In this document: piece after piece, positions 1 through 64,000 of the stretch
Layout: every line of letters starts with the position of its first letter
How positions within the stretch are numbered: the first letter of the stretch is position 1
Made by a program: the position numbers and the translations under genes
Notes under the pieces: generated by a model
Database searches by the model: none
What the model saw: the letters and a program-made list of their open reading frames with translations, nothing else
Told to the model about the DNA's origin: nothing
Origin: a phage
Direction: 5' to 3' (one strand)
Sequence record: PZ445435.1
Length of the DNA stretch: 64,000 nucleotides

Positions 1-686
1 GTAGTGTTCCAACGAAAAGAATCATTTTTAATCATCTTTTCAATTACATCTTTTATAGCTTTTTCACTATCAAAACTTTCTTTATTTTCCTTTGGTGAAA
101 AAAGCTTATTCTCTACATCGTTCCATGTATAAACTCGCTGAGCGGTTTTTGGAATACTGTCACGTTCCCCTCGAGCCATCCAATACACAGGAACACGTAA
201 TATTTCACTCGCATGATCGCAGTGGTGAGCGAGATCGTCAATATAACAAATTACGTTATATTTCTCTTTTGCCTTTTTGAACAACTCTTCTTTTGAAGAA
301 TCATGACCACACATCATTACTTCTGAGAAGGCACCAGGAAAAAGAGCATTCAAATTAAATTGACGATTCAGCAGAGCGTCAATAGAATCACCCAATGCTG
401 TAACAGCTACAAAATTATAATCTTCTTTTAATTTGTTAATTACACACAGGGCATCTTTATATGGAGACAAGTAACGAATAAAATCTGAACGATTGTATTT
501 TTCAATTAGCTTAACGCCAAGCTCTTCATCGCAATTAAATAGTTTACCTGGAGAGATAAATTTCTCATCTTGGATCATTTTTAAAATATGTTCCAACGGA
601 AGATTATATTTCTGAGCAAAATAAGGAAGACCTGATTGCCAGCTTAAACATACTCCATCAATATCAGTTAAAATAGTAGGCTTCAT
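1..686 (-). CDS. HAD-like hydrolase, N-terminal ~228 codons (C-terminus lies beyond window start)
   Basis: Minus-strand ORF starting ATG 686..684 (ATGA overlap with upstream ORF stop); N-terminal MKPTILTDIDGV resembles HAD motif I (DxDG); position matches T4 30.2 region. Confidence 0.5.
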   Translation of the reverse strand, partial: MKPTILTDIDGVCLSWQSGLPYFAQKYNLPLEHILKMIQDEKFISPGKLFNCDEELGVKLIEKYNRSDFIRYLSPYKDALCVINKLKEDYNFVAVTALGDSIDALLNRQFNLNALFPGAFSEVMMCGHDSSKEELFKKAKEKYNVICYIDDLAHHCDHASEILRVPVYWMARGERDSIPKTAQRVYTWNDVENKLFSPKENKESFDSEKAIKDVIEKMIKNDSFRWNT

Positions 687-1147
687 AGAGAGTCTCTTAA
701 TAGGTTTAACACATCAATAAATTCAGCTTCGGTTAGTATTGTATCATCTTTTGTTAGACCACTAGCCATGCTGTGCTTCAAAACTTTTCCTTTCGAGGCT
801 TGTAATGCATCACGAAAGCCCTTGTTTTGGATCGCTGCTTCAAAATATGCATTTGTGTATAATTCTTTCCACGCCGGGGAGTATCTTGAAAACGGAACTC
901 CAAGCCAGAAGAGGGTCCCACGGTCCTGAGCTCTAGCATAAGACCTTCCAGCTTGTTGGGCGGCAAGCCCGGATAACCCAAATATACGACGTTGTTGTTC
1001 AACATTTTTCACCTTACACCCTTGGAGGAATCCTTCAAGACCTCCAAATTGAATACCATCCATAACGAAAGGCCATTGGACGAAATTACTTAATGCACAT
1101 GATGGCCACCTAAAATTACTTCTAATCTCTAACTCAGACATTTTCAA
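683..1147 (-). CDS. NADAR/YbiA-like domain protein (154 aa)
   Basis: ORF track; motif LSNFxxWPFxxDGxxF...E.FLQ..K resembles YbiA/NADAR signature; T4 30.3 position. Confidence 0.55.
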   Translation of the reverse strand: MKMSELEIRSNFRWPSCALSNFVQWPFVMDGIQFGGLEGFLQGCKVKNVEQQRRIFGLSGLAAQQAGRSYARAQDRGTLFWLGVPFSRYSPAWKELYTNAYFEAAIQNKGFRDALQASKGKVLKHSMASGLTKDDTILTEAEFIDVLNLLRDSL

Positions 1148-1340
1148 TGCTTATAATTTCAACATCAGCCCAATGACCATAGCAAGGAAGACGAAATTCA
1201 ACTGGCCAGTTAGGGTCCTTTTCTAATATAATAGACTTAACTTGTGGTTCTTCGTGTTCATCAGTATACGGATTTTTATCTGTTACTTTATATGTGACCT
1301 TAATGTACTGAATTCCAAAAATCTTATTAATTATATTCAT
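1134..1340 (-). CDS. hypothetical protein (68 aa)
   Basis: ORF track, tightly packed minus-strand early gene array. Confidence 0.4.
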   Translation of the reverse strand: MNIINKIFGIQYIKVTYKVTDKNPYTDEHEEPQVKSIILEKDPNWPVEFRLPCYGHWADVEIISIENV

Positions 1341-1534
1341 ACTAATTCCTTTAATCCGTAGATAGGAGATAATTCATCACCCATACGAAGGTCTTCATTT
1401 CCATCTACCCAGGAAACAATATAAGCCTCTTTTATTTGAATACCACTCCATTTAAATGGAGGTAGAACCTTAGAAATTAATCCAGGTATACCAACTCCCT
1501 TTAATTCAACGGTTTGACCTAAAAAGAATTTCAT
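1337..1534 (-). CDS. hypothetical protein (65 aa)
   Basis: ORF track, overlaps neighbours by 4 nt. Confidence 0.4.
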   Translation of the reverse strand: MKFFLGQTVELKGVGIPGLISKVLPPFKWSGIQIKEAYIVSWVDGNEDLRMGDELSPIYGLKELV

Positions 1535-1821
1535 TAAAACCTCATCTGAAAACCATGCGATTTAACGTTACCACCGCCAATATCAGAAATATTAATTTCA
1601 CGCGCAATTGAAGGGTCAATGTCAATTTCACGATTGAGTTTAGTGATAGCTAAAGTATCGCGCCCATTTACAGTACGGAACTCTAAAGGACAAACCACAT
1701 CAACGTAGTTTTTAATCGATTCGCTAGTAGGTTGCAAATGAGCAGGAAGGTCTTTGGGCGCCTTTGAGAAAACCACTTCACAGAAATTTTTGCGGGTATC
1801 AAAATAAGTAGTCATAAACAT
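1534..1821 (-). CDS. hypothetical protein (95 aa)
   Basis: ORF track; GAGGA Shine-Dalgarno upstream. Confidence 0.45.
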   Translation of the reverse strand: MFMTTYFDTRKNFCEVVFSKAPKDLPAHLQPTSESIKNYVDVVCPLEFRTVNGRDTLAITKLNREIDIDPSIAREINISDIGGGNVKSHGFQMRF

Positions 1822-1837
1822 AATATTTTCCTCAGTA

Positions 1838-1853
1838 AGGGGCCGAAGCCCCT
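1838..1853 (-). promoter_or_regulatory. intercistronic stem-loop (AGGGGC-UUCG-GCCCCU) immediately upstream of RBS
   Basis: Perfect 6-bp stem with UUCG tetraloop between two ORFs, no U-tract. Confidence 0.4.
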
Positions 1854-1863
1854 CATTTTATTT

Positions 1864-2241
1864 TTAAATATCAAATTCGTTAAGAACTACATCAAAGATT
1901 GCTTCCAAGTGCTCAGGTTTAGCTTTGTTACTCAGAATATGACGAATCCAAGTTTTAACTAAGAGTTTACGATTAGCACCATTCCAGCAAGGATGAGTCC
2001 CTAAATCGCGTTGGCGGAAATCATCATCCAGAGCGATTTTGAAGTTGGAACCTTTCATCGTGATTGAAACCGTGATACCGTTTTCAAATCGCATATAAAC
2101 GTAGTTAGGAGTCATATACTGTTCAATTTCGCATACTGATCCGTTTTGATGTTTCCAGAGGCAAATAGTATCAATAGAACCTGCAATACCATTAGAAACA
2201 TATTTACGTTCAAAGTTGATGTAGTTCATTTTATTCTCCAA
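1864..2241 (-). CDS. hypothetical protein (125 aa)
   Basis: ORF track. Confidence 0.45.
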   Translation of the reverse strand: MENKMNYINFERKYVSNGIAGSIDTICLWKHQNGSVCEIEQYMTPNYVYMRFENGITVSITMKGSNFKIALDDDFRQRDLGTHPCWNGANRKLLVKTWIRHILSNKAKPEHLEAIFDVVLNEFDI

Positions 2242-2264
2242 GATGTTTAATTGCGGTACAGGTA

Positions 2265-2294
2265 TATAATATCATATCCTGTACCAAAGTAAAC
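2265..2294 (-). promoter_or_regulatory. T4-type early promoter (-35 GTTTAC, -10 TATTAT region)
   Basis: GTTTAC at 2294..2289, -10 about 17-18 nt downstream; palindrome gtacagg...cctgtac encloses the -10. Confidence 0.5.
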
Positions 2295-2296
2295 AA

Positions 2297-2629
2297 TTAT
2301 TTTACTACTTTCCAATGCTGCATGTCAAGTTTACCAACTTTTTTCATCTTCTCAATTAAGCGTTCTGCACGTTGGCGAGCTGTAACATAATGCCATTCGC
2401 CTAATTCATTTTGTTCAATTTTTCCAACGATTACTGTATTCAATTCATAAATCCAACCAGTAAAGAAATTATGAACTTGAATTGTAAAGGTGAAATCTGT
2501 TCCCATACCTTCTGTTGTTTCTACTTCAATAATATCACCTTCAACTGCCATTAAGAACCACATAGTTTCATTATATTTACCATTGAAGCATTTAGTTTTA
2601 ACTGCAGCGTTCAGATTAATCGTTTTCAT
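2297..2629 (-). CDS. hypothetical protein (110 aa)
   Basis: ORF track. Confidence 0.45.
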   Translation of the reverse strand: MKTINLNAAVKTKCFNGKYNETMWFLMAVEGDIIEVETTEGMGTDFTFTIQVHNFFTGWIYELNTVIVGKIEQNELGEWHYVTARQRAERLIEKMKKVGKLDMQHWKVVK

Positions 2630-2656
2630 TTTATTCTCCTTTGTTTGTGTAAGATA

Positions 2657-2686
2657 ATACTATCACAAAGGAACCATACTGTAAAC
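2657..2686 (-). promoter_or_regulatory. T4-type early promoter (-35 GTTTACA, -10 TAGTAT)
   Basis: Motif match and spacing; just downstream of a terminator hairpin. Confidence 0.5.
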
Positions 2687-2708
2687 AACTTTGTGCAATC
2701 TTTGGAAA

Positions 2709-2734
2709 ATAAAAAAGGACTCCCGAAGGAGTCC
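2709..2734 (-). terminator. rho-independent terminator (GGACTCC-UUCG-GGAGUCC + U6)
   Basis: Perfect 7-bp stem, UUCG loop, T-run on minus strand. Confidence 0.7.
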
Positions 2735-2739
2735 TCAAC

Positions 2740-2916
2740 TTATGCTTTCTGCTTACCAAAACGAGAAGCATCATCTCGAAGAACCGCACGTGCTCGGCGC
2801 ATGATCTTCTCAACAGTTTGATTGATACGAGAGTTCGACCCACGCTTGTAGCCAGCGCGTTTAGAATCACCAACTTTCTTTTCAACTGCTTTCTTTGCTT
2901 TAGCTTGTTTTGCCAT
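2740..2916 (-). CDS. small basic protein (58 aa, start at internal ATG)
   Basis: ORF track; Lys/Arg-rich; T4 30.9 position. Confidence 0.4.
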   Translation of the reverse strand: MAKQAKAKKAVEKKVGDSKRAGYKRGSNSRINQTVEKIMRRARAVLRDDASRFGKQKA

Positions 2917-3204
2917 TATAAATTCTCTTTTAAATGAAAATGCAGGACTTATTGGCATTGCCTGCGAAAGCCCTCAAAGGGGTACTTAGGTTTTGAATAT
3001 TTACCGACAGGATAACCATAAACCCGTCATCATACCACCAAGACTTACACAGATAACACTTTTCTGACGCATGATAGTAACATTCAAGAGGTACACCATA
3101 AAACTGCCGGGGTCTTAAAACTATAATGATTCGCAAATCATTAATCAGACAGTTCGACGGCTCCTCGTTTTAACTTCACACTAAGGCAGTGACTCTCCAA
3201 TAAA

Positions 3205-3453
3205 TTACTTCAGTGTTACCACAAAGTGACGAACTGCTTTTCGTGCGGCAGAAGCCAGAGGCTTAGCATATTTAAGTTCATCTTTTTCCTGAAGCTCAGC
3301 AGCTAATGCAGTTTGAGCAGGATTCAGATGTTTGAAATAACGCAGGATTTCAAGAGCTTCGGCTTCAACATCAATAGATGCGCCATAGTTTTCGTGACCA
3401 TTATTCCATGCGTTTCGTTGCAGTTCAAGAGCGTGTTGTAATTGTTTAATCAT
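3205..3453 (-). CDS. rIII: lysis inhibition accessory protein rIII
   Basis: 82-aa product matches recalled T4 RIII sequence and position next to gene 31. Confidence 0.85.
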   Translation of the reverse strand: MIKQLQHALELQRNAWNNGHENYGASIDVEAEALEILRYFKHLNPAQTALAAELQEKDELKYAKPLASAARKAVRHFVVTLK

Positions 3454-3571
3454 TTAAAAATTCTCGTTAGAGATTAAAACTCGGTAGTCACGTTCTTCTG
3501 AATTTCATCTTCTTTCGACAGATCTCTCAGTTGTAGACTACCACATAGAATTGAAACTCAATTCATATTAT

Positions 3572-3579
3572 TATTTATA
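3572..3579 (-). promoter_or_regulatory. candidate late promoter TATAAATA
   Basis: Exact TATAAATA on minus strand upstream of rIII. Confidence 0.35.
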
Positions 3580-3915
3580 TCACTTATAAAGACACGGAAT
3601 AGCTTTATAGTGACAGGTAACAAATTTTTGTTTAATTTCTTTTGGCTGCTTAAGACCTAGAGCTACAAAAGGATGCGGAACGTTTCGAATTTGACCAACT
3701 GGAAGAGAAGTCAAATCACCAACTTCGCAGAAACCTTCAGGAACATCAGGACCAACAGAGTGAACTACACACAGTTCAGGAACTTCACCTTGGACACGTT
3801 TACCAATAATAAGTCCTGATTCTGTAACTTCTTCATCACCGGCTTGCGCAGGTTCAGAAACTAAAATAACATATTCACCGACAGCACGAATTGGTAGCTG
3901 TTGTACTTCAGACAT
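3580..3915 (-). CDS. 31: co-chaperonin gp31 (GroES analogue for capsid folding)
   Basis: 111-aa product matches recalled T4 gp31. Confidence 0.9.
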
Positions 3916-3971
3916 CGTTTTTCCTTTTTGTTAACAGATGAATTAATAATAACAAATAATTCTTAAAGCAT

Positions 3972-4280
3972 TTATTTACCAATAAATTGAAGCAAATGCT
4001 CAACTTTCATGCCATTAACGGAAATCAATTTGTCAATAGAAAAACCTCGCCATGCACCGAGTTCAACATCAAATATCGGAATCATATCAGTAGATTCTTT
4101 CCGAGTAGATTCAGTCAATTTACCGGTTTGCATAGTTGGCATAAAGTCAGCATCACGGGTGCCTTTCATAGTACGAATAGTACCATCAGACTTTTCAAAA
4201 ACCACGTTTGAAATACCCATGGACAATTTAGTTTTCAAAATTTCACGAATTGCTACTTTCTGTTCAGTTGTCAGTTTCAT
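3972..4280 (-). CDS. hypothetical protein (102 aa)
   Basis: ORF track. Confidence 0.45.
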   Translation of the reverse strand: MKLTTEQKVAIREILKTKLSMGISNVVFEKSDGTIRTMKGTRDADFMPTMQTGKLTESTRKESTDMIPIFDVELGAWRGFSIDKLISVNGMKVEHLLQFIGK

Positions 4281-4517
4281 TTATTTACCTATTACAGTTT
4301 TAATATGAGTTGTTCCACGTTCTTTAAGAGTGGAAAGCAACTTTTGGCATTTTTCTAAATCAGATTTCCAACTATATGGTCTATCAATACTAGTCCAATC
4401 AGTTTTATAATACTGCTTCCATTTAGAGAAAAAATATTTCTTATACTCTACAGCAAATGAAATGTTCTCATTAGAATAAGAACTAATTGCTGTGAGTTGT
4501 ACCAAACGAAATTTCAT
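4281..4517 (-). CDS. hypothetical protein (78 aa)
   Basis: ORF track. Confidence 0.4.
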   Translation of the reverse strand: MKFRLVQLTAISSYSNENISFAVEYKKYFFSKWKQYYKTDWTSIDRPYSWKSDLEKCQKLLSTLKERGTTHIKTVIGK

Positions 4518-5098
4518 TATTCACCACAGAATTCGTTGATATTTTCCCAATTTAACTTATTCAAGTTTTTCTTAGGAACATTAAACACTTCAATACCTGC
4601 ATTTCGCAGAATATCATCCCAGCCAGGTTTATTTTTATCGTATGTTTCGCAATAAACCAGTTTTTTAATTCCAGATTGAGCTATGGCTTTTGCGCAATCT
4701 GGACAAGGAGAAAGTGTTACATACATAGTAGCACCTTCAATAGAAGAACCATTTCGTGCAGCAAACAAAATTGCATTTAGTTCAGCATGAATTTCATTTT
4801 TAGACGACCATTCAGAGTGAGCGCTACGGTGTTCTTTCGCCAAGACAAAGCGATCAGTTGAACCAAATGATACGCATTCAGGCTTATGGCCTTGGATGAT
4901 AGTATGTTTAGGTTTATTCAGCAACCAACCTTGCTCAGCGGCATAATCACAACAGTTCACACCTCCTGCGGGTGAACCGTTATACCCAGTAGAAATAATA
5001 CGTCCATTCTTTTCAATTACTGCTCCTACCTTCCAGGAGCAACATTTTGATTCTTGTGATACTAAATATGCAATTTGAAGTACTGTACTCGCTTTCAT
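4517..5098 (-). CDS. cd: dCMP deaminase
   Basis: 193 aa; HAE...PCxxC zinc-binding deaminase motifs. Confidence 0.9.
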   Translation of the reverse strand: MKASTVLQIAYLVSQESKCCSWKVGAVIEKNGRIISTGYNGSPAGGVNCCDYAAEQGWLLNKPKHTIIQGHKPECVSFGSTDRFVLAKEHRSAHSEWSSKNEIHAELNAILFAARNGSSIEGATMYVTLSPCPDCAKAIAQSGIKKLVYCETYDKNKPGWDDILRNAGIEVFNVPKKNLNKLNWENINEFCGE

Positions 5099-5433
5099 TT
5101 CATAATCACCAGATAAGCAGATTTAGCAGTTTCAACACGATAAATTTCATGACGAAGTTTAGTTATACTTTTAATAACAGAACTAATTATATTCTGTCCG
5201 TCTTTAAAGCGGTTTTTCTTATCAATAAAAATTGCGCCAACCATCTTTTTGTGAAGCTCAACTGGATACTTCGTCACAATAATAGCATCATATACAGAAG
5301 GATGAATACTATTTACTAGAGTGTCATTCATTAAAGTTATTCTAATGAACTGTGCTGTTTCAGAGTCAAGCGCTCTATGATCGCCAGTATCATTTTCAAG
5401 ACAATTATCAATTATATCAGTTAAATTCATCAT
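5095..5433 (-). CDS. hypothetical protein (112 aa)
   Basis: ORF track, ATGA overlap. Confidence 0.45.
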   Translation of the reverse strand: MMNLTDIIDNCLENDTGDHRALDSETAQFIRITLMNDTLVNSIHPSVYDAIIVTKYPVELHKKMVGAIFIDKKNRFKDGQNIISSVIKSITKLRHEIYRVETAKSAYLVIMK

Positions 5434-5708
5434 AGTACGCCATACACCCTTTGTGCTTCAACTAATCCATCAAAATCCAGTTTAAGATGCGATATTTGAT
5501 CGCCATCACCTGGATTCACAATTACTAATACTGAACGAGGAGTTTCGGTAATAACACGAACCGATGTTTCAGGAAATCGTTCAGAAACCTTATTTACCAA
5601 TTCCTGAGCAAATAGTTTAACTTTTTCTTGGAATTCTTTAACAGTAATTGGTTTTTCACTTAGCAGCATTTTGTTTTCCTCATTTGTTTGGTAGAGCCAT
5701 AATATCAC
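5430..5708 (-). CDS. hypothetical protein (92 aa)
   Basis: ORF track. Confidence 0.45.
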   Translation of the reverse strand: MILWLYQTNEENKMLLSEKPITVKEFQEKVKLFAQELVNKVSERFPETSVRVITETPRSVLVIVNPGDGDQISHLKLDFDGLVEAQRVYGVL

Positions 5709-5725
5709 AACTCTACCGTAAACTA

Positions 5726-6001
5726 TTAAATCGCTTTGAATTCCGCAGTTTGAGATTCAAAGCGAATGTCGCCTTTGATAACTAACTCAGCATCAAGACC
5801 GAATACGACAATGATATGCGCGGAACCTGGATACAGCGTAATGGCAACAGAATCCACCTGGTCTGGAAGCAAAGTGTTTAATACATGAGTCACTTGAGCA
5901 TGGATTCGAAGCTCGGCTGCGTTATCAAGCTTTTCAAACATATTATTAGCGATAATTTGACTAAACACTACTTCTACGATTTTAGAATAAGTCGGAAACA
6001 T
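5726..6001 (-). CDS. hypothetical protein (91 aa)
   Basis: ORF track. Confidence 0.45.
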   Translation of the reverse strand: MFPTYSKIVEVVFSQIIANNMFEKLDNAAELRIHAQVTHVLNTLLPDQVDSVAITLYPGSAHIIVVFGLDAELVIKGDIRFESQTAEFKAI

Positions 6002-6003
6002 AT

Positions 6004-6204
6004 TTACCTCATATAATTTTCTTCAAGCCAATCAATAACATCCAAAGCGTTATCAAAAGTTGAACCATCTACTTTGTCTTCTGTTTCATAATCAAGAACA
6101 TCTAAGCCTACTCTTCCGTCAACAATAGGCCATAAACAAAATAGATATTTCTTTTCTTTTTCAATTTTATCACAAAGACGATAAATCTTTTCTATGTTAT
6201 TCAT
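6004..6204 (-). CDS. hypothetical protein (66 aa)
   Basis: ORF track. Confidence 0.4.
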   Translation of the reverse strand: MNNIEKIYRLCDKIEKEKKYLFCLWPIVDGRVGLDVLDYETEDKVDGSTFDNALDVIDWLEENYMR

Positions 6205-6382
6205 AAGTTTTCCATGGTAAAGGCAGTTTAGTTTTCTTTACTGTTAGTTCAACATCAGGATTCTTTTCTCTCAATTTAAGACATTCCTCCCAAGCTCTGA
6301 TTTCACTAGTGAATACACAAAATTGCCCATTACTAGTACCGACTAAACCACTATTTACAATAATAATAGCCCCAAGTTTCAT
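6197..6382 (-). CDS. hypothetical protein (61 aa)
   Basis: ORF track. Confidence 0.4.
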   Translation of the reverse strand: MKLGAIIIVNSGLVGTSNGQFCVFTSEIRAWEECLKLREKNPDVELTVKKTKLPLPWKTYE

Positions 6383-6394
6383 GATGCCACGCCA

Positions 6395-7616
<1,222 letters not shown>

Positions 7617-7620
<4 letters not shown>

Positions 7621-7847
7621 TTATTTTTCTCAACTAATGATTGAATATAATCATGCAGATCTTTAGATGCCTTACCCCACTTATTTTGATATTCATTTTT
7701 AAGATTAGCACGTGATTGAGCTAATAAAACATCATTAGTTGGAGGTAAAGATTCTAACCGCTGAATTTGGCGTCCATAAATCATTGCAGCCATCTCGGAT
7801 TCATAAATCAATCCTTTGAGATGTTCAAATTGATGCCATGAAATCAT
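7617..7847 (-). CDS. hypothetical protein (76 aa)
   Basis: ORF track. Confidence 0.4.
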
Positions 7848-8143
7848 TTACATTTATCCTCTTTTAACTCTTGACGATAATAACATATCATAGTTTTCTG
7901 GTCATGTACATATCGTTTTACATCATTAAGCCAAATACGAAATTCCTGAGAATCTTCAAATGGCATACCGACCCAAGCTTTACCATCGATAACTTTAACT
8001 TGCCAAGATAGTTTAGCTTCATCATATGACTTTATCTGCACAGGCCAATTAGGATGAACTGTTTCTTTCTTTACTTCTAGAGGCTTTGTCGAACAACCAA
8101 CTAGAAGACCAATAGATAATATTACTGCTGATAGTTTAATCAT
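7844..8143 (-). CDS. putative lipoprotein (99 aa)
   Basis: N-terminal signal with LLVGCS lipobox. Confidence 0.45.
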   Translation of the reverse strand: MIKLSAVILSIGLLVGCSTKPLEVKKETVHPNWPVQIKSYDEAKLSWQVKVIDGKAWVGMPFEDSQEFRIWLNDVKRYVHDQKTMICYYRQELKEDKCK

Positions 8144-8493
8144 TTAGAAAGGTCCTGGATGTCTTCTGCGAACTTGTTGAAGGAGTTGTTGATTTGTTTT
8201 TCAACCAATCCTGGCTTATGAGCCACCACATCCGCCTTCTTTGCGTCTTTGCGCAGTTTTTCATTTTCACGCTCAATAGCAGCAATTGCCTCACGATTTT
8301 TATTATTCATCGCATCAATATAATTATACTGAATTCGCAAATTATCTAATGCTAAAGCGTTTTCATTGGCCGTTTTTGTAATTTCTACAACAGACGTTTC
8401 TAATCTTTCAATTTTACTTTTTAAAATTAAAGAAGTTCCGCCCAATGCAATTACAATTAATAGCAAGCCTGCTGTCGTATTACTTAATTGCAT
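8140..8493 (-). CDS. membrane-anchored coiled-coil protein (117 aa)
   Basis: N-terminal hydrophobic helix then charged heptad-like region. Confidence 0.4.
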   Translation of the reverse strand: MQLSNTTAGLLLIVIALGGTSLILKSKIERLETSVVEITKTANENALALDNLRIQYNYIDAMNNKNREAIAAIERENEKLRKDAKKADVVAHKPGLVEKQINNSFNKFAEDIQDLSK

Positions 8494-8990
8494 AAAGTTT
8501 TAATAACCTCTATAATATCGTCTTGAGAAAGACCGTTAATTAAAATATGATGTTCAGCAGGAGATTTAGAAATTTTAAAGCATGCCTCAACATCTTCTGC
8601 CATATCCGATGCGCTACGATTTGGATTACTGATTCCAAGACGATGTTTTCCCGTCAAAGGATTAACGATGATGTAGCATTTACAATTATTGATATGAACA
8701 TTAGGTTGAGTCTGATTAATGAACACATCACAATCATATTTCGCAAGCTGATTTTCTAAAAAGACTTTCATCTCCTCAACTGCATCAGGAAGCATATCAC
8801 GGGCTTGCTCAAGACGACGATTTCGATATTCTTTAATGGTCGTTTTCCGCTTGACTTGCTTAGCTAAATCTTTCTTAAGATCGGTGATATATCCAACTCG
8901 ACGATTTCCTTTAAATACAGAAATCCCATCTGTAGTATCACCGTATGCTTCAACGACCATCTCAGTAGTAATAAGCTGCAAATCCATCAT
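8484..8990 (-). CDS. alc: probable Alc (host transcription shutoff), assigned by size and synteny only
   Basis: 167/168 aa between pseT cluster and rnlA, as in T4. Confidence 0.45.
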   Translation of the reverse strand: MMDLQLITTEMVVEAYGDTTDGISVFKGNRRVGYITDLKKDLAKQVKRKTTIKEYRNRRLEQARDMLPDAVEEMKVFLENQLAKYDCDVFINQTQPNVHINNCKCYIIVNPLTGKHRLGISNPNRSASDMAEDVEACFKISKSPAEHHILINGLSQDDIIEVIKTLCN

Positions 8991-9018
8991 AAAGTCCTCA
9001 TGTTATGTCAGTAAAATT

Positions 9019-9048
9019 ACTATAACACAACACGAGGGACTTGTAAAC
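9019..9048 (-). promoter_or_regulatory. T4-type early promoter (-35 GTTTACA, -10 TATAGT)
   Basis: Motif and 17-18 nt spacing upstream of 8990 start. Confidence 0.5.
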
Positions 9049-9051
9049 AGC

Positions 9052-10639
<1,588 letters not shown>

Positions 10640-10647
10640 AATAAAAT

Positions 10648-10661
10648 GGGCCTTGCGGCCC
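10648..10661 (-). promoter_or_regulatory. GNRA-loop hairpin (GGGCC-GCAA-GGCCC) 8 nt upstream of denA ATG
   Basis: Perfect 5-bp GC stem between nrdB stop and denA start. Confidence 0.4.
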
Positions 10662-10666
10662 ACTCC

Positions 10667-11845
10667 TTAAAAATATTTTTTAAAACTCATCATAACTTTA
10701 TCATCAACATCATTATCAATCTGTGCAACAAGATAAGATGACAGTTCTACTTCTTGTGGCGCGGATTGAACATTATCAGAATTAAGATATTCACGAATCC
10801 AAGGATATGGGTGTTTAACCGGAGCATCGGTAATTGGGCATGGAAGACCACACTGTTTCATACGAGATACAGTTAAGTAATCAATAAAGCTCCACATGTT
10901 ATTTGTATTTAATCCAGGAACATCGCCATCTTTAAATAAATGAACTGCCCAATCTTTTTCTTGGCGGTTAACTTCCATGAAAATATCAACTGCTTCTTGT
11001 TCACACTCTTGAGCAATTTTAACCCATTCATCGCCATCAGTGCCAAGTTGAAGTTGACGAATAATATATTGAGTGCCTTTAAGGTGAAGCTGTTCATCAC
11101 GTGCAATGAACTTCATAATCTTTGCATTGCCTTCCATAATTTCCATGTTCTTATGGAAGTTAAAGGTACATGCGAAAGATACATAAAAACGAATAGCTTC
11201 CAATGCGTTGATTACATGCAAACAGAGGTAAAGAGATTTCATTAGCTCACGCTTCCAATATGTCTCATGCTCAATAGCATCTTCAATAACATCTTCGTCT
11301 GCATTAATTTCTTTTTGGTATTCGATATCAGCTTTAGCGTTTTCCCAATAACGAGTTTTAGTCAGAACATCATCATAATAACGTCCAATGGATTCAGCAC
11401 GTTTCATAATAGCTTCATCTAATACAATCTCATCAAATACCTTTGACGGATCAGTATAAAGATTTCGCATGATATGTGTATATGAACGAGAGTGAATAGT
11501 TTCACTAAAAGTCCACGTAGCAACCCATGTATCAAGGCTTGGGTCTGAAATTAATGACATAAGTACAGCAGACGGCGCACGACCCTGAATGCTATCCAAA
11601 AGTGATTGATACTTCAGGTTATTAGTAAAAATATTTTGCTGATACTGAGGAAGCTTATTAAACTGTGCAGCATCCATCATTAAGTTTACTTCTTCAGGAC
11701 GCCAAAAAAATGATAAAGATTTCTCAATAAGTTCTTCAAATACTCTATGTCGTTGAATATCATATCGAGCTAAACCCAATCCAGAACCAAAAAACATCGG
11801 CTCAGTCAAAATATTAACAGGGGATGTATTAAAAACTGTACTCAT
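10667..11845 (-). CDS. nrdB: ribonucleotide reductase small subunit (intronless)
   Basis: 392 aa, di-iron/tyrosyl radical R2 family, contiguous ORF. Confidence 0.9.
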   Translation of the reverse strand: MSTVFNTSPVNILTEPMFFGSGLGLARYDIQRHRVFEELIEKSLSFFWRPEEVNLMMDAAQFNKLPQYQQNIFTNNLKYQSLLDSIQGRAPSAVLMSLISDPSLDTWVATWTFSETIHSRSYTHIMRNLYTDPSKVFDEIVLDEAIMKRAESIGRYYDDVLTKTRYWENAKADIEYQKEINADEDVIEDAIEHETYWKRELMKSLYLCLHVINALEAIRFYVSFACTFNFHKNMEIMEGNAKIMKFIARDEQLHLKGTQYIIRQLQLGTDGDEWVKIAQECEQEAVDIFMEVNRQEKDWAVHLFKDGDVPGLNTNNMWSFIDYLTVSRMKQCGLPCPITDAPVKHPYPWIREYLNSDNVQSAPQEVELSSYLVAQIDNDVDDKVMMSFKKYF

Positions 11846-12483
11846 TTAGAATCCTTAAATTTACATTTATCATAATGCCATCTTAAAGCATTGCCTTTAT
11901 TAACTTTCTTGCCACAATGCGGACAAGGCGGATACTCTGTACCTTGCTTAGTTCTCAAAGAAATCAAATCACGGGTTTCTTTAGTATGAGGAACATCTCT
12001 TGTCGGAGAGATTGTACCATACATCGGATTAAGCACGCCGACTTTAGCAGCAGCTATATTCTTTTTAGCTTCTTCGGTTTTAGGTTTTCTCATGCGAGCT
12101 AAATGCTCTTTGGTAAATTTCCTTCCTTTAAGGGCTCTACTTATCTTTTCTCTGGTTTCCATAGAAACTTCACGTCCTGTAGCAGCTTCAGATAAACGTC
12201 GTCTACCTAATTCGTACAGTTGAGAAGAAATTTTATATGAGCGATTTTTACCAGTCAAGCACATTAAACCAAAAGCTTTCTTTAATCCTGGAGTGTCATA
12301 TATTTTACATAAAAGCCAATGAGCTATAAAATGCTCTCTACCTGTTAATTCAACTAAATTTTCTTTATCATCAGAACCTCCCATACATCTAGGGATTATA
12401 TGATGAGTCTCTTTATATCCTAATAAAGGTTCCCGGGTTTGAGCCCGGGAAATTAAACTATTATATACATTTTGATAATTCAT
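11842..12483 (-). CDS. mobE: free-standing HNH homing endonuclease (MobE-like)
   Basis: HHIIPRCMGGSDDKENLVELTGREHFIAHW HNH core and C-terminal CPHCG zinc finger; lies between nrdA and nrdB. Confidence 0.75.
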   Translation of the reverse strand: MNYQNVYNSLISRAQTREPLLGYKETHHIIPRCMGGSDDKENLVELTGREHFIAHWLLCKIYDTPGLKKAFGLMCLTGKNRSYKISSQLYELGRRRLSEAATGREVSMETREKISRALKGRKFTKEHLARMRKPKTEEAKKNIAAAKVGVLNPMYGTISPTRDVPHTKETRDLISLRTKQGTEYPPCPHCGKKVNKGNALRWHYDKCKFKDSK

Positions 12484-14747
12484 TATAATTTACAGGATGA
12501 ACAATCTTCAGCTTTTGGAGTTTCTATTTCATAATCATCAGTACCAGAACCATCGCGGGTATTATGATAATAGAAATTTTTTCCGCCAAAATACCAGAAA
12601 TACAAAAGGTCATCAATCATTATTGACATTGGAACCTTGCCTTTAGGGAAGATTTGGGGGTCATAGTATGTATTCGCCGAAGCTGATTGACAAACCCATT
12701 TCAGCATAATAGCTACCTGCGTAAGATAAGGTTTATTACCTTTCTTAGCTAATTTCCATGTATAATCATAGAGGTCTATGTTATGCTCAATATTGGGCAC
12801 GACTTGATTAAAGGAGCCCTCTTTTGATTCTTTAACAGAGACTGGTCCACGTGGAGGCTCGATACCGTTTGTACTGTTAGAAACTTGGGAAGATGACTCA
12901 CATGGCATAAGTGCTGATAATGTGCTATTACGGATGCCAAAGAGCTTAAGGTCTTCCCGCAGCGACGACCAGTCACAAACGTATTTTGGAGCTGCGATTT
13001 GGTCAATCTTTTTATTGTACCAGTCGATAGGTAATTCGCCTCGAGACCAACGAGTGTCTGAATAATATTCGCAAGGTCCTTTTTCTTTGGCGAGCTTAAT
13101 GGATGCTTTAATGAGTCCATACTGTAATCTCTCAAATAGTTCATGTGTTAAATCGTTAGCATCTTCATAAGAAGCAAAGTTACTTGCCAGCCAAGCCGCA
13201 TAGTTGGTAACACCTACACCGAGGTTACGACGCTTTTTAGCTTTTTCTGCTTCAGGAACTGGATATCCTTGATAATCCAAAAGATTATCAAGAGCACGAA
13301 CTTGAACTTCTGCCAATTCATTAATTTTATCTTGGTCTTGCCAGTCAAAATTATCTAGTACGAATGCAGAGAGAGTACACAATCCAATTTCAGCATCAGG
13401 ACTGTTCACATCATTTGTTGGAATAGCAATTTCACAGCACAAGTTACTCTGACGAATAGGTGCCTTTTCACGAATAAACGGAGTATAGTTATTCGTATTA
13501 TCAATGAACTGCACATAAATCCTTGCTGTTCCTGAACGTTCAGTCATGAGCAATTCAAATAGTTCACGGGCTTTAATACGCTTTTTACGAATATTAGGGT
13601 CTTTTTCTGCTGCTTCGTATAATTCACGGAAACGGTCTTGGTCTTTAAAATAAGAATAATAAAGCTCGCCACCCATTTCATGCGGACTGAACAAAGTAAT
13701 GTAATCGTTCTTTCCGAATCGTTCCATCATCAAATCATTCAGCTGAACACCATAATCCATATGACGAATGCGGTTTTCTTCTACGCCTTTGTTATTTTTC
13801 AAAACGAGAAGATTTTCAACTTCCAAATGCCAAATAGGATAATAAGCAGTAGCAGCGCCGCCACGAATTCCACCCTGTGAGCATGATTTAACTGCAGTCT
13901 GAAAATGTTTCCAAAAAGGAATAACACCAGTATGGCGTACTTCACCCATGCCAATCTTAGAACCTTCGGCACGAATCATACCAACATTAATACCAATTCC
14001 AGCGCGTTTAGAGATATATTCAACAATTGAAGCGGAAGCCTTATTGATAGACTTCAATGAATCACCTGCCTCAATAACAACACATGAACTAAACTGTCGA
14101 GTCGGAGTACGACAACCAGCCATAATAGGAGTTGGCAATGAAATCTGTCGAGTAGATACTGCTTCATAAAAACGGATAACATGTTTTAATCTATCAACAG
14201 GTTCATCTTGATGCAGTGCCATTCCAATAGTCATAAATGCAAACTGCGGAGTTTCATAAATTTGACCGGTGGTTTTATCTTTAACTAGATATTTTTCTTT
14301 TAATTGCATCGCCCCGGAATAAGTAAATTCCATATCCCGCTCGTGCTTAATTTTTGATTCTAAAAATGTAATTTCTTCTGCTGAATATTTTGACAATAAT
14401 TCAGGGTCATATTTACCTGCATTTACACAATAAGAAATATGGTCAATAAATGAACGCGGTTCATACTGCCCATAAACATGCTTACGAAGAGCAAACATTA
14501 AACAGCGTGCAGCTACATATTGATAATCAGGCTCTTCAACCGAAATAGAATTCGCAGCAGCCTTAATGACAATAGTCTGAATATCATCAGTTGTCATTCC
14601 ATCACGGAGATAAGATTTAATATTTTCATATAATTCATAAGGATCTACTGATGTTCCCTCAGCTGCCCAAGATAAAACTTTAATAATTTTTTGTGGGTCA
14701 AAGCTCTGAGAAACACCACTACTTTTGATAACATTAATTAATTGCAT
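12483..14747 (-). CDS. nrdA: ribonucleotide reductase large subunit
   Basis: 754 aa class Ia R1, C-terminal CxxC tail. Confidence 0.95.
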   Translation of the reverse strand: MQLINVIKSSGVSQSFDPQKIIKVLSWAAEGTSVDPYELYENIKSYLRDGMTTDDIQTIVIKAAANSISVEEPDYQYVAARCLMFALRKHVYGQYEPRSFIDHISYCVNAGKYDPELLSKYSAEEITFLESKIKHERDMEFTYSGAMQLKEKYLVKDKTTGQIYETPQFAFMTIGMALHQDEPVDRLKHVIRFYEAVSTRQISLPTPIMAGCRTPTRQFSSCVVIEAGDSLKSINKASASIVEYISKRAGIGINVGMIRAEGSKIGMGEVRHTGVIPFWKHFQTAVKSCSQGGIRGGAATAYYPIWHLEVENLLVLKNNKGVEENRIRHMDYGVQLNDLMMERFGKNDYITLFSPHEMGGELYYSYFKDQDRFRELYEAAEKDPNIRKKRIKARELFELLMTERSGTARIYVQFIDNTNNYTPFIREKAPIRQSNLCCEIAIPTNDVNSPDAEIGLCTLSAFVLDNFDWQDQDKINELAEVQVRALDNLLDYQGYPVPEAEKAKKRRNLGVGVTNYAAWLASNFASYEDANDLTHELFERLQYGLIKASIKLAKEKGPCEYYSDTRWSRGELPIDWYNKKIDQIAAPKYVCDWSSLREDLKLFGIRNSTLSALMPCESSSQVSNSTNGIEPPRGPVSVKESKEGSFNQVVPNIEHNIDLYDYTWKLAKKGNKPYLTQVAIMLKWVCQSASANTYYDPQIFPKGKVPMSIMIDDLLYFWYFGGKNFYYHNTRDGSGTDDYEIETPKAEDCSSCKL

Positions 14748-15064
14748 AAGTCCTCAACTTGAAAATCGTCTTTAAACAATCGGTTAACTATATGAGCTAT
14801 TATATCACCATGACACGGCTTTGGTTTACATGTGCATCCTAGCCTCATTCCACGTAAAGGCTCTAAATGTGCTTTAGTTATTTCTCCGGATTTAATTCGA
14901 CGTATAAAATCTTTTTTGAATAATTCAATGGCAGCCTCCCGGCTGCCAGCATCTTTACCGACGTAATTTCCCCAAAATGTACCGCGGTGAATATTAACAT
15001 CAAAGTCGGATTTGTATTTATTCACTACCCGGCATAGACGGCCCGGTTGGTAATAATTCTTCAT
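14738..15064 (-). CDS. DUF4326-like protein (108 aa)
   Basis: C...CxC...CHGD pattern; ORF track. Confidence 0.45.
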
Positions 15065-15281
15065 ATTGTTTTTCCGTTAAAACAGTAATATCGTAGTAAC
15101 AGTCAGAAGAAGTTTTAACTGTGGAAATTTTATTGTCAAAATACTCACGAGTCATTTTATGAGTATAGTATTTTTTACCATAAATGGTAATAGGCTGTTC
15201 TGGTCCTGGAACTTCTAACTCGCTTGGATTAGGAAGTGTAAAAAGAACGACACCAGAAGTATCTTTAAATCGTAAAATCAT
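15018..15281 (-). CDS. hypothetical protein (87 aa)
   Basis: ORF track; 47-nt overlap with downstream ORF. Confidence 0.4.
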
Positions 15282-16138
15282 ATTGCCATTTTCCCTTTAA
15301 TTGCTGGATGCGATTCATAATTTTCAAGGATAAAATCTTTCGGTTTCATGTATTCAGTTAACCAGTAAAGCTGTGTTTCGGTGTCACAATTTTCAAACTC
15401 TATAGGCCAATCAATTTTAAGTTCGCACAGTTCTTTAGGCTCACGACGTAAAATTTCTTTACATTGTTCTACATGATTCATATAGATATGAGTATTACCA
15501 CCAGAAAATATCAAATCTCCTGGGATAAGATTACACATCTTAGCCATAATATGCGTCAAGGCAGCGTACGAGGCAATGTTGAATGGCAAGCCCAAGAAAA
15601 CATCTACACTTCTTTGGTACCACTGTAAATCAAGATAACCATTACGCACATTAAACTGATAGAACATATGACAGGGTGGTAATGCCATTTGATTGATTTC
15701 AGCTGGATTCCATGCTGAAACGATTTGACGTCGATCAGTTGGTAATTTTTTAATACGATCAATAGTTTCAACTAATTGATCCACACCACCGAAATCACGC
15801 CATTGTTTACCATATATAGGACCCAGTTCACCACTATGATATCCTAGGTCTTTAGCTTGGTTTTCATAATTGTCATCCCAGATAGTTTTACCTTGAATAA
15901 GACTACCGTGAGTAAGAAGACGTAAATCATTAACATTGGTAGAACCGGAAATAAACCATAAAAGCTCAGCAATGCATGCATTCCAGGCGAGCTTCTTAGT
16001 TGTTACTGCAGGAAAACCTTTACTTAAATCCCAGCGTAATTTAGTACCGAACAAAGCAATTGTTCCTGTGCCCGTTCGGTCATCGGTTTCATAGCCATTT
16101 TCAAAAATGTCTTTAATTAAATCTTGGTATTGTTTCAT
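15278..16138 (-). CDS. td: thymidylate synthase (intronless)
   Basis: 286 aa contiguous; matches recalled T4 TS. Confidence 0.95.
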
Positions 16139-16183
16139 TTAGTACCTTATATAAATTATAATACATTTTATGAAGCTAAATAA

Positions 16184-16531
16184 TCAATACGGTTTAGCAT
16201 CAAATTTTCTCTCAATTTCAGGCGTGAAATATAATTCTTTACCGCGTTTGGAAAAGCGACCAATAATATGATAATTATTCTCATCAAACGTGATATTACC
16301 AATATCCATAGCTTTCAACCAAATATCGATATTTCTATCCAACTTTATGTCAAAATTCCAATACGGAGAACTATTACCGAAAATACTGCAAGCGGATTCA
16401 GTAAAACAACTACTATAAATCTTATCTTTAGGAACTACTAATTGATAGACACCTTTAATAAACTGAGGACCCTGCCATTTTGGTTGTTTCGTGTCTTTTT
16501 CTAATAGAATAGGGTAATAATTAAAATTCAT
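16184..16531 (-). CDS. hypothetical protein (115 aa) inserted between frd and td
   Basis: ORF track; no recognisable motif. Confidence 0.45.
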   Translation of the reverse strand: MNFNYYPILLEKDTKQPKWQGPQFIKGVYQLVVPKDKIYSSCFTESACSIFGNSSPYWNFDIKLDRNIDIWLKAMDIGNITFDENNYHIIGRFSKRGKELYFTPEIERKFDAKPY

Positions 16532-16550
16532 ATTTCCGCCACGCGTTATT

Positions 16551-17377
<827 letters not shown>

Positions 17378-17388
17378 ATTATCTCCTA

Positions 17389-17721
17389 TTAAAAAGGATC
17401 AGGAACATATCCGCTAGCTTTAATCATTTTAATTAACGTTAACATTCCTTTGTTAACTGCTCGTGAGATTTCATCAAAAACTTCATCACTAAAAAGTTCT
17501 AACACACCCTTCTGAACTTTTAATTTACAGCCAACAATTTCGTCATCGCCTATAGTAAATTCATTACCACCAATTCCTCCGAAAAACTTAATTACACCAG
17601 TTAACTGTCTTCCACGAGAATATGGATCGTGTGATAAATTAATATGAGTCACCCCGGGTACAGTTTTAAATTGGCAGCGAATGTTTACTTGTGAAATTCC
17701 AGTTACATGAATATCAGACAT
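17389..17721 (-). CDS. hypothetical protein (110 aa)
   Basis: ORF track. Confidence 0.45.
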   Translation of the reverse strand: MSDIHVTGISQVNIRCQFKTVPGVTHINLSHDPYSRGRQLTGVIKFFGGIGGNEFTIGDDEIVGCKLKVQKGVLELFSDEVFDEISRAVNKGMLTLIKMIKASGYVPDPF

Positions 17722-17731
17722 AATATTTTCC

Positions 17732-17974
17732 TCAAATAGACTTTTTCACAATTTTCCAATCAGCTTTAAACTGATCGACGTCAGAGTGATAAATCCAAAA
17801 TCCTGCGCTTTCACCGTCTTCATAAAGCGGACACCCATCACATTCATCTTCCCATCCCATGCCACGTAAAAGGTGTTCAGCTTTTTCAACAAGTTCAGAA
17901 TCTTTACCGATGATATTAAAATACCATTTACCTCTAACTTCCGAATCTTTGATGCTCTGACGTTGTAATCTCAT
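17732..17974 (-). CDS. hypothetical protein (80 aa)
   Basis: ORF track. Confidence 0.45.
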   Translation of the reverse strand: MRLQRQSIKDSEVRGKWYFNIIGKDSELVEKAEHLLRGMGWEDECDGCPLYEDGESAGFWIYHSDVDQFKADWKIVKKSI

Positions 17975-18002
17975 TTTATTCTCCTCGGTAGTTGATAGGG
18001 TA

Positions 18003-18032
18003 ATAGTATCACACTACTACCCTTCTGTAAAC
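18003..18032 (-). promoter_or_regulatory. T4-type early promoter with conserved leader cassette
   Basis: GTTTACA ... TGATACTAT then leader CCCTATCAACTACCGAGGAG, also seen near 38284 and 38791. Confidence 0.55.
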
Positions 18033-18418
18033 TACTTTTTGAAAGTTTTTCGCAAAAGTTCAATGATTTCATCTACATTGTTTTCGTCAACAATGCAGTG
18101 AATTTTTGTTACGCCAGAAACTATACCTTCATTAGCGGATTGAGGCTTTTCTAAAGTTACCTCAGTAAAGTATTTGAATTCTTCAGAGTAAATCTCAAAA
18201 TACGTCTCAAGTGGGCCACCCGCCATGTATTCAGTGCCATCTTCCATAGTTACACGTACCACACATTCACCAGCGCAATCATCACTTTCCATTTCATCTA
18301 CAACAAAACTAGGTCCGTGCTTCTCTATTAAATTTAGCATCATTACATTGCAACGGCACTCGTTAGCAAAGTCATTTTTAAATAAAGGGTTAATGATATA
18401 AGTTTTTCCAACTTCCAT
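18032..18418 (-). CDS. hypothetical protein (128 aa)
   Basis: ORF track. Confidence 0.45.
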   Translation of the reverse strand: MEVGKTYIINPLFKNDFANECRCNVMMLNLIEKHGPSFVVDEMESDDCAGECVVRVTMEDGTEYMAGGPLETYFEIYSEEFKYFTEVTLEKPQSANEGIVSGVTKIHCIVDENNVDEIIELLRKTFKK

Positions 18419-18464
18419 TTTGATTTCCTCAGTTTAACGGGGCTATCAAATAGCCCCTTGATAA

Positions 18465-18692
18465 TTATTGTTCAATCAGTCCCATGTAAAATTCTGCGTC
18501 TTCAGAATCCATACCATCACAATATTCATTAGCCATAAAGCGGGTGAGGTCTTCAAGAGGACCTTCAACAACAATTTGAATACTCCAAAATTTAGAATCT
18601 TGCACACTTGTGATACTAAGTTCAGGATAACGATTACGAATAATTTCTTCGATATATTCAAAATCAACGATGTCAATATCAACTTTAGCCAT
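18465..18692 (-). CDS. hypothetical acidic protein (75 aa, start at internal ATG with AAGAGGAAA SD)
   Basis: Upstream part of the track ORF overlaps a promoter, so internal start preferred. Confidence 0.45.
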
Positions 18693-18735
18693 ATTATTTT
18701 CCTCTTTAATCATCAGCAGTATTGCCGATAGTTGT

Positions 18736-18765
18736 ATAGTACCATGGAAGGACAAGGATGTAAAC
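18736..18765 (-). promoter_or_regulatory. T4-type early promoter (-35 GTTTACA, -10 TGGTACTAT)
   Basis: Motif and spacing; directly downstream of gene 32 terminator. Confidence 0.55.
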
Positions 18766-18789
18766 CATTTTGTGAAAAAATTTTTTGAA

Positions 18790-18816
18790 ATAAAAAAGGG
18801 GACCCTAGAGGTCCCC
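18790..18816 (-). terminator. rho-independent terminator downstream of gene 32
   Basis: GGGGACC-loop-GGTCCCC perfect stem followed by U6 on minus strand. Confidence 0.75.
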
Positions 18817-18838
18817 AATTAATTAGTAATATAATCTA

Positions 18839-19747
18839 TTAAAGGTCATTCAAAAGGTCATCCAGGTCCGTGTCATCAGCACTAGATGAACTGCCAGAGC
18901 TTGAGCTCATAAAATCATCTTCAGTTTTTGTTTTGAAGTCATCAACATTGAATGCATCCAAATCATCAGCAACTTTATCAGCTTTCTTAGCGGCAGTTGC
19001 TGCGGCACCACCCATAGCAGCAGTTCCCATAACTTGACTGAACTTAGTGCTCAGTTCTTCAAATGATTTGAATTTATCTTTAGAAGTCATTTCAGAAAGG
19101 TCAACCATTTGTTCGAACAGTTCTTTCTGGAAAGATTCATCGTCAATGTTTGGAATCGCAGATTGATTCAGGAATTTAGATTCATCGTAATTACTAAATC
19201 CAGAAACCTGTTTAACTTTCAGTACAAAGTTAGCACCTTCCCACGGACAAGTTACATCAACTGGAGTTTCACCCATTTCAACATCAACCGCAATCATTGC
19301 ATTGATTTTATCCCAGATTTTCTTACCGAAACGGTATTTAAATACTTTACCTTCGTTTTCTGGAGCAGCTGGGTCTTTTACTACAAGAATGTTAGCCCAG
19401 TAAGAAGTTTTACGTTTAACAAGACTGTACTCTTTATTGTCAGTGTTGTACAGATCATTTTTACTAATGTATTGACATACTGGGCAAGAATCGTAATCAC
19501 CGTGGGTAGATGAACAGTTTTCAATATACCATTTACCATTTTTCTTGAAACCGTGATTTACAAGAATTGCGAATGGTGCTTGTTCATCATTTTTAGACGG
19601 AAGAAAACGAATTACTGCTTGACCGTTACCCGCATTGTCGAGTTTCAGTTTCCACTCGCCTTTATCTTCAGAAGAAAAACCACCTTTATTTCCAGCCAGT
19701 TTAGCCATTTGTGCAGCGAGTTCAGCAGTAGATTTACGTTTAAACAT
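18839..19747 (-). CDS. 32: single-stranded DNA-binding protein gp32
   Basis: Matches recalled T4 gp32, acidic Ser/Asp-rich C-terminal tail. Confidence 0.95.
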
Positions 19748-19818
19748 TTTTATTTCCTTTTTAATTTAATTAACAGTTGGTGCTATGACGATGTATGACC
19801 TCATAGCTGGTCAGTGAG
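19748..19818 (-). promoter_or_regulatory. gene 32 translational operator (5' pseudoknot plus AU-rich leader)
   Basis: Leader reads ...GGUCAUACAUCGUCAUAGCACC...UUAAUUAAAUUAAAAAGGAAAUAAAAAUG as in T4. Confidence 0.7.
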
Positions 19819-19821
19819 ATA

Positions 19822-19846
19822 ATTATAATCTATTTATAATAAGCAA
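19822..19846 (-). promoter_or_regulatory. gene 32 promoter region: candidate MotA-box middle promoter (TTGCTTA ... TATAAT) overlapping a TATAAATA late promoter
   Basis: Minus strand reads AATTGCTTATTATAAATAGATTATAAT. Confidence 0.5.
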
Positions 19847-20500
19847 TTAATACTTACAAGATTTCACAGTTTCAATGAAAACACTTTTAGCTTTCTGTGA
19901 ATCAATATTTAAAATTTTTCTATAAGCCTTTAACTTTATAGAATAATTATTCCAGACTAAATTATCAGTCTGTTCATCATGTTTATCAATTATATTTAAA
20001 AATGAATCAAGCAAGATAAACGTCTCAAACGAAATTATGTTCGACTGAAGCAGTTTAAAAATATAACTTGATTGAACTTTTGGATTATATTCAAAAATTT
20101 CTTTAAAAGCAGAAACTTCAACTTTTTTACTAAAATAATAAATGTTGCGAATATCTTCTTCAAACTTAAATTTAATTTGCTTTAAGCGTCCGATATATTC
20201 ACGATAAAACACAAGTGCATCAGCGTCAGAGATGTCACCAATCCAAGCATCTTGGTTAGCAACCAAATTACTTATAAAGATTAAAGCAAGTTCCTTTAAT
20301 TTATATTTTTCTGATAACTTCTGGAAAAAATACTTATCCCTTCGCTTTTGATAAGCGGCATCAGACACCCGCATGCACCAATTATACTTAATAACATCAT
20401 ACTTTCCATTCATATGTTGTTTTATCATTAAGTATAATTTATAAACTGATTTACCATCAATGTATCTTTCACCACCAGCAGGCATGCGGAGTTTAATCAT
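19847..20500 (-). CDS. 59: helicase loader gp59
   Basis: 217 aa; matches recalled T4 gp59. Confidence 0.85.
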   Translation of the reverse strand: MIKLRMPAGGERYIDGKSVYKLYLMIKQHMNGKYDVIKYNWCMRVSDAAYQKRRDKYFFQKLSEKYKLKELALIFISNLVANQDAWIGDISDADALVFYREYIGRLKQIKFKFEEDIRNIYYFSKKVEVSAFKEIFEYNPKVQSSYIFKLLQSNIISFETFILLDSFLNIIDKHDEQTDNLVWNNYSIKLKAYRKILNIDSQKAKSVFIETVKSCKY

Positions 20501-20835
20501 AGTAGAAAATCTAATGTATTAGTTTTTTCACAACGAACAACAGAAGGACGTAAAAGATTTTCATCAATAGCTTCTGACTGAATTTTTTCAATTATACCCG
20601 AAGGAATAAATTTAGCAAATTGAGTTTCAGGAATAGAGTTTTCTTCCAAGAATGCTGTCGTAGCTTCAAGATAACTCATTCCAAACTCTTCTACCATTTT
20701 TTCAATAATAAATCCATTTTCTTGACGATCAAGAAGCTTTGCTATTTCATCCTTTTCTTTCTTAATTGAAAGTTCTTTTTCTGAAAGACCGGTCTCATCG
20801 ACCGGACGAATATCATTTAGAGAAAACTGTGTCAT
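20497..20835 (-). CDS. 33: late transcription co-activator gp33
   Basis: 112 aa from ATG 20835; matches recalled T4 gp33. Confidence 0.8.
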   Translation of the reverse strand: MTQFSLNDIRPVDETGLSEKELSIKKEKDEIAKLLDRQENGFIIEKMVEEFGMSYLEATTAFLEENSIPETQFAKFIPSGIIEKIQSEAIDENLLRPSVVRCEKTNTLDFLL

Positions 20836-21082
20836 AAAGTTCAACTACCTCTTCAGTTTCAGCTTCAAACACATCACGGTTATCTTTATGATACAAAGCT
20901 AATAGACGATTAAACATCTTACCATCAACACCAAGTTCATCTTTGGCACGAATTCGAATATCTTTAATCAGTTCATTATAACCGGAAATTTTCAGTTTAT
21001 GGTCAGATGCTTCTTTAATAAATTTAGCCAAGTCTTCGCCATGGATAGCTTCATCAAATTCAACCATTTCTTTTTTAGCCAT
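20813..21082 (-). CDS. dsbA: dsDNA-binding protein DsbA (late transcription enhancer)
   Basis: 89 aa; position between 33 and rnh. Confidence 0.7.
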   Translation of the reverse strand: MAKKEMVEFDEAIHGEDLAKFIKEASDHKLKISGYNELIKDIRIRAKDELGVDGKMFNRLLALYHKDNRDVFEAETEEVVELYDTVFSK

Positions 21083-21090
21083 TATTCACC

Positions 21091-22008
21091 TCAAAATTCA
21101 TTAATGCTATTAGTTAATTTAGAAAGACCCGCTTTTACAAAATATGAATAAATTTTGCCACGCGGTGGTAATTTATATGAATTATAGTAATTCACAATGT
21201 TTGAAGCAATATTATCAGGAATATAATCAAAATCAATTAGAACTAAATTTTCTTTATAACGATTATATTCAGATTCAGTGAGAAGCACCTTAGCTTGCTC
21301 ACGGTCATTAGCAATAGCTTCAACAATAGAGGTTTTCATTGAAGGAGTTCGTTCACCTTCAACTCTGGTAAACCAAAAGTCAGATCGTACTTTAACTGAA
21401 GCAACGTTGTCCTTTTTGTCGCCTTTAAGGATTTTAGTCATGCAATCAATTTCAGCAGAACCGCTTTTAATTTTAACCCATTTCTTATGCATCGGTGACC
21501 ATTGCTTAACATTTGGATATTTGTGAAGCTGTGTAAAGTCACCATCCGATGAAATGATTAAAATCTTGTGTCCTTCTAAAGAGAACTTTTTAACAAGAAC
21601 AGCAATGTGGTCATCCGCTTCATACTTATCAATATCCATAACAATGTATGGCATATAAGCTTTCAATTCATCTATAACTTTATGGCTGGATTCAAAATAA
21701 CCTTCCCAGTCCCAAGTAGATTCTTCTCGTGCTTTTCCACGGTTTTTCTTATAATAATAAGCGAAATCACGACGCCAGTATCCAGATTTCGCGTTATCAA
21801 TACACAGTACAATTTTAGTGTATCCAAGCGTTTTTGCTTTTTTGACATTAAACTTAATTGAGTTCAATATCAAATGACGAACCATTGATAAATTAATTTT
21901 TTCTTTATCTGGGAAGTTTACTAAAGCAGTTGAAAGCGCAATTTGACTAAAGTCAATAAAGCAAATTCCTTCTTTGTAATCTTCATCCAACATCATTTCT
22001 AAATCCAT
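21091..22008 (-). CDS. rnh: RNase H (5'-3' exonuclease, FEN-1 family)
   Basis: 305 aa from ATG 22008 (track start is TTG); matches recalled T4 RNase H. Confidence 0.9.
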   Translation of the reverse strand: MDLEMMLDEDYKEGICFIDFSQIALSTALVNFPDKEKINLSMVRHLILNSIKFNVKKAKTLGYTKIVLCIDNAKSGYWRRDFAYYYKKNRGKAREESTWDWEGYFESSHKVIDELKAYMPYIVMDIDKYEADDHIAVLVKKFSLEGHKILIISSDGDFTQLHKYPNVKQWSPMHKKWVKIKSGSAEIDCMTKILKGDKKDNVASVKVRSDFWFTRVEGERTPSMKTSIVEAIANDREQAKVLLTESEYNRYKENLVLIDFDYIPDNIASNIVNYYNSYKLPPRGKIYSYFVKAGLSKLTNSINEF

Positions 22009-22070
22009 ATGAACCTCGTTCAATTAGTGAGATTTCTATTATATACCATCCAAATCTTAAAGTAAACAAG

Positions 22071-22078
22071 TATAAATA
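22071..22078 (+). promoter_or_regulatory. late promoter TATAAATA for gene 34
   Basis: Exact consensus about 35 nt upstream of gene 34 ATG. Confidence 0.7.
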
Positions 22079-22112
22079 CTTATTATTGAAAACACAATAG
22101 GAGCCCGGGAGA

Positions 22113-25100
22113 ATGGCCGAGATTAAAAGAAAGTTCAGAGCAGAAGACGGTCTGGACGCAGGTGGCGATAAAATAATCAACGTAGCTTTAGCTGATCGTA
22201 CCGTAGGAACTGACGGTGTTAACGTTGATTACTTAATTCAAGAAAACACAGTTCAACAATATGATCCAACTCGTGGATATTTAAAAGATTTTGTAATCAT
22301 TTATGATAACCGCTTTTGGGCTGCTATAAATGATATTCCAAAACCGGCAGGAGCTTTTAATAGCGGGCGCTGGAGAGCATTACGTACAGACGCAAACTGG
22401 ATTACGGTTTCATCTGGTTCATATCAATTAAAATCCGGTGAAGCTATTTCGGTTAATACTGCAACTGGAAATGACATCACGTTTACTTTACCATCTTCTC
22501 CAATTGATGGAGATACTATCGTTCTCCAAGATATTGGAGGAAAACCTGGAGTTAACCAAGTTTTAATTGTAGCTCCAGTGCAAAGTATTGTAAACTTTAG
22601 AGGTGAACAGGTACGTTCAGTACTAATGACTCATCCAAAGTCACAGCTAGTTTTAATTTTTAGTAATCGTCTGTGGCAAATGTATGTAGCTGATTATAGT
22701 AGAGAAGCTGTAGTTGTAACACCAGCGAATACTTATCAAGCGCAATCTAATGATTTTATCGTGCGTAGATTTACTTCTGCTGCACCAATTAATGTCAAAC
22801 TTCCAAGATTTGCTAATCATGGCGATATTATTAATTTCGTTGATTTAGATAAACTGAATCCACTTTATCATACAATTGTTACTACATACGATGAAACGAC
22901 TTCAGTACAAGAAGTTGGAACTCATTCCATTGAAGGCCGTACATCGATTGACGGTTTCTTGATGTTTGATGATAATGAGAAATTGTGGAGATTGTTTGAC
23001 GGGGATAGTAAAGCACGTTTACGCATTATAACGACTAATTCTAATATTCGTCCAAACGAAGAAGTTATGGTATTTGGTGCGAATAACGGAACAACCCAAA
23101 CAATTGAGCTTCAGCTTCCTACTGATATTTCTGTTGGTGATACTGTTAAAATTTCCATGAATTACATGAGAAAAGGACAAACAGTTAAAATCAAAGCTGC
23201 CGGTGAAGATAAAATTGCTTCTTCAGTTCAATTGCTGCAATTCCCAAAACGCTCAGAATATCCGCCTGAAGCTGAATGGGTTACAGTCCAAGAATTAGTT
23301 TTTAATGGTGAAACTAATTATGTTCCAGTTTTACAGCTCGCTTATATTGAAGATTCTGATGGAAAATACTGGGTTGTACAGCAAAATGTTCCAACTGTAG
23401 AAAGAGTAGATTCTTTAAATGATTCTACTAGAGCAAGATTAGGCGTAATTGCTTTAGCTACACAAGCTCAAGCTAATGTCGATTTAGAAAATTCTCCACA
23501 AAAAGAATTAGCAATTACTCCAGAAACGTTAGCTAATCGTACTGCTACAGAAACTCGCAGAGGTATTGCAAGAATAGCAACTACCGCTCAAGTAAATCAG
23601 AACACCACATTCTCTTTTGCAGATGACCTTATCATTACTCCTAAAAAGCTGAATGAAAGAACTGCTACAGAAACTCGTAGAGGTGTTGCTGAAATTGCTA
23701 CGCAGCAAGAAACTAATACAGGTACTGATGATACTACAATCATCACTCCTAAAAAGCTTCAAGCTCGCCAAGGTTCTGAATCATTATCTGGTATTGTAAC
23801 TTTTGTATCTACTGCAGGTGCTACTCCAGCTTCTAGTCGTGAATTAAATGGTACGAATGTTTATAATAAAAACACTAATAATTTAGTTGTTTCACCTAAA
23901 GCTTTGGATCAGTATAAAGCTACTCCAACACAGCAAGGTGCAGTAATTTTAGCAGTTGAAAGTGAAGTAATTGCTGGACAAAGTCAGGAAGGATGGGCAA
24001 ATGCTGTTGTAACGCCAGAAACGTTACATAAAAAGACATCAACTGATGGAAGAATTGGTTTAATTGAAATTGCTACACAAAGTGAAGTTAATACAGGAAC
24101 TGATTATACTCGTGCAGTCACTCCTAAAACTTTAAATGACCGTAGAGCAACTGAAAGTTTAAGTGGTATAGCTGAAATTGCTACACAAGTTGAATTCGAC
24201 GCAGGCGTCGACGATACTCGTATCTCTACACCATTAAAAATTAAAACTAGATTTAATAGTACTGATCGTACTTCTGTTGTTGCTCTATCTGGATTAGTTG
24301 AATCAGGAACTCTCTGGGACCATTATACCCTTAATATTCTTGAAGCAAATGAGACACAGCGTGGTACACTTCGTGTAGCTACACAGGTTGAAGCTGCTGC
24401 AGGAACATTAGATAATGTTTTAATAACTCCTAAAAAGCTTTTAGGTACTAAATCTACCGAATCGCAAGAAGGTGTTATTAAAGTTGCAACTCAGTCTGAA
24501 ACTGTGACTGGAACATCAGCAAATACTGCTGTATCTCCAAAAAATTTAAAATGGATTGTGCAGAGTGAACCTACCTGGGCAGCTACTACTGCGATAAGAG
24601 GTTTTGTTAAAACTTCATCTGGTTCAATTACATTCGTTGGTAATGATACAGTCGGTTCTACCCAAGATTTAGAACTGTATGAGAAAAATAGCTATGCGGT
24701 ATCACCATATGAATTAAACCGTGTATTAGCAAATTATTTGCCGTTAAAAGCAAAAGCTGTAGATAGTAATTTATTGGATGGTCTAGATTCATCTCAGTTC
24801 ATTCGTAGGGACATTGCGCAGACAGTTAATGGTTCACTAACCTTAACCCAACAAACGAATCTGAGTGCCCCTCTTGTATCATCTAGTACTGCTGCGTTTG
24901 GTGGTTCAGTTTCGGCAAATAGTACATTAACTATTTCTAATACTGGAACGGCAACTCGTCTGATTTTTGAGAAAGGACCTCAAACTGGAACTAACCCAGC
25001 GCAGACGATGACTATCAGAGTTTGGGGAAATCAGTTTGGTGGTGGATCAGATACAACACGTTCTACTGTATTTGAAGTTGGTGATGAAACATCTAATCAC

Positions 25101-25982
25101 TTTTATTCTCAACGTAATAAAGCTGGTAATATTACGTTTAGCATTAATGGTACTGTGATGCCAATAAATGTTAACGCTTCCGGTTCATTGAATGCGAATG
25201 GCGTAGCAACATTTGGTAGTTCAGTTACAGCCAATGGTGAATTCATTAGCAAGTCTGCAAATGCTTTCAGAGCAATAAACGGTGATTATGGATTCTTTAT
25301 CAGGAATGATGGCGGCAGTACATATTTTATGCTTACTGCATCTGGTGATCAGACCGGTGGATTTAATGGATTACGTCCATTATCAATTAATAATCAATCC
25401 GGTCAAGTCACAATTGGTGAAAGCTTAATCATTGCCAAAGGTGCTACTATAAATTCAGGCGGTTTAACTGTTAACTCGAGAATTCGTTCTCAGGGTACTA
25501 AAACATCTGATTTATATACCCGTGCGCCAACATCTGATACGGTAGGATTCTGGTCAATTGATATTAACGATTCAGCCACTTATAACCAATTCCCGGGTTA
25601 TTTTAAAATGGTTGAAAAAACTAATGAAGTGACTGGGCTTCCATACTTAGAACGTGGAGAAGAAGTTAAATCTCCTGGTACACTGACTCAGTTTGGTAAT
25701 ACACTTGATTCACTTTACCAAGATTGGATTACTTATCCAACGACGTCAGACGCGCGTACCACTCGCTGGACACGTACATGGCAGAAAACCAAAAACTCTT
25801 GGTCAAGTTTTGTTCAGGTATTTGATGGAGGTAACCCTCCTCAACCATCTGATATCGGTGCTTTACCATCTGATAATGCCACAATGGGTAATCTTACTAT
25901 TCGTGATTTCTTACGAATTGGTAATGTTCGCATTATTCCTGACCCAGTGAATAAAACGGTTAAATTTGAATGGGTTGAATAA
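22113..25982 (+). CDS. 34: long tail fibre proximal subunit gp34
   Basis: 1289 aa; internal phage-fibre repeats; N-terminus matches T4 gp34. Confidence 0.95.
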   Translation: MAEIKRKFRAEDGLDAGGDKIINVALADRTVGTDGVNVDYLIQENTVQQYDPTRGYLKDFVIIYDNRFWAAINDIPKPAGAFNSGRWRALRTDANWITVSSGSYQLKSGEAISVNTATGNDITFTLPSSPIDGDTIVLQDIGGKPGVNQVLIVAPVQSIVNFRGEQVRSVLMTHPKSQLVLIFSNRLWQMYVADYSREAVVVTPANTYQAQSNDFIVRRFTSAAPINVKLPRFANHGDIINFVDLDKLNPLYHTIVTTYDETTSVQEVGTHSIEGRTSIDGFLMFDDNEKLWRLFDGDSKARLRIITTNSNIRPNEEVMVFGANNGTTQTIELQLPTDISVGDTVKISMNYMRKGQTVKIKAAGEDKIASSVQLLQFPKRSEYPPEAEWVTVQELVFNGETNYVPVLQLAYIEDSDGKYWVVQQNVPTVERVDSLNDSTRARLGVIALATQAQANVDLENSPQKELAITPETLANRTATETRRGIARIATTAQVNQNTTFSFADDLIITPKKLNERTATETRRGVAEIATQQETNTGTDDTTIITPKKLQARQGSESLSGIVTFVSTAGATPASSRELNGTNVYNKNTNNLVVSPKALDQYKATPTQQGAVILAVESEVIAGQSQEGWANAVVTPETLHKKTSTDGRIGLIEIATQSEVNTGTDYTRAVTPKTLNDRRATESLSGIAEIATQVEFDAGVDDTRISTPLKIKTRFNSTDRTSVVALSGLVESGTLWDHYTLNILEANETQRGTLRVATQVEAAAGTLDNVLITPKKLLGTKSTESQEGVIKVATQSETVTGTSANTAVSPKNLKWIVQSEPTWAATTAIRGFVKTSSGSITFVGNDTVGSTQDLELYEKNSYAVSPYELNRVLANYLPLKAKAVDSNLLDGLDSSQFIRRDIAQTVNGSLTLTQQTNLSAPLVSSSTAAFGGSVSANSTLTISNTGTATRLIFEKGPQTGTNPAQTMTIRVWGNQFGGGSDTTRSTVFEVGDETSNHFYSQRNKAGNITFSINGTVMPINVNASGSLNANGVATFGSSVTANGEFISKSANAFRAINGDYGFFIRNDGGSTYFMLTASGDQTGGFNGLRPLSINNQSGQVTIGESLIIAKGATINSGGLTVNSRIRSQGTKTSDLYTRAPTSDTVGFWSIDINDSATYNQFPGYFKMVEKTNEVTGLPYLERGEEVKSPGTLTQFGNTLDSLYQDWITYPTTSDARTTRWTRTWQKTKNSWSSFVQVFDGGNPPQPSDIGALPSDNATMGNLTIRDFLRIGNVRIIPDPVNKTVKFEWVE

Positions 25983-25990
25983 GAGGTATT

Positions 25991-27106
25991 ATGGAAAAAT
26001 TTATGGCAGAGTTTGGACAAGGATATGTCCAAACGCCATTTTTATCGGAAAGTAATTCAGTAAGATACAAAATAAGTATAGCGGGTTCTTGCCCGCTTTC
26101 TACAGCAGGACCATACGTTAAATTTCAGGATAATCCTGTAGGAAGTCAAACATTTAGCGCAGGTCTTCATTTAAGAGTTTTTGACCCTTCCACCGGAGCA
26201 TTAGTTGATAGTAAGTCATATGCTTTTTCGACTTCAAATGATACTACATCAGCTGCTTTTGTTAGTTTCATGAATTCTTTGACGAATAATCGAATTGTCG
26301 CTATATTAACTAGTGGAAAGGTTAATTTTCCTCCTGAAGTAGTATCTTGGTTAAGAACCGCCGGAACGTCTGCTTTTCCATCTGATTCTATATTGTCAAG
26401 ATTCGACGTATCATATGCTGCTTTTTATACTTCTTCTAAAAGAGCTATTGCATTAGAGCATGTTAAATTAAGTAATAGAAAAAGCACAGATGATTATCAA
26501 ACTATTTTAGATGTTGTATTTGACAGTTTAGAAGACGTCGGAGCTACCGGGTTTCCAAGAAGAACGTATGAAAGCGTTGAGCAATTCATGTCAGCGGTTG
26601 GTGGAACTAATAACGAAATTGCGCGTCTACCAACTTCAGCTACTATAAGTAAATTATCTGATTATAATTTAATTCCTGGCGATGTTCTTTATCTTAAAGC
26701 TCAGTTATATGCTGATGCCGATTTACTTGCTCTTGGAACTACAAATATATCTATCCGTTTTTATAATGCATCAAATGGATATATTTCCTCGACACAAGCT
26801 GAATTTACCGGACAAGCTGGGTCATGGGAATTAAAGGAAGATTATGTAGTTGTTCCAGAAAACGCTGTAGGATTTACGATATATGCACAAAGAACTGCTA
26901 AAGCTGGCCAAGGTGGCATGAGAAATTTAAGCTTTTCTGAAGTATCAAGAAACGGTGGTATTTCAAAACCTGCTGAATTTGGCGTCAACGGTATTCGTGT
27001 TAATTATATCTGTGAATCCGCTTCACCTCCGGATATAATGGTACTTCCTACGCAAGCATCATCTAAAACTGGTAAAGTGTTTGGGCAAGAATTTAGAGAA
27101 GTATAA
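25991..27106 (+). CDS. 35: long tail fibre hinge protein gp35
   Basis: 371 aa; matches recalled T4 gp35. Confidence 0.9.
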   Translation: MEKFMAEFGQGYVQTPFLSESNSVRYKISIAGSCPLSTAGPYVKFQDNPVGSQTFSAGLHLRVFDPSTGALVDSKSYAFSTSNDTTSAAFVSFMNSLTNNRIVAILTSGKVNFPPEVVSWLRTAGTSAFPSDSILSRFDVSYAAFYTSSKRAIALEHVKLSNRKSTDDYQTILDVVFDSLEDVGATGFPRRTYESVEQFMSAVGGTNNEIARLPTSATISKLSDYNLIPGDVLYLKAQLYADADLLALGTTNISIRFYNASNGYISSTQAEFTGQAGSWELKEDYVVVPENAVGFTIYAQRTAKAGQGGMRNLSFSEVSRNGGISKPAEFGVNGIRVNYICESASPPDIMVLPTQASSKTGKVFGQEFREV

Positions 27107-27108
27107 AT

Positions 27109-27137
27109 TGAGGGAGCCTTCGGGTTCCCTTTTTCTT
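27109..27137 (+). terminator. rho-independent terminator after gene 35
   Basis: AGGGAGCC-UUCG-GGUUCCCU hairpin followed by UUUUCUUU. Confidence 0.6.
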
Positions 27138-27145
27138 TATAAATA
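27138..27145 (+). promoter_or_regulatory. late promoter TATAAATA for genes 36-37
   Basis: Exact consensus 24 nt upstream of gene 36 ATG. Confidence 0.7.
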
Positions 27146-27168
27146 CTATTAAAATAAAGGGGCATACA

Positions 27169-27834
27169 ATGGCTGATTTAAAAGTAGGTTCAACAACCGG
27201 AGGCTCTGTCATTTGGCATCAAGGAAATTTTCCATTGAATCCAGCCGGTGACGATGTACTCTATAAATCATTTAAAATATATTCAGAATATAATAAACCA
27301 CAAGCTGCTGATAACGATTTCGTTTCTAAAGCTAATGGTGGTACTTATGCATCAAAGGTAACATTTAACGGTGGAATTCAAGTTCCGTATGCTGTAAACA
27401 ACACAAACCCATGCGGTGTTTATCCAGGTAACGGTGATAATGCTACTTTTGCTGTAGCAAATATCGATATTGTTTCGTGGAATGGTATTGGTTTTAAATC
27501 ATCACAAGGTTCAGCAGCTCGAACTGTTGTAATTAATGCACGTAATGGTGATATTAGTACAAAAGGCGTTGTGTCGGCAGCAGGTCAAGTAAGAAGTGAT
27601 GCGGCTGCTCCTATAGCAGCGAATGACCTTACTAGAAAGGACTATGTTGATGGAGCAATAAATACTGTTACGGCAAATGCAAACTCTAGGGTGCTACGGT
27701 CTGGTGACACCATGATAGGTAATTTAACAGCGCCAAACTTTTTCTCGCAGAATCCTGCATCTCAACCTTCACACGTTCCACGATTTGACCAAATCGTAAT
27801 TAAGGATTCTGTTCAAGATTTCGGCTATTATTAA
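27169..27834 (+). CDS. 36: long tail fibre distal connector gp36
   Basis: 221 aa; synteny and size. Confidence 0.9.
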
Positions 27835-27842
27835 GAGGACTT

Positions 27843-30800
27843 ATGGCTACTTTAAAACAAATACAATTTAAAAGAAGCAAAACCGCAGGTGCACGTCCTG
27901 CTGCTTCAGTATTAGCCGAAGGTGAATTGGCTATAAACTTAAAAGATAGAACAATTTTTACTAAAGATGATTCAGGAAATATCATCGATTTAAGCATTTC
28001 TACTGGCGGTAATATCAGTGGTAATATCACTCAAACTGGTGATTATACACAGACTGGAAAATTTAATTTAATTGGTCCGCAAATTGTAGCAAGCGGTGGA
28101 TATATTGAGTTTAATTATCGTACTACTGGAAGTGGGGCTTGGTCCGGTCAACATACTGCGAAAGCTCCAATTTTTGTAGATTTAAGCTCAGCTACTTCCA
28201 CATCTGAATATAATCCTATAATTAAACAGCGCTTTAAAGATGGAACTTTTTCATTAGGTACTTTAGTTTCTGAAGGTTCGTTGAAGATTCATTATATCAA
28301 TGAATCTGGCGATTCGAAATATTGGACGTTTCGACGTGACGGCGGATTTACTGTTGACGGTGGAGGTTTAGCAGTATCAGGAGGTAGTATAACTACATCT
28401 GGAAATATTGCAGCTATTGGAAATATTACTTCGCCTCAGATTAATACTAAAAATATTATTTTAGATACAAAAGCATTTGGACAATACGATTCGCAATCAT
28501 TAGTTCAATATGTTTATCCTGGAACAGGCGAAGAAAATGGTATAAACTATCTTCGTAAAGTTCGAGCTAAATCAGGCGGTACAATTTATCATGAATTAGC
28601 TTCTGCGCAAACCGGAAAAAGTGATGAACTTTCTTGGTGGACTGGTAATACAGCCGTTAATAAACAAATGGGTCTTCGTAATGATGGGGCTTTAGTATTA
28701 CGACGCTCACTCGCAATTGGTACAATTACAACAGATGAAAACATTAATAACTACGGCTCCGCTGGAGCAATGGGCGAATGTTATATAGTTATCGGTGATG
28801 CATCAACAGGCTTATCATACAAAAAAACTGGAGTATATGATTTAGTTGCTAGTGGTCTTTCTTTAGCATCTATTACTCCTGATAGTTTCCGTAGTACCCG
28901 TAAAGCGATTTTTGGTCGTTCCGAGGACCAAGGTACAACATGGATTATGCCTGGAACCAACGCCGCGTTTTTATCGGTTCAAACACAAGCTGATGAAAAC
29001 ACTGCTGGAGACGGCCAGACGCATATTGGCTATAACTCAGGCGGAAAAATGAACCACTATTTCCGTGGTAAAGGCAAAACTAATATTAATACTCAAGAAG
29101 GCATGGAAGTTAACCCGGGTATTTTGAAATTGGTAACTGGCTCTAATAATGTAATGTTTTATGCTGATGGCGGTATTACATCTGTTAAGCAGCTTTCAAT
29201 ATATAATGGCATATATTTAGCAGCTAATAATTCTACTGCTGGGCTAACATTCGCTCCAACTACTACAATTGATGGCACTAAGCAAATTTTGTGGGAAGGC
29301 GGTACTCGTGCTGGTCAGAATAAAAGCTATGTAACTGTTAAAGCATGGGGTAATTCATTTAACGCATCTGGCGATCGTAATCGTGAAACGGTTTTTGAAG
29401 TAGCTGATGGACAAGGATATTATTTTTATTCACAGCGTGTGGCTCCAAGTGGCTCTGAAACTACTGGGCCTGTTGTAACCCAGTTCAATGGACAAGTTAA
29501 TGCTAGAGGAAGTATTATTACTGACGGAAGTTTTAAAGTTAATGGATTAAGCACTTTAGTCGGTAATGTTACCATGTCTAATGGTTTGTTTGTCCAAGGT
29601 GGTTCTTCTATTACTGGACAAGTAAAAATTGGTGGAACTGCTGATGCATTAAGAATTTGGAATGCCGAATACGGTGCTATTTTCCGTCGCTCAGAAACAG
29701 CATTACATATTATCCCGACTCCTAAAGATGCCGGTGAAAGTGGTGGAATAAGTAATCTCCGCCCACTTAGTATTAGTCTTAATAATGGTATGGTACAAAT
29801 GCGCCATTCTGTTACGTTAGGCGATGATGGCGCTGGCGGTAATATGATTACTGTGGACAACGATACCAAACTTGTTGTTGTTACTAGTAATAGTCGCATT
29901 TCTCCTAATTACCGTATGCAGGTAGGACAAGCAGCTTATATTGATGCTGAATGTACTGACACAGTTCGCCCGGCTGGTGCAGGGTCTTTTGCTTCACAAA
30001 ATAATGAAAACGTTCGTGCTCCATTCTATATGAATATTAATCGTACAGATACAAGTACTTACGTTCCTATTTTGAAACAACGATATGTCCAAGGAAACAG
30101 TTGTTATTCTCTGGGAACTCTAATTAACGGCGGTAACTTCAGAGTTCATTATCATGAAGGCGGCGATGGCGGTTCGACTGGCGCTATTATAAAGGATTTA
30201 GGTTGGGAATTTAACAAAAATGGTGATTTTATATCTCCTAAGCGTGTTTCTGCTGGTGGTTCAGTTTATTTAGGTACAGACGGCAATATTACAGGTGGTT
30301 CTGGCAATTTTGCTAATTTAAACAGTACAATTGAATCACTTAAAACCGATATTGTATCGAGTTACCCAATCGGTGCTCCTATTCCATGGCCAACGGATAC
30401 TCCTCCTGACGGTTACGCTATTATGGAAGGCCAGACTTTTGATAAGTCTGCATACCCAAAATTGGCTATGGCTTACCCATCTGGCGTAATTCCAGATATG
30501 CGCGGGCAAACTATTAAAGGTAAACCAAGTGGTCGAGCTGTATTAAGCGCAGAAGCCGATGGTGTTAAGGCTCATAGCCATAGTGCATCGGCTTCAAGTA
30601 CTGACTTGGGTACTAAAACTACGTCGAGTTTTGATTATGGTACTAAGACGACAAGTAGCTTTAACTATGGCACTAAGACTAGCAATACCACAGGTAACCA
30701 CTCTCATACTGTAAGCGGTACTACGAGTTCTGCTGGTGCACACCAACATGCGCGCTCAGGTCCTCAGATACAAGCCGGCATACCCAATAACATATTCTAT

Positions 30801-31118
30801 GACGGATATAATAGTGTAGGTGCAAACGCCAACGCTAAATTCACTGGAACCGTGAACGGTGCTACTGCAGGGTCGAATATAGCCAAAACTTCTTCAGACG
30901 GTGCTCATACTCATACTTGGTCTGGTACTACAAGCACTACAGGTAACCATGCTCACACAGTAGGTATTGGTGCTCATACCCATACTGTAGGTATCGGTGC
31001 TCATACCCACACGGTAGCAATTGGCTCGCATGGTCATACTATCACTGTAAATAGTACAGGTAATACAGAAAACACGGTTAAAAACATTGCTTTTAACTAT
31101 ATCGTTCGTTTAGCATAA
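27843..31118 (+). CDS. 37: long tail fibre distal subunit gp37 (receptor-binding tip with HxH needle)
   Basis: 1091 aa; N- and C-termini match T4 gp37, central region divergent. Confidence 0.95.
30609..30689 (+). repeat. 30-bp tandem repeat (about 2.7 copies) encoding GTKTTSSF(D/N)Y within gene 37
   Basis: Direct inspection of adjacent near-identical 30-mers. Confidence 0.7.
30954..31034 (+). repeat. 27-bp tandem repeat x3 encoding HTVGIGAHT His-box (metal-binding HxH) in gene 37
   Basis: Three consecutive 27-mers. Confidence 0.7.
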
Positions 31119-31122
31119 GGAG

Positions 31123-31138
31123 AGGGGCTTCGGCCCCT
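31123..31138 (+). promoter_or_regulatory. stem-loop (AGGGGC-UUCG-GCCCCU) sequestering the gene 38 RBS region
   Basis: Perfect stem between gene 37 stop and gene 38 ATG, no U-tract. Confidence 0.45.
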
Positions 31139-31145
31139 TCTAAAT

Positions 31146-31697
31146 ATGAAAATATATCATTATTATTTTGACACTAAAGAATTTTACAAAGAAGAAAATT
31201 ACAAACCGGTTAAAGGCCTCGGTCTTCCTGCTCATTCAACAATTAAAAAACCTTTAGAACCTAAAGAAGGATATGCAGTTGTATTTGATGAACGTACTCA
31301 GGATTGGATTTATGAAGAAGACCATCGCGGAAAACGAGCATGGACTTTTAATAAAGAAGAAATTTTTATAAGTGAAATTGGAAGCCCGGTTGGTATAACT
31401 TTTGATGAGCCTGGCGAATTTGATATATGGACTGATGACGGTTGGAAAGAAGACGAAACATATAAGCGAGTTTTAATTCGTAATAGAAAAATTGAAGAAT
31501 TATATAAAGAGTTCCAAGTTTTAAATAATATGATTGAAGCTTCTGTCGCCAATAAAAAGGAAAAATTTTATTATAAAAACCTTAAGCGGTTCTTTGCTCT
31601 TTTAGAAAAGCATGAGCATTTAGGTGGTGAATTCCCTTCATGGCCTGAAAAAGAACGGAAACCTTGGTATAAGCGTTTATTCAAGCATTACGTATAA
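31146..31697 (+). CDS. 38: tail fibre assembly chaperone gp38 (T4-type)
   Basis: 183 aa; matches recalled T4 gp38. Confidence 0.9.
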   Translation: MKIYHYYFDTKEFYKEENYKPVKGLGLPAHSTIKKPLEPKEGYAVVFDERTQDWIYEEDHRGKRAWTFNKEEIFISEIGSPVGITFDEPGEFDIWTDDGWKEDETYKRVLIRNRKIEELYKEFQVLNNMIEASVANKKEKFYYKNLKRFFALLEKHEHLGGEFPSWPEKERKPWYKRLFKHYV

Positions 31698-31700
31698 ATA
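31693..31700 (+). promoter_or_regulatory. late promoter TATAAATA for gene t
   Basis: Exact consensus overlapping gene 38 stop. Confidence 0.65.
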
Positions 31701-31717
31701 TCTTAAAAGGAGGGTCT

Positions 31718-32374
31718 ATGGCAGCACCTAGAATATCATTTTCGCCCTCTGATATTCTGTTTGGTGTTCTAGATCGCTTGTTCAAAGATAACGCTACTGG
31801 GAAGGTTCTTGCTTCCCGGGTAGCTGTCGTAATTCTTTTATTTATGATGGCGATTGTTTGGTATAGGGGAGATAGTTTCTTTGAGTACTATAAGCAATCA
31901 AAGTATGAAACATACCGTGAAATTGTTGAAAAGGAAAGAACTGCACGCTTTGAATCTGTCGCCCTGGAACAACTCCAGATAGTACATATATCATCTGAGG
32001 CAGACTTTAGTGCGGTGTATTCTTTCCGCCCTAAAAACTTAAACTATTTTGTTGATATTATAGCATACGAAGGAAGATTACCTTCAACAATAACTGAAAA
32101 ATCACTTGGAGGATATCCTGTTGATAAAACTATGGATGAATATATAGTTCATTTAAATGGACGTCATTATTATTCTGACTCAAAATTTGCTTTTTTACCA
32201 ACTAAAAAGCCTACTCCCGAAATAAACTACATGTATAGTTGTCCATATTTTAATTTGGATAATATCTATGCTGGAACAATAACAATGTACTGGTATAGAA
32301 ATGATCATATAAGTAATGACCGCCTTGAATCAATATGTGCTCAGGCGGCCAGAATATTAGGAAGGGCTAAATAA
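31718..32374 (+). CDS. t: holin T
   Basis: 218 aa, single N-terminal TM segment and large periplasmic domain. Confidence 0.9.
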   Translation: MAAPRISFSPSDILFGVLDRLFKDNATGKVLASRVAVVILLFMMAIVWYRGDSFFEYYKQSKYETYREIVEKERTARFESVALEQLQIVHISSEADFSAVYSFRPKNLNYFVDIIAYEGRLPSTITEKSLGGYPVDKTMDEYIVHLNGRHYYSDSKFAFLPTKKPTPEINYMYSCPYFNLDNIYAGTITMYWYRNDHISNDRLESICAQAARILGRAK

Positions 32375-32647
32375 TTATTTGTTCGTATACATCTCTAGAT
32401 ATCGATATACACCCTCAAAACCCTCGTTGAATTCGTCGATGAGGGTTTTCTTATCTTCTTGAGTTAATTCAGAAACAATTTTACGGAATGAATTCTGATT
32501 TAATTTTCTACCTTCATGCGTTACTCCAATCTCATTCAGAAATGCAATAAAATTAGCACGATTCTCAACAATATCTTCTCTGGAAAATTTAATCAAAATA
32601 GACGCAACAGTAATAATTTCACGAACTGTATCAATGTTTTTATTCAT
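32375..32647 (-). CDS. asiA: anti-sigma70 factor AsiA
   Basis: 90 aa; matches recalled T4 AsiA. Confidence 0.9.
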   Translation of the reverse strand: MNKNIDTVREIITVASILIKFSREDIVENRANFIAFLNEIGVTHEGRKLNQNSFRKIVSELTQEDKKTLIDEFNEGFEGVYRYLEMYTNK

Positions 32648-32659
32648 TAACTATACCAC

Positions 32660-32812
32660 TCAATTAGTTGACTTTGTTATAATATCATCAGACGCTTGAT
32701 TTGTAAACTGGTCTGTGTTATTTTCTTCAAAAATTTTTTCTACGAATTCCTTGAACGACTCGCGTTCCTGAGCTACATTATGCTCGATTACTTTTTCAAG
32801 ATTATGACTCAT
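32660..32812 (-). CDS. small acidic ORF (50 aa, not in supplied track)
   Basis: Own translation; ATGA overlap with upstream ORF stop. Confidence 0.3.
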   Translation of the reverse strand: MSHNLEKVIEHNVAQERESFKEFVEKIFEENNTDQFTNQASDDIITKSTN

Positions 32813-33087
32813 TCGAAATAATCTTCAATTTCATAATCATGGACGTAAATCATTATAGTTTTTAATACATCATCAATACTTTTTCCTGGAGCTGGAATTA
32901 CGTAGAAATATCCTGCTTTTGAGAGGTCTTTATAAGTTCCAATCAAGAAATCATTATTCTCAAGATGTAGTTCTTCAACTAATTCATTAACAATTGAATG
33001 GTATAGGTTTGGTAGAAACTTATATAGCTTTTCTAGAATATCAATTTTGATTGTGTATTGAACCACGGATTGAGAATCAATAATCAT
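32809..33087 (-). CDS. arn: probable Arn (anti-restriction, McrBC inhibitor)
   Basis: 92 aa acidic protein at the T4 arn position. Confidence 0.6.
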   Translation of the reverse strand: MIIDSQSVVQYTIKIDILEKLYKFLPNLYHSIVNELVEELHLENNDFLIGTYKDLSKAGYFYVIPAPGKSIDDVLKTIMIYVHDYEIEDYFE

Positions 33088-33170
33088 AGACCTTCCCCTT
33101 ATGTTTCTGTTTGCGATTAGATTCTTTAAACGCTTTCTTCTTATCCTTATGAACAGAAGCTTTATTAAAA

Positions 33171-33389
33171 TTATGTTTTGCGACTAAATTGTTCATAGTG
33201 CTGAATTACCTCTCTCAAACATTTGCATGTGAATGAAAACTTTTTAGCTACACCACATTCAAATATATGTTCTCTTAAATCGTGTGTATCCGTATATCCC
33301 ATCTCAACAATAAAATGCCGTATTAGATTTTTATCTTTATCATTGAGAGAATTAAAATAATCAGATTTTGAATTAATTTCCCTGGCCAA
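33171..33389 (-). CDS. hypothetical protein (72 aa, Cys-containing)
   Basis: ORF track. Confidence 0.4.
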   Translation of the reverse strand: MAREINSKSDYFNSLNDKDKNLIRHFIVEMGYTDTHDLREHIFECGVAKKFSFTCKCLREVIQHYEQFSRKT

Positions 33390-33669
33390 ATTGAATCACC
33401 TTCAGTTGACGTTTTAACTCTTTTATCATTTCTTCGTTCATCGCAATATAAAGATCACGTAAAGCAGGTTTTAGCATTCCATTTATTGGGGAACTAAATG
33501 GACATACATAATCTTTTCCTACGAGCTTTTTGGTGAATTCCATATTACAGAATTGAAATGCCGGTTCATTGGCATAAATTCCCCAATTAGTTGACATCAT
33601 TTTATTGGCATATTCCAGTGCCTTAATTTGATTCGTAATTCCGTCAATTTGAAACTTTTTAATATTCAT
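33373..33669 (-). CDS. hypothetical protein (98 aa)
   Basis: ORF track. Confidence 0.45.
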   Translation of the reverse strand: MNIKKFQIDGITNQIKALEYANKMMSTNWGIYANEPAFQFCNMEFTKKLVGKDYVCPFSSPINGMLKPALRDLYIAMNEEMIKELKRQLKVIQFGQGN

Positions 33670-34130
33670 TAGTAAAGGTCCTCAGAGTAAAGTTCTTTTT
33701 CACTACCACCGCGTTCAATACGTACTTGTCCAGCATAAGTTGCAATAATCATTGCTTCTTCACGTGTCCAATAATTACTATATTGGTCAATAAACCCTTG
33801 GTCATCATCACAAACTTGCTGAGTAACTAATTGAGGTTTAACTACATCTAAAACTTCTGCCATATCTTTAGAATAATGACGAGCACCTGGAATAACAAGA
33901 GTTCGTCCATCTTTTAATTTAAAACGGTTGGCTGCACAGACAATTCGTCGTTGATACTTTTGGTTTTCATCCCAGTACGCAGTCTGCCAACAGATTTCAG
34001 GAACTTCTTTCAGAATATCTTCTTCTGTGCATTTATAACCATGCGCTTTAAATTTTTCAACAAGACTTTCTGGAGTTTCACGAGATAAAGGAACATTCAG
34101 CATTTTTAAACGATTAATAAATGGGTTCAT
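33669..34130 (-). CDS. hypothetical protein (153 aa)
   Basis: ORF track. Confidence 0.45.
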
Positions 34131-34456
34131 TTAAACCATCCTTTAATACGTTGCCACAAAGTTTTCTGCTGAGCTTTGTTAACACCAATTGAACGAATAA
34201 CCGGTTGAGATTCCTGGAATTCTTTATAATCGGCAAGGTAAATTTCGTAAGCTGCATCCGCAAATGAACTTATCGCTGCCATAAAATTATTGCGAATACC
34301 TACTGGAGCATCTTTACTTTCACGAATAATCATGTATTTACCAGTCTTAATCTTTACAATAGTTCCAAGATAAGCTCCATGGTACCAAATATCCCAACCC
34401 TCTTGAGTAGGTTCTGCGCAACGACGAAGTTCATTAACAATTTCTAACTTGTTCAT
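34127..34456 (-). CDS. hypothetical protein (109 aa)
   Basis: ORF track. Confidence 0.45.
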
Positions 34457-34466
34457 TATTTATTCC

Positions 34467-35102
34467 TCACAGTTCAGATGCTACAGTGATTACTGCTTCA
34501 ATGTTTTCTGCCGAACGTCTAATGTCAAGATACACATTACCGTTTTTAGCGATTTTACATGACATTCCGATATCAGTAAATTTCTGAATATGATGTTCCA
34601 TCATTTTGTATCCAAAAATTCGCATATTTCCATTGTTGTTAATTTCAAAATTACGAATTCCGTGAGTGCGTTTTTCTAAAATGGCAAGATAATTACTACG
34701 ATAAGTTTCAACCTTTTTAAGAACAAATCCATTTTCATCTAAAAGTTTTAACATGAGGTCTTTATCTTCTTCCATATCGGAAGTAATCTCGCGAGCTTTA
34801 CGAGTTGCTCGTTTTTTCAGTAGTTCCGGAGCATTTTCCTGTGCATATAAAGTTGCTGCATTTGAAATAATATCCTGAGCTTCACCAGTAATGATTAATC
34901 CATCACCAGATTTCTCCACCAGGCCTTTTTTAATCAATACCCCAATATTACTATTAACTACTGCGTTACCTAAATCTGGATGCACCTCACGAACTTCTGC
35001 AGCTGTAATGAAATCTTTCTTAGCAATAGTAATTAAAATCGCAGCAGTTTTTTCATTCAGAACATCGTTAGAAGCTTTGATGATGTAAGTTACTTTAGAC
35101 AT
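34467..35102 (-). CDS. motA: middle transcription activator MotA
   Basis: 211 aa; matches recalled T4 MotA. Confidence 0.9.
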   Translation of the reverse strand: MSKVTYIIKASNDVLNEKTAAILITIAKKDFITAAEVREVHPDLGNAVVNSNIGVLIKKGLVEKSGDGLIITGEAQDIISNAATLYAQENAPELLKKRATRKAREITSDMEEDKDLMLKLLDENGFVLKKVETYRSNYLAILEKRTHGIRNFEINNNGNMRIFGYKMMEHHIQKFTDIGMSCKIAKNGNVYLDIRRSAENIEAVITVASEL

Positions 35103-35143
35103 TTTCTAATCTCCGTAATTCTGTATCAGTAGTTGATAGTTGT

Positions 35144-35173
35144 ATAGTACCACAGTATGCTTTGGTTGTAAAC
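35144..35173 (-). promoter_or_regulatory. T4-type early promoter upstream of motA
   Basis: GTTTACAACCAAAGCATACTGTGGTACTATACAACT on minus strand. Confidence 0.6.
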
Positions 35174-35195
35174 CGTTTTGTGAAAAAAATTTTGA

Positions 35196-35223
35196 AATAA
35201 AAAAGGAGAGCCGAGGCTCTCCC
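35196..35223 (-). terminator. rho-independent terminator downstream of the gene 52 unit
   Basis: GGAGAGCC-GAG-GGCTCTCC perfect stem followed by U6. Confidence 0.75.
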
Positions 35224-35228
35224 TAAAA

Positions 35229-35378
35229 TTACTGCATGACAGTTATCACAGTCATGATAACACGTTGAATTCCGAACGCAAGAAGACCTCCTGCTACGGC
35301 TGGAACAACGCCTAACCCTGCCAGTAAAACGCTACCAGATACTAATGCAGCGCTTGTAATACCAATGAATGGACTCAT
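35229..35378 (-). CDS. small hydrophobic membrane peptide (49 aa, not in track)
   Basis: Own translation; ATGA overlap with gene 52 stop. Confidence 0.35.
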   Translation of the reverse strand: MSPFIGITSAALVSGSVLLAGLGVVPAVAGGLLAFGIQRVIMTVITVMQ

Positions 35379-36703
35379 TTGATTTCCTCTAAATCTTTGG
35401 TGTATTCAGTAACTACATCAGTAGTTTTCCAATATTCGTTTTCTTCTTTTTTAGCTTTAGCTTCTTCAGCAAGTTTCTTTGCTTCGTCGGAAGTCATATG
35501 AAAAATATTCATACCAACTAGTTTATCAACATAAGAAGAATACATCTCAATTTTAGAAAGTTCTTCAGTCAGTTCTTTGCGAGTTTTACCCTGCACAACG
35601 ATTTCGCCTGAAATTACTTTCTTAATGAAATGTGCCTTGGCAAAGGCTAAACGAAAAGCTGATTCAGTTTCTTTGATTTTGTTATCAATTCGTTTTTGGA
35701 CATAAGTTTTACGAACTTCAACAAAGTCTTTAATTAAATCAACTACATTATCGTAAACTTGTAGCTTTCCTTTCTCATTAATAACGGTGATATTCTGGGA
35801 ACGACGCTCAATCAACCCAAAGTCTTTCATGATTTTTGCATGGCGTTCTTCTTCGTTATCGCTTAAGGAATATTCTTTACGGAATTTAACTTTGAAGCCA
35901 AAACCATGCTCACCGCAAGCATCATCCCACGTAATGAAGCCTTTATCTTCAAGCGGGTCTAAGATTTTACTCACATAAGTTTCACGATCATACTTATACG
36001 GAATCTCAGTGATATGCATTTGAGTTCGTGAAGTAAACTTGTATGTTCCACGAATTTCATATTGACCGTCAATTTCAACGACTTCACCGCGAAATTCTGG
36101 GAATTCTACCTTCGGTTTAGTTACTTTCTTTCCTTGAAGAGCTTGCAGTACAGCTTTCTTGACAGAAGAAACGCTATGAGGAAGAATGTAAGTTGCATAA
36201 CCAGTTGCAATACCGGAAACACCATTAAGAAGAACAGTAGGAATAATAGGCAAATAGAAAGCAGGCGGAATGTGTTCTTTATCTTGATGTACCGGAGCAT
36301 ATTCAGTATCTTTATATACATTATAGAAATTTTTACTTACACGAGCAAAAATATAACGACTTGCCGCTGCTTTTTGAACGGTACGAGAACCAAAGTTTCC
36401 TTGACCATCTAACAAAGGAAAGTTATTATTCCAAGTGTTAGCCATCAAAGCACCTGCGTCTTGCGCAGAGTTTTCACCATGATGATATCCAAGGTCTGCT
36501 ACACCGCCTGCAATAGAAGCGAGTTTGTGAAACTTATCTTTATTTCCTCGTGCCAAATCAAGAGCTCGAGCAATAACAAATCGTTGAACTGGCTTAAATC
36601 CATCAATCATATTTGGGATAGCACGATTTTCAACCGTGTACATAGCATAAGCCAATGCTTCATTATCAATGATACTTTTTAAATCGCGATTATTCAGTTG
36701 CAT
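35375..36703 (-). CDS. 52: DNA topoisomerase II medium subunit gp52
   Basis: 442 aa; GyrA-like N-terminal domain, size and synteny. Confidence 0.9.
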   Translation of the reverse strand: MQLNNRDLKSIIDNEALAYAMYTVENRAIPNMIDGFKPVQRFVIARALDLARGNKDKFHKLASIAGGVADLGYHHGENSAQDAGALMANTWNNNFPLLDGQGNFGSRTVQKAAASRYIFARVSKNFYNVYKDTEYAPVHQDKEHIPPAFYLPIIPTVLLNGVSGIATGYATYILPHSVSSVKKAVLQALQGKKVTKPKVEFPEFRGEVVEIDGQYEIRGTYKFTSRTQMHITEIPYKYDRETYVSKILDPLEDKGFITWDDACGEHGFGFKVKFRKEYSLSDNEEERHAKIMKDFGLIERRSQNITVINEKGKLQVYDNVVDLIKDFVEVRKTYVQKRIDNKIKETESAFRLAFAKAHFIKKVISGEIVVQGKTRKELTEELSKIEMYSSYVDKLVGMNIFHMTSDEAKKLAEEAKAKKEENEYWKTTDVVTEYTKDLEEIK

Positions 36704-36707
36704 AAAT

Positions 36708-36848
36708 TTACCATACTAGTGAATGTAGTGCCATAATAACATCAGAAATGAAAAGCACGACTTGAATTAATCCGAACATTATTCCGTAATATAATGCTAT
36801 CAATAAAATAGCAAGGGCTAATGAATAGCCCAAGATTTTCTTAATCAT
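36708..36848 (-). CDS. small membrane peptide (46 aa, not in track)
   Basis: Own translation; hydrophobic. Confidence 0.3.
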   Translation of the reverse strand: MIKKILGYSLALAILLIALYYGIMFGLIQVVLFISDVIMALHSLVW

Positions 36849-36999
36849 TAGTAGATAACAACACAAATGTTAAATATGCACACATACCCTGAGCTAAAGC
36901 TTGCGAAAACACACTGCTGGCATCAATACAGATAGTTAAAACACATGCTACTATCCAACAAATAAATGAAATAACTCCTAATAATTTTGCAATATTCAT
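36841..36999 (-). CDS. small membrane protein (52 aa), possible ac homologue
   Basis: Own translation; GAGGA SD; position downstream of stp as in T4. Confidence 0.35.
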   Translation of the reverse strand: MNIAKLLGVISFICWIVACVLTICIDASSVFSQALAQGMCAYLTFVLLSTND

Positions 37000-37006
37000 A
37001 TTTTCC

Positions 37007-37087
37007 TCACTGGTGTCCGAAGACGCCTTTGGTTTTAAGATTGTTACGATAGAACTGCATCACGTGTTCGTTGTGGAAATTACTCAT
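37007..37087 (-). CDS. stp: Stp peptide (26 aa, anti-restriction peptide that activates PrrC)
   Basis: Own translation [26 protein letters not shown], matches recalled T4 Stp. Confidence 0.7.
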
Positions 37088-37545
37088 TAATATGCCTGCA
37101 AAACAAATTTAAAGTTATCAGCCAACATACGGTTCATTTCTTCAAGTGTTTGATACTCAGAATGATGATTACGAGTAAACGCTAAAGCTAACTGTCCTTT
37201 TCCAAATCCCGTCGTCAGAGGTTTCATCTTAGAAGCAGGCAGATAAAATACTGTGTATACCATATTGTTATTTGCAATAGTACGTGCAAGCTGAGACCGA
37301 CGTTGACGAATATGACTTAGAACTGCACTGAATCCTTGCTTAGAACGCTGATTACCTACATAAAATCGTGCAGACACACATGGATTACTAAATGGACGAC
37401 CATCTAATTTACTTACTAAAAAGTAAAATCCAGGTTTAGATAAAATGTCTTTATGCGGAGTTCCCAAAAACCATTCACCGCCCTTGATTGTGCCAATAAC
37501 AGTAGCGCCTGCATTATTCAGATCAGTAACAGTCATGTATTTCAT
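37087..37545 (-). CDS. ndd: nucleoid disruption protein Ndd
   Basis: About 152 aa from internal [12 protein letters not shown]; matches recalled T4 Ndd. Confidence 0.8.
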
Positions 37546-37605
37546 ATTAATTTCCTCTAAATTATTTTCTACTCCAAGGCCGCATGAATACACGCGGCCA
37601 TTAAA

Positions 37606-37821
37606 TTAATCGTCGCAGTCGACGCTCAATTCCCAAAACTCTTCTACGGTATAAGTTTCAGTATCATTTTCAATACAGAAACGTTCATTACTGTTATTTG
37701 CTAAAGTAGCGTTAACTGTCATTTTCTCGCTGGTGCTCTTAAGAGGTGAAATACGAATTAACTGATCACCACTATCCAAGCAAAAAATTTCACCAACTTT
37801 TACATCTTTAAAGATTTTCAT
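37606..37821 (-). CDS. hypothetical protein (71 aa)
   Basis: ORF track. Confidence 0.4.
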   Translation of the reverse strand: MKIFKDVKVGEIFCLDSGDQLIRISPLKSTSEKMTVNATLANNSNERFCIENDTETYTVEEFWELSVDCDD

Positions 37822-37936
37822 AATTCACCTCAAGGAGTATAAAATCCAAATGCAGTTGTTGACCATCCCATCCAATATGGAAAATTTGCACCAATGTAAA
37901 ACATAAGAATATAAAACCAAATGTTTAGTAAATTCA

Positions 37937-38155
37937 TCATTTTACACCATTCCAAATTGTTTCAACTACGGATTTTAAACCATTCTGATGAATATCCATT
38001 CCGACTACCGCCATCAAATAGATTCCAACTACAACTGAACCTAAGGCAAAAATCAGCATGAAAATGAATAAAGCCGGAAAAATATTATCGAAAAACCATT
38101 CAATAAATGTAAAAGCACTGCGTTTACGCTTCATATTTTCCTCACATAAATCCAA
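37937..38155 (-). CDS. small membrane protein (72 aa)
   Basis: Two predicted TM helices. Confidence 0.4.
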   Translation of the reverse strand: MDLCEENMKRKRSAFTFIEWFFDNIFPALFIFMLIFALGSVVVGIYLMAVVGMDIHQNGLKSVVETIWNGVK

Positions 38156-38255
38156 AGTAAACGTTTAATACATCAATCATTAAAACGATTGGGAATATAC
38201 TCAAAACTACTAGTATTATAACTACATTCCATATAGCTTTAACAATCTTTTTCAT
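38142..38255 (-). CDS. small single-TM peptide (37 aa, internal start of track ORF)
   Basis: Start follows promoter and GGAGGA SD. Confidence 0.35.
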   Translation of the reverse strand: MKKIVKAIWNVVIILVVLSIFPIVLMIDVLNVYFGFM

Positions 38256-38283
38256 TTTCTGTTCCTCCGTAGTTGATAGGGTA

Positions 38284-38313
38284 ATAGTACCACGGAAGAA
38301 CAGTCTTGTAAAC
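38284..38313 (-). promoter_or_regulatory. T4-type early promoter with conserved leader cassette
   Basis: Near-identical to the 18003 and 38791 copies. Confidence 0.55.
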
Positions 38314-38498
38314 AACTTTTTTAAAAATATTCGTAATAAATGTGAATACCAACTACTACCGCTGAAACCTGTGCAACCCACCACGCACAAGCAATAAGTA
38401 CAGAATTCAAAATTTTCATAATAACCTCATCACAAAAGTAAATGTTAAACAAATTACTGGAATACTAATTAACCAAACAAAACACCACCATAATGAAC

Positions 38499-38762
38499 TC
38501 ATAGTTCAATCTCAGCGATTTTCATTTTATTACTATTAATAGCCTCTTTAAGACTATCTGAAAGAATTACATTCCAGTGGTCATTCATATGACCATTAAC
38601 TAAGCGTGTAATTTCTTCAGGAGTTGAAAAATAAGGCTGATCAGACTCCCAATGCGATAATCCTAAGCGAGTATAAATCATGCCTTCATCATCGCTAGAA
38701 TATTCAACTGACACAAACTCATCAGTTATTTTATGTTTAGCGTAATAAAATTTAAATTTCAT
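38499..38762 (-). CDS. hypothetical protein (87 aa)
   Basis: ORF track. Confidence 0.45.
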   Translation of the reverse strand: MKFKFYYAKHKITDEFVSVEYSSDDEGMIYTRLGLSHWESDQPYFSTPEEITRLVNGHMNDHWNVILSDSLKEAINSNKMKIAEIEL

Positions 38763-38790
38763 TTTCCGCTCCTCCGTAGTTGATAGGGTA

Positions 38791-38820
38791 ATAGTACCAC
38801 GGTCCTTGTGGTATGTAAAC
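38791..38820 (-). promoter_or_regulatory. T4-type early promoter with conserved leader cassette
   Basis: GTTTACA...TGGTACTAT then CCCTATCAACTACGGAGGAG. Confidence 0.55.
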
Positions 38821-38838
38821 CGTTTTGTGAAAAAATTT

Positions 38839-39396
38839 TTAAATGGAAAGATACCATCCGTTGTAGTTGCTTTTTCTTACAACCCTACGAAGGTCTTCTC
38901 TGTCACCGATGAACTTCGGAGTGTACTGGATGACACCTGGATGAATTTCTTTAGTGTTGAATATAATTATACAGTCAGCGACTTGATGATTTAGAATGGG
39001 CCCTAAATTTATTCCAGAACCATATGGATACTCTCCGCTGCATCCCGTTGTTACCGAAATCCAACGCGAGTCAGTTTGATGTGTTTTGACTTCTACACGA
39101 AGCCCGCAATATTTTGGATGCGCTAAAACATCCCATGCATACGTGTACGGATCATCGACATTTTCTTGGCCTTTATTGACATATCCGCTTAGCCAATCTG
39201 CCACAAAAAACTCTGCGTACACAGCGATACGGCATCTTTCGATAACTTCTGCTTTATCCTGGTTCGGGTTTTGTTTTAAAGAGTATCTTGCTGTATCAGC
39301 AATTTTGACCTTCATTTCACTAGTCAAGTCACTGTTCGATAGGGTAAATGTCGGAATCTGAAATAGTCTCTGTAAACCCGGATTCGTTTTCTGCAT
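38839..39396 (-). CDS. denB: probable endonuclease IV (DenB), by size and synteny
   Basis: 185 aa adjacent to rIIB. Confidence 0.55.
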   Translation of the reverse strand: MQKTNPGLQRLFQIPTFTLSNSDLTSEMKVKIADTARYSLKQNPNQDKAEVIERCRIAVYAEFFVADWLSGYVNKGQENVDDPYTYAWDVLAHPKYCGLRVEVKTHQTDSRWISVTTGCSGEYPYGSGINLGPILNHQVADCIIIFNTKEIHPGVIQYTPKFIGDREDLRRVVRKSNYNGWYLSI

Positions 39397-39443
39397 TTAA
39401 ACTTTCCTTTATGTCGGAATCATAATTTCTCTTAAAACAAAAG

Positions 39444-39462
39444 GGCCGAAGCCCTTATTTTA
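39444..39462 (-). terminator. hairpin AAGGGC-UUCG-GCCCUU followed by U-rich tract
   Basis: Perfect stem then UUGUUUU on minus strand. Confidence 0.45.
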
Positions 39463-39654
39463 TTTGAATTGTGCGATTCTTTTCTCTAGACACTCAGCAT
39501 AAGATTTCATTGAGATGAACTGTGAAAGCAGCAGTTCTTGCTCAACTGCACTAACCGTTAGAAACTTTGTGCTTTCTAAAAATTTGCTCAGTGCATTAAT
39601 TTTGAGCATTAATTGATCGTATTCTTCTTTTACTCGTGCTTGATAACCTAACAT
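39460..39654 (-). CDS. hypothetical protein (64 aa)
   Basis: ORF track. Confidence 0.4.
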   Translation of the reverse strand: MLGYQARVKEEYDQLMLKINALSKFLESTKFLTVSAVEQELLLSQFISMKSYAECLEKRIAQFK

Positions 39655-39667
39655 AATTTTCCTTAAT

Positions 39668-39690
39668 ATGATAAGGGCCGAAGCCCTTAT
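39668..39690 (-). promoter_or_regulatory. intercistronic UUCG stem-loop upstream of RBS
   Basis: UAAGGGC-UUCG-GCCCUUA perfect stem. Confidence 0.4.
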
Positions 39691-40625
39691 TTAAATTGTT
39701 CAGTAACGTCTTCAACTACTTCGTATTGGCAGGTACGCATTTTAGCATCGTTGTAATCAATCGGAATTGATACTACATCACGTGGATGTACTTTAACTTT
39801 TACAACTCGGCTGGTTGAACTGCCAAAGTGACGAATATAAGATTTAGAACACACATGCAGACCACGAGAACAAGTTTGTGTATCATCGTCATTTACACGA
39901 GTACGCGGCATTTTAACTACTTTACCAGGACTGTTATCAAAGGTGTTTGAGTGACAGTCAAAGTAGTTGTCACGAACTACTTTCCAAGCATAGAAGTAAC
40001 CATCTTCTGTAATTTCAATATCGTTTGCTACCAAGAAATCAAAGAGTCGAGATACCGCTTTCTGGCTTGGGTTTTCCAGCAGATTTTCCAAGAACGGAAA
40101 ATAAAATTCAAAGTTTTCACCTTTTTCCATCGAATCGAGAATACGATCAACTAAACCAGACCGTAATTCGATATTTTGATAGAACAAGCTTCCGCCTTCA
40201 ATTCGAACATCGCCGGAAATATATTTTTCAACAGCGCGACGAACATTAATTTTTTGTGCCGCTTCTTCCAACTTATCTGCTACAAGCAGATTAAGAATTT
40301 CCTGGAAGTTTGAATGAGTATTAGGAGTTGCGTTATAAGTTACACCGTCAACAGTAATTGAAATGAATTTTTTAGATGCATTCCAAATAATGTCAGATTT
40401 AGCAACTGGAGCAATAACTGCATCGCTATTAACTTTAATTGTAATATCACCGCTAATAGTAACTTTAGAGCGTTTAGCTTCTTCAGCATTTTTCAAAACA
40501 CGACGAATTGTGTCAACCGATACACCTTGCCAATCAGCCAATTCCTGTTGGGTGTAATTACCACTTGAATACAGCTTAACAATTTCAGCTTGTTCGTTTT
40601 TGGTCAGGCATTTAATATTGTACAT
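39687..40625 (-). CDS. rIIB: rIIB protein
   Basis: 312 aa; N-terminus and size match T4 rIIB. Confidence 0.9.
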   Translation of the reverse strand: MYNIKCLTKNEQAEIVKLYSSGNYTQQELADWQGVSVDTIRRVLKNAEEAKRSKVTISGDITIKVNSDAVIAPVAKSDIIWNASKKFISITVDGVTYNATPNTHSNFQEILNLLVADKLEEAAQKINVRRAVEKYISGDVRIEGGSLFYQNIELRSGLVDRILDSMEKGENFEFYFPFLENLLENPSQKAVSRLFDFLVANDIEITEDGYFYAWKVVRDNYFDCHSNTFDNSPGKVVKMPRTRVNDDDTQTCSRGLHVCSKSYIRHFGSSTSRVVKVKVHPRDVVSIPIDYNDAKMRTCQYEVVEDVTEQFK

Positions 40626-40636
40626 AATTTTCCTTA

Positions 40637-42814
40637 TTAGGCCGCAAGGGCCTTCATAGTTTTAGCGATTTGGGAAACTTCATCATCACTTAAAGAGTTG
40701 CGATAACCGATGAAGTCGGAAACAATACGGAATTTCTTGGTAAACTCAGCAACCATTTTATCACTATTTTTTGAAGCATTACGTGATAATTCATCAAAGA
40801 GATTAGTTACTGTCCAGATATCATGACCGATGGTATCTTTTCCACCATTGAAATACACACCGCGTAATGAACTAACCATATTACCAAGTCGTGTATATTC
40901 TTCAGAAACTTCATCTGTACTGAAGTACTTCATCATAAAATCTAGTTCAGGATACTTGATAATTTTATCAATATATCGTTGAGCTGAACTTGAATAACCT
41001 ACATACTTATCATAATCTACATCATCAAAAGCATCTACATATAAATCACGCAAAGCTTCAAAAATACATTGGCACTGACCGAGTTCTTTTACCTTTTTCT
41101 GTAAAAGCGGACGAATAACATAAAATTCATTAATGCCAATAAGATTAGCCATACGAATCAAAATATTCATAGATGGATGACAAAGAGATGTAGTACCATC
41201 CATAGAGAAAATATCAGAACGATGCATATACGCTACATAACCAGTAATTTCATCTGCTTCTGATGTGAGCGTAAATAATTCCTCTTTTTCCCAGCGCCCG
41301 TCTTTAATTTCAAACTTAAATGCTGTAGCAGCTTTAGGACGAGGAGCTTTACTTTTAACTACCTTTGGAATATAGCTTTTAACTAAAGCTTCAATTTCTG
41401 ACAAATAATGAATGTTAACTTCATCACTTTCAAACATCGCCATAATATCAGGAAGTAAATCAATCTGCGATTCTACTTCTGGATTAATAAACAGAAGACG
41501 CTCATTATGATGAATATTCAAAGTGTTATTAAATTCACTATCATCTAACGCTCGTGCTAATCCACGAACAATATTAACACGATTTTTAATATTATCAATA
41601 ACAATATTAATTTTTGTTGTATTAATACCAAACAGACGATAACTTGATGCAACAGCTGAAGTTTCATGACTTTGCTTAATGCGCTTCAGTCGAGGGTCAA
41701 GATTTACTTCATACACAACTCCTGCATTGCATAACTTACTATCAGGTTCAAACATGCTTTGCATCTTCTTATATGACAGATTTTTAGTCGTAAATTTGAC
41801 TGAATTACTAATCATATAATCTCGAGCAGAATACCCCATCTTCATCAATTCACGATATGTATGACGAGGAGATGTAGATTCTTTAAATCGTTTTACATCT
41901 TCATTGAATGCCTTCTCACTAAGCTCTTTAACACGCTCAATAATATTTTTACGGGTACGATCATCTAATGAAAGAGCTTCGCGTGATGGAGCAATATCAA
42001 GTGAACCCATTGGAAACTTAATGTAATTCACTTCATTGCGGATGCTTAACCAGTTACGGTCTCTAATAACACCATCGATAGGATAAACAATACCACCATA
42101 GATAGCATACAATCCACCACGATCTGGCCAGTATCTTTCTGGATTTACGCCGTAATAGTCATCAAAATCCGGAAAATAATCAATTTCGCGGTCAAGACCG
42201 TTAATAATAGCCAAATCTTTGAATGGTCGCATGATATAAGAAACTTCATAAGCAAAGTTTCTAAAGTCTTTTTCTTCAACTGGAACTACGATTTCAATAC
42301 CAGTTTTATCATTTGGACCCATTTCTTTTACGAATGTAGGTTTAATTTGTGGACCATCGCCATCCATGTAAGCTACATAACCACGAATTTCGCCTTTATG
42401 ATATGAAGTAATACTAAATGTATCAGTATAACTAAACGGAGATTTAGAACCTAAACCAAATCCGCCAATGAAATCGTTAGATTCAGCCTTAGATGAACTA
42501 AAGTATGAATTATACAACCCAGGAGAATTATCATCACCTTGAATATCAAAATCGCTCATACCCGGACCAAAATCTCGGCAAACAAATCGCGGATCTAATC
42601 GTCCTGGAACTTGAATGATAAATTTTTCAGGATTTCCATTGAGAGCATGGGCATCAATCATGTTGGTAATCAATTCACGGACTACTGCGCGAATCTTGTT
42701 TGTATACAAATCAGATGACAGAATTTTAAATACTTTAGGAGATGCTGTGATGCTAAATGCTTTTGATTTAGAACCATTGCCAAGAATTGTTTCTTTTTCA
42801 GTGGTGATAATCAT
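40637..42814 (-). CDS. rIIA: rIIA protein
   Basis: 725 aa; synteny. Confidence 0.9.
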
Positions 42815-42824
42815 AATTTCCTCA

Positions 42825-43028
42825 TTAATTCATATTGCGTTTAATAACTTCAGCAACTTCTAGTAGTTCATCTTTAGTTGCGGTGTCGGATTGAATTTTA
42901 TCTCTAATATCCTTAAAGCGGTTTTTAAACTCTTCGGCTTCTCCCATATCGAAAAAGCGTTGAATGATTCTATATTCTCGATGAACTGCTTTATCAAAAA
43001 GTTCTAAATTTACTTTATATGATTTCAT
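42825..43028 (-). CDS. hypothetical protein (67 aa)
   Basis: ORF track. Confidence 0.4.
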
Positions 43029-43053
43029 TTCAATATCCTCATTTGCCCAATTA

Positions 43054-43083
43054 ATTATACCACATCCTTGTGGTAAAGTAAAC
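43054..43083 (-). promoter_or_regulatory. T4-type early promoter (palindrome CCACATCCTTGTGG in spacer)
   Basis: GTTTAC ... GTATAAT on minus strand. Confidence 0.5.
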
Positions 43084-44900
43084 TACTGGCTCATCCATTC
43101 TTTACGAAGGTCAGCATTATCTCCCATGAGCATTTCAAAAAGCTCTTTCCAGTTCTCAGGAAGTTTAACAACATCATATACTGGGTTTTGAATCATCTCA
43201 CGATATTCAGATTTTTCCAAAGAGCCAAGTCCCTTAATATAACGGATGCTATGTTTAGGTAGAGCATCTTTGGCACTCTCATATTCAGCGACTGTATAAA
43301 ACCATTCTTGTTTTTTACCGACCTGAGCGATGATTACAGGAGTTTTGACGAAGCGAATTCTTCCTTGTTCAAACAGTTCTGGCCAATTACTAAAAAATCC
43401 GAGCAGAGAAGGATAAATGCTTCCTAGACCATCGTGGTCAGCATCGGTCATAATAGCAATATTATGATAATTCAAGTTTTCAGCTTTTTCACCAAGAACT
43501 AATCCAGTGATTGCGCAAATATCAAATAGTTCTTTGTTTTTAAGCATATCAGCATATGACATACCCCAACTGTTGAGAACTTTACCACGCAATGGATAAC
43601 CACCATGAAGTTCTTTATCACGAACATCAATAAGATATCCGATAGCAGAATCACCCTCAGTCAAGAAAAGAGTAGTATCAGCATCTTTACCGCACAGATT
43701 AGCTTTAATATGTTTATGAACCTTTGCCTTAGAAGCCTTTTTAGCTGCTTTAGTTTCAGCTGCTTTTTCTGCTGCCAATTTACGAGCTAGTGCAGCTTCA
43801 ATAATTGGCATTAAAATTGCTTCATTATTTAAAATAGCGCGTGAAATCTTTTTAGCGTCAAGTTGAATATGACTACGGATTTCACCAAATGGAGAAGTCA
43901 AACGCTCTTTAGTTTGAGAATCAAATCGCATGTTTTTCATATCACGAAGAAACATAACGATAGTCAAACATTCTTTAACACGTGCTTTAGTTACATCAAT
44001 TTTGAATTTACGTTTGATTTGTGGAATAAGGTCTTCACAAATATCATCCATAACGCAGTCAATGTGATGGCCACCATTCTTAGTGTGAATGTTATTCACA
44101 TAAGTTAATTGACGAAAACCATCCGGTGAACGACCAACCGCAATAGAACAATTTTCTTGTTCTTGAACAATAGCATGTTCATCATACTGTCGTGCATATT
44201 TCTTAAAATTGCCCTGAACCTTTTTACCATTAAAGGTAAATTGAATATCAGGATAAACTACTGCAAGTGTCTGGAGACGATCCAGTGTAATGTCAAGATA
44301 AACTTGGGACAGCTCATTAGTTTCAAATGACATAAAATCTGGAATGAAAGTAACACGAGTTCCTTTCCATTTTCCAGGAATAGTTTCCCAGGATTTATTT
44401 TCCATGCCATTTGAACAACGAACTACAATATTATTTTGACCATCGCCAGTTTCACCGACAAACATCACAGAAAAAATGTTAGTTAAACTAGAACCAACAC
44501 CATTCATACCACCGGTGACACGTTCTTTATCATCACCAAAGTTACCACCCGCTTTTGGAATAGTCCAAGCAGCAACTGGACCAGGAATTTCTTCACCGGT
44601 AGGTGTTTTAACCATCGCTTGTGGAATACCACGACCGTTATCTTCAACTGTTACTTGATTGTTTTTGATAGTAACATTAATTTTATTTGCGAATTTAAAC
44701 TTAGTACGAATACCTTCATCTACTGAGTTATCGATAATTTCATCAATAAGCTTAACAAGACCAGGTACATACTGAACACTTTCCCATTTACCAAACAGAA
44801 AGCGCTCATGCATTTCATTAGCAGAAGAGCCAATATACATGCCGCTACGCTTTTTGATATGTTCAATATCGCTCAGAATTTTAATTTCATTCTTAATCAT
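43083..44900 (-). CDS. 39: DNA topoisomerase II large subunit gp39, uninterrupted (T4 39 and 60 equivalents fused)
   Basis: 605 aa continuous ORF; C-terminal 90 aa correspond to what T4 encodes separately in gene 60. Confidence 0.9.
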   Translation of the reverse strand: MIKNEIKILSDIEHIKKRSGMYIGSSANEMHERFLFGKWESVQYVPGLVKLIDEIIDNSVDEGIRTKFKFANKINVTIKNNQVTVEDNGRGIPQAMVKTPTGEEIPGPVAAWTIPKAGGNFGDDKERVTGGMNGVGSSLTNIFSVMFVGETGDGQNNIVVRCSNGMENKSWETIPGKWKGTRVTFIPDFMSFETNELSQVYLDITLDRLQTLAVVYPDIQFTFNGKKVQGNFKKYARQYDEHAIVQEQENCSIAVGRSPDGFRQLTYVNNIHTKNGGHHIDCVMDDICEDLIPQIKRKFKIDVTKARVKECLTIVMFLRDMKNMRFDSQTKERLTSPFGEIRSHIQLDAKKISRAILNNEAILMPIIEAALARKLAAEKAAETKAAKKASKAKVHKHIKANLCGKDADTTLFLTEGDSAIGYLIDVRDKELHGGYPLRGKVLNSWGMSYADMLKNKELFDICAITGLVLGEKAENLNYHNIAIMTDADHDGLGSIYPSLLGFFSNWPELFEQGRIRFVKTPVIIAQVGKKQEWFYTVAEYESAKDALPKHSIRYIKGLGSLEKSEYREMIQNPVYDVVKLPENWKELFEMLMGDNADLRKEWMSQ

Positions 44901-44953
44901 CACTTATCCTCGTTTGGTTTCGGGAATATTATACTCCGGTAATCATAAAGCTA

Positions 44954-44970
44954 AAGGCCCGAAGGCCTTT
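44954..44970 (-). terminator. hairpin AAGGCC-UUCG-GGCCUU downstream of lipoprotein gene
   Basis: Perfect stem; weak U-tract. Confidence 0.4.
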
Positions 44971-45239
44971 TATTTAAAACGAATAGTTGAATCCTTAAAG
45001 AACAGCCCAGAACATACTGTTCCTTCTACTTTCTGCCCAGTAGGTCCAACAGCACGAAATCCAGTATGTTGGAAATCATTTTCAGAGCAACCGAACCAGT
45101 TATATCCAGTGATTTCAATATTCGTAAAACCACTTGATGATAAAATTTTAGTTGCATTATCAGCATCAGTGCATCCTACTAAAGATACTGCTAATACTAA
45201 TGCTGCGATAGAACGATTAACATATTTCATAATTTTCAC
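44970..45239 (-). CDS. putative lipoprotein (89 aa)
   Basis: Signal peptide with LVGCT lipobox. Confidence 0.5.
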   Translation of the reverse strand: MKIMKYVNRSIAALVLAVSLVGCTDADNATKILSSSGFTNIEITGYNWFGCSENDFQHTGFRAVGPTGQKVEGTVCSGLFFKDSTIRFK

Positions 45240-45607
45240 TTAAATTTAATGGCTTGAAGGAGACTAATAATTCTTAAACGGCTTCTTTCATCTTTAACTG
45301 TAAAAGAAAGAGGGTCGCCAGATTTCATAGTAATAGTGCATTCAAAATCAAAATCTTCAGGAACTTCTTCGAAGAAGTCAAATTCTTCATCATAAATTAG
45401 AACATTACTCTGAAAACTGTGAAGAATTTTTCCATCATTTCCAGATGCTGTACTAATCATTGTAACATTATTACCTTTCATATCTTCAACGATAAATTCG
45501 CTTGTAGATATTACATTACTAATAGAACCATTCCTATAAATAGCAGAAAATAGATATTTCTTTTCTTCGCCTTCGCGAATACGATACTTCTTACCGATTT
45601 TAAACAT
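45236..45607 (-). CDS. hypothetical protein (123 aa)
   Basis: ORF track. Confidence 0.45.
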   Translation of the reverse strand: MFKIGKKYRIREGEEKKYLFSAIYRNGSISNVISTSEFIVEDMKGNNVTMISTASGNDGKILHSFQSNVLIYDEEFDFFEEVPEDFDFECTITMKSGDPLSFTVKDERSRLRIISLLQAIKFK

Positions 45608-45609
45608 AA

Positions 45610-45786
45610 TTACCCTTTAAGTAAGTCGTAAAAACCGCCATTCACATGCTTAGGAGCAGAAGGCCGACGAGTAGACAGACGATGACATTTAGGGCAAACA
45701 TCATTTTCTCGTTCAGAAATCTTTTTAATTTTTTCATATTCATGCCCGCAATCTTCGGATTGGCATTTATAATCATACATTGGCAT
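45610..45786 (-). CDS. zinc-ribbon protein (58 aa, CxxC...CxxC, not in track)
   Basis: Own translation MPMYDYKCQSEDCGHEY...CPKCH. Confidence 0.4.
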   Translation of the reverse strand: MPMYDYKCQSEDCGHEYEKIKKISERENDVCPKCHRLSTRRPSAPKHVNGGFYDLLKG

Positions 45787-45788
45787 AA

Positions 45789-46208
45789 TTATTCCTTAAA
45801 GTGTACTTTCAACATCTGATACAAGGACCATGCCTGTTCATTATTTTCAATAGTAACTTTCATGACAGGAAATTCTGTGAAATCTTCTATTTGTTCTTGC
45901 TCTTCCTGCTTTTGCTCTTCGGACGCTTGATATGGATTTCCAACTTCGTCAAAGAACTCTGCTTCATTCGTGGAGAGCCAGATAAAGTTTTCATCAAGGA
46001 TATCACCGCCTGTTGCGTATCCAACCGTGCCAGTAGATGTCACAATTTTAGTAGGACGACTGAGATGGTCAACATCTAAAATTTTAAAAGGTTCCATACC
46101 TAAACGTCGTGCGTAGATTCCGTTATCAATATGGTCTTTAATAAAAGCTTCTTGAGCTTGTTTATTTTTAAATTGATACCATTTATTAACTTCAAATCTA
46201 ATAGCCAT
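45789..46208 (-). CDS. hypothetical protein (139 aa)
   Basis: ORF track. Confidence 0.45.
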
Positions 46209-46423
46209 TAATAAATTTCCTTCCAGTAAGTTGTACCGTCTTCAGTGATTTCACGGAATACACCATAAATCGGTTGTTTATCACCAACCTTTTCATACAC
46301 ATAAACCGAAGTCAAGTGAGTAAACTTGATGGTGTGTTCCTTTTGAACTACTACCAAATCTGGATCGAATAATACATCTTCAAATTCGTCATTAGTGCAA
46401 TTCTGAACAATTTTACGTTTCAT
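46208..46423 (-). CDS. hypothetical protein (71 aa)
   Basis: ORF track. Confidence 0.4.
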
Positions 46424-46436
46424 TACAATTTCCTCA

Positions 46437-46718
46437 TTAATTGAACAGTGGAGCGATGCGTTTCAGAAGAGTAGCAGCACCTTTAGCGAATTTTACATCA
46501 TGAAAAACAGTTTCTTCTTCCGTTACAACACGAGCTTTAATGTTTTCACAATCCCAATTTTTGCGAACAATCTTCAAAAGCTGCAGTAAATCTTTACATT
46601 CAGCAATATCGATAACACATCCACGAGAATCTTCCATTATCGCACGATAACCGTAAGCCATACCATAATCATTGAAAGATTGCTCGATGATAATTAAATT
46701 TTCCATTTTATTCTCCAA
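46437..46718 (-). CDS. hypothetical protein (93 aa)
   Basis: ORF track. Confidence 0.4.
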   Translation of the reverse strand: MENKMENLIIIEQSFNDYGMAYGYRAIMEDSRGCVIDIAECKDLLQLLKIVRKNWDCENIKARVVTEEETVFHDVKFAKGAATLLKRIAPLFN

Positions 46719-46803
46719 GTTGTTTTCTGTATCAGTAGTTGATATTGATATAGTACCATAATCAACTACTGATGTATATAGTTTTATGAAAAAATTTTAA
46801 ACT

Positions 46804-47295
46804 TTATGCATAGCGAGCTTTGCTATAGTGTTTAATCCAACTTTCAGGAATGACTTTGTATGTTCCTAAAAATACCGCGTTGTATAACTTAACGCCATCT
46901 TCTACCCATTGATCAGTAATGTATGCACACATAGCGCGAGTACGGTTAACAACACCTTCCTCACCTTCAGTAAATTCAAACTCATAAGGAGCAACGAACT
47001 TAATAGCCTGACCGAGTTTCCACTTAAAGTCTACACCTACATGCGAAGTATCAATCGTTTCAATTCCTTTAGCAGGAACAGCTTTCAAAAACGCAGATTC
47101 AAGAAATTTCGCACGAACATAGCCAAACTGAGGTTTAGACTTTCCATCTTTAGGAATGATACGCACTTTTACTTCAGAATCTTCATCTTTAACACCGTGT
47201 TTAAGCTGAATGCTTACAACTTCGACCAATTTTCCTGCCGCTTTAGAGCGGGATTTATCAGATACACGAGCTAATTCACCAATATTAATAATCAT
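46804..47295 (-). CDS. possible MotB-like protein (163 aa)
   Basis: Size and position between 39 and dexA. Confidence 0.4.
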   Translation of the reverse strand: MIINIGELARVSDKSRSKAAGKLVEVVSIQLKHGVKDEDSEVKVRIIPKDGKSKPQFGYVRAKFLESAFLKAVPAKGIETIDTSHVGVDFKWKLGQAIKFVAPYEFEFTEGEEGVVNRTRAMCAYITDQWVEDGVKLYNAVFLGTYKVIPESWIKHYSKARYA

Positions 47296-47339
47296 AGTTA
47301 TCTCTCACTTGTTAAAAAGATTTTATACTCCACGGGACC

Positions 47340-47369
47340 ATTATACTCTGGTCCCAAGAGTTTGTAAAC
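47340..47369 (-). promoter_or_regulatory. T4-type early promoter (GTTTACA, 18 nt, TATAAT)
   Basis: Consensus -10 embedded in inverted repeat GGGACCA...TGGTCCC. Confidence 0.6.
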
Positions 47370-47806
47370 TAGCTTACACGAACATTAATCACTGCGCTGC
47401 GAGGAACTACAGAGTACTCTCCAGCATGAACTACGTTCAGAAGTTCAACACCATCTTCAATCCACTGATCAGTCACCCATCCACCCACAGGATTCGCGAA
47501 TGGACGACGAATATAAACTGCCTTACACAGTAGATCAGTTGGATCTTCAGGTTTTTCAATTTCTGTCAATAGACTAAAATCTTTTTCATAAATAATAAGC
47601 GGTGATACCATTCCATAATAGTTTCTAATTTCAATATACATCATACCGATAAGAATTCCGCTATTAACACTAATAACAGTAAAAGGATATCCGCCAGTTA
47701 AACCAAGAAGTTCACAAAACTTATTATGAGCTGTATTAGACAGTACCGAAAAATTCTTAATTTCATCAAATTTTTTCAATTGATAAACAGCATTATTTTT
47801 AATCAT
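47369..47806 (-). CDS. hypothetical protein (145 aa), C-terminal domain paralogous to upstream 163-aa protein
   Basis: Shared motif TDQWxEDGVxLxNxV. Confidence 0.45.
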   Translation of the reverse strand: MIKNNAVYQLKKFDEIKNFSVLSNTAHNKFCELLGLTGGYPFTVISVNSGILIGMMYIEIRNYYGMVSPLIIYEKDFSLLTEIEKPEDPTDLLCKAVYIRRPFANPVGGWVTDQWIEDGVELLNVVHAGEYSVVPRSAVINVRVS

Positions 47807-47816
47807 AATTTTCTCT

Positions 47817-48320
47817 TTAATCTAAGGTAATAAAGCCTTTTAATTCGGCATGTGACTTGCGGAACATTACTTGATGCCCACCAATGATAACTTTATCTTC
47901 AGGTACTTCGTATACAGCGAGATAAAATCCTTTAGAAGCTAATTCTTCACGCTCTTCTCGTGTGAACCATCTCATCATATCATATTCACTAGCAAAAGCA
48001 AAATGATAAAGAGCTATAAACCATCCTGGAATATAGTGATCTACGCCTACATATTCTTCTTTCTCAAAATTAGTATTAATTGCTATATTAGCATTTTTAA
48101 CTAATAGTTTGTCTTCGTGCGGAAGAGGAATTCTTTTATTATCATTACTATGATGCATAAAATTAGGTCTGTCATAACCTACGTGTAATAACCACTCTTC
48201 GCTCCATGAATCCATTATACTCCTGTACGGCGTTATTTGAACACAAAGATCTCGACGTATTGTTATAGCATCTTCATAATTAAGAATACTAAATGATGAT
48301 TCAACACGATAAATTTTCAT
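47817..48320 (-). CDS. hypothetical protein (167 aa from internal ATG)
   Basis: GAGGA SD before internal ATG; track start would overlap the promoter. Confidence 0.45.
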   Translation of the reverse strand: MKIYRVESSFSILNYEDAITIRRDLCVQITPYRSIMDSWSEEWLLHVGYDRPNFMHHSNDNKRIPLPHEDKLLVKNANIAINTNFEKEEYVGVDHYIPGWFIALYHFAFASEYDMMRWFTREEREELASKGFYLAVYEVPEDKVIIGGHQVMFRKSHAELKGFITLD

Positions 48321-48347
48321 TTTATTATCCTCAGTAGCTATGGTGTT

Positions 48348-48377
48348 ATAATACCACAACTAACCGAGGAAGTAAAC
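48348..48377 (-). promoter_or_regulatory. T4-type early promoter
   Basis: GTTTAC ... GGTATTATAA. Confidence 0.5.
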
Positions 48378-48383
48378 AACTTT

Positions 48384-49067
48384 TTATCGTTTTGTTGGAA
48401 GAGATAGAGGATCGCACTCTTCCTCTGACGGAGCATCTTCAAGACCCATAGCATATCGCAAAGCATACTTCATCATCAGGATGTCTTTCGCACAATCATG
48501 AATAGAATCATGCGCAACGAATCCATCTAAAGTTCCCTTTGGAAGAGGACATGTAGTCATATCACGAACAAGCAGAAGTGCTTCAATTCTGGTACGAATA
48601 TCACGCTGATTCCAGAATTTACAAGGTTCTAACTTAAACGTATCAAGCTCATTCTCAGAAACGCCATTAAGACGTTGAATATCGCGAATGAGATCGACTA
48701 AAATTGGAAAATCAAACGACATTCCACGGCACCAACCTTGAGATTTCCAAGGATCGATATTATGTGCATTGATGTAATCGTTGAATTTTGCAATACCATC
48801 AATGGTGCTTACATCTTCATCGGATGGTGCAATATTTTTTCGAGCTTCAGGAGACTGATTTTTCCACCATTCGATAGTGCTTTTAGTAAAAAGACGATGT
48901 CCTTTTTGGCTTTTTAAATCAAATTTGATTTTAATGCCACGTGAAACTAATTCATCAAATGTTTCAACAACTTCTGGGTTAGGGTCAAAGGCAATAACAG
49001 CCAAATCAATAACCGCTGCTTTTTCACCGCTTCCCATTGTTTCAAAATCTATAATAAAATCAAACAT
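48384..49067 (-). CDS. dexA: exonuclease A (DEDD 3'-5' exonuclease)
   Basis: 227 aa; N-terminal FDFETMG exo motif. Confidence 0.8.
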   Translation of the reverse strand: MFDFIIDFETMGSGEKAAVIDLAVIAFDPNPEVVETFDELVSRGIKIKFDLKSQKGHRLFTKSTIEWWKNQSPEARKNIAPSDEDVSTIDGIAKFNDYINAHNIDPWKSQGWCRGMSFDFPILVDLIRDIQRLNGVSENELDTFKLEPCKFWNQRDIRTRIEALLLVRDMTTCPLPKGTLDGFVAHDSIHDCAKDILMMKYALRYAMGLEDAPSEEECDPLSLPTKR

Positions 49068-49309
49068 TAAATTTTCCTCGCTAAATCGCGAATTTGACCT
49101 ACAGTATAATCTTGGATATAAACTTTATTAATGGGCTCATCAATAAATTTTGCCATAGATTCAATATCTTTTTGTATCTCTTCAAGACTGTATACTATCT
49201 TTAAAGCTTTTTCGCGAATAGTAACATTATCAGGTCCTGGATTTTCCTCAATGACAGCTTTGACATTTGTCATAAGAGATTTAAACTGATGCAAACTTAA
49301 TTCAATCAT
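49067..49309 (-). CDS. hypothetical protein (80 aa)
   Basis: ORF track. Confidence 0.4.
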   Translation of the reverse strand: MIELSLHQFKSLMTNVKAVIEENPGPDNVTIREKALKIVYSLEEIQKDIESMAKFIDEPINKVYIQDYTVGQIRDLARKI

Positions 49310-49562
49310 TAATAATCGCCTTATAAAGATAGCTAATTTCGCCTAAAACATAATCATTAATTGTAACAGTTTTCACTTCACCGCAAAAGAATTCTAACGC
49401 AATTAAATCTCGTTCAATTTCTTCTAATTGAAGCATCAACTTACTAGATTCAATTTTTACAGTTTCACGATTTTTACCATGAGCAATTTCATAAATTTCG
49501 CTAACTTTATCCTGAAGAAGATAAAACTGATCTTTAGTTATTTCCACGAATAGCTTCCTCAA
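49302..49562 (-). CDS. hypothetical protein (86 aa), weak paralogue of preceding ORF
   Basis: Shared LEEIxxD...TIxDYxxGxI pattern. Confidence 0.4.
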   Translation of the reverse strand: MRKLFVEITKDQFYLLQDKVSEIYEIAHGKNRETVKIESSKLMLQLEEIERDLIALEFFCGEVKTVTINDYVLGEISYLYKAIIND

Positions 49563-49568
49563 ATTTAA

Positions 49569-50888
49569 TCATACGTAAAACACATCATAACGACCACGAG
49601 TGACACCAACATAAAGAAGCTGCTGAGCTAATTCAGCATCTGCATAATGAATACAAGGCGTATAGATGAAAGCACGGTCTACAGACATACCCTGCGCTTT
49701 ATGGAATGTTGATGCAGGAAGTGCTTTCACTTTACTAAACTGTGATTTAGCATCCCAAAAATCACTCCATGGAGCTTTTCCGCCTTTATTCCAATTTTTA
49801 TAAGTTTCTGCGGTTTTACCTAAAAATAGGTTAAACTTATATAGCTCTTCATCGGATGAAATTATTTTAATCTTTTCACGATAATATTCATCATCGCCAT
49901 AAGTTTCTACTGTTAAATCCCAATGACGAATTAGATATTCTCCAGGAACACCACGAGCTTTAACAAAGGTTGATGTATACTCTGCTTCTATAATACGAAC
50001 TAATTGTCCGTTATTAAAAATAATTTCTGACACAGGCTTTCCATCAATTTTATATGTTTTAATTAATGGTTCCTGCATTACAATAATTTCACCGACAATA
50101 AAATCTTTATCAGTTTCAAAAATCTTTTTACGAATAATGCTATTTAACTTGTCAACAGATTTATTCGTAAATGCCATTACGCGATTTTCAAACAAATCAT
50201 CTAGTGATTTGACGATTGAAAAATAATTTACCATAAAATCGCGTAAAGCGGTATCACCGGTAAATCCACGTACTCCATGACCGTCAACAACTTTATCATA
50301 AATCCACTTACCGTTACGAACGTCAGTAGCTACATCAATAATAGGAGCATTACTGCGTTTAACTTCAGTGAGTTCACACTGATAAAAATCTTTGTGTGTA
50401 AAGAATGGACTGATATAAGCAGTATTTTCTCCTGGGTCAACAGGTCTAATTTGCTTATTATCACCTATTCCAATTATAGTACACCAAGGTGGAATGGTTG
50501 AAAGCAGAATTTTAAATAGCTTTCTATCATACATTGACACTTCGTCGCAGATTAATACCCTGCATTTAGCTAAATCTGGTACTTCTTTTTGTTCAAAAAG
50601 AACGTTTTCTTCATATGTTACTGGGTTAATTTTGAGAATACTGTGAATAGTACTTGCTTCTTTCCCAGATAGTTTTGAAAGAATCTTTTTAGCTGCATGA
50701 GTAGGAGCTGCTAAAATAATACCAGTTTCACCTGTAGATATTAGGGCTTCAATAATGAACTTAGTAAGAGTAGTCTTACCAGTACCAGCAGGTCCATTAA
50801 TAGTTACATGGTGTTTCTTTTCTTTGATAGCCCTCATAACGATGTTAAAGGCATTTTTCTGGCCTTCGGTCAAATCATCAAATGTCAT
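49569..50888 (-). CDS. dda: DNA helicase Dda (SF1B)
   Basis: 439 aa; GPAGTGKTT Walker A. Confidence 0.9.
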   Translation of the reverse strand: MTFDDLTEGQKNAFNIVMRAIKEKKHHVTINGPAGTGKTTLTKFIIEALISTGETGIILAAPTHAAKKILSKLSGKEASTIHSILKINPVTYEENVLFEQKEVPDLAKCRVLICDEVSMYDRKLFKILLSTIPPWCTIIGIGDNKQIRPVDPGENTAYISPFFTHKDFYQCELTEVKRSNAPIIDVATDVRNGKWIYDKVVDGHGVRGFTGDTALRDFMVNYFSIVKSLDDLFENRVMAFTNKSVDKLNSIIRKKIFETDKDFIVGEIIVMQEPLIKTYKIDGKPVSEIIFNNGQLVRIIEAEYTSTFVKARGVPGEYLIRHWDLTVETYGDDEYYREKIKIISSDEELYKFNLFLGKTAETYKNWNKGGKAPWSDFWDAKSQFSKVKALPASTFHKAQGMSVDRAFIYTPCIHYADAELAQQLLYVGVTRGRYDVFYV

Positions 50889-51196
50889 CGTAAATTCCCT
50901 GCAATTGGTATACTAACAATACGCCCAGTATCTAAAATTCGCTGATATAATCTTTGCGTGTCTACGTCAGGCTTAACATGTTTAACTTCTATTTTATTAA
51001 ACCAAAACTTACGTGGAGTCTCAACTAATCTTGGAATTCCCTTACCTAAAGCTAGTCGATACTGCTCTTTAAGAGTAGTAAATACTTTATCAGCAATATT
51101 CCATTCAAAAAATACAGCAGGACGATGTTCATCAAGTGGAACTGGCGCTGTAAATCCGTCTTTGTCTCGGTAAACTATCGCATATACATAAACCAT
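50885..51196 (-). CDS. hypothetical protein (103 aa)
   Basis: ORF track. Confidence 0.45.
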   Translation of the reverse strand: MVYVYAIVYRDKDGFTAPVPLDEHRPAVFFEWNIADKVFTTLKEQYRLALGKGIPRLVETPRKFWFNKIEVKHVKPDVDTQRLYQRILDTGRIVSIPIAGNLR

Positions 51197-51197
51197 A

Positions 51198-51944
51198 TTA
51201 TCCTCGGATAAGTTTAAAAATTGAACAATTTAGCGGGTATCCTCTTTTCAGTTTAAGTTTATCAATAAAAGACAAATTTTGATACCGCTCTACACCTTGA
51301 ATAATTTTATCACACATATCATATTGCATTTCTGCTTCTGACAGCTTTTTCACAATTTTCCAATCCGAGCCTTTAAGAAGAACGTTCAGTTTAACAACTT
51401 CAGCGCCTTCTGCTATGCGAGAACCATCAATACGAGCTTTAAGTGCTATAATCCTTAGCTTAATGTCAGAGGTCTGTTTTGATTTAGAAAGCTGAGAAAT
51501 GTGTTCAATTCGATTTTCACGTTTTTTCTGTATAGCTTTAATTTGATTATAAGTCTTTTTGATTTTAGCCCATTTCTTTTCATCTAAATTTAGTTTATGA
51601 ACTTTTTTCGCAGATGAACGACCAATTCGCAAAGCAAATAAATCCCGTTTTTCAATCAACTCTTCTAAAGTATAATCAGAACGAAATGTATTATACTTTT
51701 TCTTTACTGCAATAACATTCCCTTTAATATATCCAATGTTATTATCAAAACGTTCTAATGATAATTTCTCTCCTTCAATACGATTATCAAAAGGTTCTCC
51801 CGAGTAAGCACAAACTTTTTGATCTAAAATGTTCTTAATGTAATTGAAGTCTAAGTTAAAATCTTTAGAACGTCTTTTAGCAGATGCCTGAGTGTGCTCT
51901 AAACGACGTTTAATTTTACGAATTTGATTATTAGACAGTTTCAT
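51198..51944 (-). CDS. basic protein (248 aa), possibly Srd, by synteny only
   Basis: Position between dda and modA. Confidence 0.4.
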   Translation of the reverse strand: MKLSNNQIRKIKRRLEHTQASAKRRSKDFNLDFNYIKNILDQKVCAYSGEPFDNRIEGEKLSLERFDNNIGYIKGNVIAVKKKYNTFRSDYTLEELIEKRDLFALRIGRSSAKKVHKLNLDEKKWAKIKKTYNQIKAIQKKRENRIEHISQLSKSKQTSDIKLRIIALKARIDGSRIAEGAEVVKLNVLLKGSDWKIVKKLSEAEMQYDMCDKIIQGVERYQNLSFIDKLKLKRGYPLNCSIFKLIRG

Positions 51945-51979
51945 ATTTTTCTCACATCTTACGGACGATTGACTACTAT

Positions 51980-52009
51980 ACTATAACATTTTTACTTCAG
52001 ATTGTAAAC
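51980..52009 (-). promoter_or_regulatory. T4-type early promoter (GTTTACA, TATAGT)
   Basis: Motif and spacing. Confidence 0.5.
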
Positions 52010-52066
52010 AACTTTATGCAAAAATGCTTTAAAACTTTCGTGGTATAATGAATCTAAGTCCTTCCA

Positions 52067-52669
52067 TTATAGATTAAATCCTTCAAAATCAAGAGTATAG
52101 ATAGTATATGTTGAATACTTTTTATACTCATATCTATCTGCAATTCTAAATACACTTCCAGCTGGTATCATTACTTCTTGTTCATCTGAAACTAATTCCA
52201 TATTACGATAACGATGGCTATCCGGAAACTTAAAGTTTGGATTGTATTCTTTACAGCGTAGAGCTTTTATGGCATACTCCTGGAAATTGAATACCATAGG
52301 AGCTTTGAATTCAAAAATAACCTGTGTGTTATACTCTAAACCGGAAGCAAAATGTAGAGCTATATTTTTATCATATGAAGCTGATACGACTTTATCAAAT
52401 GTAATAATATCAATTCCTTGATTTAACACCTGCTTAGTCTCAGCTGGAACACCTCTCCAAAGAGGTTTATCGTTTGGAACCAAACGAGATTTGATTATTT
52501 CATTTAACCAAGTATGGTCATCTGGTTTGTTGGTAATACAATGAATTAAAAGTTCAATTTCAGATAAATTAAACCCTTCAGAAAGTAATTCTTCACGAAT
52601 AGAAGCACGCACCGATGCATCCATTGATTTTATTTTAAAATCTTTTAGTTGCATTACTGAGTATTTCAT
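52067..52669 (-). CDS. modA: ADP-ribosyltransferase ModA
   Basis: 200 aa; paralogue pair with ModB. Confidence 0.75.
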   Translation of the reverse strand: MKYSVMQLKDFKIKSMDASVRASIREELLSEGFNLSEIELLIHCITNKPDDHTWLNEIIKSRLVPNDKPLWRGVPAETKQVLNQGIDIITFDKVVSASYDKNIALHFASGLEYNTQVIFEFKAPMVFNFQEYAIKALRCKEYNPNFKFPDSHRYRNMELVSDEQEVMIPAGSVFRIADRYEYKKYSTYTIYTLDFEGFNL

Positions 52670-53289
52670 TCAACTACCTCAATATCATAAACTTTAAATG
52701 TTCCAAATGAATCGTGTAATTTTTCTTTTGAAATAGAAGTTATTCTATACTTTCCAATTGGAATCATCCATTCCTGTTCACGCACAATCATCATTAAGTT
52801 ATCAGTACGCTCTGAATCTAGCCCATCAGTATCTTCATACGTATACTTAAACTCAGTATTAGGAGAAGAAAGTATAATATCGCTGATATGGTCAGAATAA
52901 TTAAAAGCTTTATCAGTTTTTAAGCGAAGTATTATTTTAGTAAAATATTCAGCATAAGAAAAAGAACATGCTGTGAGCAAACTAGTAGTAAATGAATCTA
53001 CTCTATTCGTTGAAAACACTTCTCCAACTTGTAAATCTTTAATAAGTTCTTCTGTTGATTTTGATATACCACGATATAACTGATAAGGCGATTTAGTTAA
53101 ATGCTTTTTAACGATTTTATTCAACTGCTGATGAAGAGCTTCATTCTTTTTAGCTTCCATACATTGCCAAAGAATTGACTGCTCAAAGTCAGTAAATTTT
53201 TCACAGACTTTTTTATACATATCATATTGAAAATCAACGCTTTCAGCTTTTATAGATAACTGTTCAACATCTGCAAGATTAATAATCAT
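52666..53289 (-). CDS. modB: ADP-ribosyltransferase ModB
   Basis: 207 aa. Confidence 0.75.
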   Translation of the reverse strand: MIINLADVEQLSIKAESVDFQYDMYKKVCEKFTDFEQSILWQCMEAKKNEALHQQLNKIVKKHLTKSPYQLYRGISKSTEELIKDLQVGEVFSTNRVDSFTTSLLTACSFSYAEYFTKIILRLKTDKAFNYSDHISDIILSSPNTEFKYTYEDTDGLDSERTDNLMMIVREQEWMIPIGKYRITSISKEKLHDSFGTFKVYDIEVVE

Positions 53290-53315
53290 GATAGCCTCCG
53301 TATACTTCAGAAGCT

Positions 53316-53345
53316 ATCATATCATTGTTAGGAAGGAAAGTAAAC
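53316..53345 (-). promoter_or_regulatory. candidate T4-type early promoter
   Basis: GTTTAC with weaker -10. Confidence 0.4.
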
Positions 53346-53356
53346 AACTTTTTGAA

Positions 53357-53539
53357 TTATTTTGCCCAGGGAGCCCAGGGCGGAGGGTCAAGATGGTATG
53401 AAGCTAGTTCTTCTAGAAGAGCATCTGGGGCTTCAATTCCATAATTCTGTAATACTATACGGTACTCTTTCTTATAATCACTAGAATCATTCTGGATATT
53501 CGTAGAATGATTATCTTCTAACATCTCAAATAAATCCAT
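53357..53539 (-). CDS. hypothetical protein (60 aa)
   Basis: ORF track. Confidence 0.35.
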   Translation of the reverse strand: MDLFEMLEDNHSTNIQNDSSDYKKEYRIVLQNYGIEAPDALLEELASYHLDPPPWAPWAK

Positions 53540-53547
53540 ATTAATTC

Positions 53548-54018
53548 CTAGCGATAAAAACCAAAATGACGATTAGCTTCAGCAATCTTTCTTTCTTCTT
53601 CGGACATTCTCCATCGTAGTCCAACATCAAAATGAGCCCAGACCATCCTAACAAATGCATTTATATCTTTAATATCTTCAATAATGAATGTTTTACTTTT
53701 AGAAGGTTGACTCGCTAATTTAACTTTATCGTCTTCAAACATGTCAAAAAGACCATATTCATGAGCTCTTTTATAGCCTTTAATAGTTAAAGCTTCAGAA
53801 GAAGAAAATGGTGAATCTGTATTCTGCAAAATATCTTCAGTATGCTTTATAATTAGAATAATATTTTCTGGATATTTTCTTTCTTTTATATCTTTAATTA
53901 AAATATCCGGATTTTCTGCTAAAGGAATAATTAATGAGCATTTTTTATCAAGTGTATTTACTGATTTACCTTCTTTAGACATAAATTCTATTGAATAATG
54001 TTTTGCTACTTCAATCAT
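53548..54018 (-). CDS. hypothetical protein (156 aa)
   Basis: ORF track. Confidence 0.45.
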
Positions 54019-54171
54019 GGGATTTCCTTTTGCCTACTAATGGACCATCGGGAATTTTGTTTTCCTGGATATATTTCTCATTTTCTTCCATCATTTTACT
54101 GCCAATTTTAAGAAGCAAATCTAAGGCTTCATTTGCTTTAGCTTTAGCCTCTTCTAACGTCATGTTCTTGT

Positions 54172-54375
54172 TCATGATTTATCCCCATAGATGTCTCTCA
54201 TCAATTTAAGTGCTGAGCGTTCTAATTTCTTTTCTTTCTCAGCACTAATCATTGATTTCATCCATTCTTCCGATTCGTTCTGCATTTCTTTATTTGCCTG
54301 TTCAACCCAACCATCGTCAATATACATTGAGTTTGGTCTATTGAACCATTCAAGCATTTTCTTCAGAACTTTCAT
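54172..54375 (-). CDS. hypothetical protein (67 aa)
   Basis: ORF track. Confidence 0.4.
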
Positions 54376-54847
54376 TTGTTTTACCTAAAACAATAGTAGG
54401 AGCATCGTCAAATTCATGAATTTTTAGCAATTTTGGATTTAAATTATTCCATACATAATAAATAAAGTATGATAAAGCATCTTCACTCGCAATTATAAAT
54501 TTATTTCCTTCATTTATTTTCCAGTCATATACTGAATCGTACGAATAAAAAGATAAAGGATTACCATTATATTGTTCTGCGCTAACATTAATGTATTCGG
54601 ATTTAGTAAATGCTTCAATTGCTCTAAACGGACTATTTGGCACAGTTTCAATAATTCCGATCTTTTTAAGTTTTATTTCAACATCTTCTGGAACTGGCAT
54701 TGAAACGAAATTTTCTACGAGATACATAGGGTTACAATAACCCTTATCAATCACTACGGCTACAGTAATTGGAACATCTTTAGCAAACGACATGCTATTA
54801 CTGCTAATATACATTTCAAACAAAATTGCTTCCATAATTTTCCTCAA
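54350..54847 (-). CDS. hypothetical protein (165 aa)
   Basis: ORF track. Confidence 0.45.
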
Positions 54848-55185
54848 TCACAAGATGTAGATGAACAGCTAGAATCACAAGAACTTCCGCATGAATCACC
54901 TGCCCATACATGAACAGGGACATTTGTATCATATGAATCAGAACTAGACTGTGTATTCTGTGCATTAGATGATGTAGTAGGTACTGACCAGCGCCAAGGA
55001 TTTTTATAATATTCTTGGGCTTCTTCATAAGTCATAGTAACTGCTTCTACTGTTCCATCTCCCATATAAACATACTCAACTACAGTTAAAGGAAGGTAGT
55101 CATTTGAAATAGGAACTACACCTTCTCCCGGAGTTGTAGAGAAAAAATCTGTAAAGAAATTTTTAAACCAATTAAAGATAAACAT
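54844..55185 (-). CDS. hypothetical protein with Cys/Ser-rich C-terminal tail (113 aa)
   Basis: C-terminus [15 protein letters not shown]. Confidence 0.45.
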
Positions 55186-55397
55186 TACAAAAAGCCTCTT
55201 TGAAATTCGACTCTTTGAAATCCACCCCAGTCAGTATATCGCATTTCAGCATTGAACTCGACTGAACCATCTGCATGCATCATGAATGAATGCGTGACGA
55301 CATCACAATCCCAGCTTTTCATACCCCATTTATCAGAGATAGCTTTATCAAGAACCTTCTGAAGGTCTTCATTTGGTTTAATCCAACGATTTAACAT
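55185..55397 (-). CDS. hypothetical protein (70 aa)
   Basis: ORF track. Confidence 0.4.
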   Translation of the reverse strand: MLNRWIKPNEDLQKVLDKAISDKWGMKSWDCDVVTHSFMMHADGSVEFNAEMRYTDWGGFQRVEFQRGFL

Positions 55398-55423
55398 AGT
55401 GTTCTCCTCTATAAGATATTTTT

Positions 55424-55453
55424 ATTATACCACACTCATTTTGACATGTAAAC
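55424..55453 (-). promoter_or_regulatory. T4-type early promoter (GTTTACA, 18 nt, TATAAT)
   Basis: Consensus elements. Confidence 0.6.
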
Positions 55454-55461
55454 CATAAAAT

Positions 55462-55488
55462 GAAAAAAGGAATCCCGAAGGATTCCTT
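55462..55488 (-). terminator. rho-independent terminator downstream of soc
   Basis: GGAATCC-UUCG-GGAUUCC perfect stem followed by U6. Confidence 0.75.
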
Positions 55489-55495
55489 AAATTAT

Positions 55496-55753
55496 TTAAC
55501 CACCTACACCTGGTGTAGGTGTAACAGTCCAAAGACCTTCATTAGCAGTGATCCATTCAGTACGTTGATTTTCTTCATATACTGTAGAATATGCTGCTTT
55601 TTCAGAAGGGAATGTCTGATAATGAGCACCAGAAATTTTGTGAACATCAGAATAAAGAGGGAAAGCTACAGAAATTTCTTTACCCTGAATTGTACCACCA
55701 TCAACTGCTTGGTCAAATGTTTTAATATTAACATAACCGCGAGTACTAGCCAT
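55496..55753 (-). CDS. soc: small outer capsid protein Soc
   Basis: Matches recalled T4 Soc. Confidence 0.85.
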   Translation of the reverse strand: MASTRGYVNIKTFDQAVDGGTIQGKEISVAFPLYSDVHKISGAHYQTFPSEKAAYSTVYEENQRTEWITANEGLWTVTPTPGVGG

Positions 55754-55769
55754 GTAATTCTCCTTTTAT

Positions 55770-55979
55770 TTAAATTACATGATTATTTATAATAAATTCT
55801 CGCGGAACGTTAAAATACCCGATTTTAGTTAATATAACAACATCGCCGTTAATAATTACCGGAGAATAATCTTCTGGAGCATTAAATTTCCAATGGGCTC
55901 TAATATTATATCCATCAGAACCAAATGCTCGAGTAGCCGGTCTCCCGGCTTTTTGCCACGCGTAGAAATCAAATTTCAT
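55770..55979 (-). CDS. hypothetical protein (69 aa)
   Basis: ORF track. Confidence 0.4.
   Translation of the reverse strand: MKFDFYAWQKAGRPATRAFGSDGYNIRAHWKFNAPEDYSPVIINGDVVILTKIGYFNVPREFIINNHVI
55784..55791 (-). promoter_or_regulatory. late promoter TATAAATA for soc
   Basis: Exact consensus about 30 nt upstream of soc ATG. Confidence 0.6.
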
Positions 55980-56170
55980 TTTGAATGCTCTATAATTAAT
56001 TTTAAAGCTTCTTCACTGACAAAAATTTCGTCAGGACCTTCTATAACTTCAACCATACGAAGTTGATTAGTTAAGAGCTCACATACGAGCTCCTTGTTAT
56101 AATCTTTAAATAGCTGGTCAATACGTTTCTTATGGGCTTTCTTAAGCTGACGCTTATTTAAACGAGCCAT
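55976..56170 (-). CDS. hypothetical protein (64 aa)
   Basis: ORF track. Confidence 0.4.
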   Translation of the reverse strand: MARLNKRQLKKAHKKRIDQLFKDYNKELVCELLTNQLRMVEVIEGPDEIFVSEEALKLIIEHSK

Positions 56171-56688
56171 TAATAACCTCGGTCTTGACGAGCGAAGTTT
56201 TCAGCATTTTTCAGATAATAAAGTTTAAATATTTCTTCAGCTGACATTCCAAGAGCAATGAATTTATTCATGAAAAAGTGAAATTGATCAATCAGTTCAA
56301 ATTTAATTTCAAGTTGATCTTCAGGAGATAAGTCTTGAATTTTCTTGGATTGCATTTCAGAATAACGTTTCTTCCAAGGTTTCCATACGGCAGAAGCTTC
56401 TTTTTCACCATTACTCATACCACCAAGAGAAGTATATAGCTCGCGAGTTTCATCTGCGATATAATCGTCTTGGTTTCGCAACCAAGCAAGAACTTCTCCT
56501 GCAGTTTCAAGTGAATCGGGATGACGATTTGTTTCTGGTTTATCATTAGCCAAACGAATCTGTAAATGCCGCTGCATATCAAGCATAACCTGCAATGGGT
56601 CAATACTGTGCATAATATACTCAGCATATGCACGATTTGCTTTATCAACACCTTCGATCAAATGAGCACATTCATTAAAGTGAGCCAT
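56170..56688 (-). CDS. 56: dCTPase/dUTPase gp56 (MazG-like pyrophosphatase)
   Basis: 172 aa from internal ATG with AAGGA SD; track N-terminal extension is hydrophobic. Confidence 0.75.
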   Translation of the reverse strand: MAHFNECAHLIEGVDKANRAYAEYIMHSIDPLQVMLDMQRHLQIRLANDKPETNRHPDSLETAGEVLAWLRNQDDYIADETRELYTSLGGMSNGEKEASAVWKPWKKRYSEMQSKKIQDLSPEDQLEIKFELIDQFHFFMNKFIALGMSAEEIFKLYYLKNAENFARQDRGY

Positions 56689-56759
56689 TATTTTTCCTTT
56701 CAATTCATGGGTTAGTAGATTAATTATACAATAAATATATAAAGCAATAAGGAGGACAT

Positions 56760-56960
56760 ATGGTACAAAAATTAATGGCACTTGTTAATGCCATAAAAGG
56801 TAATAAGAAACGTATAGCTTTTACTATTTCTGCTATGGTAGGAATTTTACTCTGGAACTTTATTTTATCACCTGTTGCAATTGCACATGGTATTAATATT
56901 CCAGTAGTTACTCTTGATACATTCGTAGATTTAGCATTTGCTTTAGTTGGGTTAATTTAA
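56760..56960 (+). CDS. small membrane protein (66 aa) on plus strand in the 56-61 gap
   Basis: Strong AAGGAGG SD 7 nt upstream of ATG; two hydrophobic segments. Confidence 0.35.
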   Translation: MVQKLMALVNAIKGNKKRIAFTISAMVGILLWNFILSPVAIAHGINIPVVTLDTFVDLAFALVGLI

Positions 56961-57985
56961 ATCTTAGCATATTTAGATAGCCGCATTTTAGCCATCAACC
57001 CCTGGGCAATATTATTTTTCATATATTCCATAATTTGTTCAGGGGTTGCACCTTCCTTTCTAATCATATCATTAACATCTTTTGATTTCCAGGGAGATTT
57101 ATCCCAAAACATAACCCTTTCTCCTGCATCAACTAATTTAGTCATTCGTTTGATAGTGTCAGGGTGACGAGGTTCATTATCTAAAACCCACACTCGTCTA
57201 TCTTTAAATGGAACAACTTCTAGGTCTAATTGACCACCCGTAATAGCTATACCATTTTCAATAAAAAGTGAATCTATAGGTCCTTCTAGAACATATACAT
57301 CACCATCTTTAACTCGTTCGACTCCATATATTTTTGTTGCCTCAGGATAAGCTTTGATGGTGATATATTTTTGAGGAGCATCTTTCTTTAATGCACGTCC
57401 TTGAAAAGACTCAGCTTTTCCATTAGCATTATAAATTGGAATAACAAGACGAGGCTCAGAAATTTCCTTTTTGTATGTTCCCGGTGCTATGCTATTAACT
57501 AATTTAGGCCATTCGGTTGTAAACCAAAGATATTTCCATTTATCCTTTGGAATACAACGAGCTTTTACATATTTTATAATTGGATGGTCTTCCGCCAGTT
57601 TATCTAATCTAACGCATGACGGAAGAGATTTAATTATTTTCTTCTCAGGTTGTTTAGGAAGTTCTTTAGGTTTTTCTACTGGACGACTTTTACCTTTTTC
57701 TTTTCTTATTTCAAAGATATACTCACGATATAAATCAGGTTCAAACTCCTTTAAATATATTCCGATTGGTGCATGATAGTTACAGTTATAACAATGAATA
57801 TTTCCTTCATTATTATCACCATAATACCATCCACGAGCTTTATTCTGGTCGGTTTTTGAATCTCCACAAACAGGGCATCTAAACCGTAATTTAAAAGTTG
57901 AACTATTATTTACTTGTGTGAATTTAGGTAAATGAGCTAATGCACGGTATGCAAACTCATTATCAATCCAAGGTATTGATGACAT
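56957..57985 (-). CDS. 61: DNA primase gp61
   Basis: 342 aa; N-terminal CxxC...CxxC zinc ribbon plus TOPRIM. Confidence 0.9.
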   Translation of the reverse strand: MSSIPWIDNEFAYRALAHLPKFTQVNNSSTFKLRFRCPVCGDSKTDQNKARGWYYGDNNEGNIHCYNCNYHAPIGIYLKEFEPDLYREYIFEIRKEKGKSRPVEKPKELPKQPEKKIIKSLPSCVRLDKLAEDHPIIKYVKARCIPKDKWKYLWFTTEWPKLVNSIAPGTYKKEISEPRLVIPIYNANGKAESFQGRALKKDAPQKYITIKAYPEATKIYGVERVKDGDVYVLEGPIDSLFIENGIAITGGQLDLEVVPFKDRRVWVLDNEPRHPDTIKRMTKLVDAGERVMFWDKSPWKSKDVNDMIRKEGATPEQIMEYMKNNIAQGLMAKMRLSKYAKI

Positions 57986-57987
57986 TT

Positions 57988-58152
57988 TTACTCTTCTTTT
58001 TCTTTAGATTCCTCTTTTTTCTTTTTAGGAATCTGTTCAGGACCTTTATTTACTACAGCGCCTGACGTTGTTCCAGTAGAGATATTTTCAGGATTACCAC
58101 CTGAATCTCCAGCGACCATATCTTCTTTGATAAATTCTTTATATGTTTTCAT
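57988..58152 (-). CDS. small hydrophilic Lys/Glu-rich ORF (54 aa, not in track)
   Basis: Own translation. Confidence 0.3.
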   Translation of the reverse strand: MKTYKEFIKEDMVAGDSGGNPENISTGTTSGAVVNKGPEQIPKKKKEESKEKEE

Positions 58153-58153
58153 A

Positions 58154-58510
58154 TTAACCTCTATTCATAAAAGCATTAAAAATTTGGTCATCAATAGATG
58201 GTGCAGTAATATTTTCTGCATCATTTAGCAAATCATTAATTTCATCAGATAGCATAACACATGTACCTTTATTTCCTGTAATTGTTACTGCACAATTACG
58301 AACGTTTTCTTTATCAAATTTTAGGTTAATATTTTCGTAGTGAAAATCCTTTAATGCCGAATATATCTTTAAAATAAAATTGTCTTTTACTACAATAAAC
58401 CCAACCTCACTATTAAAACGTGGTTCATGGAAACTGTAATAAACCTTTTCATCTATAAAATCGTATGAAATTTTTTCCATTTTTAAATATGAAAATTCAG
58501 AACTATACAT
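58154..58510 (-). CDS. hypothetical protein (118 aa), single-domain paralogue of next ORF
   Basis: Shares FIVVKDN-type core and C-terminal SIDDQIFNAFMNRG with 215-aa neighbour. Confidence 0.5.
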   Translation of the reverse strand: MYSSEFSYLKMEKISYDFIDEKVYYSFHEPRFNSEVGFIVVKDNFILKIYSALKDFHYENINLKFDKENVRNCAVTITGNKGTCVMLSDEINDLLNDAENITAPSIDDQIFNAFMNRG

Positions 58511-58511
58511 A

Positions 58512-59159
58512 TTAACCTTTATTCATAAAAGCATTAAAAATTTGATCGTCAATAGAAACTTTTACTTTAGGCTGTTCTTCAAACGGTAATTCATATCCAC
58601 ATATTACAATTTTGTGATCGATACCAAAATACACAGAAGCAATATGATTAATATTATTTTCAGTGAAATCTAAATCAACATCAATATCTTTTTGACTAAC
58701 GCTCAAAGGATAATTAATACGAATAATTCGATTATCTTTAACAAAGATTCCACCGACATACTCTGTGTTGCGTTTAAAGTTTACACGTTTCCTAAATGAA
58801 AAATATTCAGGTTCTTTATGAGCCCGACTCATAGGACACAATGAGTAGCTAGAATAAGAGATGTCAAATCCTACACCTTCAATATGAATATGAGCCAACG
58901 TGTCATGATTAAACCAATTATAATCATATGCCAAATCCATTATATTGTAATATGTGAAAGGCACCGGATTAACATCATATGTTGTACCTTTAAAATCTGC
59001 CCAGGCAACGATTTCGTTATCTTTAACAATTACAAAAATTGTGCCAATAAGATATCCACGGTTATTTTCATCAGGTGTTATATTATAACATTGTGCATCA
59101 GGAAATTTACCGTATTTAAACGGTGGATTTTTGTGCATATAATAAATCATATTATTCAC
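58512..59159 (-). CDS. hypothetical protein (215 aa), two-domain paralogue
   Basis: Internal duplication; identical C-terminal 14-aa module. Confidence 0.5.
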   Translation of the reverse strand: MNNMIYYMHKNPPFKYGKFPDAQCYNITPDENNRGYLIGTIFVIVKDNEIVAWADFKGTTYDVNPVPFTYYNIMDLAYDYNWFNHDTLAHIHIEGVGFDISYSSYSLCPMSRAHKEPEYFSFRKRVNFKRNTEYVGGIFVKDNRIIRINYPLSVSQKDIDVDLDFTENNINHIASVYFGIDHKIVICGYELPFEEQPKVKVSIDDQIFNAFMNKG

Positions 59160-59445
59160 CTGTGATTTCGGTTACGATATTTTTGTTATTAAAGTTTTTA
59201 TCGCAATACAGAACATAATTATACTGCATTACACCACCAGACTTAAGTTGTTTTTGCACTTCAGCTTTCATTTCAGGACGATCGCGCTCAACGATATTCA
59301 TAATATCTGCTTCAATTTGGGTTTCAACTTCAGTCTGATCCGCAGTCATAGACCATTCGCACAAATCTTTATCATAGCCTGCCATAGCAGGCTGAGCAGC
59401 ACAAGAAGCCAAAGTAAAAATTGTAGCAAAAATAAATTTTTTCAT
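59152..59445 (-). CDS. sp: probable Spackle (periplasmic superinfection-exclusion protein)
   Basis: 97 aa with cleavable signal peptide; position between 61 and 41. Confidence 0.55.
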   Translation of the reverse strand: MKKFIFATIFTLASCAAQPAMAGYDKDLCEWSMTADQTEVETQIEADIMNIVERDRPEMKAEVQKQLKSGGVMQYNYVLYCDKNFNNKNIVTEITGE

Positions 59446-59505
59446 GATAATCTCCTCAGTAGTTTATGTTTATATAGTATCTCAATTTCCAACAAAAGTA
59501 AACAG

Positions 59506-59805
59506 CTATTTTAAAACTTCTGCATAATCACATGTTACAAACTGTTTCTCTAGCTTGACGATTTTACGAAAGTATCTTTTGCATTGGCGAATCTGTCGCT
59601 TCGTGGGGCGAACAGCAAACTTAATAAATTCCACTCGACCAAATGGAGGACTTTCTTCTGCTGGAATATCTAACACCAATTCCCACGTATCTGCAATAAG
59701 TGCTTTGAATTGAGTATTTTTCCTGACGTTATACGGAGTAGGTTTAAATAAAACAATATGCATATTATCCTCGGCAATCCACTTCGCACACTTTCTTGTC
59801 ATCAA
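59506..59805 (-). CDS. hypothetical protein (99 aa)
   Basis: ORF track. Confidence 0.45.
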   Translation of the reverse strand: MMTRKCAKWIAEDNMHIVLFKPTPYNVRKNTQFKALIADTWELVLDIPAEESPPFGRVEFIKFAVRPTKRQIRQCKRYFRKIVKLEKQFVTCDYAEVLK

Positions 59806-59947
59806 TGAAAGCTTTAACTAATGCTTTATTAACTTCAGCATATTGAGTAGTAGCCCATTGAACGTCATCTTTCATCATTGTGATTTCTTTAGTAAACATG
59901 CTTTCATTCTTAAACCACCCCATAAAAACTACCTTTACCAATTCCAT
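59765..59947 (-). CDS. hypothetical protein (60 aa)
   Basis: ORF track. Confidence 0.4.
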   Translation of the reverse strand: MELVKVVFMGWFKNESMFTKEITMMKDDVQWATTQYAEVNKALVKAFIDDKKVCEVDCRG

Positions 59948-59976
59948 AACAATCTCCTCATTTAACCAACAAGACT

Positions 59977-60006
59977 ACTATACCATAGTCTTGTCAGCTT
60001 GTAAAC
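59977..60006 (-). promoter_or_regulatory. T4-type early promoter (GTTTACA, TATAGT within inverted repeat AAGACTA...TAGTCTT)
   Basis: Motif and spacing; overlaps gene 41 stop. Confidence 0.55.
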
Positions 60007-61433
60007 TAAAATTTTAATTCATTTGCCAAAGCATCTAACTGAGCTCGAGTGGATTCATTTCTTTGATAGCGATTCTGCTCAGCCTGAATCTGTTGTGAAC
60101 CTGCTACTTCACTCACTTCAGTTGGAGTAGAATCTTGTTCAATTTCTACCCATTTTTGATTTCCTTTTTGAACACCCATCAAAAACTTATTCCACTTATT
60201 CTTATCACCATATCGTGATTTGATTTGCTTAATGAGTTGTTGTTCAGCAGCTGCTAGCTCCTCGGTTTCAATGACCGCAAGCATAAAATCAGCTGTTGCT
60301 GGAAGACCAGCAGATTCTGCAATATCGCTCATGTTAACATCGGAAGAGTCCCAAGCTTGTTTACCAACCTGTGCTGCAGTCCAAAGAACAGTTTCGGTTT
60401 CAACAGCCAGAGCACGCAATTCCTCTGCGATAGCTTTAACAGTTGTGTAACTATTTTCTGAATAAACTCTAATGCGGCAAGATTTACAAATACCTAGATA
60501 GTCGACAATAATGATTGTTGGAACAAAATTCTTCTTGAGCTTTAATTCATTTAAAAGTGATCGAAATGTATTAGCGTCTGCTCCACCAGTAGGATATTGC
60601 TTAACGATTAAACGACCAAGGGTAGATTTCTCACGCCATTTTTCCATTTTTCCTTTATACTCAGCGTAAGAAATATGCCCATCATCAATGTCATCAAGAG
60701 AAACATCGAGCATGTTAGCATCAATACGTTTAGCACAGACTTCTTCTGCCATTTCCATGGAGATATAAAGAACGTTATGACCAAGCTGCAAATAATCTGC
60801 TGCCAATGAACACAGACCTAATGACTTACCAACGTTAACGCCAGCCATTAAAACGTTCAGTGTTCCAGTCTCAGCTCCACCTTTCGTAATTTTGTTTAGA
60901 ATTCTGAGTTTAAATGGAACCTTACGAGCTTTATTCATATAAGATAGCCAACGCGCTTCATAGTCATCCATCCAATCATGACCAACGTAGCTATCAAATG
61001 AAATTGATAATGCTTGGCGCATGATGTCAGGAATAGCACCTACATCTGGCATTTTCTTATTTCGTTTTTCCGGAGGAAGCTCAGCATTAGTTTGAATTTC
61101 GATTATTTTAGACGTAGCATTAAACATCGCCCTTTGCTGAACATATTTTTCTGTTTCTTTTACTAACCAGCTGTGGTCTTCTGGAGAATCAGCCAGTTTT
61201 GAAATAAGTGTTTTTACACCAGAATATTCTGTTTCAGTAAATGAACTATTTTCTAATGCAACATTTAACGCATTAATAGATGGAACGCTATGATACTCAT
61301 TAACATGAGATTTAATTAATTTGAATGTATTTTTAGCTGGACCACTTTCAAAATATTCTGAATCCATATATGGCCAAACTTTTGAAAAATAAGCTTGATC
61401 AAATATGAGATGAGAAAGAATAATTTCTACCAC
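60006..61433 (-). CDS. 41: replicative DNA helicase gp41 (DnaB family)
   Basis: 475 aa; GVNVGKS Walker A; GTG start codon. Confidence 0.95.
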   Translation of the reverse strand: MVEIILSHLIFDQAYFSKVWPYMDSEYFESGPAKNTFKLIKSHVNEYHSVPSINALNVALENSSFTETEYSGVKTLISKLADSPEDHSWLVKETEKYVQQRAMFNATSKIIEIQTNAELPPEKRNKKMPDVGAIPDIMRQALSISFDSYVGHDWMDDYEARWLSYMNKARKVPFKLRILNKITKGGAETGTLNVLMAGVNVGKSLGLCSLAADYLQLGHNVLYISMEMAEEVCAKRIDANMLDVSLDDIDDGHISYAEYKGKMEKWREKSTLGRLIVKQYPTGGADANTFRSLLNELKLKKNFVPTIIIVDYLGICKSCRIRVYSENSYTTVKAIAEELRALAVETETVLWTAAQVGKQAWDSSDVNMSDIAESAGLPATADFMLAVIETEELAAAEQQLIKQIKSRYGDKNKWNKFLMGVQKGNQKWVEIEQDSTPTEVSEVAGSQQIQAEQNRYQRNESTRAQLDALANELKF

Positions 61434-61442
61434 ACTTACTCC

Positions 61443-61799
61443 TTAAAAGAATTTAAATTTTTTCTTTGACCTTTTATTAAATGCATCTTGCAGTTGCATT
61501 GTAATACATTTTTCTACATGAGGAGCTAACTCAGCTTTTCTTTCTTGGTCAAGAACAGCAAAGTCCATTACGACTTTTCCATCAACCCAATCTAATTTTG
61601 TCACATACACAATGTGTGTAGAACCATCTTCTAGTTTAATGACAATCTCCTGGATAACATTTTCCATGGCAGATTTAATTATCTTAAGAGATTCATTAAA
61701 AAGACGTTCTTTTCTTTCTTCTTCCCCCTCCGAAGAGGGGGATTCATCGATAATTTCTAAATCTAAATCATCTTTACTCATTAAATTCTTCCATATCAC
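61443..61799 (-). CDS. 40: probable gp40 (head vertex assembly), by synteny
   Basis: 118 aa between 41 and uvsX. Confidence 0.5.
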   Translation of the reverse strand: MIWKNLMSKDDLDLEIIDESPSSEGEEERKERLFNESLKIIKSAMENVIQEIVIKLEDGSTHIVYVTKLDWVDGKVVMDFAVLDQERKAELAPHVEKCITMQLQDAFNKRSKKKFKFF

Positions 61800-62955
61800 T
61801 TAACTGCTCGAGGTCAGTTTCTAAATCAGCAGCTGATTTACTTTTACTTTCTGGAGATTTAAATTTTTCAACCTTTGAGTTAATCAATTCATCAACTTCA
61901 GCTTCAACAATTTCATTACTATCAATAGCACCTAACTGATAAGCACGTTTAATAGCATCTCGGAATGGTTGATGCTTAAATAAAGGACCCCAGAATGTAG
62001 TGCAGTTGGTATCTTTTGCACGCCAAGATTTTTCTTCGCGAATCATCTCGCCGGTTTCTTCATCAAGAAATTCACGAGCATACCAGCCATTTTTAGGTTT
62101 TACCACGAATCCTAATTCTAAAGCCATATCTAACAATCCAGAATAAGGATCGATACCACCGTCAAATTTAACATCAATAAAGAATTTACTTTTTTCTTTA
62201 ACGGTACGAGATTTTTCTACATTTAGAACAAATTGATACCCCTGAAGATCAGAACCATCTTTAATCTGACGCTTACCGATAATGAATACAGTATCAGCCG
62301 AATACATTACGCCTGTACCACCTGTCATCACGGTTTTACTAAACATTTCAATTGTTTCAATTGTATGGTTAACCGCAACACATGGAATATTTTTAATGCT
62401 AAAGTAAGGAGTAACAATACGGAATAATGACTTCAGTGATTTAGCACGAGTCATATCTGCCACAGATTTTTCATTCAAGGCATCTTCAGTTTCTTTCTTA
62501 GAAGCCATATTACCGATTGAGTCGATGAATACAATAACTTTTTCACCACGCTCAATATCTTCAAGCTGATTCACCATATCAATTTTCAGCTGTTCAACTG
62601 ACTGGATTGGCGTATGAATTACTCGTTCCGGGTCAACTCCCATGGATCGCAAATAAGCTGGAGTAATACCAAATTCGCTATCATAGAATAGACAAACCGC
62701 GTCAGGATATTTGTTCAAATACGCCGCAACCATAGTCAAAGACATATTTGATTTAAAGTGTTTAGAAGGCCCTGCGAAAATAGTTAAACCAGACTGCATA
62801 CCACCATCAATCGCACCAGAAATAGCAATATTAAGCATTGGGATTTTTGTACGGATTACATCCTTTTCATTAAAGAATTTAGATGTAGTCAGTTCAGCAG
62901 TCATTTTAGAAGTGGAAGCTTTAATCAAACGGGATTTTAAATCTGCAATAGACAT
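61774..62955 (-). CDS. uvsX: recombinase UvsX (RecA/Rad51 family)
   Basis: 393 aa; Walker A FAGPSKHFKS; matches recalled T4 UvsX. Confidence 0.95.
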   Translation of the reverse strand: MSIADLKSRLIKASTSKMTAELTTSKFFNEKDVIRTKIPMLNIAISGAIDGGMQSGLTIFAGPSKHFKSNMSLTMVAAYLNKYPDAVCLFYDSEFGITPAYLRSMGVDPERVIHTPIQSVEQLKIDMVNQLEDIERGEKVIVFIDSIGNMASKKETEDALNEKSVADMTRAKSLKSLFRIVTPYFSIKNIPCVAVNHTIETIEMFSKTVMTGGTGVMYSADTVFIIGKRQIKDGSDLQGYQFVLNVEKSRTVKEKSKFFIDVKFDGGIDPYSGLLDMALELGFVVKPKNGWYAREFLDEETGEMIREEKSWRAKDTNCTTFWGPLFKHQPFRDAIKRAYQLGAIDSNEIVEAEVDELINSKVEKFKSPESKSKSAADLETDLEQLSDMEEFNE

Positions 62956-63032
62956 TCATTTTTTCCATAGGCATCATTATATTTTCCTCACTGGTTAAAG
63001 ATAGAGTAATTATAACACAATAAATTTAGGCA

Positions 63033-63875
63033 TTAATCAACTGCTATTGGATGAATAGCATTAAACTTATGAAATGCTTCTGATTTTTCTTTGCGCGAAA
63101 CACACATGCGAAGAACCTTTAATGGCTCGTCTTCTTCACCCAACGATTTTCGTTTTTCAATATTAGAAGTTTTCCAACGAGCTTGCTCTGGAAACTCTCT
63201 ATTGATTTGCTCAAGCGCTCTATTATGTTTAGAATTACTACGAATTGAACTGCACCCGCCAGGAGCTTGTGCTTTTCCAGATACAACCAGATATTTGAAC
63301 AAGGCCAAATGCGGATAACCTTGATTAATTAAATTGAGAAATGCATACATATCTTCACATAAATCAATTTTTCCATACCCAATTTGTTCTGTCGTAAGTT
63401 TTCCGAGGTCATACCATGTATTCGTGAATCCATATGAATTTTCACGATAATTACCCCAAGATGAAGTAATTTTAAAAATAGGTAGACGAGCATGGCCATG
63501 ATAATACCCGCAATCCATAGCATCTTCAACGTATTGAATCAATTCGTAGAATTGTTCACGGGTTAATTGATTGACTTTATCTACACAGCGACGATCATCT
63601 CTTTTTCGCATTGAGCTCATACGAATCGTAGTATCATCGTCAATCATCCAGATTCGTTGACCTGCATACATATCAGTAATTGCTTTACGAGTACCGGCAA
63701 TTCCGTTTACATCATCAGGAATAGTTACAATTTTAGCTCTAGACCCATAGGCGTCATAATAAGCTTTTTCTTCATGTTCACGTACTACAATATGAGGTTC
63801 ATAATCAGTCGGAAACATATCAAGGGCAGAAACTGCCCCTACGCGTTGATAGCTCGGAATTACGAATTGAATCAT
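63033..63875 (-). CDS. GT-A fold (DxD) glycosyltransferase at the T4 beta-gt locus (about 280 aa)
   Basis: IWMIDDDTTI DxD motif; lies between uvsX and gene 42; does not resemble recalled T4 Bgt. Confidence 0.55.
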   Translation of the reverse strand: MIQFVIPSYQRVGAVSALDMFPTDYEPHIVVREHEEKAYYDAYGSRAKIVTIPDDVNGIAGTRKAITDMYAGQRIWMIDDDTTIRMSSMRKRDDRRCVDKVNQLTREQFYELIQYVEDAMDCGYYHGHARLPIFKITSSWGNYRENSYGFTNTWYDLGKLTTEQIGYGKIDLCEDMYAFLNLINQGYPHLALFKYLVVSGKAQAPGGCSSIRSNSKHNRALEQINREFPEQARWKTSNIEKRKSLGEEDEPLKVLRMCVSRKEKSEAFHKFNAIHPIAVD

Positions 63876-64000
63876 TTCCACTCACCGTTATAATCTTTTT
63901 TCACAATATGAGTTTCGCCAGTATTCCACCAATGATCAACCAAGTAAAAATGACGAGAATATACATGAAGACTTCCAACATTCCATATAATAGAACCTGC
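63872..64000 (-). CDS. 42: dCMP hydroxymethylase gp42, C-terminal 42 codons (partial)
   Basis: Own translation ...GSIIWNVGSLHVYSRHFYLVDHWWNTGETHIVKKDYNGEWK matches recalled T4 gp42 C-terminus. Confidence 0.65.
   Translation of the reverse strand, partial: AGSIIWNVGSLHVYSRHFYLVDHWWNTGETHIVKKDYNGEWK

Follow-up and report, generated by a model that had tools for sequence, protein, structure and literature searches.

The 64,000-nt stretch of phage DNA analyzed here (record PZ445435.1; the whole stretch is referred to as the window) very probably comes from a natural Tequatrovirus (a T-even coliphage of the hydroxymethylcytosine (hmC) type), of whose genome it would make up about 38%; this phage is not T4, T2, or T6, and its differences from T4 would have arisen through the presence or absence of selfish elements and through homologous recombination. 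Running from gene 30.2 to gene 42, the window comprises the early and tail-fibre region. An initial annotation, made from the sequence alone, had proposed T4 gene content and order from the 30.x region to gene 42, and this was borne out by tblastn, which placed 118 T4 proteins on the window in T4 order from gene 30.2 to the C-terminus of gp42. All coordinates are window positions, and genes and ORFs lie on the minus strand unless stated otherwise. Gene 30.2 is clipped by the window start (3..686; residues 1–228 of T4 gp30.2 align at 98.2%) and marks the left end of the T4-collinear segment. Collinearity extends from inside this gene through the rIIB/rIIA junction (39687..42814; 99.0% and 98.3% amino acid identity to T4) as far as the final codons of gene 42 (dCMP hydroxymethylase), the 3' end of which is clipped by the window end (63872..64000, a position taken over from the identical Bas45 record; residues 205–245 of T4 gp42 align at 87.8% over 63878–64000). 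The T4 coordinate origin corresponds to 40625/40626, where the blastn blocks reach the 3' end of T4 and resume at its 5' end. The genes of the hmC lifestyle found in the window were 42 (partial), 56, denA, denB, alc, and cd.

At the DNA level, the blastn blocks shared with T4 were 94–97% identical and were separated by discrete indels at the sites described below. Several proteins had been described as near-identical to T4. This description fits gp31, the GroES-like head-assembly co-chaperone (3580..3915; 100%), AsiA (32375..32647; 100%), gp38 (98.9%), gp35 (98.7%), RNA ligase 1 encoded by rnlA (9052..10176; 374 aa, 98.1%), and MotA (34467..35102; 97.6%), but not Soc (87.3%). The gene 61 primase (56957..57985) is 99.4% identical to that of T4, and rIII, gp33, DsbA, Dmd, and DexA are among the proteins with 98–100% identity, whereas frd.2 (45%) and mrh.2 (59%) are alleles unlike those of T4. 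The four loci singled out in the initial annotation, namely gene 39, td together with nrdB, the beta-gt locus, and the interval between genes 56 and 61, all truly differ from T4 according to blastn and tblastn, and the T4 alignment is interrupted at each of them; a full-length match to T4 at >99% identity was not found.

Known phages covered every base of the window at ≥96% identity. Positions 1–25000 were fully covered by FL08 (96.5%), positions 25001–50000 by 303Ecol101PP (98.0%), and positions 50001–64000 by Bas45 (Escherichia phage PaulHMueller, a Tequatrovirus from BASEL, MZ501098; 100.0%), and in the August 2025 release of the phage collection the whole window was not matched at ≥99% by any one record. 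The closest relatives are recent sewage isolates, namely Bas45, 303Ecol101PP, slur02/04, and vB-Eco-KMB22. Bas45 showed zero mismatches to 45261–64000 (18.7 kb) and 9323–11122 and zero or one mismatch to 1–3552. Elsewhere it diverged by ~4%, and by 20–25% over 11–31 kb (nrdA, td, 32, 59, rnh, 34, 37), where it is 75–82% identical and the window matches T4, T2, and T6 at 95–98%. For the parts not common to Bas45, the best overall matches were vB-Eco-KMB22 (OR539217), 303Ecol101PP (OR062944), and slur02/slur04, with 98.0% identity over 25001–50000, 97.0% over 1–24950, an exact gp34 protein, and a gp36–38 module at 99.9%; none of this group reached ≥99% over the whole window.

The identity to Bas45 flips sharply at ~3552, 9323, 11122, and 45261, from tracts of 100.0% (up to 18.7 kb) to 96% or 75–80%. 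A chimeric assembly of Bas45-like and other Tequatrovirus reads from a mixed lysate or metagenome could account for this pattern, as co-cultured or co-occurring phages assembled together would also give abrupt switches between 100% and 96%, and the lack of a full-length match at ≥99% in the collection would fit as well. We nevertheless regard such an artifact as improbable. Block-wise identity is normal among natural T-even phages, and T2, T6, T4, and Bas45 show it both mutually and toward the window. Moreover, the ORFs are intact across all switch points, and the tracts unlike Bas45 match several independent isolates at 97–99.9%. Judged by its sequence, the window is a recombinational mosaic of T2-like, T6-like, and T4-like states, and is neither T2 nor T6.

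Gene 39 (topoisomerase II large subunit, '60plus39') is one undivided ORF of 605 codons (43083..44900, ATG at 44900), on which residues 1–473 of T4 gp39 and residues 27–160 of T4 gp60 align contiguously, end to end. The Pfam domains HATPase_c, DNA_gyraseB, Toprim, and TOPRIM_C all reside in this single chain. Only 65 nt (43418–43483) stand where T4 has the 1118-nt 60/60.1/mobA stretch, and the 50-nt bypass of gene 60, 60.1, and the mobA cassette are absent. The protein is identical to T2 at 602 and to T6 at 603 of 605 residues, and the junction was uninterrupted in 985 of 1045 matching records from public phage genomes. Based on homology, the large subunit would be made as one 605-aa chain and translational bypass would be unneeded. 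Between 39.1 and 39.2, an insertion relative to T4 contains a 123-aa ORF (45236..45607; phrog_622, E 1.5e-29), which also occurs in Bas45 and T6.

Both nrdB (10667..11845, 392 aa) and td (thymidylate synthase; 15278..16138, 286 aa) are single ORFs with empty intron sites. At the sites of the T4 introns, the alignment to T4 jumps 598–600 nt in nrdB (11169/11172) and ~1017 nt in td (15586/15591), and tblastn with the T4 proteins detected neither I-TevIII nor I-TevI in the window. The junctions were uninterrupted in 1165 of 1368 (nrdB) and 757 of 1190 (td) matching phage records. Going by these homologies, neither mRNA would require splicing. NrdB shares 371 of 392 residues with T2, and the td allele is divergent (85% amino acid identity to T4, 87% to T2). 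Between nrdA and nrdB, a free-standing HNH/NUMOD3 homing endonuclease of 213 aa (11842..12483; Pfam HNH and NUMOD3, phrog_655, E 1e-65; 207/213 identical to the T6 protein) replaces the mobE/nrdB.1 pair of T4, which match the same stretch at 56% and 98.8%, respectively. A 115-aa ORF not found in T4 lies between td and frd (16184..16531; phrog_1928, E 1e-35), a position in which T2, T6, and vB-Eco-KMB22 carry an ORF of equal size. Two further ORFs not in T4 (81 and 110 aa; phrog_3183 and phrog_3566/Pfam DUF7247, E 8e-44) are located between frd and frd.1 in a stretch outside all T4 blastn blocks (17132..17721). At the gene 32/gene 59 junction (19748..19846), the T4 alignment jumps 624 nt (25919 to 26543 of L003) and segG is absent, with no tblastn match to T4 SegG in the window; vB-Eco-KMB22 carries a 210-aa ORF here, which the window lacks.

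In the region of genes 56 and 61, soc (55496..55753, 85 aa) is a T2-type allele that shares 81 of 85 residues with T2, the T4 protein having 80 aa. The place of segF is taken by two small ORFs of 69 and 64 aa (55770..56170; the first with Pfam DUF7422, E 4e-46), an arrangement common to T2, T6, and Bas45, and T4 SegF had no tblastn match in the window. Gene 56 (dCTPase; 56170..56688) is likewise of the T2/T6 type (169/172 residues identical to T2, 168/172 to T6, 69.8% to T4). The spacer between genes 56 and 61 (56689..56956) lacks dam: 900 nt of T4 (16825–17725) that hold this gene are missing at 56728/56749, and T4 Dam had no tblastn match anywhere within the 64-kb window. The layout, which includes a 66-aa ORF on the plus strand (56760–56960; phrog_2024, E 1e-31), is common to T6 and Bas45, whereas T2 carries dam; the junction was uninterrupted in 293 of 946 matching phage records. 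By homology, phage Dam would not be made from this locus, and the rest of the genome may still hold dam. AdfA/61.2 (58512–59150; PF23813, E 1e-136) is accompanied by a partial paralogue of 118 aa that is absent from T4 and was called upstream of it (58154–58510; 36% identical, matching the C-terminal half of AdfA at E 1e-7); together they span 58154..59150.

The place of T4 segA and beta-gt is occupied by a 280-aa beta-glucosyl-HMC-alpha-glucosyltransferase of the TAGT family (beta-alpha-gt; 63033..63875; phrog_842, E 1e-89; Pfam PF20691, E 2e-9). It is identical to T2 at 277 of 280 and to T6 at 275 of 279 residues, and its gene matches the Bas45 gene annotated ba-gt at 100% nucleotide identity. 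T4 beta-gt had no tblastn match anywhere in the window, and segA had no homologue at this locus and only a weak remote match elsewhere in the window. Homology predicts that, as in T2 and T6, the hmC DNA would be alpha-glucosylated and beta-alpha-gt would then convert it to gentiobiosyl-hmC, in contrast to the alpha/beta mono-glucosyl pattern of T4. One of the two enzymes required for this modification underlies the prediction, and alpha-gt lies beyond the window. TAGT is carried by most phage genomes, and the alpha and beta pair of T4 is rare (PMC13216743).

The T4-like states of the window are the gp38 chaperone and the fibre tip. Gene 37, encoding the distal subunit of the long tail fibre (27843..31118, plus strand, 1091 aa, Pfam Collar domain), is a non-T4 allele (62.7% amino acid identity) with a T4-like extreme C-terminus. 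It is 99.9% identical at the nucleotide level to vB-Eco-KMB22, Ozark, and FriedrichZschokke, and the whole tip module matches vB-Eco-KMB22 at 99.9%; the assembly index contains no entry for precisely this gp37 protein. Gene 38 (31146..31697, plus strand) encodes a T4-type fibre assembly chaperone of 183 aa, which has just 32 identical residues in an alignment with T2 gp38 (262 aa). Receptor binding would thus probably follow the T4-type architecture, with gp38 folding the gp37 tip, unlike the gp38-adhesin type of T2 and T6.

The proposal that the phage is a T2/T6-like or RB-type relative rather than T4 proved right, as T2 and T6 carry the states in question and RB51 appears in the match annotations ('gp60plus39 ... 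RB51'). The four states are distributed over T2 and T6 in differing combinations, three being common to T2 and three to T6. Like the window, Bas45 has the fused gene 39, the dam-less spacer, beta-alpha-gt, the ORF pair that stands in for segF, and the partial AdfA paralogue. It departs from the window in that its nrdB contains an intron with a homing endonuclease, in several additional putative genes for homing endonucleases, and in a T2-type gp38 adhesin of 260 aa. An origin of the window from one of the classical phages T2 and T6, or from a variant strain of either, is very unlikely. Both Enterobacteria phages share with it the 605-aa gene 39, beta-alpha-gt, the gene 56 type, and the ORF pair in place of segF. 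T6 (AP018814) further resembles it in lacking dam between 56 and 61, in the 213-aa endonuclease, and in a 109-aa arn.4, and T2 (AP018813) in intron-less td and nrdB, the 85-aa Soc, the 115-aa td-frd ORF, and a 118-aa AdfA-like ORF. However, T2 carries dam and an additional ORF in the 56–61 interval and lacks the nrdA-nrdB endonuclease; in T6, td is interrupted by an intron with an I-TevI-like ORF, the distal part of gp37 is unrelated, and the AdfA paralogue is lacking; and both possess adhesin-type gp38 proteins of 262–265 aa. Identity was ~95–98% with coverage gaps, T6 having no match over 28001–31000. The sequenced T2 and T6 records were rejected as the source on dam, the td intron, gp38 type, and identity gaps. 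Least likely of all, and rejected, is T4 itself (NC_000866) or a laboratory derivative with introns, seg/mob genes, dam, and beta-gt deleted, which would explain the identical gene order, the T4-type gp38, and the many (early) proteins at 98–100% but would need >99% identity outside the indels, whereas blastn gave 94–97% (a background divergence of 3–6% window-wide), alleles differ at gene 56 (70%), gp37 (63%), frd.2, and mrh.2, the glucosyltransferase is a different one, and about nine small ORFs are absent from T4.

The list of four loci undercounts the differences from T4, as segG and segF are also missing, mobE/nrdB.1 is swapped, and the extra ORFs and gp37 add to it. Two processes very probably gave rise to these differences in the natural Tequatrovirus proposed here. 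Selfish elements would be present in one phage and absent from another, and homologous recombination among co-circulating T-even phages would shuffle alleles and small accessory ORFs; both processes are well described. T4 is unusually rich in selfish elements, which comprise the td and nrdB group I introns (I-TevI, I-TevIII), segA, segF, segG, and the mobA/gene 60 bypass cassette. Among the compared phages, T4 alone was recorded as having gene 39/60 split, with bypass and mobA, together with the nrdB intron, segG, segF, segA, and beta-gt, and it differs from the window also in dam and the td intron. Each of the four states is common or in the majority among public phage genomes and none is unusual. 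Since the differences from T4 are confined to well-known variable spots, the observation is correct but unremarkable, and the window is an ordinary, already known type of T4-like (Tequatrovirus) coliphage segment.

The initial annotation had described the sequence as following T4 in gene content and order, and both were borne out. By tblastn, 118 T4 proteins were found in T4 order from gene 30.2 (3–686) to the C-terminus of gene 42 (63878–64000), and blastn against T4 (NC_000866) yielded collinear blocks of mostly 94–97% nucleotide identity. These blocks run from 127.6 kb of T4, across its coordinate origin, which corresponds to the rIIB/rIIA junction at 40625/40626 of the window, to 25.6 kb. 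When the three thirds of the window were compared by megablast with 50,697 phage records, Tequatrovirus genomes matched by the hundreds and all bases were covered by known T-even phage sequence. The best full-coverage matches were Escherichia phage FL08 for 1–25000 (96.5%; slur02/slur04 reached 97.0% at 99% coverage), Escherichia phage 303Ecol101PP (OR062944) for 25001–50000 (98.0%), and the BASEL phage Bas45 ‘PaulHMueller’ (MZ501098) for 50001–64000 (100.0%). In this search by thirds, no record of the August 2025 phage collection matched the whole window at ≥99%. Collinearity with T4 and the high nucleotide identity to named Tequatrovirus genomes (96.5–100% at 100% coverage of the window parts) place the phage in the genus Tequatrovirus, as judged from 64 kb of about 167 kb. 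The gene set for hydroxymethylcytosine (hmC) DNA was represented by gene 42 for dCMP hydroxymethylase (C-terminal 41 aa), gene 56 for dCTPase, denA, denB, and alc, which act against cytosine DNA, and cd, with 99.3%, 98.4%, 97.6%, and 99.5% identity to T4 for denA, denB, alc, and cd, respectively (tblastn). An ARAGORN scan detected no tRNA genes in the window, as expected because the T4 tRNA cluster maps outside the corresponding stretch. The window is an ordinary segment of an already known kind of T-even genome. Near-identity to T4 had also been proposed for several proteins, and held for gp31 and AsiA (100% each), RnlA (98.1%), gp35 (98.7%), gp38 (98.9%), and MotA (97.6%), but not for Soc (87.3%), the sole wrong detail. 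Soc is an 85-aa T2-type allele, identical to T2 at 81 of 85 positions.

Four loci had been singled out as differing from T4. The first of them, gene 39, is indeed one 605-codon ORF (ATG at 44900 to 43083, minus strand), in which residues 1–473 of T4 gp39 and 27–160 of gp60 align end to end and contiguously (tblastn). Its product carries the ATPase, gyrase-B, Toprim, and TOPRIM_C domains within a single chain (Pfam) and is identical to T2 at 602 and to T6 at 603 of the 605 positions. In T4, mobA, 60.1, and the 5′ portion of gene 60 including its 50-nt bypass occupy 1118 nt at this place; the window has 65 nt in their stead (blastn), and the tblastn search with T4 proteins revealed no match to 60.1 in the window. 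The split 39/60 gene with its bypass and mobA cassette, which characterizes the species Tequatrovirus T4, is thus lacking. Insertion of mobA has been named as the cause of the split topoisomerase gene ‘as compared to related phage’ (PMC2988022), and the mobA-bypass cassette has been described as a mobile element (bioRxiv 10.1101/2022.08.31.505936). Judging from homology, the single-chain gp39 would need no translational bypass.

Introns had been reported missing from td and nrdB, and both genes (minus strand) proved to be uninterrupted ORFs of 286 aa (td, 15278–16138) and 392 aa (nrdB, 10667–11845). The T4 alignment jumps by about 1017 nt at 15586/15591 in td and by about 598 nt at 11169/11172 in nrdB (blastn), and neither I-TevI nor I-TevIII had a match in the window (tblastn). 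The group I introns in td and nrdB that mark the species Tequatrovirus T4 are absent, and splicing of the two transcripts would not be needed. A scan at Rfam gathering thresholds detected no group I intron in the window, but it carries no weight because a T4 control (122000–168903) with the known td and nrdB introns remained equally blank, presumably as the model is disrupted by the ORF inserts. Failure to detect phage group I introns with Rfam does not equate to their absence; the scan was discarded here, and the absence of introns was concluded from the intact ORFs and the gaps in the alignment. The td allele itself (15001–16141) was unusually divergent, with 80–82% nucleotide identity to T4, T2, T6, and Bas45 alike and 85–87% identity at the protein level. 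The genes flanking td were 95–98% identical to T4, T2, and T6, and phage UFV-AREG1 has an identical td junction sequence. In nrdB, the intron insertion and homing endonuclease target site lies about 50 nt from the edge (~11122) of a tract shared with Bas45, and at this nrdB site Bas45 itself has an intron that carries a gene for a homing endonuclease. Between nrdA and nrdB, the window encodes a free-standing homing endonuclease of 213 aa with HNH and NUMOD3 domains (11842–12483, minus strand), which is 97% identical (207/213) to a T6 protein. In T4, two annotated ORFs, mobE and nrdB.1, occupy the stretch of this one ORF; MobE is 56% identical to its N-terminal part and NrdB.1 98.8% identical to its C-terminal 83 aa (tblastn). 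Either MobE or ‘Hef’ (SegH and Hef; Sandegren et al. 2005) is a candidate name for this protein.

At the beta-gt locus, where a different glycosyltransferase had been noticed, a 280-aa beta-glucosyl-HMC-alpha-glucosyltransferase (beta-alpha-gt) is encoded (63033–63875, minus strand; phrog_842, E 1e-89; Pfam TAGT PF20691, E 2e-9) that is identical to the T2 protein at 277 of 280 positions. No homologue of T4 beta-gt or segA occurs at this locus, and beta-gt had no match in the window (tblastn). Given an alpha-gt, a gene that maps outside the stretch covered by the window, hmC DNA would be extended to gentiobiosyl-hmC. With this predicted modification instead of the alpha/beta-glucosyl-hmC of T4, the phage would be expected to differ in its sensitivity to glycosylase defences and type IV restriction. 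The presence of TAGT PF20691 without a T4-type beta-gt corresponds to T2/T6-type glucosylation as defined in PMC13216743, where TAGT is carried by most phages and the T4 alpha and beta pair is rare.

A dam-like gene between 56 and 61 was missing as well: T4 Dam had no match anywhere in the window (tblastn), and 900 nt of T4 are absent at 56728/56749 in the 56–61 spacer (blastn). Neither beta-gt nor dam is found at the positions that they occupy in the species Tequatrovirus T4. No phage Dam is encoded at the usual locus, a point of practical relevance for phage use, and none would be made from it. The remaining spacer holds only a conserved 66-aa ORF (56760–56960, plus strand; phrog_2024) that overlaps the start of gene 61. 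This ORF is annotated in T2, T6, and Bas45, and its DNA is 98.5% conserved at 17725–17935 of T4 with no gene annotated. A 118-aa ORF (58154–58510, minus strand; phrog_4122) adjoins the anti-DarT factor gene AdfA/61.2 (58512–59150, minus strand) and is its partial paralogue, a diverged copy of the C-terminal half (36% identity, E 4e-10) that is present in T2 and Bas45 and absent from T4 and T6.

All four differing loci were real, but their number had been underestimated. The window also lacks segG, which lies between 32 and 59 in T4, and segF, which lies there between soc and 56 (blastn and tblastn with T4), as well as segA at its T4 position. In place of segF, it has a pair of small ORFs, of which one is DUF7422. 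Further small ORFs not in T4 are located at 7300–7620 (phrog_2364), 16184–16531 (phrog_1928), 17132–17377 (phrog_3183), 17389–17721 (DUF7247), 38499–38762 (phrog_2390), 45236–45607 (phrog_622), and 46437–46718 (no Pfam match); except for the last, which was outside the PHROG scan, these belong to existing PHROG families. The gp37 allele is only 63% identical to T4, yet it is paired with a T4-type gp38 chaperone. Receptor binding would proceed via a gp37 tip of T4 architecture matured by gp38, and this tip of a non-T4 allele is predicted to set receptor specificity. Amino acid identity to T4 was far below that of the neighbours for frd.2 (18032–18418, 45%), mrh.2 (55185–55397, 59%), mrh (54350–54847, 78%), and motB.1 (47369–47806, 78%); the four genes look like local allele replacements in otherwise 95–99% identical surroundings. 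The arn.4 gene (34127–34456, minus strand) is a 109-aa ORF with a counterpart of the same length at the T6 position. T4 arn.4 is annotated at 68 aa, which match the window at 98.5%, and thus seems to have been truncated at one end compared with its relatives.

The identity of the window to other phages changes in blocks. No mismatch to Bas45 was found in the tracts 9323–11122 and 45261–64000 (up to 18.7 kb) and a single one in 1–3552, whereas divergence from Bas45 was about 4% between tracts and 20–25% over 11–31 kb. In this last part it is Bas45 that diverges, as the window is 95–98% identical to T4, T2, and T6 there. The gp36–38 module is 99.9% identical to vB-Eco-KMB22 (OR539217), Ozark, and the BASEL phage FriedrichZschokke, and the exact gp34 protein occurs in vB-Eco-KMB22, which differs from the window by an additional ORF separating genes 32 and 59. 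An exact-protein search with gp37 had no match in the assembly index. A similar identity pattern would be expected of a chimeric assembly, but we regard this as very improbable because no ORF is broken at the switch points and the block pattern recurs among natural genomes. The block pattern is the usual T-even recombination mosaic. The overall pattern of gene content and alleles originates from the presence or absence of selfish elements together with homologous recombination.

The tracts shared with Bas45 suggest recent recombination, possibly homing-associated co-conversion. For genes that neighbour endonuclease genes (segF and segA) in T4, and have been reported as the targets of these endonucleases, the window departs sharply from T4 and stays close to T2/T6: gene 56 (56170–56688) is 70% identical to T4 and 98% to T2/T6 at the amino acid level, and the 3′ kb of uvsX (61774–62955) is 84% identical to T4 and 98% to T2/T6 at the nucleotide level. 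Co-conversion has been described for SegF and SegA (Table 1, PMC2988022), and the divergence of gene 56 and uvsX is consistent with such events having occurred in the T4 lineage near the sites cleaved by homing endonucleases. It is conceivable, although we rate it somewhat short of probable, that the isolate is absent from the August 2025 collection and stems from very recent recombination among co-circulating sewage T-even phages with homing co-conversion at the boundaries. If true, it would illustrate in nature how the boundaries of a mosaic are shaped by homing-associated co-conversion.

Comparison with the T2 (AP018813) and T6 (AP018814) genomes supported the proposed T2/T6-like relationship. 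T2 shares the fused gene 39, the intron-less td and nrdB, and beta-alpha-gt with the window but has dam between 56 and 61. T6 shares the fused gene 39, beta-alpha-gt, and the lack of dam, a character taken from its genome record, as no such statement was found in the literature searched; its td, however, contains an intron with an I-TevI-like ORF. Both encode an adhesin-type gp38 of 262–265 aa, in contrast to the 183-aa T4-type gp38 of the window, and the distal region of T6 gp37 had no match in the window in the identity profile. Accordingly, the window has neither the combination of dam and adhesin-type gp38 of T2 proper nor that of td intron and adhesin-type gp38 of T6 proper. It is a mix of T2-like, T6-like, and T4-like states and none of the three phages, in agreement with the per-kilobase identity profiles. 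An identity above 99% to T4 across the four loci was clearly not seen by blastn against the T4 reference. Based on blastn and tblastn against T4, the T2/T6 comparison, identity profiles, and allele alignments, we rejected T2 or T6 identity, T4 identity, and an engineered deletion derivative.

The prevalence of these states was estimated with short queries centred on the junctions, whose match would be split into two places by a T4-sized insert. Of the matching records, 985/1045 had an uninterrupted junction in gene 39, 1165/1368 in nrdB, 757/1190 in td, and 293/946 in the dam-less 56–61 spacer, all rough counts as the denominators take in more distant T4-like genera. The 56–61 query matched two places in about 200 further records, some of which were confirmed to have dam in between (e.g., vB_EcoM_112). 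These data show that each ‘non-T4 hallmark’ is a common or majority state among the matching records. The finding has little importance beyond correct labelling of the phage. The T4 reference is an atypical member of its genus, unusually rich in introns and homing endonuclease genes, and the ‘non-T4 hallmarks’ therefore represent the T-even default.

Follow-up and report, generated by a model that had tools for sequence, protein, structure and literature searches.

The window analysed here (the whole 64,000-nucleotide stretch of phage DNA, sequence record PZ445435.1) carries at 683..1141 adfN (gene 30.3) of a T4-like phage, a gene already published and experimentally characterised, whose product is very probably a minimal, stand-alone NADAR-fold ADP-ribosyl-glycohydrolase that counters DarTG1. 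The identity of the gene, the NADAR homology and fold of its product, the conservation of its catalytic residues and the integrity of its C-terminal helix were established here on the window allele. As an annotation of the window, adfN is correct and brings no new biology; it also illustrates that a very weak NADAR signature is recognisable by eye. The features on which the argument draws are the following.

1..686, minus strand: gene 30.2, the first 228 of ~279 codons, beginning MKPTILTDIDGV, with the C-terminus beyond the window start
683..686, minus strand: junction ATGA, formed by the stop codon of 30.3 and the overlapping start codon of 30.2
683..1141, minus strand: coding sequence of gene 30.3 (adfN), 152 aa, with ATG at 1141 and the TGA stop at 685..683
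686..730, minus strand: residues 138-152, forming an intact C-terminal helix (modelled at 138-151), with no frameshift in the 152-aa frame
773..775, minus strand: CAC codon of H123, the last-beta-strand histidine by which phage NADARs are recognised
778..1005, minus strand: internal open reading frame 30.3', 75 aa, in the +1 frame of 30.3 and preceded by a Shine-Dalgarno-like AAGGTG
1013..1015, minus strand: AAG codon of K43, the catalytic lysine
1034..1036, minus strand: GAA codon of E36, the catalytic Glu of the NADAR E-x-F-x-Q-x-x-K motif
1134..1141, minus strand: junction ATGTCTGA, containing the stop codon of 30.4 and the overlapping start codon of 30.3

Over its first 3 kb the window is 100% identical to Escherichia phage PaulHMueller (MZ501098), known as Bas45 in the BASEL collection (PMC8594841), and 97.9% identical to T4. 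The frame of 154 aa that the initial annotation had placed at 683-1147, with the strand unstated, is real and lies on the minus strand, where the program's list of open reading frames begins it with TTG. The ATG at 1141, two codons past the TTG at 1147, is the likely start of 30.3, giving 152 aa, since it agrees with the T4 annotation of the gene and since the published numbering of E36 and K43 then fits. The segment 683..1141 occupies the position of T4 gene 30.3 between 30.4 and 30.2 (T4 annotation), and the protein is identical to T4 gp30.3 at 150 of 152 residues (99%), the two differences being A21V and I125M. Placement in the 30.x cluster had likewise been read correctly: the window runs 30.2-30.3-30.4-30.5-30.6-30.7-30.8-30.9-rIII-31, which agrees from 30.2 onwards with the T4 order (alt, 30, 30.1, 30.2, 30.3, 30.4 ... 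30.9, rIII, 31; T4 annotation).

The overlap ATGTCTGA suggests translational coupling of 30.4 and 30.3. A promoter and terminator scan of 1..3600 found nothing informative beside 30.3, with counts (15 against 11.2 +/- 3.0, and 4 against 2.1 +/- 1.6) not above the shuffled expectation. Elsewhere in the cluster, a strong terminator-like hairpin at 2715..2736 (minus strand), with a 9 bp stem GAGGACTCC-TTCG-GGAGTCCTT followed by a T-run, lies between 30.9 and 30.8, just past the end of the 30.9 ORF. The T4 annotation labels the internal frame 30.3' 'internal translation in a different reading frame'. Relatives with as little as ~85% identity still have it open, at 53 to 75 aa, and distant T4-like phages do not; since the frame lies over a constrained gene, its openness probably tells little about expression.

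An LSNF-type NADAR motif had been quoted in the initial annotation as the mark of a YbiA/NADAR-like protein, and it is present letter for letter in the 683..1147 frame, reading ALSNFVQWPFVMDGIQFGGLEGFLQGCK. By hmmscan the protein matches PF08010 (Phage_30_3) along the whole model (positions 1-138 of 138; E=1e-69; 233 bits, the cutoff being 36), and the window's gp30.3 gave no match to PF08719 (NADAR) at E<=1. The PF08719 search was the HMM check that had been named beforehand, with the lack of a significant hit and a predicted fold unrelated to NADAR proposed together as grounds for abandoning the assignment; as the protein belongs to a separate family, PF08010, only the fold half of that pair is informative, and the missing match was not taken to refute the assignment, given that PF08010 accounts for the protein and is itself related to PF08719. 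Cross-matches run in both directions: PF08719 is also matched by 8 of 56 sampled gp30.3 family members (best E 4.9e-6), and several YbiA homologues carry precomputed matches to PF08010. An NCBIfam scan returned no match for gp30.3, and its sole match in PHROGs was phrog_652, of 'unknown function'.

More distant comparisons point to E. coli YbiA. A profile of the gp30.3 family searched against PDB sequences placed YbiA (2b3w) at the top over the motif region at a sub-threshold E=0.062, and a broader family profile again placed it at the top, still sub-threshold (E=0.021). Alignment of the two families with hhalign (50 sequences for gp30.3, 21 for YbiA) gave, across 144 columns, a probability of 97.9% with an E of 4.7e-13. 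With the direct sequence searches null or sub-threshold, the proposed homology rests on the profile-profile comparison and the predicted fold, and together with the PF08010/PF08719 cross-matches these support gp30.3 of the window as a NADAR homologue, bearing out the YbiA/NADAR-like identity that had been suggested for it. An exhaustive search with the gp30.3 profile recovered 1451 representative clusters. Among the best 147 of these 1451, ~56 representatives with the gp30.3-type NADAR domain measure at least 230 aa, some of the longer proteins having tandem NADAR domains and others being joined to ASCH, DUF6939, NT5C, GDSL lipase or LRR; some of these multidomain architectures may be gene-call fusions.

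The AlphaFold2 model of gp30.3 (mean pLDDT 87.9, pTM 0.85) has helices at residues 35-41, 47-54, 58-66, 89-105, 107-115 and 138-151, plus short strands, and it reproduces the YbiA fold of a helical core with small beta-hairpins at its flanks. Against the PDB, Foldseek returned just three credible matches, all of them NADARs: YbiA (2b3w; E=3.7e-5, probability 1.00, TM 0.65), the NADAR/DarG1 of G. lovleyi (8bat; E=6e-3, probability 1.00) and the NADAR of P. nicotianae with ADP-ribose (8bau; E=5e-2, probability 0.99); the remaining matches had probabilities of at most 0.05. Comparison of an AlphaFold model with YbiA, the second check proposed at the outset, thus came out in favour of the assignment.

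Both the Glu and the Lys of the catalytic E-x-[FY]-x-Q-x-x-K motif are found in the window protein. E36 is invariant among diverse gp30.3 family members and is aligned by hhalign with YbiA E48; K43, aligned with YbiA K55, reaches at least 90% conservation among 50 to 56 diverse members. In T4 AdfN, the E36A mutant is impaired and the K43A mutant impaired or inactive (PMC11825919). A third catalytic position, on the last strand, is Glu in YbiA-type NADARs, Asp in the NADARs of DarG1 and His in phage NADARs (PMC11125620, PMC11543638), and the classification of De Souza and Aravind, as it is cited in PMC11125620 and PMC11543638, places gp30.3 proteins in a 'phage NADAR' family with His for the last-strand Glu. 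The window protein has that histidine: H123 falls on strand 120-124 of the model; close relatives all have it, and across 50 to 56 diverse members of the family its conservation is at least 90%. The published equivalence in which His replaces Glu was not reproduced residue by residue in the hhalign alignment, where the partner of H123 is YbiA H126 and that of the variable K122 is the catalytic Glu125 of YbiA (773..778, minus strand); the equivalence may depend on the structural rather than the sequence register.

The function of such proteins has been worked out in the literature. NADARs reverse the guanine ADP-ribosylation made by DarT1 (Schuller et al. 2023, PMC11543638), and T4 gp30.3 hydrolyses G-ADPr, and not T-ADPr, in vitro (Toxins 2024, PMC11125620); the in vitro activity of the T4 NADAR on G-ADPr extends to RNA (PMC11833690) as well as DNA, and C-ADPr is not hydrolysed (PMC12945103). 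Johannesman et al. 2025 (PMC11825919) renamed gene 30.3 adfN (anti-DarT factor NADAR) and found that T4 and T2 without adfN form no plaques on DarTG1 cells, that RB69 is rescued by ectopic AdfN(T4), making AdfN necessary and sufficient for the DarTG1 resistance of T-even phages, and that purified AdfN strips ADP-ribose off DarT1-modified DNA. C-terminal truncation impairs AdfN, and RB69, which loses the C-terminal helix through a frameshift, is DarTG1-sensitive (PMC11825919). Bas35-Bas47, comprising all Tevenvirinae of BASEL and including Bas45 (PaulHMueller), are DarTG1-resistant (PMC11825919, PMC8594841). The suggestion that a phage-encoded copy would act in counter-defence against DarT consequently stands for DarT1, which modifies guanine, on experiments with the 99%-identical T4 AdfN (PMC11825919, PMC11125620), and falls for DarT2, which modifies thymidine, as DarTG2 is not countered by T4 AdfN (PMC11825919).

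Enzymatic activity, in vivo necessity and sufficiency, and guanine specificity are literature results on that T4 protein, and by analogy they probably extend to the window allele. The same function is assigned to it because it is full length, retains the C-terminal helix and keeps all catalytic residues, and we infer that A21V and I125M leave function unchanged. The picture in which the enzyme alone suffices is incomplete, since T4 gp30.3 gives no rescue from DarT1 toxicity in uninfected E. coli (PMC11125620) and T4 AdfN gives only partial rescue of non-T-even phages (PMC11825919); full AdfN(T4) activity seems to need an additional T-even factor (PMC11825919).

In the methods of PMC11125620 the construct is given as 'E. 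coli T4 phage NADAR (gp30.3; residues 1-208)', and gene 30.3 encodes 152 aa; T4 gp61.2 has 208 aa, the same length as the construct stated there, and the figure of 208 is perhaps a misprint or includes a tag. The window also holds a homologue of gp61.2 (AdfA, the other published anti-DarT factor) at 58512..59159 (minus strand), with 73.6% identity to its T4 counterpart. Immediately downstream of it, a 118-aa ORF at 58154..58510 (minus strand) has only the C-terminal SIDDQIFNAFMNRG tail in common with it and is possibly a partial paralogue.

On the proposed mechanism, the DarT1 toxin of DarTG1 cells would move ADP-ribose from NAD+ to guanine (N2) in phage DNA, blocking replication. AdfN, which would be expressed from the 30.x cluster, termed early in T4-like phages, would use E36 and K43 to bind the ADP-ribose moiety, H123 standing in for the third catalytic acid, and would hydrolyse the N-glycosidic bond, releasing ADP-ribose and restoring guanine so that replication can proceed. 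AdfN would in effect be an orphan antitoxin borne by the phage, one that enzymatically repairs the DNA damage inflicted by a toxin-antitoxin defence, a role established for T4 in 2024-2025.

The neighbouring frame at 1..686 had been credited with a HAD-phosphatase motif, and that attribution holds. The gp30.2 family shows no variation at D8, D10, K132, D150 and D151 and at least 90% conservation at T96, these residues making up the four HAD motifs I to IV (DxDx[TV], S/T, K, DD). The gp30.2 profile searched against the PDB has as its top match the 5'(3')-deoxyribonucleotidase 2jao (E=0.033). The model of gp30.2 (pLDDT 81, with the HAD core above 90) has 94 Foldseek matches at E<=1e-3, and among the matches listed all are HAD-superfamily proteins (or engineered from them), including 5'(3')-deoxyribonucleotidases. 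No HAD model of Pfam or NCBIfam detects gp30.2 significantly, and its C-terminal ~80 residues are predicted to be disordered and are highly variable among relatives. On motifs and modelled fold, gp30.2 is a predicted HAD-superfamily hydrolase with a fold like that of 5'(3')-deoxyribonucleotidases.

It is conceivable, at low probability, that gp30.2 is the T-even-specific factor for full AdfN(T4) activity, with adfN and 30.2 forming a functional module in which gp30.2 would act on the released ADP-ribose or nucleotide product, or would stabilise AdfN. The 30.2 start overlaps the adfN stop (ATGA). In 21 of 80 viral loci (4 kb examined) a 30.2 homologue is either adjacent to the NADAR gene or no more than ~1.5 kb downstream of it; among close T4/RB69-type loci (84-99% identical) 30.2 is there in all but one, a locus that ends too short, and the co-occurrence could be plain inherited synteny. 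None of 147 representatives joins a gp30.2-type to a gp30.3-type domain, and one gp30.3-type representative has a fusion to an NT5C-type HAD domain. As positive evidence for functional coupling of gp30.2 and gp30.3 this pattern (only 21 of 80 loci, no gp30.2-type fusions) was rejected, and a cofactor role for gp30.2 is weakly supported.

E. coli YbiA, the best PDB match of gp30.3 in structure as well as in sequence, is an annotated N-glycosidase, and this would favour a YbiA-like housekeeping enzyme destroying reactive riboflavin intermediates (5-amino-6-ribosylaminouracil derivatives), in metabolic damage control and not in DNA de-ADP-ribosylation. The gene beside 30.3 encodes a predicted HAD phosphatase, a class that also provides the riboflavin-pathway phosphatase, and one gp30.2 homologue carries the source label 'FMN phosphatase YigB'. 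Such a role is nevertheless extremely unlikely: the last-strand Glu that defines YbiA is not conserved in gp30.3, where His123 is conserved instead; no riboflavin pathway genes stand beside 30.3 (T4 annotation); T4-type NADARs cluster phylogenetically nearest DarG1 and not YbiA (PMC11825919); and both a DarTG1 phenotype and G-ADPr hydrolase activity have been demonstrated for the T4 protein (PMC11825919, PMC11125620). The chance of an open frame arising by accident, or of a decayed pseudogene like the RB69 allele that yields no functional protein, is practically negligible, for even though the RB69 allele is frameshifted and weakened (PMC11825919) and several truncated relatives occur in databases, the window frame is full length with its C-terminal helix intact, matches the active T4 allele at 99% identity with the catalytic residues present, overlaps both neighbours at its start and stop, and comes from a phage group that is DarTG1-resistant (PMC11825919, PMC8594841).

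Protection from DarTG1 might also be one of several activities, the main natural substrate being another ADP-ribose conjugate, such as G-ADPr placed on RNA by another ART defence of the host, or soluble immune signals derived from ADPr. Removal of G-ADPr from RNA by the T4 NADAR in vitro (PMC11833690) is in keeping with this, as are the very wide spread of the gp30.3-type domain (the 1451 representative clusters), its occurrence without a T4 30.2 neighbour in 59 of 80 viral loci, the variety of its partners, and the poor performance of AdfN(T4) outside T-even infection (PMC11825919). Set against these, the necessity and sufficiency of AdfN against DarTG1 are directly genetic (PMC11825919), no other substrate is known in vivo, and T-ADPr and C-ADPr are not cleaved (PMC11125620, PMC12945103), which makes a different main substrate highly unlikely. 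RNA G-ADPr or soluble ADPr signals may still serve as additional substrates, a role at which the family's distribution and variety of partners hint. A DarTG1-countering ADP-ribosyl-glycohydrolase is accordingly the preferred reading of the window protein, and it can be placed among the NADAR systems already known.

E. coli YbiA (PF08719, 2B3W) is the best structural match and has the SNF-x-x-P...E-x-F-Q-x-x-K motif in common with the window protein, but identity between the two is only 18 to 21%, and YbiA is chromosomal, adjoins dinG and rhlE, has a role as a riboflavin-intermediate N-glycosidase and gives no DarT1 protection in vivo (PMC11125620). The NADARs of DarG1 (the BC4488 family; E. 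coli C7, G. lovleyi 8BAT) share the fold (Foldseek probability 1.00), the Glu and Lys pair and, for the T4 protein, hydrolysis of guanine-N2 ADP-ribose, and form the reported closest clade (PMC11825919). Unlike them, the window protein is an orphan: it does not lie in an operon with DarT1, no DarT1 toxin is adjacent, and no DarT gene is found among 30.2-30.9, rIII and 31 in the window, nor among T4 30.1, 30, alt.1 and alt beyond the window start. Its 152 aa amount to the core domain only, with the motif beginning at residue 17, whereas DarG1 has 219 aa with an N-terminal extension; His123 stands where DarG1 has the catalytic Asp of its last strand; and the T4 protein does not replace DarG1 in uninfected cells (PMC11825919, PMC11125620).

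Other phage orphans that neutralise DarTG1 are AdfN(Bas32), from a T5-like phage, and AdfN(Bas60), from an rV5-like phage, both specific for guanine-ADPr (PMC11825919); these differ in belonging to other NADAR clades, having been acquired independently, and in needing no T-even-specific factor (PMC11825919). Closest of all is AdfN(T4), which the window protein resembles in its position between 30.4 and 30.2, in 150 of 152 residues, in E36, K43 and H123, and in the full-length C-terminal helix, and from which it differs by A21V and I125M, both conservative, the latter two residues past H123.

Follow-up and report, generated by a model that had tools for sequence, protein, structure and literature searches.

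The four tetraloop hairpins that lie just ahead of start codons in the 64,000-nt stretch of phage DNA analysed here (PZ445435.1, a Tequatrovirus with T4 as a near relative; hereafter the window) are genuine mRNA structures of a T4-like phage and are conserved. We consider it probable that they are sense-strand members of the T4-type intercistronic hairpin family and that they occur in two arrangements, A at denA and gene 38, and B at the 30.7/30.6 and rIIB/denB.1 junctions. The family would consist of extra-stable intercistronic tetraloop hairpins with C(UUCG)G or GNRA loops, anchored at the upstream cistron's stop codon, and the four sites would be the cases in which the next gene starts so near that its ribosome-binding site is touched or entered by the hairpin, the start codon being found 7-16 nt 3′ of each hairpin.

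A family of hairpins anchored at stop codons

With counting restricted to perfect stems of 5 bp or more that include four or more G-C pairs, the window contains 18 tetraloop hairpins, compared with 1.85 ± 1.4 in 200 dinucleotide shuffles, an approximately 10-fold excess. For UUCG loops the excess is about 500-fold (8 hairpins vs 0.015 expected from dinucleotide shuffles). All 11 UUCG or GNRA loops (8 and 3, respectively) are in the sense orientation, an outcome with a probability of 2^-11 if a strand-symmetric DNA-level model held. At least 10 hairpins of this kind are intergenic, with the four reported sites forming a subset, and the initial annotation had tied their placement to the downstream start. 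It is anchoring at the upstream stop codon, not at the downstream start, that is common to all family members: 10 of 10 intergenic hairpins begin within -4 to +10 nt of where that codon ends, and the next start lies 7 to 102 nt away.

Each of the four perfect hairpins is present; site 4 begins at 39671 and had been placed 3 nt early, at 39668. The UUCG and GCAA loops are correct if read as sense-strand RNA, which is the minus strand at sites 1, 2 and 4 and the plus strand at site 3. Folding energies range from -11.2 to -11.6 kcal/mol (Table 1). The stems are conserved in related phages with compensatory changes at denA, gene 38 and 30.6, a check that had been proposed initially. Folding z-scores at the window level are modest for these sites (-1.8 to -2.8).

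Table 1. Hairpins and neighbouring translation signals in the window
Feature	Position	Strand	Energy (kcal/mol)	Context
Gene 30.6 Shine-Dalgarno GAGG, ordinary	1830..1833	-		4 nt 3′ of site 1 hairpin; AUG 1821-1819
Site 1 hairpin AGGGGC-UUCG-GCCCCU	1838..1853	-	-11.2	Between 30.7 stop and 30.6 ribosome-binding site
UUCG hairpin	2716..2735	-		4 nt past a stop codon; then U7 tract and early promoter (GTTTACA...)
denA spacer and start	10637..10646	-		UUUUAUU (10646-10640), 7 nt, U-rich; then AUG (10639-10637)
Site 2 hairpin UGGGCC-GCAA-GGCCCA	10647..10662	-	-11.6	Between denA Shine-Dalgarno and AUG
UAAGGAG	10663..10669	-		nrdB stop (10669-10667) overlaps denA Shine-Dalgarno AAGGAG (10668-10663)
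Hairpin GGGAGCC-UUCG-GGUUCCC	27112..27133	+		5 nt past gene 35 stop
UAAGGAG	31116..31122	+		Gene 37 stop (31116-31118) overlaps gene 38 Shine-Dalgarno AAGGAG (31117-31122)
Site 3 hairpin AGGGGC-UUCG-GCCCCU	31123..31138	+	-11.2	Between gene 38 Shine-Dalgarno and AUG (31146-31148)
CUCG-loop hairpin	35205..35222	-		6 nt past a stop codon; then U-tract and promoter-like GGTTTACA
Sister hairpin AAGGGC-UUCG-GCCCUU	39441..39456	-		3 nt past denB.1 stop; then UUGUUUU, terminator-like
denB.1 Shine-Dalgarno AAGGA	39660..39664	-		6 nt 3′ of site 4 hairpin; AUG (39654-39652)
Site 4 hairpin AUAAGGGC-UUCG-GCCCUUAU	39671..39690	-	-11.2	rIIB stop UAA (39689-39687) in stem base
Hairpin AAAGGCC-UUCG-GGCCUUU	44953..44970	-		Overlaps upstream stop codon; gene 39 start 49 nt on
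UUCG hairpin	55467..55488	-		7 nt past a stop codon; then U-tract and early promoter

Selection at the RNA level is indicated by the uniform sense orientation of the 11 loops, by the gene 35 member, the stem of which needs a G.U pair possible in plus-strand RNA only, by the swapping of loops in relatives among extra-stable RNA tetraloops (UUCG, GAAA, GCAA, GUAA and CUUG), and by the compensatory changes in the co-varying stems. Such covariation is proof of a conserved hairpin; it does not identify the function for which the hairpin is selected. Full U-tracts follow the members at 2716, 35205 and 55467, and the first of these is a PeSL-type terminator, in which an early promoter follows the stem-loop.

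The split ribosome-binding site of gene 38 and a probable one at denA

All four hairpins had been described as lying 5′ of a ribosome-binding site, which holds at sites 1 and 4; in the case of denA and gene 38, AAGGAG precedes the hairpin and the AUG follows it. The geometry of these two sites is identical to the nucleotide (AAGGAG, 16-nt hairpin, 7 nt, AUG), and when every start codon of the window was screened for the order Shine-Dalgarno, hairpin, 3-11 nt, AUG, with no nearer Shine-Dalgarno, exactly these two came up. The ATG start of denA is backed by its homologues and by the construct used for PDB 2WSH. In arrangement A, the sole Shine-Dalgarno overlaps the upstream UAA directly 5′ of the hairpin, and the linear distance of 23 nt from it to the AUG would be too long to function; folding would loop out 16 nt and bring the spacing back to about 7 nt, making the hairpin a positive contributor to initiation.

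Site 3 is the published T4 gene 38 split binding site itself, and its hairpin is a published translational enhancer: the Shine-Dalgarno/AUG spacing in T4 gene 38 is brought from 22 to 5 nt through the hairpin, and initiation in T4 genes 38 and 25 is reduced by mutations destabilising the intervening sequence (review PMC3014915). Arrangement A has been demonstrated experimentally for T4 gene 38, and we infer it for denA, the hairpin of which would form part of a split ribosome-binding site, from the identical geometry together with conservation and covariation. The idea of translational control survives insofar as these are RNA elements at gene junctions bearing on initiation for gene 38 and denA, albeit not from a 5′ position there.

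In relatives, gene 38 keeps the order UAAGGAG-A-hairpin-6..9-AUG, with compensatory stem variants (GGGCC/GGCCC and GGGAC/GUCCC) and UUCG, UUCU or GUUA loops. The denA hairpin is kept in 35 of 36 IMG/VR loci and also in named phages, with UAAGGA or UAAAGGA conserved directly 5′ of it, and UAAGGA, the hairpin and 5-10 nt to the AUG are retained down to 60% DenA identity. In the denA alignment, 95% of cells are paired, four of the six pairs show changes on both sides (20 compensatory cells), and the covariation score was matched by none of 500 shuffles. A single relative, L028, has lost both Shine-Dalgarno and hairpin, and has an ATGA overlap of nrdB and denA in their place. For denA in the T4 group, the stem of the predicted minimum-energy fold continues through G.U pairs into GGAG, and in this longer form it could partly mask the Shine-Dalgarno instead of presenting it.

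The initial annotation had also noted the lack of a U-tract and had set the hairpins apart from terminators. The former is true of sites 1, 3 and 4 (tails UUACUGAG, UUCUAAAU and UUAUCAUA, respectively), none of which has a good U-tract, but not of denA, where UUUUAUU follows the hairpin, and the latter was too strong. The 7-nt spacer after the hairpin contains on average 4.6 U in the denA family vs 2.2 ± 1.1 for 75 ordinary spacers taken from the window, and the annotation of phage ATK48 has an ARNold-predicted terminator at this hairpin. Given this U-rich tail, the denA hairpin is likely to serve also in weak termination: together with UUUUAUU, it probably forms, 3′ of nrdB, an intrinsic terminator of low strength, and expression of the nuclease would thereby be held low.

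At both UAAGGAG junctions, it is possible, although in our judgement not the likelier case, that translation of the downstream gene depends on upstream translation and not on new 30S binding. A ribosome terminating at the UAA would cover the Shine-Dalgarno and melt the hairpin, and refolding would then bring the AUG beside the still-tethered 30S or 70S for re-initiation. Such coupling would agree with the stop/Shine-Dalgarno overlap, conserved at both junctions in nearly all relatives, with the classic coupling arrangement in L028, the sole relative without the module, and with the start of the 5′ arm 4 nt past the stop codon, which, given the established size of the ribosome footprint, places it inside that of the terminating ribosome. 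For genes 38 and 25, however, the published findings were read as correction of Shine-Dalgarno/AUG spacing (PMC3014915). Coupling and spacing correction are not mutually exclusive.

A reading in which all four hairpins serve as nothing more than weak intrinsic terminators or attenuators behind the upstream stop is unlikely. They would then give no help to downstream translation, which would proceed from read-through transcripts, and their nearness to the next start would simply reflect a compacted genome. A GC-rich hairpin right after a stop codon is indeed what intrinsic (Rho-independent) terminators have, every intergenic member is anchored in this way, several have clear U-tracts followed by promoters, the conserved U-rich tail of denA is equally compatible with a pure attenuator, and the denA hairpin carries the terminator annotation in ATK48; in Krischvirus JK32, moreover, the gene upstream of denA ends in a hairpin followed by UUUGUUGUG and an ordinary Shine-Dalgarno. 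Nevertheless, sites 1, 3 and 4 differ from such terminators in having no adequate U-tract, and the next gene follows without a promoter of its own. Neither denA nor gene 38 has a Shine-Dalgarno between hairpin and AUG, a pure terminator would not predict the conservation of the upstream AAGGAG and of the 5-10 nt spacing after the hairpin, and the published mutagenesis of genes 38 and 25 indicates that the intervening structure favours translation (PMC3014915).

Hairpins ahead of ordinary binding sites

In arrangement B, the hairpin is flanked by the stop codon and, 4-6 nt 3′, by a normal Shine-Dalgarno. At site 1 it starts 10 nt past the 30.7 stop, with the 30.6 AUG 16 nt downstream, and it is kept in 13 related loci with UUCG, UUCA, UUUG or GAAA loops and a stem variant GGAGGC/GCCUCC. 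This stem is 100% paired in eight distinct sequences, with two co-varying pairs; the invariant GAGGAAAAU always lies 2-5 nt 3′ of it, and UGAGGAAAAU(A/G)(U/C)UAUG at gene 30.6 is near-invariant among relatives. The site 4 hairpin, which together with its sister hairpin forms a 19-nt direct repeat flanking denB.1, is limited to close Tequatrovirus relatives and shows no covariation; it is absent from loci L060-L062 of more distant relatives (51-53% RIIB identity), in which the genes overlap. Arrangement B hairpins would most likely function as transcript-end elements of the upstream cistron, acting as a barrier to 3′-to-5′ exonucleases or as weak terminators, and their fast local folding may spare the adjacent Shine-Dalgarno from long-range pairing.

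The hairpins might instead be processing or stability elements of the downstream gene: once its message had been cut by an endonuclease (RNase E, RegB), or initiated at a nearby promoter, the stem-loop at its 5′ end would protect it. Locus L042 has lost the genes that precede site 1 and retains the hairpin directly 5′ of the 30.6 binding site, approximately 25 nt past the -10 box of an early promoter, which fits a role for the downstream gene no worse than one in the upstream 3′ end; also, T4 GGAG motifs inside stable stem-loops, often UUCG-looped, resist RegB (PMC1702504). We regard this as quite unlikely, since family-wide the hairpin follows the upstream stop codon and not the downstream start, and the deletion in L042 may simply have happened to end short of it.

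Relation to known phage hairpins

Intercistronic C(UUCG)G hairpins were reportedly described in phage T4 mRNA by Tuerk et al. in PNAS in 1988, and are said to have been assigned no single function. The hairpins of the window resemble them in belonging to the same phage group and partly to the same loci, in the UUCG loop closed by a C-G pair, in their intercistronic excess on the sense strand, and in a predicted stability very high for their size; the T4-group denA hairpin differs from that class in having a GNRA loop (GCAA or GUAA). Hairpin-bridged Shine-Dalgarno/AUG regions in T4 genes 38 and 25 were reportedly the subject of Nivinskas et al. (1999) and of Malys and Nivinskas (2009). Site 3 corresponds to the gene 38 case (22-23 nt linear, about 5-7 nt after folding) and denA matches it to the nucleotide in the window, with the difference that the conserved U-rich tail suggests an added terminator role; sites 1 and 4 depart from these split sites in having a Shine-Dalgarno 3′ of the hairpin at normal spacing. 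The hairpin class is thus already known, with UUCG hairpins having been discovered in T4 mRNA (PMC4371310), and bridging at gene 38 has already been shown. The putative split site of denA is apparently undescribed in the searchable literature, and denA is not named in the sources on the gene 38 and gene 25 split sites.

PeSL (promoter-early stem-loop) cassettes of T4-type phages are said to have been described by Arbiol in 2010. The members at 2716, 55467 and probably 35205 resemble them, with a TTTACW-N17-TAYWAT early promoter 3′ of the stem-loop, and the four reported sites share a similar stem-loop half and, around the small accessory gene denB.1, repetition of the hairpin. That the hairpins are only DNA-level palindromes, serving as recombination or shuffling cassettes equivalent to the stem-loop half of PeSL modules (Comeau 2014, PMC4122927) and not as functional RNA, is very improbable in spite of the identical 16-mer at 1838, 31123 and the T4 regA/43 junction, by which unrelated loci share hairpin sequences, the further 18- and 20-mers duplicated in T4, the repeat flanking denB.1 and the modular shuffling via PeSLs proposed in that work, as the evidence for RNA-level selection set out above speaks against it and none of the four sites has a promoter 3′ of the hairpin. 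DNA-level and RNA-level roles of these hairpins could coexist.

Intergenic tetraloop hairpins

Tequatrovirus phages such as teqhad match a 3-kb probe from the gene 37/38 region at 99.3-99.6% identity, and the genes of the window are arranged as in T4 (30.x genes, rIIB, rIIA, and on to genes 40 and 41), with most of the genes on the minus strand and genes 34-38 and t on the plus strand. The position of T4 genes 39 and 60 is occupied by a single ORF of 606 aa (43083-44903, minus strand), so that this phage seems to be without the gene 60 split and its bypass element; neither the nrdB nor the thymidylate synthase ORF appears to be interrupted, and the phage is therefore apparently without group I introns.

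The four hairpins with perfect stems listed in the initial annotation were all recovered on the transcribed strand, in each case between open reading frames of the same strand, and each of them forms the core of the minimum-energy fold of its 66-71 nt context, with z-scores of -1.8 to -2.8.

Hairpins at the four gene junctions and the imperfect UUCG hairpin between genes 35 and 36; stabilities of the four 16-20 nt perfect hairpins are nearest-neighbour predictions, ranging from -11.2 to -11.6 kcal/mol
Feature	Coordinates	Strand	Stem-loop-stem	Predicted stability (kcal/mol)	Location
Site 1	1838-1853	-	AGGGGC-UUCG-GCCCCU	-11.2	30.7/30.6 junction
Site 2	10647-10662	-	UGGGCC-GCAA-GGCCCA	-11.6	nrdB/denA junction
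Site 3	31123-31138	+	AGGGGC-UUCG-GCCCCU	-11.2	37/38 junction
Site 4	39671-39690	-	AUAAGGGC-UUCG-GCCCUUAU	-11.2	rIIB/denB.1 junction
Imperfect UUCG hairpin	27112-27133	+	GGGAGCC-UUCG-GGUUCCC		5 nt past gene 35 stop, 35 nt before gene 36

The window contains 18 perfect-stem tetraloop hairpins of at least 5 bp with at least four G-C pairs, against 1.85 ± 1.4 expected from 200 dinucleotide shuffles; the corresponding figures are 8 versus 0.015 for UUCG loops and 3 versus 0.125 for GNRA loops. The shuffle controls rule out a chance origin, and the observation is real and highly non-random. A broader scan of local folding (cut-off -9 kcal/mol, 34 nt) returned 337 structures on both strands and was too noisy, and the strict tetraloop class was kept; at gathering thresholds, no Rfam family was matched anywhere in the 64-kb window. 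Further UUCG hairpins lie at 2716, 39441, 44953, 55467 and 61723, all on the minus strand, and other loops include CUCG at 35205, GGGA at 14929 and GAGA at 55935. All 11 hairpins with UUCG or GNRA loops are in sense orientation relative to the local genes, for which a strand-symmetric DNA model gives, by our arithmetic, a probability of 2^-11.

With the end of the upstream stop codon as reference, the intergenic members all start within an interval reaching from 4 nt before it to 10 nt after it, and the next start codon follows at 7-102 nt. Six of the intergenic regions measure 62-126 nt, and in these the hairpin always starts within 7 nt of the stop codon, a placement with a roughly estimated joint chance of about 3e-6. 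Since the hairpins are anchored to the stop codon at a varying distance from the next start, the four sites can be regarded as those members of the family in which the downstream start lies 7-16 nt away. The imperfect hairpin between genes 35 and 36 requires a G.U pair and therefore folds only as plus-strand RNA.

Intercistronic tetraloop hairpins are already known. It was in T4 mRNA that the UUCG tetraloop was discovered and its extraordinary stability described (PMC4371310), and T4 intergenic stem-loops often carry UUCG according to RegB studies (PMC1702504). Sites 1, 3 and 4 have the C(UUCG)G loop of this T4 class on a short G-C-rich stem, and site 2 has C(GCAA)G here and UUCG in most relatives; the intercistronic sense-strand location and the over-representation of the class are likewise found in the window. 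Hairpins of the class are also characterised by an unusually high thermal stability in measurements and by blocking reverse transcriptase. Tuerk et al. in 1988 is reportedly the primary paper on the T4 UUCG tetraloop; the class has been textbook material since 1988, so that the finding opens no new question.

Split ribosome-binding sites at gene 38 and, probably, denA

The only piece that looks new is the denA junction, a further split-site member that probably includes an attenuator. The Shine-Dalgarno sequence of sites 2 and 3 overlaps the upstream stop codon, the 16-nt hairpin directly follows AAGGAG, and the AUG comes 7 nt later (nrdB to denA, uuuUAAGGAG-[UGGGCCGCAAGGCCCA]-UUUUAUU-AUG; 37 to 38, gcaUAAGGAG-[AGGGGCUUCGGCCCCU]-UCUAAAU-AUG), so that GGAG and AUG are 23 nt apart in the linear sequence, with no Shine-Dalgarno-like motif in the 7-nt spacer. 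The initial annotation, which placed all four hairpins 5′ of ribosome-binding sites and suggested for them translational coupling or control, or a role in mRNA processing or stability, was right in part: the hairpin does precede the Shine-Dalgarno sequence at sites 1 and 4, but at sites 2 and 3 it stands between the Shine-Dalgarno sequence and the AUG. A split site of the T4 type is marked by a Shine-Dalgarno sequence that lies more than about 15 nt from the AUG, with no nearer one, and by a stable hairpin whose folding leaves about 5-11 nt between the two; among all start codons of the window, a scan for the order Shine-Dalgarno sequence, hairpin and AUG, with no nearer Shine-Dalgarno sequence, picked out denA and gene 38 and no others.

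At gene 38, the spacing of Shine-Dalgarno sequence and AUG is known to be cut from 22 to 5 nt by an intervening RNA structure, and at gene 25 from 27 to 11 nt; destabilising mutations in the stretch between the two lead to less initiation at both genes (reviewed in PMC3014915). Site 3 is the published gene 38 element. The spacing, the bridging hairpin and its covarying conservation are those of the T4 gene 38 and 25 sites at both site 2 and site 3, and, because site 2 has the geometry of site 3, with the Shine-Dalgarno sequence, hairpin and post-hairpin spacing conserved, we infer that denA probably uses the same mechanism.

The comparative evidence comes first from 36 IMG/VR denA loci with DenA identity of 60-100%, 35 of which have UAAGGA or UAAAGGA, a perfect hairpin, and then 5-10 nt to the AUG; the spacers flanking the hairpin in this family sum to about 7-10 nt. 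The 5′ arm reads GGGCC, GGGAC, GGGGC, GGGAGAC, AGGGC, CAGGGC, GAGGGC or AGGGCC in these relatives and is matched by the 3′ arm in each, while the loops are mostly UUCG, with GCAA or GUAA in the T4 group and also UUUG, CUUGA and CUUG. In a MAFFT alignment of 17 denA sequences, 95% of the cells in a 6-bp helix are paired, four of the six pairs show changes on both sides, and 20 cells are compensatory; the covariation score is 0.534 versus 0.178 in shuffles, none of 500 shuffles scored as high, and sliding the 3′ partner drops the pairing to 21.6-66.3%. The same pattern occurs in Mosigvirus ATK48 and in an unclassified Providencia phage with a CUUG loop; Krischvirus JK32 has at denA a stop codon, a hairpin, UUUGUUGUG and an ordinary Shine-Dalgarno sequence, and the Aeromonas and Slopekvirus denA genes examined have no hairpin. 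At gene 38, the order UAAGGAG-A-hairpin-6..9-AUG is kept in ten sequences from Tequatrovirus, Dhakavirus, Gaprivervirus and Mosigvirus, with stems GGGGC/GCCCC, GGGCC/GGCCC and GGGAC/GUCCC and loops UUCG, UUCU and GUUA; two sequences are out of register in the MAFFT alignment of this junction, and the pairs were for that reason taken straight from the sequences instead of being counted by the tool. These data provide clean phylogenetic support for the split-site mechanism and would add denA to genes 38 and 25 as one of its cases; they also suggest a compact means by which phages could set how strongly the two genes at a junction are expressed relative to each other. In the T4 group, the denA stem is predicted to extend into GGAG through G.U pairs, an extension that we reject because it is unsupported by the flanks in relatives.

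The initial suggestion that the hairpins are something other than terminators is too strong. With at least five U in the 8 nt directly after the stem taken to indicate an intrinsic terminator, the tail of site 1 (UACUGAGG) has too few, and those of site 3 (UCUAAAUA) and site 4 (CAUAUUAA) are weak as U-tracts, but the tail of site 2 (UUUUAUUA) has U in six of eight positions, and its U-richness is conserved in relatives. The terminator scan missed site 2 because the tool extended the stem through G.U pairs; in phage ATK48, ARNold calls a terminator at the position of the denA hairpin. The U content of the 7-nt post-hairpin spacer is 4.6 for the denA family and 3.6 for that of gene 38, compared with 2.2 ± 1.1 for 75 ordinary A-rich spacers of the window. 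The U-rich spacer at denA goes beyond the published model for genes 38 and 25 and, together with the ARNold call in ATK48, suggests that the denA element probably also acts as a weak attenuator after nrdB. We found no 3′-end map for T4-like phages in the searchable literature.

The denA hairpin would thus have two roles, first as a weak terminator after nrdB, and then, on read-through transcripts, as the structure making denA translatable. The succession of stop/Shine-Dalgarno overlap, hairpin and AUG at 37/38, nrdB/denA and perhaps 26/25 could represent a reusable coupling module, which would keep a catalytic or toxic downstream gene at a low, fixed expression ratio to its strongly expressed upstream neighbour. 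That nrdB-denA is a split site conserved and covarying throughout Tevenvirinae and the related Straboviridae, and a dual terminator/translation device absent from the searchable literature, forming with 37/38 a general module of this kind, is a tentative proposal to which we give slightly less than even weight; the searchable literature, in which we found no mention of the split site at denA, does not include the main T4 genome review, and we claim no priority. Termination followed by re-initiation is a version of the mechanism suggested for the split sites by the stop/Shine-Dalgarno overlap, and also by the sole exception among the 36 denA loci (L028, 540-615), which has no Shine-Dalgarno sequence or hairpin and instead shows an ATGA overlap of nrdB and denA, although sequence data alone cannot tell it from plain spacing correction.

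The hairpins also matter for annotation. The conserved start of denA is the ATG at 10639 (minus strand), giving 136 aa, while the 144-aa denA product of RefSeq T4 (NC_000866, 137517-137951) is annotated from a GTG that lies in the hairpin. We reject the GTG start: in relatives, upstream GTG or ATG codons are unconserved or out of frame, and after its tag the protein crystallised as PDB 2WSH begins with MKEIATEY. Hairpins of this kind mislead gene callers on starts, as exemplified by RefSeq T4 denA, and cause terminator predictors to report “terminators” inside ribosome-binding sites.

Hairpins at the 30.7/30.6 and rIIB/denB.1 junctions

At sites 1 and 4 the stop codon is followed by the hairpin and, after 4-6 nt, by a Shine-Dalgarno sequence of the ordinary type (GAGG or AAGGA), which stands 5-8 nt before the AUG; the split-site spacing is absent, and the rIIB UAA of site 4 forms part of the stem base. 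The site 1 hairpin is kept in 13 loci and in T4, 2-5 nt 5′ of an invariant GAGGAAAAU, with UUCG, UUCA (T4), UUUG or GAAA loops and a G-C to A-U change that is compensated (GGAGGC/GCCUCC); the helix is 100% paired in the alignment of this junction, with two co-varying pairs. Conservation of the proposed stems in homologous phages is thus borne out by compensatory changes at denA, gene 38 and site 1. The site 4 hairpin, with a UUCG or UUUG loop, is confined to close relatives, and in three distant relatives with 51-53% RIIB identity the two genes overlap directly at this junction.

In the best-supported reading, both hairpins would serve the 3′ end of the upstream cistron, either as an exonuclease barrier or as a weak terminator, and they possibly also insulate the adjacent Shine-Dalgarno sequence. 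They may alternatively act as 5′ stabilisers of the downstream message; in one locus (L042, 515-600), a deletion has removed the upstream neighbours of 30.6, and the site 1 hairpin persists just downstream of an early promoter. In silico disruption of the two stems by a G/C swap in the 5′ arm lowered the predicted Shine-Dalgarno accessibility; we discount this, since the design itself produced it: once freed, the 3′ arm, which is C-rich, pairs with the G-rich Shine-Dalgarno sequence.

Antisense transcription could in principle be stopped by the site 1 palindrome (1838-1863), which on the plus strand is followed by CATTTTATTT and is flagged as terminator-like by the scanning tool. Two hairpins form a 19-nt direct repeat, AATAAGGGCTTCGGCCCTT, on either side of the small gene denB.1 (39460-39654), at 39441-39459 and 39673-39691 (minus strand); this has the look of a boundary for cassette-type insertion or shuffling, of the promoter-early stem-loop (PeSL) kind.

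PeSL-type cassettes and recurrent hairpin sequences

PeSL cassettes have been published (PMC4122927). A U-tract and a T4-type early promoter come after each of hairpins 2716 and 55467, which constitute PeSL-type terminator-plus-promoter cassettes, and hairpin 35205, followed by a U-tract and the promoter-like GGTTTACA, is likely a PeSL feature. No PeSL early promoter (TTTACW-N17-TAYWAT) occurs within a few tens of nt after any of the four sites, where the AUG is 7-16 nt away.

Three of the UUCG and GNRA hairpins lie within ORFs. The very stable 8-bp UUCG hairpin at 61723-61742 (minus strand; UCCCCCUC-UUCG-GAGGGGGA, -15.9 kcal/mol) is in frame in a gene 40-like ORF (61443-61799) upstream of gene 41, where it encodes SPSSEGE, and has an identical copy in T4 at 22329. 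The other two, with GNRA loops and also on the minus strand, have a GGGA loop on an 8-bp stem (14929-14948; identical copy in T4 at 142862) and a GAGA loop on a 6-bp stem (55935-55950).

Hairpin sequences also recur between unrelated loci: sites 1 and 3 share a 16-mer with each other and with the T4 regA/43 junction, the 20-mer of hairpin 2716 has two copies in T4, one of them after soc, and the 18-mer of hairpin 44953 has two T4 copies as well (T4 positions 29953; 130340 and 15304; 125544 and 5381). In the T4 reference (NC_000866), the G or C run is one base shorter in three hairpins than in the window and other relatives (GGGGCUUCGGCCC, AAGGCUUCGGCCCUU and AAAGGGCUUCGGCC; T4 34628-34640, ~42960-42945 and ~42738-42724 versus window 31123, 39671 and 39441); these may be genuine variants, or old gel-compression errors at very stable hairpins.

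Follow-up and report, generated by a model that had tools for sequence, protein, structure and literature searches.

Between nrdA and nrdB, a 64,000-nt stretch of phage DNA (record PZ445435.1, here called the window) holds an open reading frame of 213 codons. The question is what this gene encodes, where its product would act and how the genome that carries it would be spared. The source genome belongs to the T4-like genus Tequatrovirus, and its identity to Escherichia phage AdolfPortmann is about 99%. Over 10200-15300 the DNA matches that phage at 98.8%, and the genes follow the same order as in T4 and T6, whose annotation names this one mobE. A sequence-only reading had taken the ORF for a free-standing, MobE-like HNH homing endonuclease and placed it at 11842-12483 without giving a strand; the ORF is present there, on the minus strand. 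The genes and protein domains of the locus are as follows.

11842..12483, minus strand: coding sequence of mobE in its T6-type allele, 213 aa and a stop codon (ORF, protein identities, Pfam, PHROG 655)
12483..14747, minus strand: nrdA, 754 aa, upstream of mobE (ORF and Pfam domains)
10667..11845, minus strand: nrdB, intronless, 392 aa, downstream of mobE, presumed target gene (single ORF, Pfam Ribonuc_red_sm)
12298..12417, minus strand: HNH beta-beta-alpha-metal nuclease core, aa 23-62, with H27, H28, N42, H51 and H55 (Pfam HNH, alignment, AF2 model)
11941..12204, minus strand: NUMOD3-type helical repeat region, aa 94-181, presumed DNA-binding linker (Pfam NUMOD3, model helices)
11863..11925, minus strand: C-terminal CCHC zinc knuckle, C187, C190, H203 and C207 (invariant residues, T4 identity)

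Identity and domains of the mobE product

The gene sits between nrdA and nrdB and runs in their direction, as does the annotated mobE of T4 and T6. At the aa level the 213-aa protein matches the "putative homing endonuclease" of AdolfPortmann (QXV75340) at 100%, T6 MobE (AXN58263) at 97% and T4 MobE at 69-76%; the BLASTP comparison with T4 MobE that had been proposed gave a full-length match of 69% (E 2e-116). Over the allele-specific middle segment, a T6 record annotated 'mobE: MobE' (AY262134.2) agrees at 100%. The protein matches PHROG 655 'homing endonuclease' at E 9.5e-66, and, given 225 homologs at E<=1e-5, the homing-endonuclease identity of the ORF is far beyond chance. It is very probable that the ORF is mobE, the T-even free-standing HNH homing endonuclease in its 213-aa T6 form, and that it is expressed, acts and persists as set out below from T4. 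This allelic form was first annotated in phage T6. The gene is ordinary and already known: it has long been annotated, it has been studied experimentally in T4, and the exact protein is already in GenBank.

Pfam HNH matches aa 24-44 at 23.0 bits, barely over the cutoff of 21.4, and past the nuclease domain, towards the C-terminus, Pfam NUMOD3 scores 35.5 bits (cutoff 20.4). The motif letters read H27-H28-I-I-P-R-C33, N42, H51 and H55, followed by C187-P-H-C190, H203 and C207; the canonical HNH core and the C-terminal CxxC zinc finger claimed earlier are both in the sequence. Loss of catalytic HNH residues on alignment was looked for, and H27, H28, N42, H51 and H55 proved invariant, together with C187, C190, H203 and C207, in 52 homologs whose alignment reaches down to 36% identity. 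In the AF2 model, strands 25-28 and 43-46 and helix 48-61 (pLDDT >90) form a beta-beta-alpha fold, and the NUMOD3 region has four short helices (108-118, 125-131, 137-146 and 168-181). The set of the HNH superfamily (PF01844), a His general base, a structural Asn and a metal-binding His on a beta-beta-alpha scaffold, is present. A PDB sequence search returned HNH-motif matches only, none of them significant (best E 0.19), and whole-chain fold searches gave no significant match and did not recover I-HmuI.

I-HmuI and I-HmuII are intron-encoded HNH nicking homing endonucleases of the Bacillus phages SPO1 and SP82, located in a DNA polymerase gene, and resemble MobE in combining a modular HNH nuclease with an extended DNA-binding tail. 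Their strand-specific nicking still drives homing, and the cleavage site is offset from the insertion site. These points are also taken up in the discussion of PMC2790892. In T4 MobE, deletion of aa 33-62, the HNH region, abolishes nicking (PMC2790892).

The nrdB gene is one uninterrupted ORF of 392 aa, the same length as the intronless nrdB of T2, in agreement with the earlier claim that the nrdB intron is missing; the T4 nrdB annotation joins two exons. Over the whole window no Rfam family, and so no group I intron, passes threshold. The td gene of this genome is also intronless, whereas T6 carries a td intron with I-TevI. An intron-associated (I-TevIII-like) element was rejected as an identity for the ORF, which is free-standing, flanked by complete nrdA and nrdB ORFs and without an Rfam intron. 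T4 has a downstream nrdB intron with I-TevIII to mobilise in trans; here there is none.

Embedded signals and the presumed nrdB target region

The signals at the ends of mobE and the presumed target tract are as follows.

12480..12485, minus strand: TAATGA, in which the nrdA stop TAA shares one base with the mobE ATG and TGA is a second nrdA-frame stop (sequence)
12420..12451, minus strand: internal intrinsic-terminator hairpin with 8-bp stem and 6-nt loop (12451-12430) and a short U-rich tail (fold prediction)
11852..11893, minus strand: mobE 3' end with putative nrdB expression signals, the MotA-box-like cAATGCTTTA (11884-11893) and the nrdB Shine-Dalgarno AAGGA (11852-11856) (T4 identity)
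11842..11845, minus strand: ATGA, in which the mobE stop TGA overlaps the nrdB start ATG (sequence and ORF coordinates)
11715..11732, minus strand: nrdB nt 114-131, counterpart of the polymorphic stretch within the MobE target (aligned to T2 and T4)

The sequence-only reading had ATGA overlaps on both sides of the gene. This is correct at mobE/nrdB (11845-11842) but not at the nrdA side, which reads TAATGA (12485-12480). No Shine-Dalgarno sequence precedes the mobE ATG, and the TAATGA overlap in its place suggests translational coupling of mobE. A UAAUGA arrangement has been described at the T4 nrdA/mobE junction (PMC2988022). The terminator hairpin begins 32 nt after the mobE ATG, has a dG of -16.5 kcal/mol (z -3.2) and is the sole terminator-like site in 11600-12800. 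Its homologs in T4, RB3 and the Klebsiella Jiaodavirus Boboto fold alike, with a 9-bp stem and 4-nt loop in T4 against the 8-bp stem and 6-nt loop here, and an A-U pair in T4 is G-C here, a compensatory change. In T4, mobE and nrdA are transcribed together and the internal hairpin terminates 30-50% of transcripts (PMC2790892).

Over its last ~55 nt mobE has the same sequence as in T4 and T6 (100% identity), and the nrdB middle promoter of T4 has been mapped in the mobE 3' region (PMC2790892). A strict MotA-box scan (WWWTGCTTYA) of the mobE 3' end gave no match, because the first base of cAATGCTTTA is C; the putative nrdB middle promoter is therefore placed within the mobE 3' end solely by identity to T4.

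The likely target had been given as the nrdA-nrdB junction or the nrdB of related phages. The nrdB part agrees with the published target of T4 MobE, and the spacer part does not: the MobE-dependent nick lies at nt 122-126 in the nrdB of mobE-less T2 and is abolished by HNH deletion, and non-Mendelian inheritance and homing were shown for T4 mobE (PMC2790892). T4 MobE was never purified, and the authors allow a double-strand break or action via another nuclease (PMC2790892). The equivalent of nt 122-126 here is 11720-11724 (minus strand), and codons 42-43, AAA TCT (K-S), occupy 11717-11722. The linked nrdB thus reads K42-S43-L44 as opposed to R42-Q43-I44 in T4. EKSL was found in all five close T6-type carriers examined; EKQL was found in 29 of 30 IMG/VR loci (none with a T4- or T6-type mobE) and also in T2 and RB3, and the matching codons of T4 encode ERQI. 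A distant homolog in KM16 adjoins an EKQL-type nrdB, so the link between allele and target variant is not absolute. The K42-S43 (AAA TCT) substitutions at the nick site of its own nrdB probably protect the carrier from MobE.

Alleles, distribution and competing readings

T6 MobE (AXN58263; AY262134.2) shares the 213-aa length, the junction and the overlaps, and from codon ~56 through the stop codon, and further over nrdB nt 1-150, the nt identity is 100%. It differs by six substitutions in the first 22 residues (N5K, V6I, S9D, T16A, L21S, G22E); over the first 165 nt identity falls to 91.5%, suggestive of a recombination breakpoint within mobE. The experimentally characterised member is T4 MobE (232 aa; Wilson & Edgell 2009, PMC2790892), at the same locus, with a near-identical HNH domain and with its last 83 aa identical except for one residue. 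The internal terminator and the TAATGA overlap are likewise common to the T4 gene, and so is the 3' end, which carries the nrdB promoter in T4. The middle (aa ~56-130) is diverged and 19 aa shorter here; its nt identity to T4 is 61% (dN 0.75, dS 1.78), against 88-96% on either side. Since the diverged, shorter middle third is likely part of the DNA-binding region, the target could differ from that of T4 MobE. The RB3-type 'mobE' (243 aa) lies at the same junction and has a homologous N-terminal HNH domain (~85% nt identity over the first 187 nt). Its C-terminal two-thirds are unrelated, with NUMOD1 replacing NUMOD3 and the CCHC knuckle, and its carriers keep a T2-like EKQL nrdB.

The junction can also hold other genes. 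In two loci (L032 and L041) it is filled by a 519-530-aa ORF with weak restriction-endonuclease-like matches. Hef of phage U5, a different free-standing endonuclease gene, reportedly replaces mobE at the nrdA-nrdB junction, as Sandegren et al. are said to have described in 2005; neither in sequence nor in fold class is Hef related to MobE. In the Marfa-like locus L035, a 171-bp spacer retains only a short piece of the mobE 3' end.

Distribution is patchy. Enrichment at the nrdA-nrdB site was looked for in relatives: mobE occupies the same junction in many of them, three further genera included, and most close relatives lack it. Within one species, AdolfPortmann has mobE and phage teqdroes does not. 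About 434 records (at least 95% identity) have the contiguous T2-like junction, empty of mobE; the T6-type allele is in 36-53 (its allele-specific segment in 36), the T4 type is in 22 records and the RB3 type in 57. These frequencies are rough, as duplicate GenBank/RefSeq entries and T4 laboratory strains are among the records counted. The allele census was based on an NrdB-anchored scan and on phage-record searches; a scan of IMG/VR with MobE returned only distant relatives (31-57% identity) and was of no use for a census of the T6-type allele. The 213-aa T6-type form, and not the T4 form, is the widespread architecture, in four genera of the Tevenvirinae.

In Boboto, mobE is ~89% (87-93% nt) identical to the gene here, compared with ~72% (69-74%) for the flanking nrdA/nrdB, a clear signature of horizontal transfer as judged by sequence identity. 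The Boboto nick-site tract is 92% identical to this genome and the intervening nrdB nt 1-100 only 73%, a pattern that does not fit one simple co-conversion tract. Cross-genus excess similarity and presence/absence within a species argue for recent movement of mobE. The patchy distribution and the Boboto identities lend homing in mixed infections indirect support. The dN/dS of mobE against Boboto, LF82-5 and KM16 is 0.11-0.19, with 0.06-0.31 in all three protein domains, and the gene is under purifying selection. The reading as a decaying remnant was rejected because of the dN/dS values and the invariant residues.

The diverged middle segment also bears on whether a protein of this family has acquired a different target. 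Its central DNA-binding segment would then have been replaced, and its site would lie elsewhere in nrdB, in the 3' end of nrdA or in a T4-type nrdB variant, so that alleles compete. The dN and dS of the middle segment against T4, compared with a dS of 0.2-0.5 in the flanking parts, indicate a recombinant mosaic; at codons 42-44 of nrdB each mobE allele comes with a haplotype of its own; nrdA, too, is polymorphic over its last 200 nt (86-90% identity vs 97-99% upstream); and the RB3 'mobE' has swapped its whole C-terminal half for a NUMOD1-containing one. A changed target is nevertheless unlikely, as the HNH domain and the last 83 aa (zinc knuckle, two NUMOD3 helices) are near-identical to T4 MobE and the carrier-specific nrdB changes sit exactly on the T4 MobE nick site, which suggests that the same site is attacked. 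It is conceivable, if doubtful, that T6-type, T4-type and RB3-type mobE are competing alleles with distinct specificities, each paired with a protective nrdB haplotype (K42-S43-L44 here, R42-Q43-I44 in T4, synonymous-only changes in RB3). The T6-type would then also attack carriers of the other alleles, and Q43S would be an immunity mutation carried with the gene across genera.

Domestication is very improbable. A mobE that is no longer mobile here might be kept for the nrdB middle promoter and ribosome-binding site in its 3' end, with the hairpin balancing NrdA and NrdB. The putative nrdB promoter and the Shine-Dalgarno do lie inside mobE, selection against deletion was noted by the authors of the T4 study (PMC2790892), and the L035 remnant shows that the mobE 3' end can outlive the gene. 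However, promoter need would constrain the last ~60 nt only, yet low dN/dS extends over all three protein domains; the catalytic and zinc-binding residues are invariant, and the transfer pattern favours recent movement over domestication. The possibility that MobE is not itself a nuclease, but binds DNA site-specifically and recruits or controls a different phage nuclease that breaks nrdB, was raised by Wilson and Edgell because activity was never reconstituted in vitro (PMC2790892). It is scarcely credible here: the complete HH-N-H-H metal/catalytic set, invariant down to 36% identity, is hard to explain for a mere adaptor, and the T4 nick was lost with the HNH region (PMC2790892).

Proposed mode of action and significance

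For the T6-type protein, nicking, target position, homing and self-immunity are inferred from T4. By homology to T4, mobE would have no promoter of its own and would be transcribed as the tail of nrdA messages. Translation would be at a low level, coupled through the TAATGA overlap, and the weak terminator hairpin just within the mobE 5' end would attenuate expression further. In a mixed infection, MobE would bind the 5' part of the nrdB of a mobE-less phage. The conserved DNA that codes for FFWRPEE would presumably be gripped by the NUMOD3 helices and the CCHC knuckle, and the N-terminal HNH domain would nick the non-coding strand ~20 nt upstream of it, at nrdB nt ~122-126. Recombinational repair off the mobE-bearing genome would then copy mobE and flanking nrdA/nrdB sequence into the recipient. 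The K42-S43 codons at the nick site of the carrier nrdB would probably confer self-protection, and the putative nrdB middle promoter and ribosome-binding site in the mobE 3' end would discourage clean loss of the gene.

Beyond correct annotation the significance is slight, mobE being a textbook free-standing homing endonuclease. The added value is comparative and lies in the widespread T6-type form, the horizontal-transfer signature and the linked nrdB Q43S. The presence of Q43S at the mapped nick site in carriers provides a testable handle on how such elements spare their own genome.

Gene order and identity of mobE

The window belongs to a T4-like phage. Its span 10200-15300 matches Escherichia phage AdolfPortmann (Tequatrovirus teqdroes) over the full length at 98.8% identity and hundreds of further Tequatrovirus records at 90-99%, and its ORFs have the same coordinates as the annotated AdolfPortmann genes. 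Genes around mobE were assigned from ORF calls, Pfam and the AdolfPortmann annotation. All lie on the minus strand, in the order of the classic T4 map, and T4 and T6 annotations call the gene in the nrdA-nrdB interval mobE.

Genes of the mobE region
16551-17132 (-), frd
16184-16531 (-), 115-aa ORF
15278-16138 (-), td, uninterrupted
15018-15281 (-), nrdA.2
14738-15064 (-), nrdA.1
12483-14747 (-), nrdA
11842-12483 (-), mobE ORF, 213 aa
10667-11845 (-), nrdB, 392 aa, uninterrupted
10229-10663 (-), denA
9052-10212 (-), rnlA (RNA ligase RnlA by AdolfPortmann annotation)

The 213-aa ORF, HHIIPRC...N...H motif and C-terminal CxxC described in the sequence-only reading are all present. Pfam identified HNH (23.0 bits, cutoff 21.4) and NUMOD3 (35.5 bits, cutoff 20.4), and PHROG 655 'homing endonuclease' matched with E 9.5e-66. 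The mobE stop and nrdB start overlap in ATGA (11845-11842). ATGA was claimed on both sides and is literally present at both ends, but the upstream overlap involves the TAA of nrdA: in TAATGA (12485-12480) the last base of this stop is also the first of the mobE ATG; TGA gives nrdA a second in-frame stop. The UAAUGA arrangement at T4 mobE has been described (PMC2988022). With this correction the observation is confirmed. The genome was also rightly said to lack the nrdB intron: nrdB is a single ORF equal in length to the intronless nrdB of T2, whereas T4 nrdB consists of two joined exons plus I-TevIII. Rfam at the gathering threshold found no family in the whole 64 kb, hence no group I intron.

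The protein is 100% identical to AdolfPortmann QXV75340, 97% identical to T6 MobE and 69% identical to the 232-aa T4 MobE (BLASTP, E 2e-116). Residues 1-55 and 131-213 are near-identical to T4 MobE, whereas the stretch at approximately 56-130 has diverged strongly and has 19 aa fewer; DNA identity to T4 mobE is 88%, 61% and 96% in the three parts in order. Because dN is 0.75 and dS 1.78 in the middle segment, compared with dS 0.2-0.5 on either side, separate ancestry is indicated for this segment rather than local drift. The same segment is 100% identical to T6 record AY262134.2 ('mobE: MobE'), so the element was already known and named, and it can be identified as the T6-type allele of annotated mobE. 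The last 200 nt of nrdA, 12483-12682 (-), form a polymorphic patch (86% identity to T4, T6 and RB3, 90% to T2; remainder of nrdA 96-99%), and the first 165 nt of mobE are 91.5% identical to T6, the rest 100%. Both features suggest recombination breakpoints clustered near the nrdA/mobE boundary.

The genome is poorer in mobile elements than T4. The td gene lacks an intron and I-TevI, and in collinear AdolfPortmann (record L123:43211-45028) the topoisomerase large subunit is one 1818-nt gene with neither mobA nor the gene 60 split. In the part examined, mobE is the sole clear homing endonuclease gene. The 115-aa ORF 16184-16531 (-), also present in T2, is labeled 'putative homing endonuclease' in AdolfPortmann; this label looks unsupported, with no Pfam match and phrog_1928, function unknown, as the only PHROG match. 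The 106-aa ORF 7300-7620 (-), downstream of pseT, is labeled likewise and matched nothing in Pfam at E<=0.01.

Regulatory signals

Only one site in 11600-12800 resembles a terminator, the hairpin at 12451-12430 (-), 32 nt after the mobE ATG, with the sequence TTCCCGGG-CTCAAA-CCCGGGAA, then CCTTTATTAG (-16.5 kcal/mol, z -3.2). The stem and loop measure 9 bp and 4 nt in T4 and RB3, and 8 bp and 4 nt in Boboto. One stem pair, A-U in T4, is G-C in the window through CGA-to-CGG (synonymous) and GCT-to-ACC, a compensatory change within the coding sequence that keeps the pair intact. In T4, where mobE lacks its own promoter and is transcribed together with nrdA, 30-50% of transcripts end at this hairpin (PMC2790892). 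The final ~55 nt of mobE, identical to T4 and T6, include cAATGCTTTA and the nrdB ribosome-binding site AAGGA. The T4 nrdB middle promoter is located in this 3' region (PMC2790892); the site in the window misses the strict MotA-box pattern by one base.

Distribution and other occupants of the junction

Using 251 nt of T2 as query, the empty junction was contiguous in 643 of 1020 records (434 at >=95% identity). Allele-specific middle segments occurred in 36 (T6-type), 22 (T4-type, mostly T4 strains) and 57 (RB3-type) records, and the whole T6-type mobE was covered at >=80% in 53. By these counts, in which duplicate records are included, some mobE is present in roughly one in five Tequatrovirus records and the T6-type in about 6-9%. 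Within one species, phage teqdroes has an empty junction and AdolfPortmann carries mobE. The same element is at the same site in Jiaodavirus Boboto, Mosigvirus LF82-5 and Moonvirus KM16. Between Boboto and the window, mobE shares 87-93% nucleotide identity against 69-74% for nrdA and nrdB, a signature of transfer. In RB3 'mobE' (locus L005, 1957-2688), as in the 57 RB3-type records, the similarity to T4/T6 MobE is confined to the N-terminal HNH part, the remainder comprising NUMOD1 and a differing C-terminus; this gene is thus a chimera made by domain swapping that occupies the same junction.

In some phages (SHFML-26, hits H20/H21; hit H26; HY03, hits H30/H31) the 95-96% match of the region falls into two pieces about 1.1 kb apart. 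Their annotation places an intron-type endonuclease next to the homing endonuclease at the mobE position, and SHFML-26 has the T6-type segment. Thus mobE and an intron seem to co-occur in some genomes, with mobE alone in the window.

The nrdA-nrdB junction is generally a hot spot for insertions. In two IMG/VR T4-like loci (L041 ~1390-3000, L032 ~1405-3000) it is filled by a 519-530-aa ORF whose weak matches, to MTES_1575 (E 1.5e-4) and DUF559, are restriction-endonuclease-like; this ORF may be of the 'Hef' type replacing mobE. Codons 41-44 of L041 nrdB read ERSL, hence are altered at the MobE nick site too. In L035 (2829-3001) the 171-bp spacer holds a remnant of the last ~18-30 MobE residues (89% identity over 18 aa), apparently left behind by a loss of mobE that spared the promoter-bearing 3' end. 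In more distant T4-like loci (L019-L021, L026, L027, L030, L033, L036, L037, about 2500-3000) the spacer of 235-508 bp contains one or two ORFs of 54-127 aa, several ending ...EFEEVK, with no relationship to mobE.

Selection, target site and proposed mode of action

A search of 5.8 billion proteins yielded 225 homologs at E<=1e-5, of which 52, down to 36% identity, were aligned. Loss of catalytic HNH residues was looked for, and the residues are kept: invariant columns include H27, H28, N42, H51 and H55 (the HH-N-H-H set) and C187, C190, H203 and C207 (the CCHC knuckle). Against mobE orthologs of other genera, Nei-Gojobori dN/dS was 0.11 (Boboto), 0.18 (LF82-5) and 0.19 (KM16), and <0.35 in each of the three MobE domains, which shows purifying selection on the whole length, beyond the nrdB promoter stretch. 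The earlier reading as a homing endonuclease is supported.

T4 MobE makes an HNH-dependent, strand-specific nick at T2 nrdB nt 122-126; in T4 x T2 crosses mobE is inherited ~2-fold over with co-conversion of flanking sequence, and a defunct nrdB intron is mobilised in trans (Wilson and Edgell, PMC2790892). These authors proposed a bipartite site, with a DNA-binding module on the conserved FFWRPEE-coding DNA and the HNH domain on polymorphic nrdB nt 114-131, where polymorphisms would protect carriers (PMC2790892). By homology, nicking, homing and use of a bipartite site would extend to T6-type MobE.

Residues at nrdB codons 41-44
EKQL: 29 of 30 IMG/VR T4-like loci (several genera, none with T4/T6-type mobE)
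EKQL: T2 (no mobE), RB3 (RB3-type)
EKSL: window, T6, AdolfPortmann, Boboto, LF82-5 (CAG/CAA to TCT)
ERQI: T4
EKQL: KM16 (66% aa MobE homolog)

The linkage of T6-type mobE to EKSL is strong, though not absolute. Boboto nrdB is 92% identical to the window at nt 101-150 and only 73% at nt 1-100, so one continuous conversion tract does not explain it.

A target different from that of T4 MobE is possible for the T6-type allele, in which the middle segment is replaced; against this, the carrier-specific nrdB changes coincide precisely with the site nicked by T4 MobE. That mobE has merely been domesticated as a promoter-carrier is unlikely, since selection acts on the entire protein. An invariant catalytic set is difficult to reconcile with the adaptor hypothesis of Wilson and Edgell, by which MobE itself is not the nuclease. 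It is conceivable, if rather doubtful, that competing specificities underlie the different mobE alleles and the nrdB haplotypes linked to them. The target-site and comparative results extend Figure 8 of the 2009 paper (PMC2790892) without changing that figure.

Follow-up and report, generated by a model that had tools for sequence, protein, structure and literature searches.

The window analysed here is a stretch of 64,000 nucleotides of phage DNA (PZ445435.1), in which the genes for dihydrofolate reductase (frd, 16551..17132, 193 aa) and thymidylate synthase (td, 15278..16138, 286 aa, uninterrupted and intron-less) both lie on the minus strand. The ORF list placed a gap of 412 bp between them (16139-16550, as in the preliminary description), and this gap contained one further ORF on the same strand, downstream of frd and upstream of td, which is called td.1 below. 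This ORF occupies 16184..16531 (348 bp including the stop codon, 115 aa, with an ATG start and a TGA stop). It is separated from the frd stop by a spacer of 19 nt (16532..16550, AAATAACGCGTGGCGGAAAT on the coding strand) and from the td start by a spacer of 45 nt (16139..16183, minus strand), which reads TTATTTAGCTTCATAAAATGTATTATAATTTATATAAGGTACTAA. An exact-match search identified a 9-bp direct repeat, TAAATGAAA, on the minus strand, with one copy across the frd stop codon (16549..16557) and the other across the td start codon (16133..16141). The ORFs found on the opposite strand across the td.1 region were short and unsupported.

The same junction in T4 (NC_000866) consists of the frd stop and the td start overlapping as ATGA, with nothing else present, and T4 td is split by a 1017-nt intron encoding I-TevI. 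The window Frd protein shared 97% amino acid identity with T4 Frd. The window Td aligned continuously with spliced T4 Td (238 of 286 residues identical), and the 1017-nt intron was missing. A 115-codon ORF with its own spacing between frd and td, an ATGA overlap in T4, and a td gene without the T4 group I intron had all been reported in the preliminary description, and the sequence and junction alignments bore this out. The td allele of the window is distant from that of T4, with 188 of 861 nucleotides and 48 of 286 amino acids differing, and heavy synonymous recoding was seen in the region corresponding to the T4 intron-insertion and I-TevI target site (TATCAACGCTCAGTAGATG...GGTCTACCGTTTAATATTGCG in T4, TACCAAAGAAGTGTAGATG...GGCTTGCCATTCAACATTGCC in the window). 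Near-identity to T2H and RB32 was nevertheless seen at the 3' end of frd and over the initial ~150 nt of td.

Regulatory features were searched for around the ORF. An Rfam scan of positions 15000-17500 returned only sub-threshold chance matches and no Rfam family. The td.1-td spacer contains a MotA-box-like AGCTTCA about 10 nt upstream of a TATAAT, which loosely resembles a T4 middle promoter; this stretch is not present in T4, where the deletion proposed below would have removed it, and it is not conserved in the phage NHEP29. A scan for sigma-70-like sites found TTGATT-18-TATTAT at 16187..16158, and the total number of sites was that expected from shuffled sequence. A td-specific promoter in this spacer was considered and dropped, as the promoter and terminator scan was at shuffle expectation.

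The protein encoded in the window matched PHROG 1928 ("unknown function") with an E-value of 1e-35, residues 4-111 aligning to profile positions 2-125/126. Our own family HMM recovered the window gene at E=3.6e-34, and tblastn detected Td.1 homologs in 580 phage records, one per record. Pairwise dN/dS among the Tequatrovirus and Mosigvirus copies ranged from 0.00 to 0.13; the copies in this set differed by at most 41 nucleotides and at most 9 amino acids, and the window gene differed from that of NHEP29 at 39 nucleotides but at just 8 amino acids. These values indicate strong purifying selection. Given the PHROG 1928 match, the homologs in 580 records and the low dN/dS values, the ORF was taken to be a real gene and not a chance open frame. 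The opposite reading, that the ORF is fortuitous or is a decaying, functionless pseudogene, could draw on the lack of any known domain, on the lack of literature and on the fact that T4 manages without td.1. It is given almost no probability here and is effectively refuted by the selection and conservation data, since the excess of nucleotide over amino acid differences, the full-length homologs across genera and a confident structure prediction all speak against it.

The existence of the gene is already known, since hundreds of genome annotations include it. The T2H record AY262132.2 (protein ABI48932.1) gives it the name td.1, at 99% identity to the window ORF, and it is listed in the RB32 genome as RB32ORF229c, with the remark "flanked by 9 bp repeat". 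It was also found in T2, T6 (as an unnamed ORF) and RB68. The T2H, RB32 and T6 genes are the same gene as that of the window, with 97-99% amino acid identity (one to three amino acid differences), and their position, spacers and flanking 9-bp repeat are all as in the window; the loci differ from the window in the td allele, with Td proteins 86-87% identical. A literature search on td.1, RB32ORF229c, phrog_1928 and related accessions found no paper on the gene, and a paper citing AY262132 uses the record for nrdB only. In other records td.1 has been labelled "putative glucose-1-phosphate adenylyltransferase", "putative dihydrofolate reductase" or "putative homing endonuclease", and a second small ORF of the interval, described below, "flagellar biosynthesis protein". 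Family scans gave no support for the public names of either ORF. Inconsistent annotation of these small ORFs was seen in PQ571308.1, MW749000.1, OK274152.1, OM386666.1, PV390659.2 and NC_054944.1.

Among the 580 records with a homolog, 362 encoded a protein with at least 90% amino acid identity to that of the window; these were Tequatrovirus together with a few Mosigvirus at approximately 93%. The other 218 were below 60% identity, and the homologs in other Tevenvirinae genera, located beside frd, were 26-47% identical. These distant carriers included Jiaodavirus, Moonvirus, Kagamiyamavirus, Gelderlandvirus, Roskildevirus and Marfavirus, as well as Enterobacter and Edwardsiella phages. The most distant detectable members were from Proteus, Morganella and Providencia phages and were also beside the DHFR gene. 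Between genera, td.1 (27-47% identity) evolves faster than td, whose product is 71-81% identical.

Seven distant loci were inspected, namely those of Enterobacter phage MY742, Klebsiella phages Mineola and F48, Erwinia phage Cronus, Salmonella phage STML-198, Citrobacter phage Moon and Escherichia phage EcS1. The td.1 homolog directly followed frd in six of them, the exception being Cronus, in which a long paralog lies in between, and its start overlapped the stop of the gene just upstream in all seven. Apart from the order in Cronus, the related loci inspected agreed in having td.1 downstream of frd and upstream of td on the same strand. In the Mosigvirus NHEP29 and in most other genera there is no counterpart of the 19-nt window spacer, and the start of td.1 overlaps the stop of frd.

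A second ORF of about 115-123 aa was present after td.1 in five of the seven distant genomes, and Cronus carried one of 144 aa before td.1. Blastp E-values as low as 1e-12 and a match to PHROG 1928 identify this ORF as a td.1 paralog, which occupied the frd-td interval in 126 records. Carriers of the long form of the paralog include Moonvirus (e.g. CPT_Moon253 of phage Moon), Gelderlandvirus, Karamvirus, Marfavirus, Kagamiyamavirus and others. The long form shares with Td.1 the PHROG 1928 assignment, the C-terminal GRFxKxG hairpin motif, the Q..W motif and the location in the frd-td interval; it differs in having about 20 residues inserted behind the Trp motif (consensus PTIEQYKRNP), and its identity is just ~20-30%. 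It was not found in the window, nor in any Tequatrovirus record seen. A metagenomic contig with a td.1 63% identical to that of the window carried the full cassette, in the order frd, td.1, paralog, 69-aa ORF, td. Among 1.84 billion proteins the family formed 42 clusters at 50% identity, nearly all of stand-alone proteins of 95-139 aa, with three clusters of 37-49-aa fragments and none fused to another domain. A search for related loci with the 10-member family alignment mostly recovered the same isolate genomes.

Three alleles of the junction were observed within Tequatrovirus: td.1 alone (362 records), a 68-aa ORF alone (135 records) and the ATGA overlap with no ORF (35 records, T4 stocks making up roughly half), these counts being approximate as GenBank/RefSeq duplicates are included. 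Approximately one third of the close relatives lack td.1. The 68-aa ORF (MSNKLKV..., PHROG 9550) is unrelated to td.1, the 135 records being those at 90% identity or above, and it is the homolog of the third ORF (69 aa) of the full frd-td cassette. This ORF lies at 501-707 in the locus of Escherichia phage fFiEco06 (L011), at 3173-3379 in locus L003 and at 4670-4879 in locus L013. Its start overlaps the frd stop and its stop overlaps the td start, and homologs at 40-43% identity were present in Phapecoctavirus-type phages, e.g. phAPEC8. Scans of the paralog and of the 68-aa ORF against Pfam, NCBIfam and PADLOC returned nothing.

As the preliminary description had held, td.1 is missing from T4 itself: when the complete T4 genome was translated in six frames and searched with the family HMM, the best E-value was 1.3. 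When the junction was compared across T-even phages this absence was confirmed for T4, but the ORF turned out to be present in most relatives. The T4 junction, TATAAATGAAACAATACC, is exactly what is obtained when one copy of TAAATGAAA is kept and the 416 bp between copies are gone. Among T4 mutations, deletions between short direct repeats form a classical class, and T4 most likely lost td.1 by a 416-bp deletion between the two TAAATGAAA copies, which would leave the present T4 state. A deletion is the parsimonious reading because outgroups carry td.1 and because the T4 junction contains a single repeat copy. Some caution is called for, as the repeat is a common stop/start context (TAA-ATG-AAA) with eight occurrences in the window. 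The reference phage of the sister genus Mosigvirus, RB69, likewise has a bare frd/td ATGA overlap (6384-6387 in locus L020). NHEP29 is also a Mosigvirus, with Frd 97% and Td 98% identical to those of RB69, and it carries td.1 (1501-1848 in locus L014), with an ATG overlapping the frd stop and with the 8-mer TAAATGAA on both sides. The presence of td.1 is thus polymorphic in both sister genera, and both textbook genomes lack the ORF. At this junction T4 and RB69 would represent the derived, deleted state.

The preliminary description had called the ORF an inserted accessory gene. If the T4 overlap were ancestral for the T-evens, td.1 would have been inserted later, in the lineage of the window phage; the ATGA overlap shared by T4 and RB69, the references of two sister genera, fits such a history and counts against a simple deletion reading, and the short direct repeat around td.1 could be read as a target-site duplication. 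Outgroup genera, however, have td.1 at the same place, after frd, and the ORF-less junction is in the minority. The dS between the Mosigvirus and Tequatrovirus copies of td.1 is ~0.7, which marks the gene as old in both genera. The full cassette in the 63% identical relative and the single repeat copy in T4 also run against the direction of change that had been assumed, and a late insertion is considered quite improbable. An ORF-less ancestor of Tequatrovirus and Mosigvirus, with td.1 re-acquired later by recombination, is a less probable alternative to the deletion. T4 is an unsafe baseline for calling insertions; at frd/td, both T4 and RB69 would be the deleted exceptions.

The other part of the earlier claim, that no nuclease motif can be recognised and that the ORF is unlikely to be a homing endonuclease, stood up to the Pfam and NCBIfam scans and to the 45-member alignment. 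A reading of td.1 as a free-standing homing endonuclease or other selfish mobile cassette that inserted between frd and td, or as a descendant of one, is suggested by the records of Bas42 and other Bas-series (BASEL) phages, which give "putative homing endonuclease", by the 9-bp repeat on both sides, by the variable presence of td.1 among close relatives, and by the many homing endonucleases of this genome region (I-TevI, mobE, segG). The T-even free-standing homing endonuclease genes (seg of the GIY-YIG type, mob of the HNH type, and hef) resemble td.1 in being small ORFs between conserved nucleotide-metabolism genes and in being variably present among close relatives. Unlike these genes, td.1 has no nuclease motif or conserved catalytic residues, occupies one and the same locus in distant genera and evolves under strong purifying selection. 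No GIY-YIG, HNH, LAGLIDADG, His-Cys box, PD-(D/E)xK or EDxHD motif could be recognised in Td.1. The window protein matched no Pfam family even with E-values up to 10, and no NCBIfam or PADLOC model; across the 45 family members no Pfam match was better than E=0.011, the matches were scattered singles, and no nuclease family was among them. The single His of the window protein is not conserved, and no alignment column of Asp, Glu, His or Cys is conserved. By every available test, Td.1 showed no catalytic signature. Functional GIY-YIG or HNH phage endonucleases are longer than 115 aa, which also counts against this reading.

The surroundings of td.1 point the same way. One copy per genome, at one locus, in many genera and down to 26% identity is the pattern of an old resident gene, and the repeat is of the common type described above. 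In the comparison with RB32 and T2H, a block of high identity begins in the 3' part of frd, continues across td.1 and ends ~150 nt into td, where td diverges. The block thus crosses both boundaries of td.1; sharp identity breaks at the ends of the gene were looked for against RB32 and T2H and were not found, and the pattern reads as ordinary T-even mosaicism. The distribution of td.1 is variable within genera, yet the locus is the same in many genera, and no signature of recent lateral spread was seen. On this sequence evidence the "putative homing endonuclease" label of some records is unsupported, and the homing reading is regarded as highly improbable. According to the BASEL paper, labels of this kind were derived from comparative alignment and not from motifs. 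Two further proposals were dropped. A recently spread cassette, more conserved than its neighbours, was not compatible with identity blocks that cross the ends of td.1 or with the dS of ~0.7. Loss of td.1 by hitch-hiking with the td intron through I-TevI co-conversion was abandoned since T6, PST, NBG2, ECML-134 and many other phages have both. The two elements are independent, as the window has td.1 without the intron and T6 has both.

In the alignment of 45 family members, Trp19, Gly91, Lys95 and Gly97 were invariant, and Gln16, Gly27, Tyr29, Phe93 and Phe102 were near-invariant. The window protein has all of the family residues (Q16, W19, G27, Y29, G91-R-F-x-K95-x-G97 and F102), as judged from alignments of 10 and of 45 members. 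The family is mildly basic, with a median pI of 8.7. An AlphaFold model made with the 45-sequence alignment reached a pLDDT of 90.6 and a pTM of 0.83, and shows a beta-rich protein with one helix (68-76) and a long C-terminal hairpin (86-96, 99-104) bearing the GRFxKxG motif; the domain is confidently predicted to be compact. Foldseek searches against BFVD matched uncharacterised proteins of T4-like phages alone, including Aeromonas phages, and profile searches of PDB sequences gave no match below E=0.04. OB-fold and small beta-barrel nucleic-acid-binding domains (HIN, Teb1/RPA OB, S1, SSB, PriB) were set beside Td.1 for comparison. The median pI and the conserved Trp, Tyr, Phe, Lys and Arg residues are indirect hints of single-stranded DNA or RNA binding.

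Taken as a whole, the ORF is td.1, an annotated small early gene that is probably old in the Tevenvirinae and has been repeatedly lost. The gene is part of a conserved nucleotide-metabolism cluster of the T4-like phages (Tevenvirinae), gene 32 - frd - td - nrdA, and it very likely shares the early or middle transcripts of frd and td, because it is on the same strand and its start overlaps the frd stop in most genera. Related phages have as many as three small ORFs in the interval, namely td.1, its tandem paralog (with an insert of about 20 residues) and the unrelated 68-69-aa ORF. Of these, the Tequatrovirus isolates keep only td.1 (the majority, including the window), only the 68-aa ORF, or none, as in T4 and a few relatives. 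The protein itself may be a non-enzymatic binder of protein or of single-stranded nucleic acid, and the binding surface would be a conserved aromatic and basic patch formed by the QxKW loop and the GRFxKxG hairpin. It would act alongside DHFR and thymidylate synthase and be dispensable under laboratory conditions; T4 and RB69, both without the gene, do not need it. This functional proposal is tentative.

A specific link of Td.1 to DHFR/TS or to the dNTP-synthesis complex is doubtful. A role as an accessory or adaptor of the DHFR/TS module is favoured by the adjacency to frd, which is kept even where the other ORFs of the interval have been lost, and the tie to the T4 dNTP-synthetase complex would consist of this gene adjacency and of the start/stop overlap with frd in other genera. 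The adjacency may be mere inherited gene order, as synteny extends over the whole cluster, which contains many small unrelated ORFs. Within Tequatrovirus and Mosigvirus, Td.1 is 93-100% identical while Frd falls to 58% and Td to 86-88%, which argues against tight co-evolution of Td.1 with either neighbour, and the missing co-variation speaks weakly against membership of the dNTP complex. The loss of td.1 in about one third of the close relatives also fits a conditionally useful accessory factor better than a subunit of a metabolic complex. The more specific proposal, that Td.1 and its tandem paralog form a small binding subunit or adaptor of the DHFR/thymidylate-synthase module with a fold unmatched in the PDB, is unlikely. 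If it were true, the adaptor might tether the module to single-stranded DNA or to gp32 at the replication fork, and Td.1 would have escaped sixty years of T4 biochemistry because T4 and RB69 deleted the gene.

A different function would be that of a small host-directed or anti-defence protein binding a host factor or an immunity component, in which case the adjacency to frd would be just inherited order and retention would track the hosts met; this is a possibility to be entertained rather than expected. The polymorphism of the three junction alleles among close relatives, the tandem duplication and divergence in other genera, the faster evolution of td.1 compared with td, its dispensability in T4 and RB69, and the lack of visible co-evolution with Frd or Td are all in its favour. 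However, no match to defence models was obtained (PADLOC covers defence and not anti-defence proteins), literature searches gave no experimental link, and the near-invariance within a genus under strong purifying selection is unlike that of typical arms-race proteins. We lean slightly towards the generic binding role.

td.1 is an ordinary catalogued gene, and the residual novelty lies in the features of its family, not in the existence of the gene. PHROG 1928 is a small, well-folded, phage-restricted family located beside DHFR and missing from both classical reference phages, and it is a reasonable, though not urgent, target for functional work. Small ORFs were also observed on the other side of frd, between frd.1 (17732-17974, DUF5417) and frd. 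The window carries two there on the minus strand, an 81-aa ORF at 17132-17377 (PHROG 3183, no Pfam match) that overlaps the frd start and a 110-aa ORF at 17389-17721 (DUF7247, PHROG 3566), neither of which is present in T4. The same interval holds one ORF in RB32 and AndreasVesalius, and is a 71-nt gap in T4.
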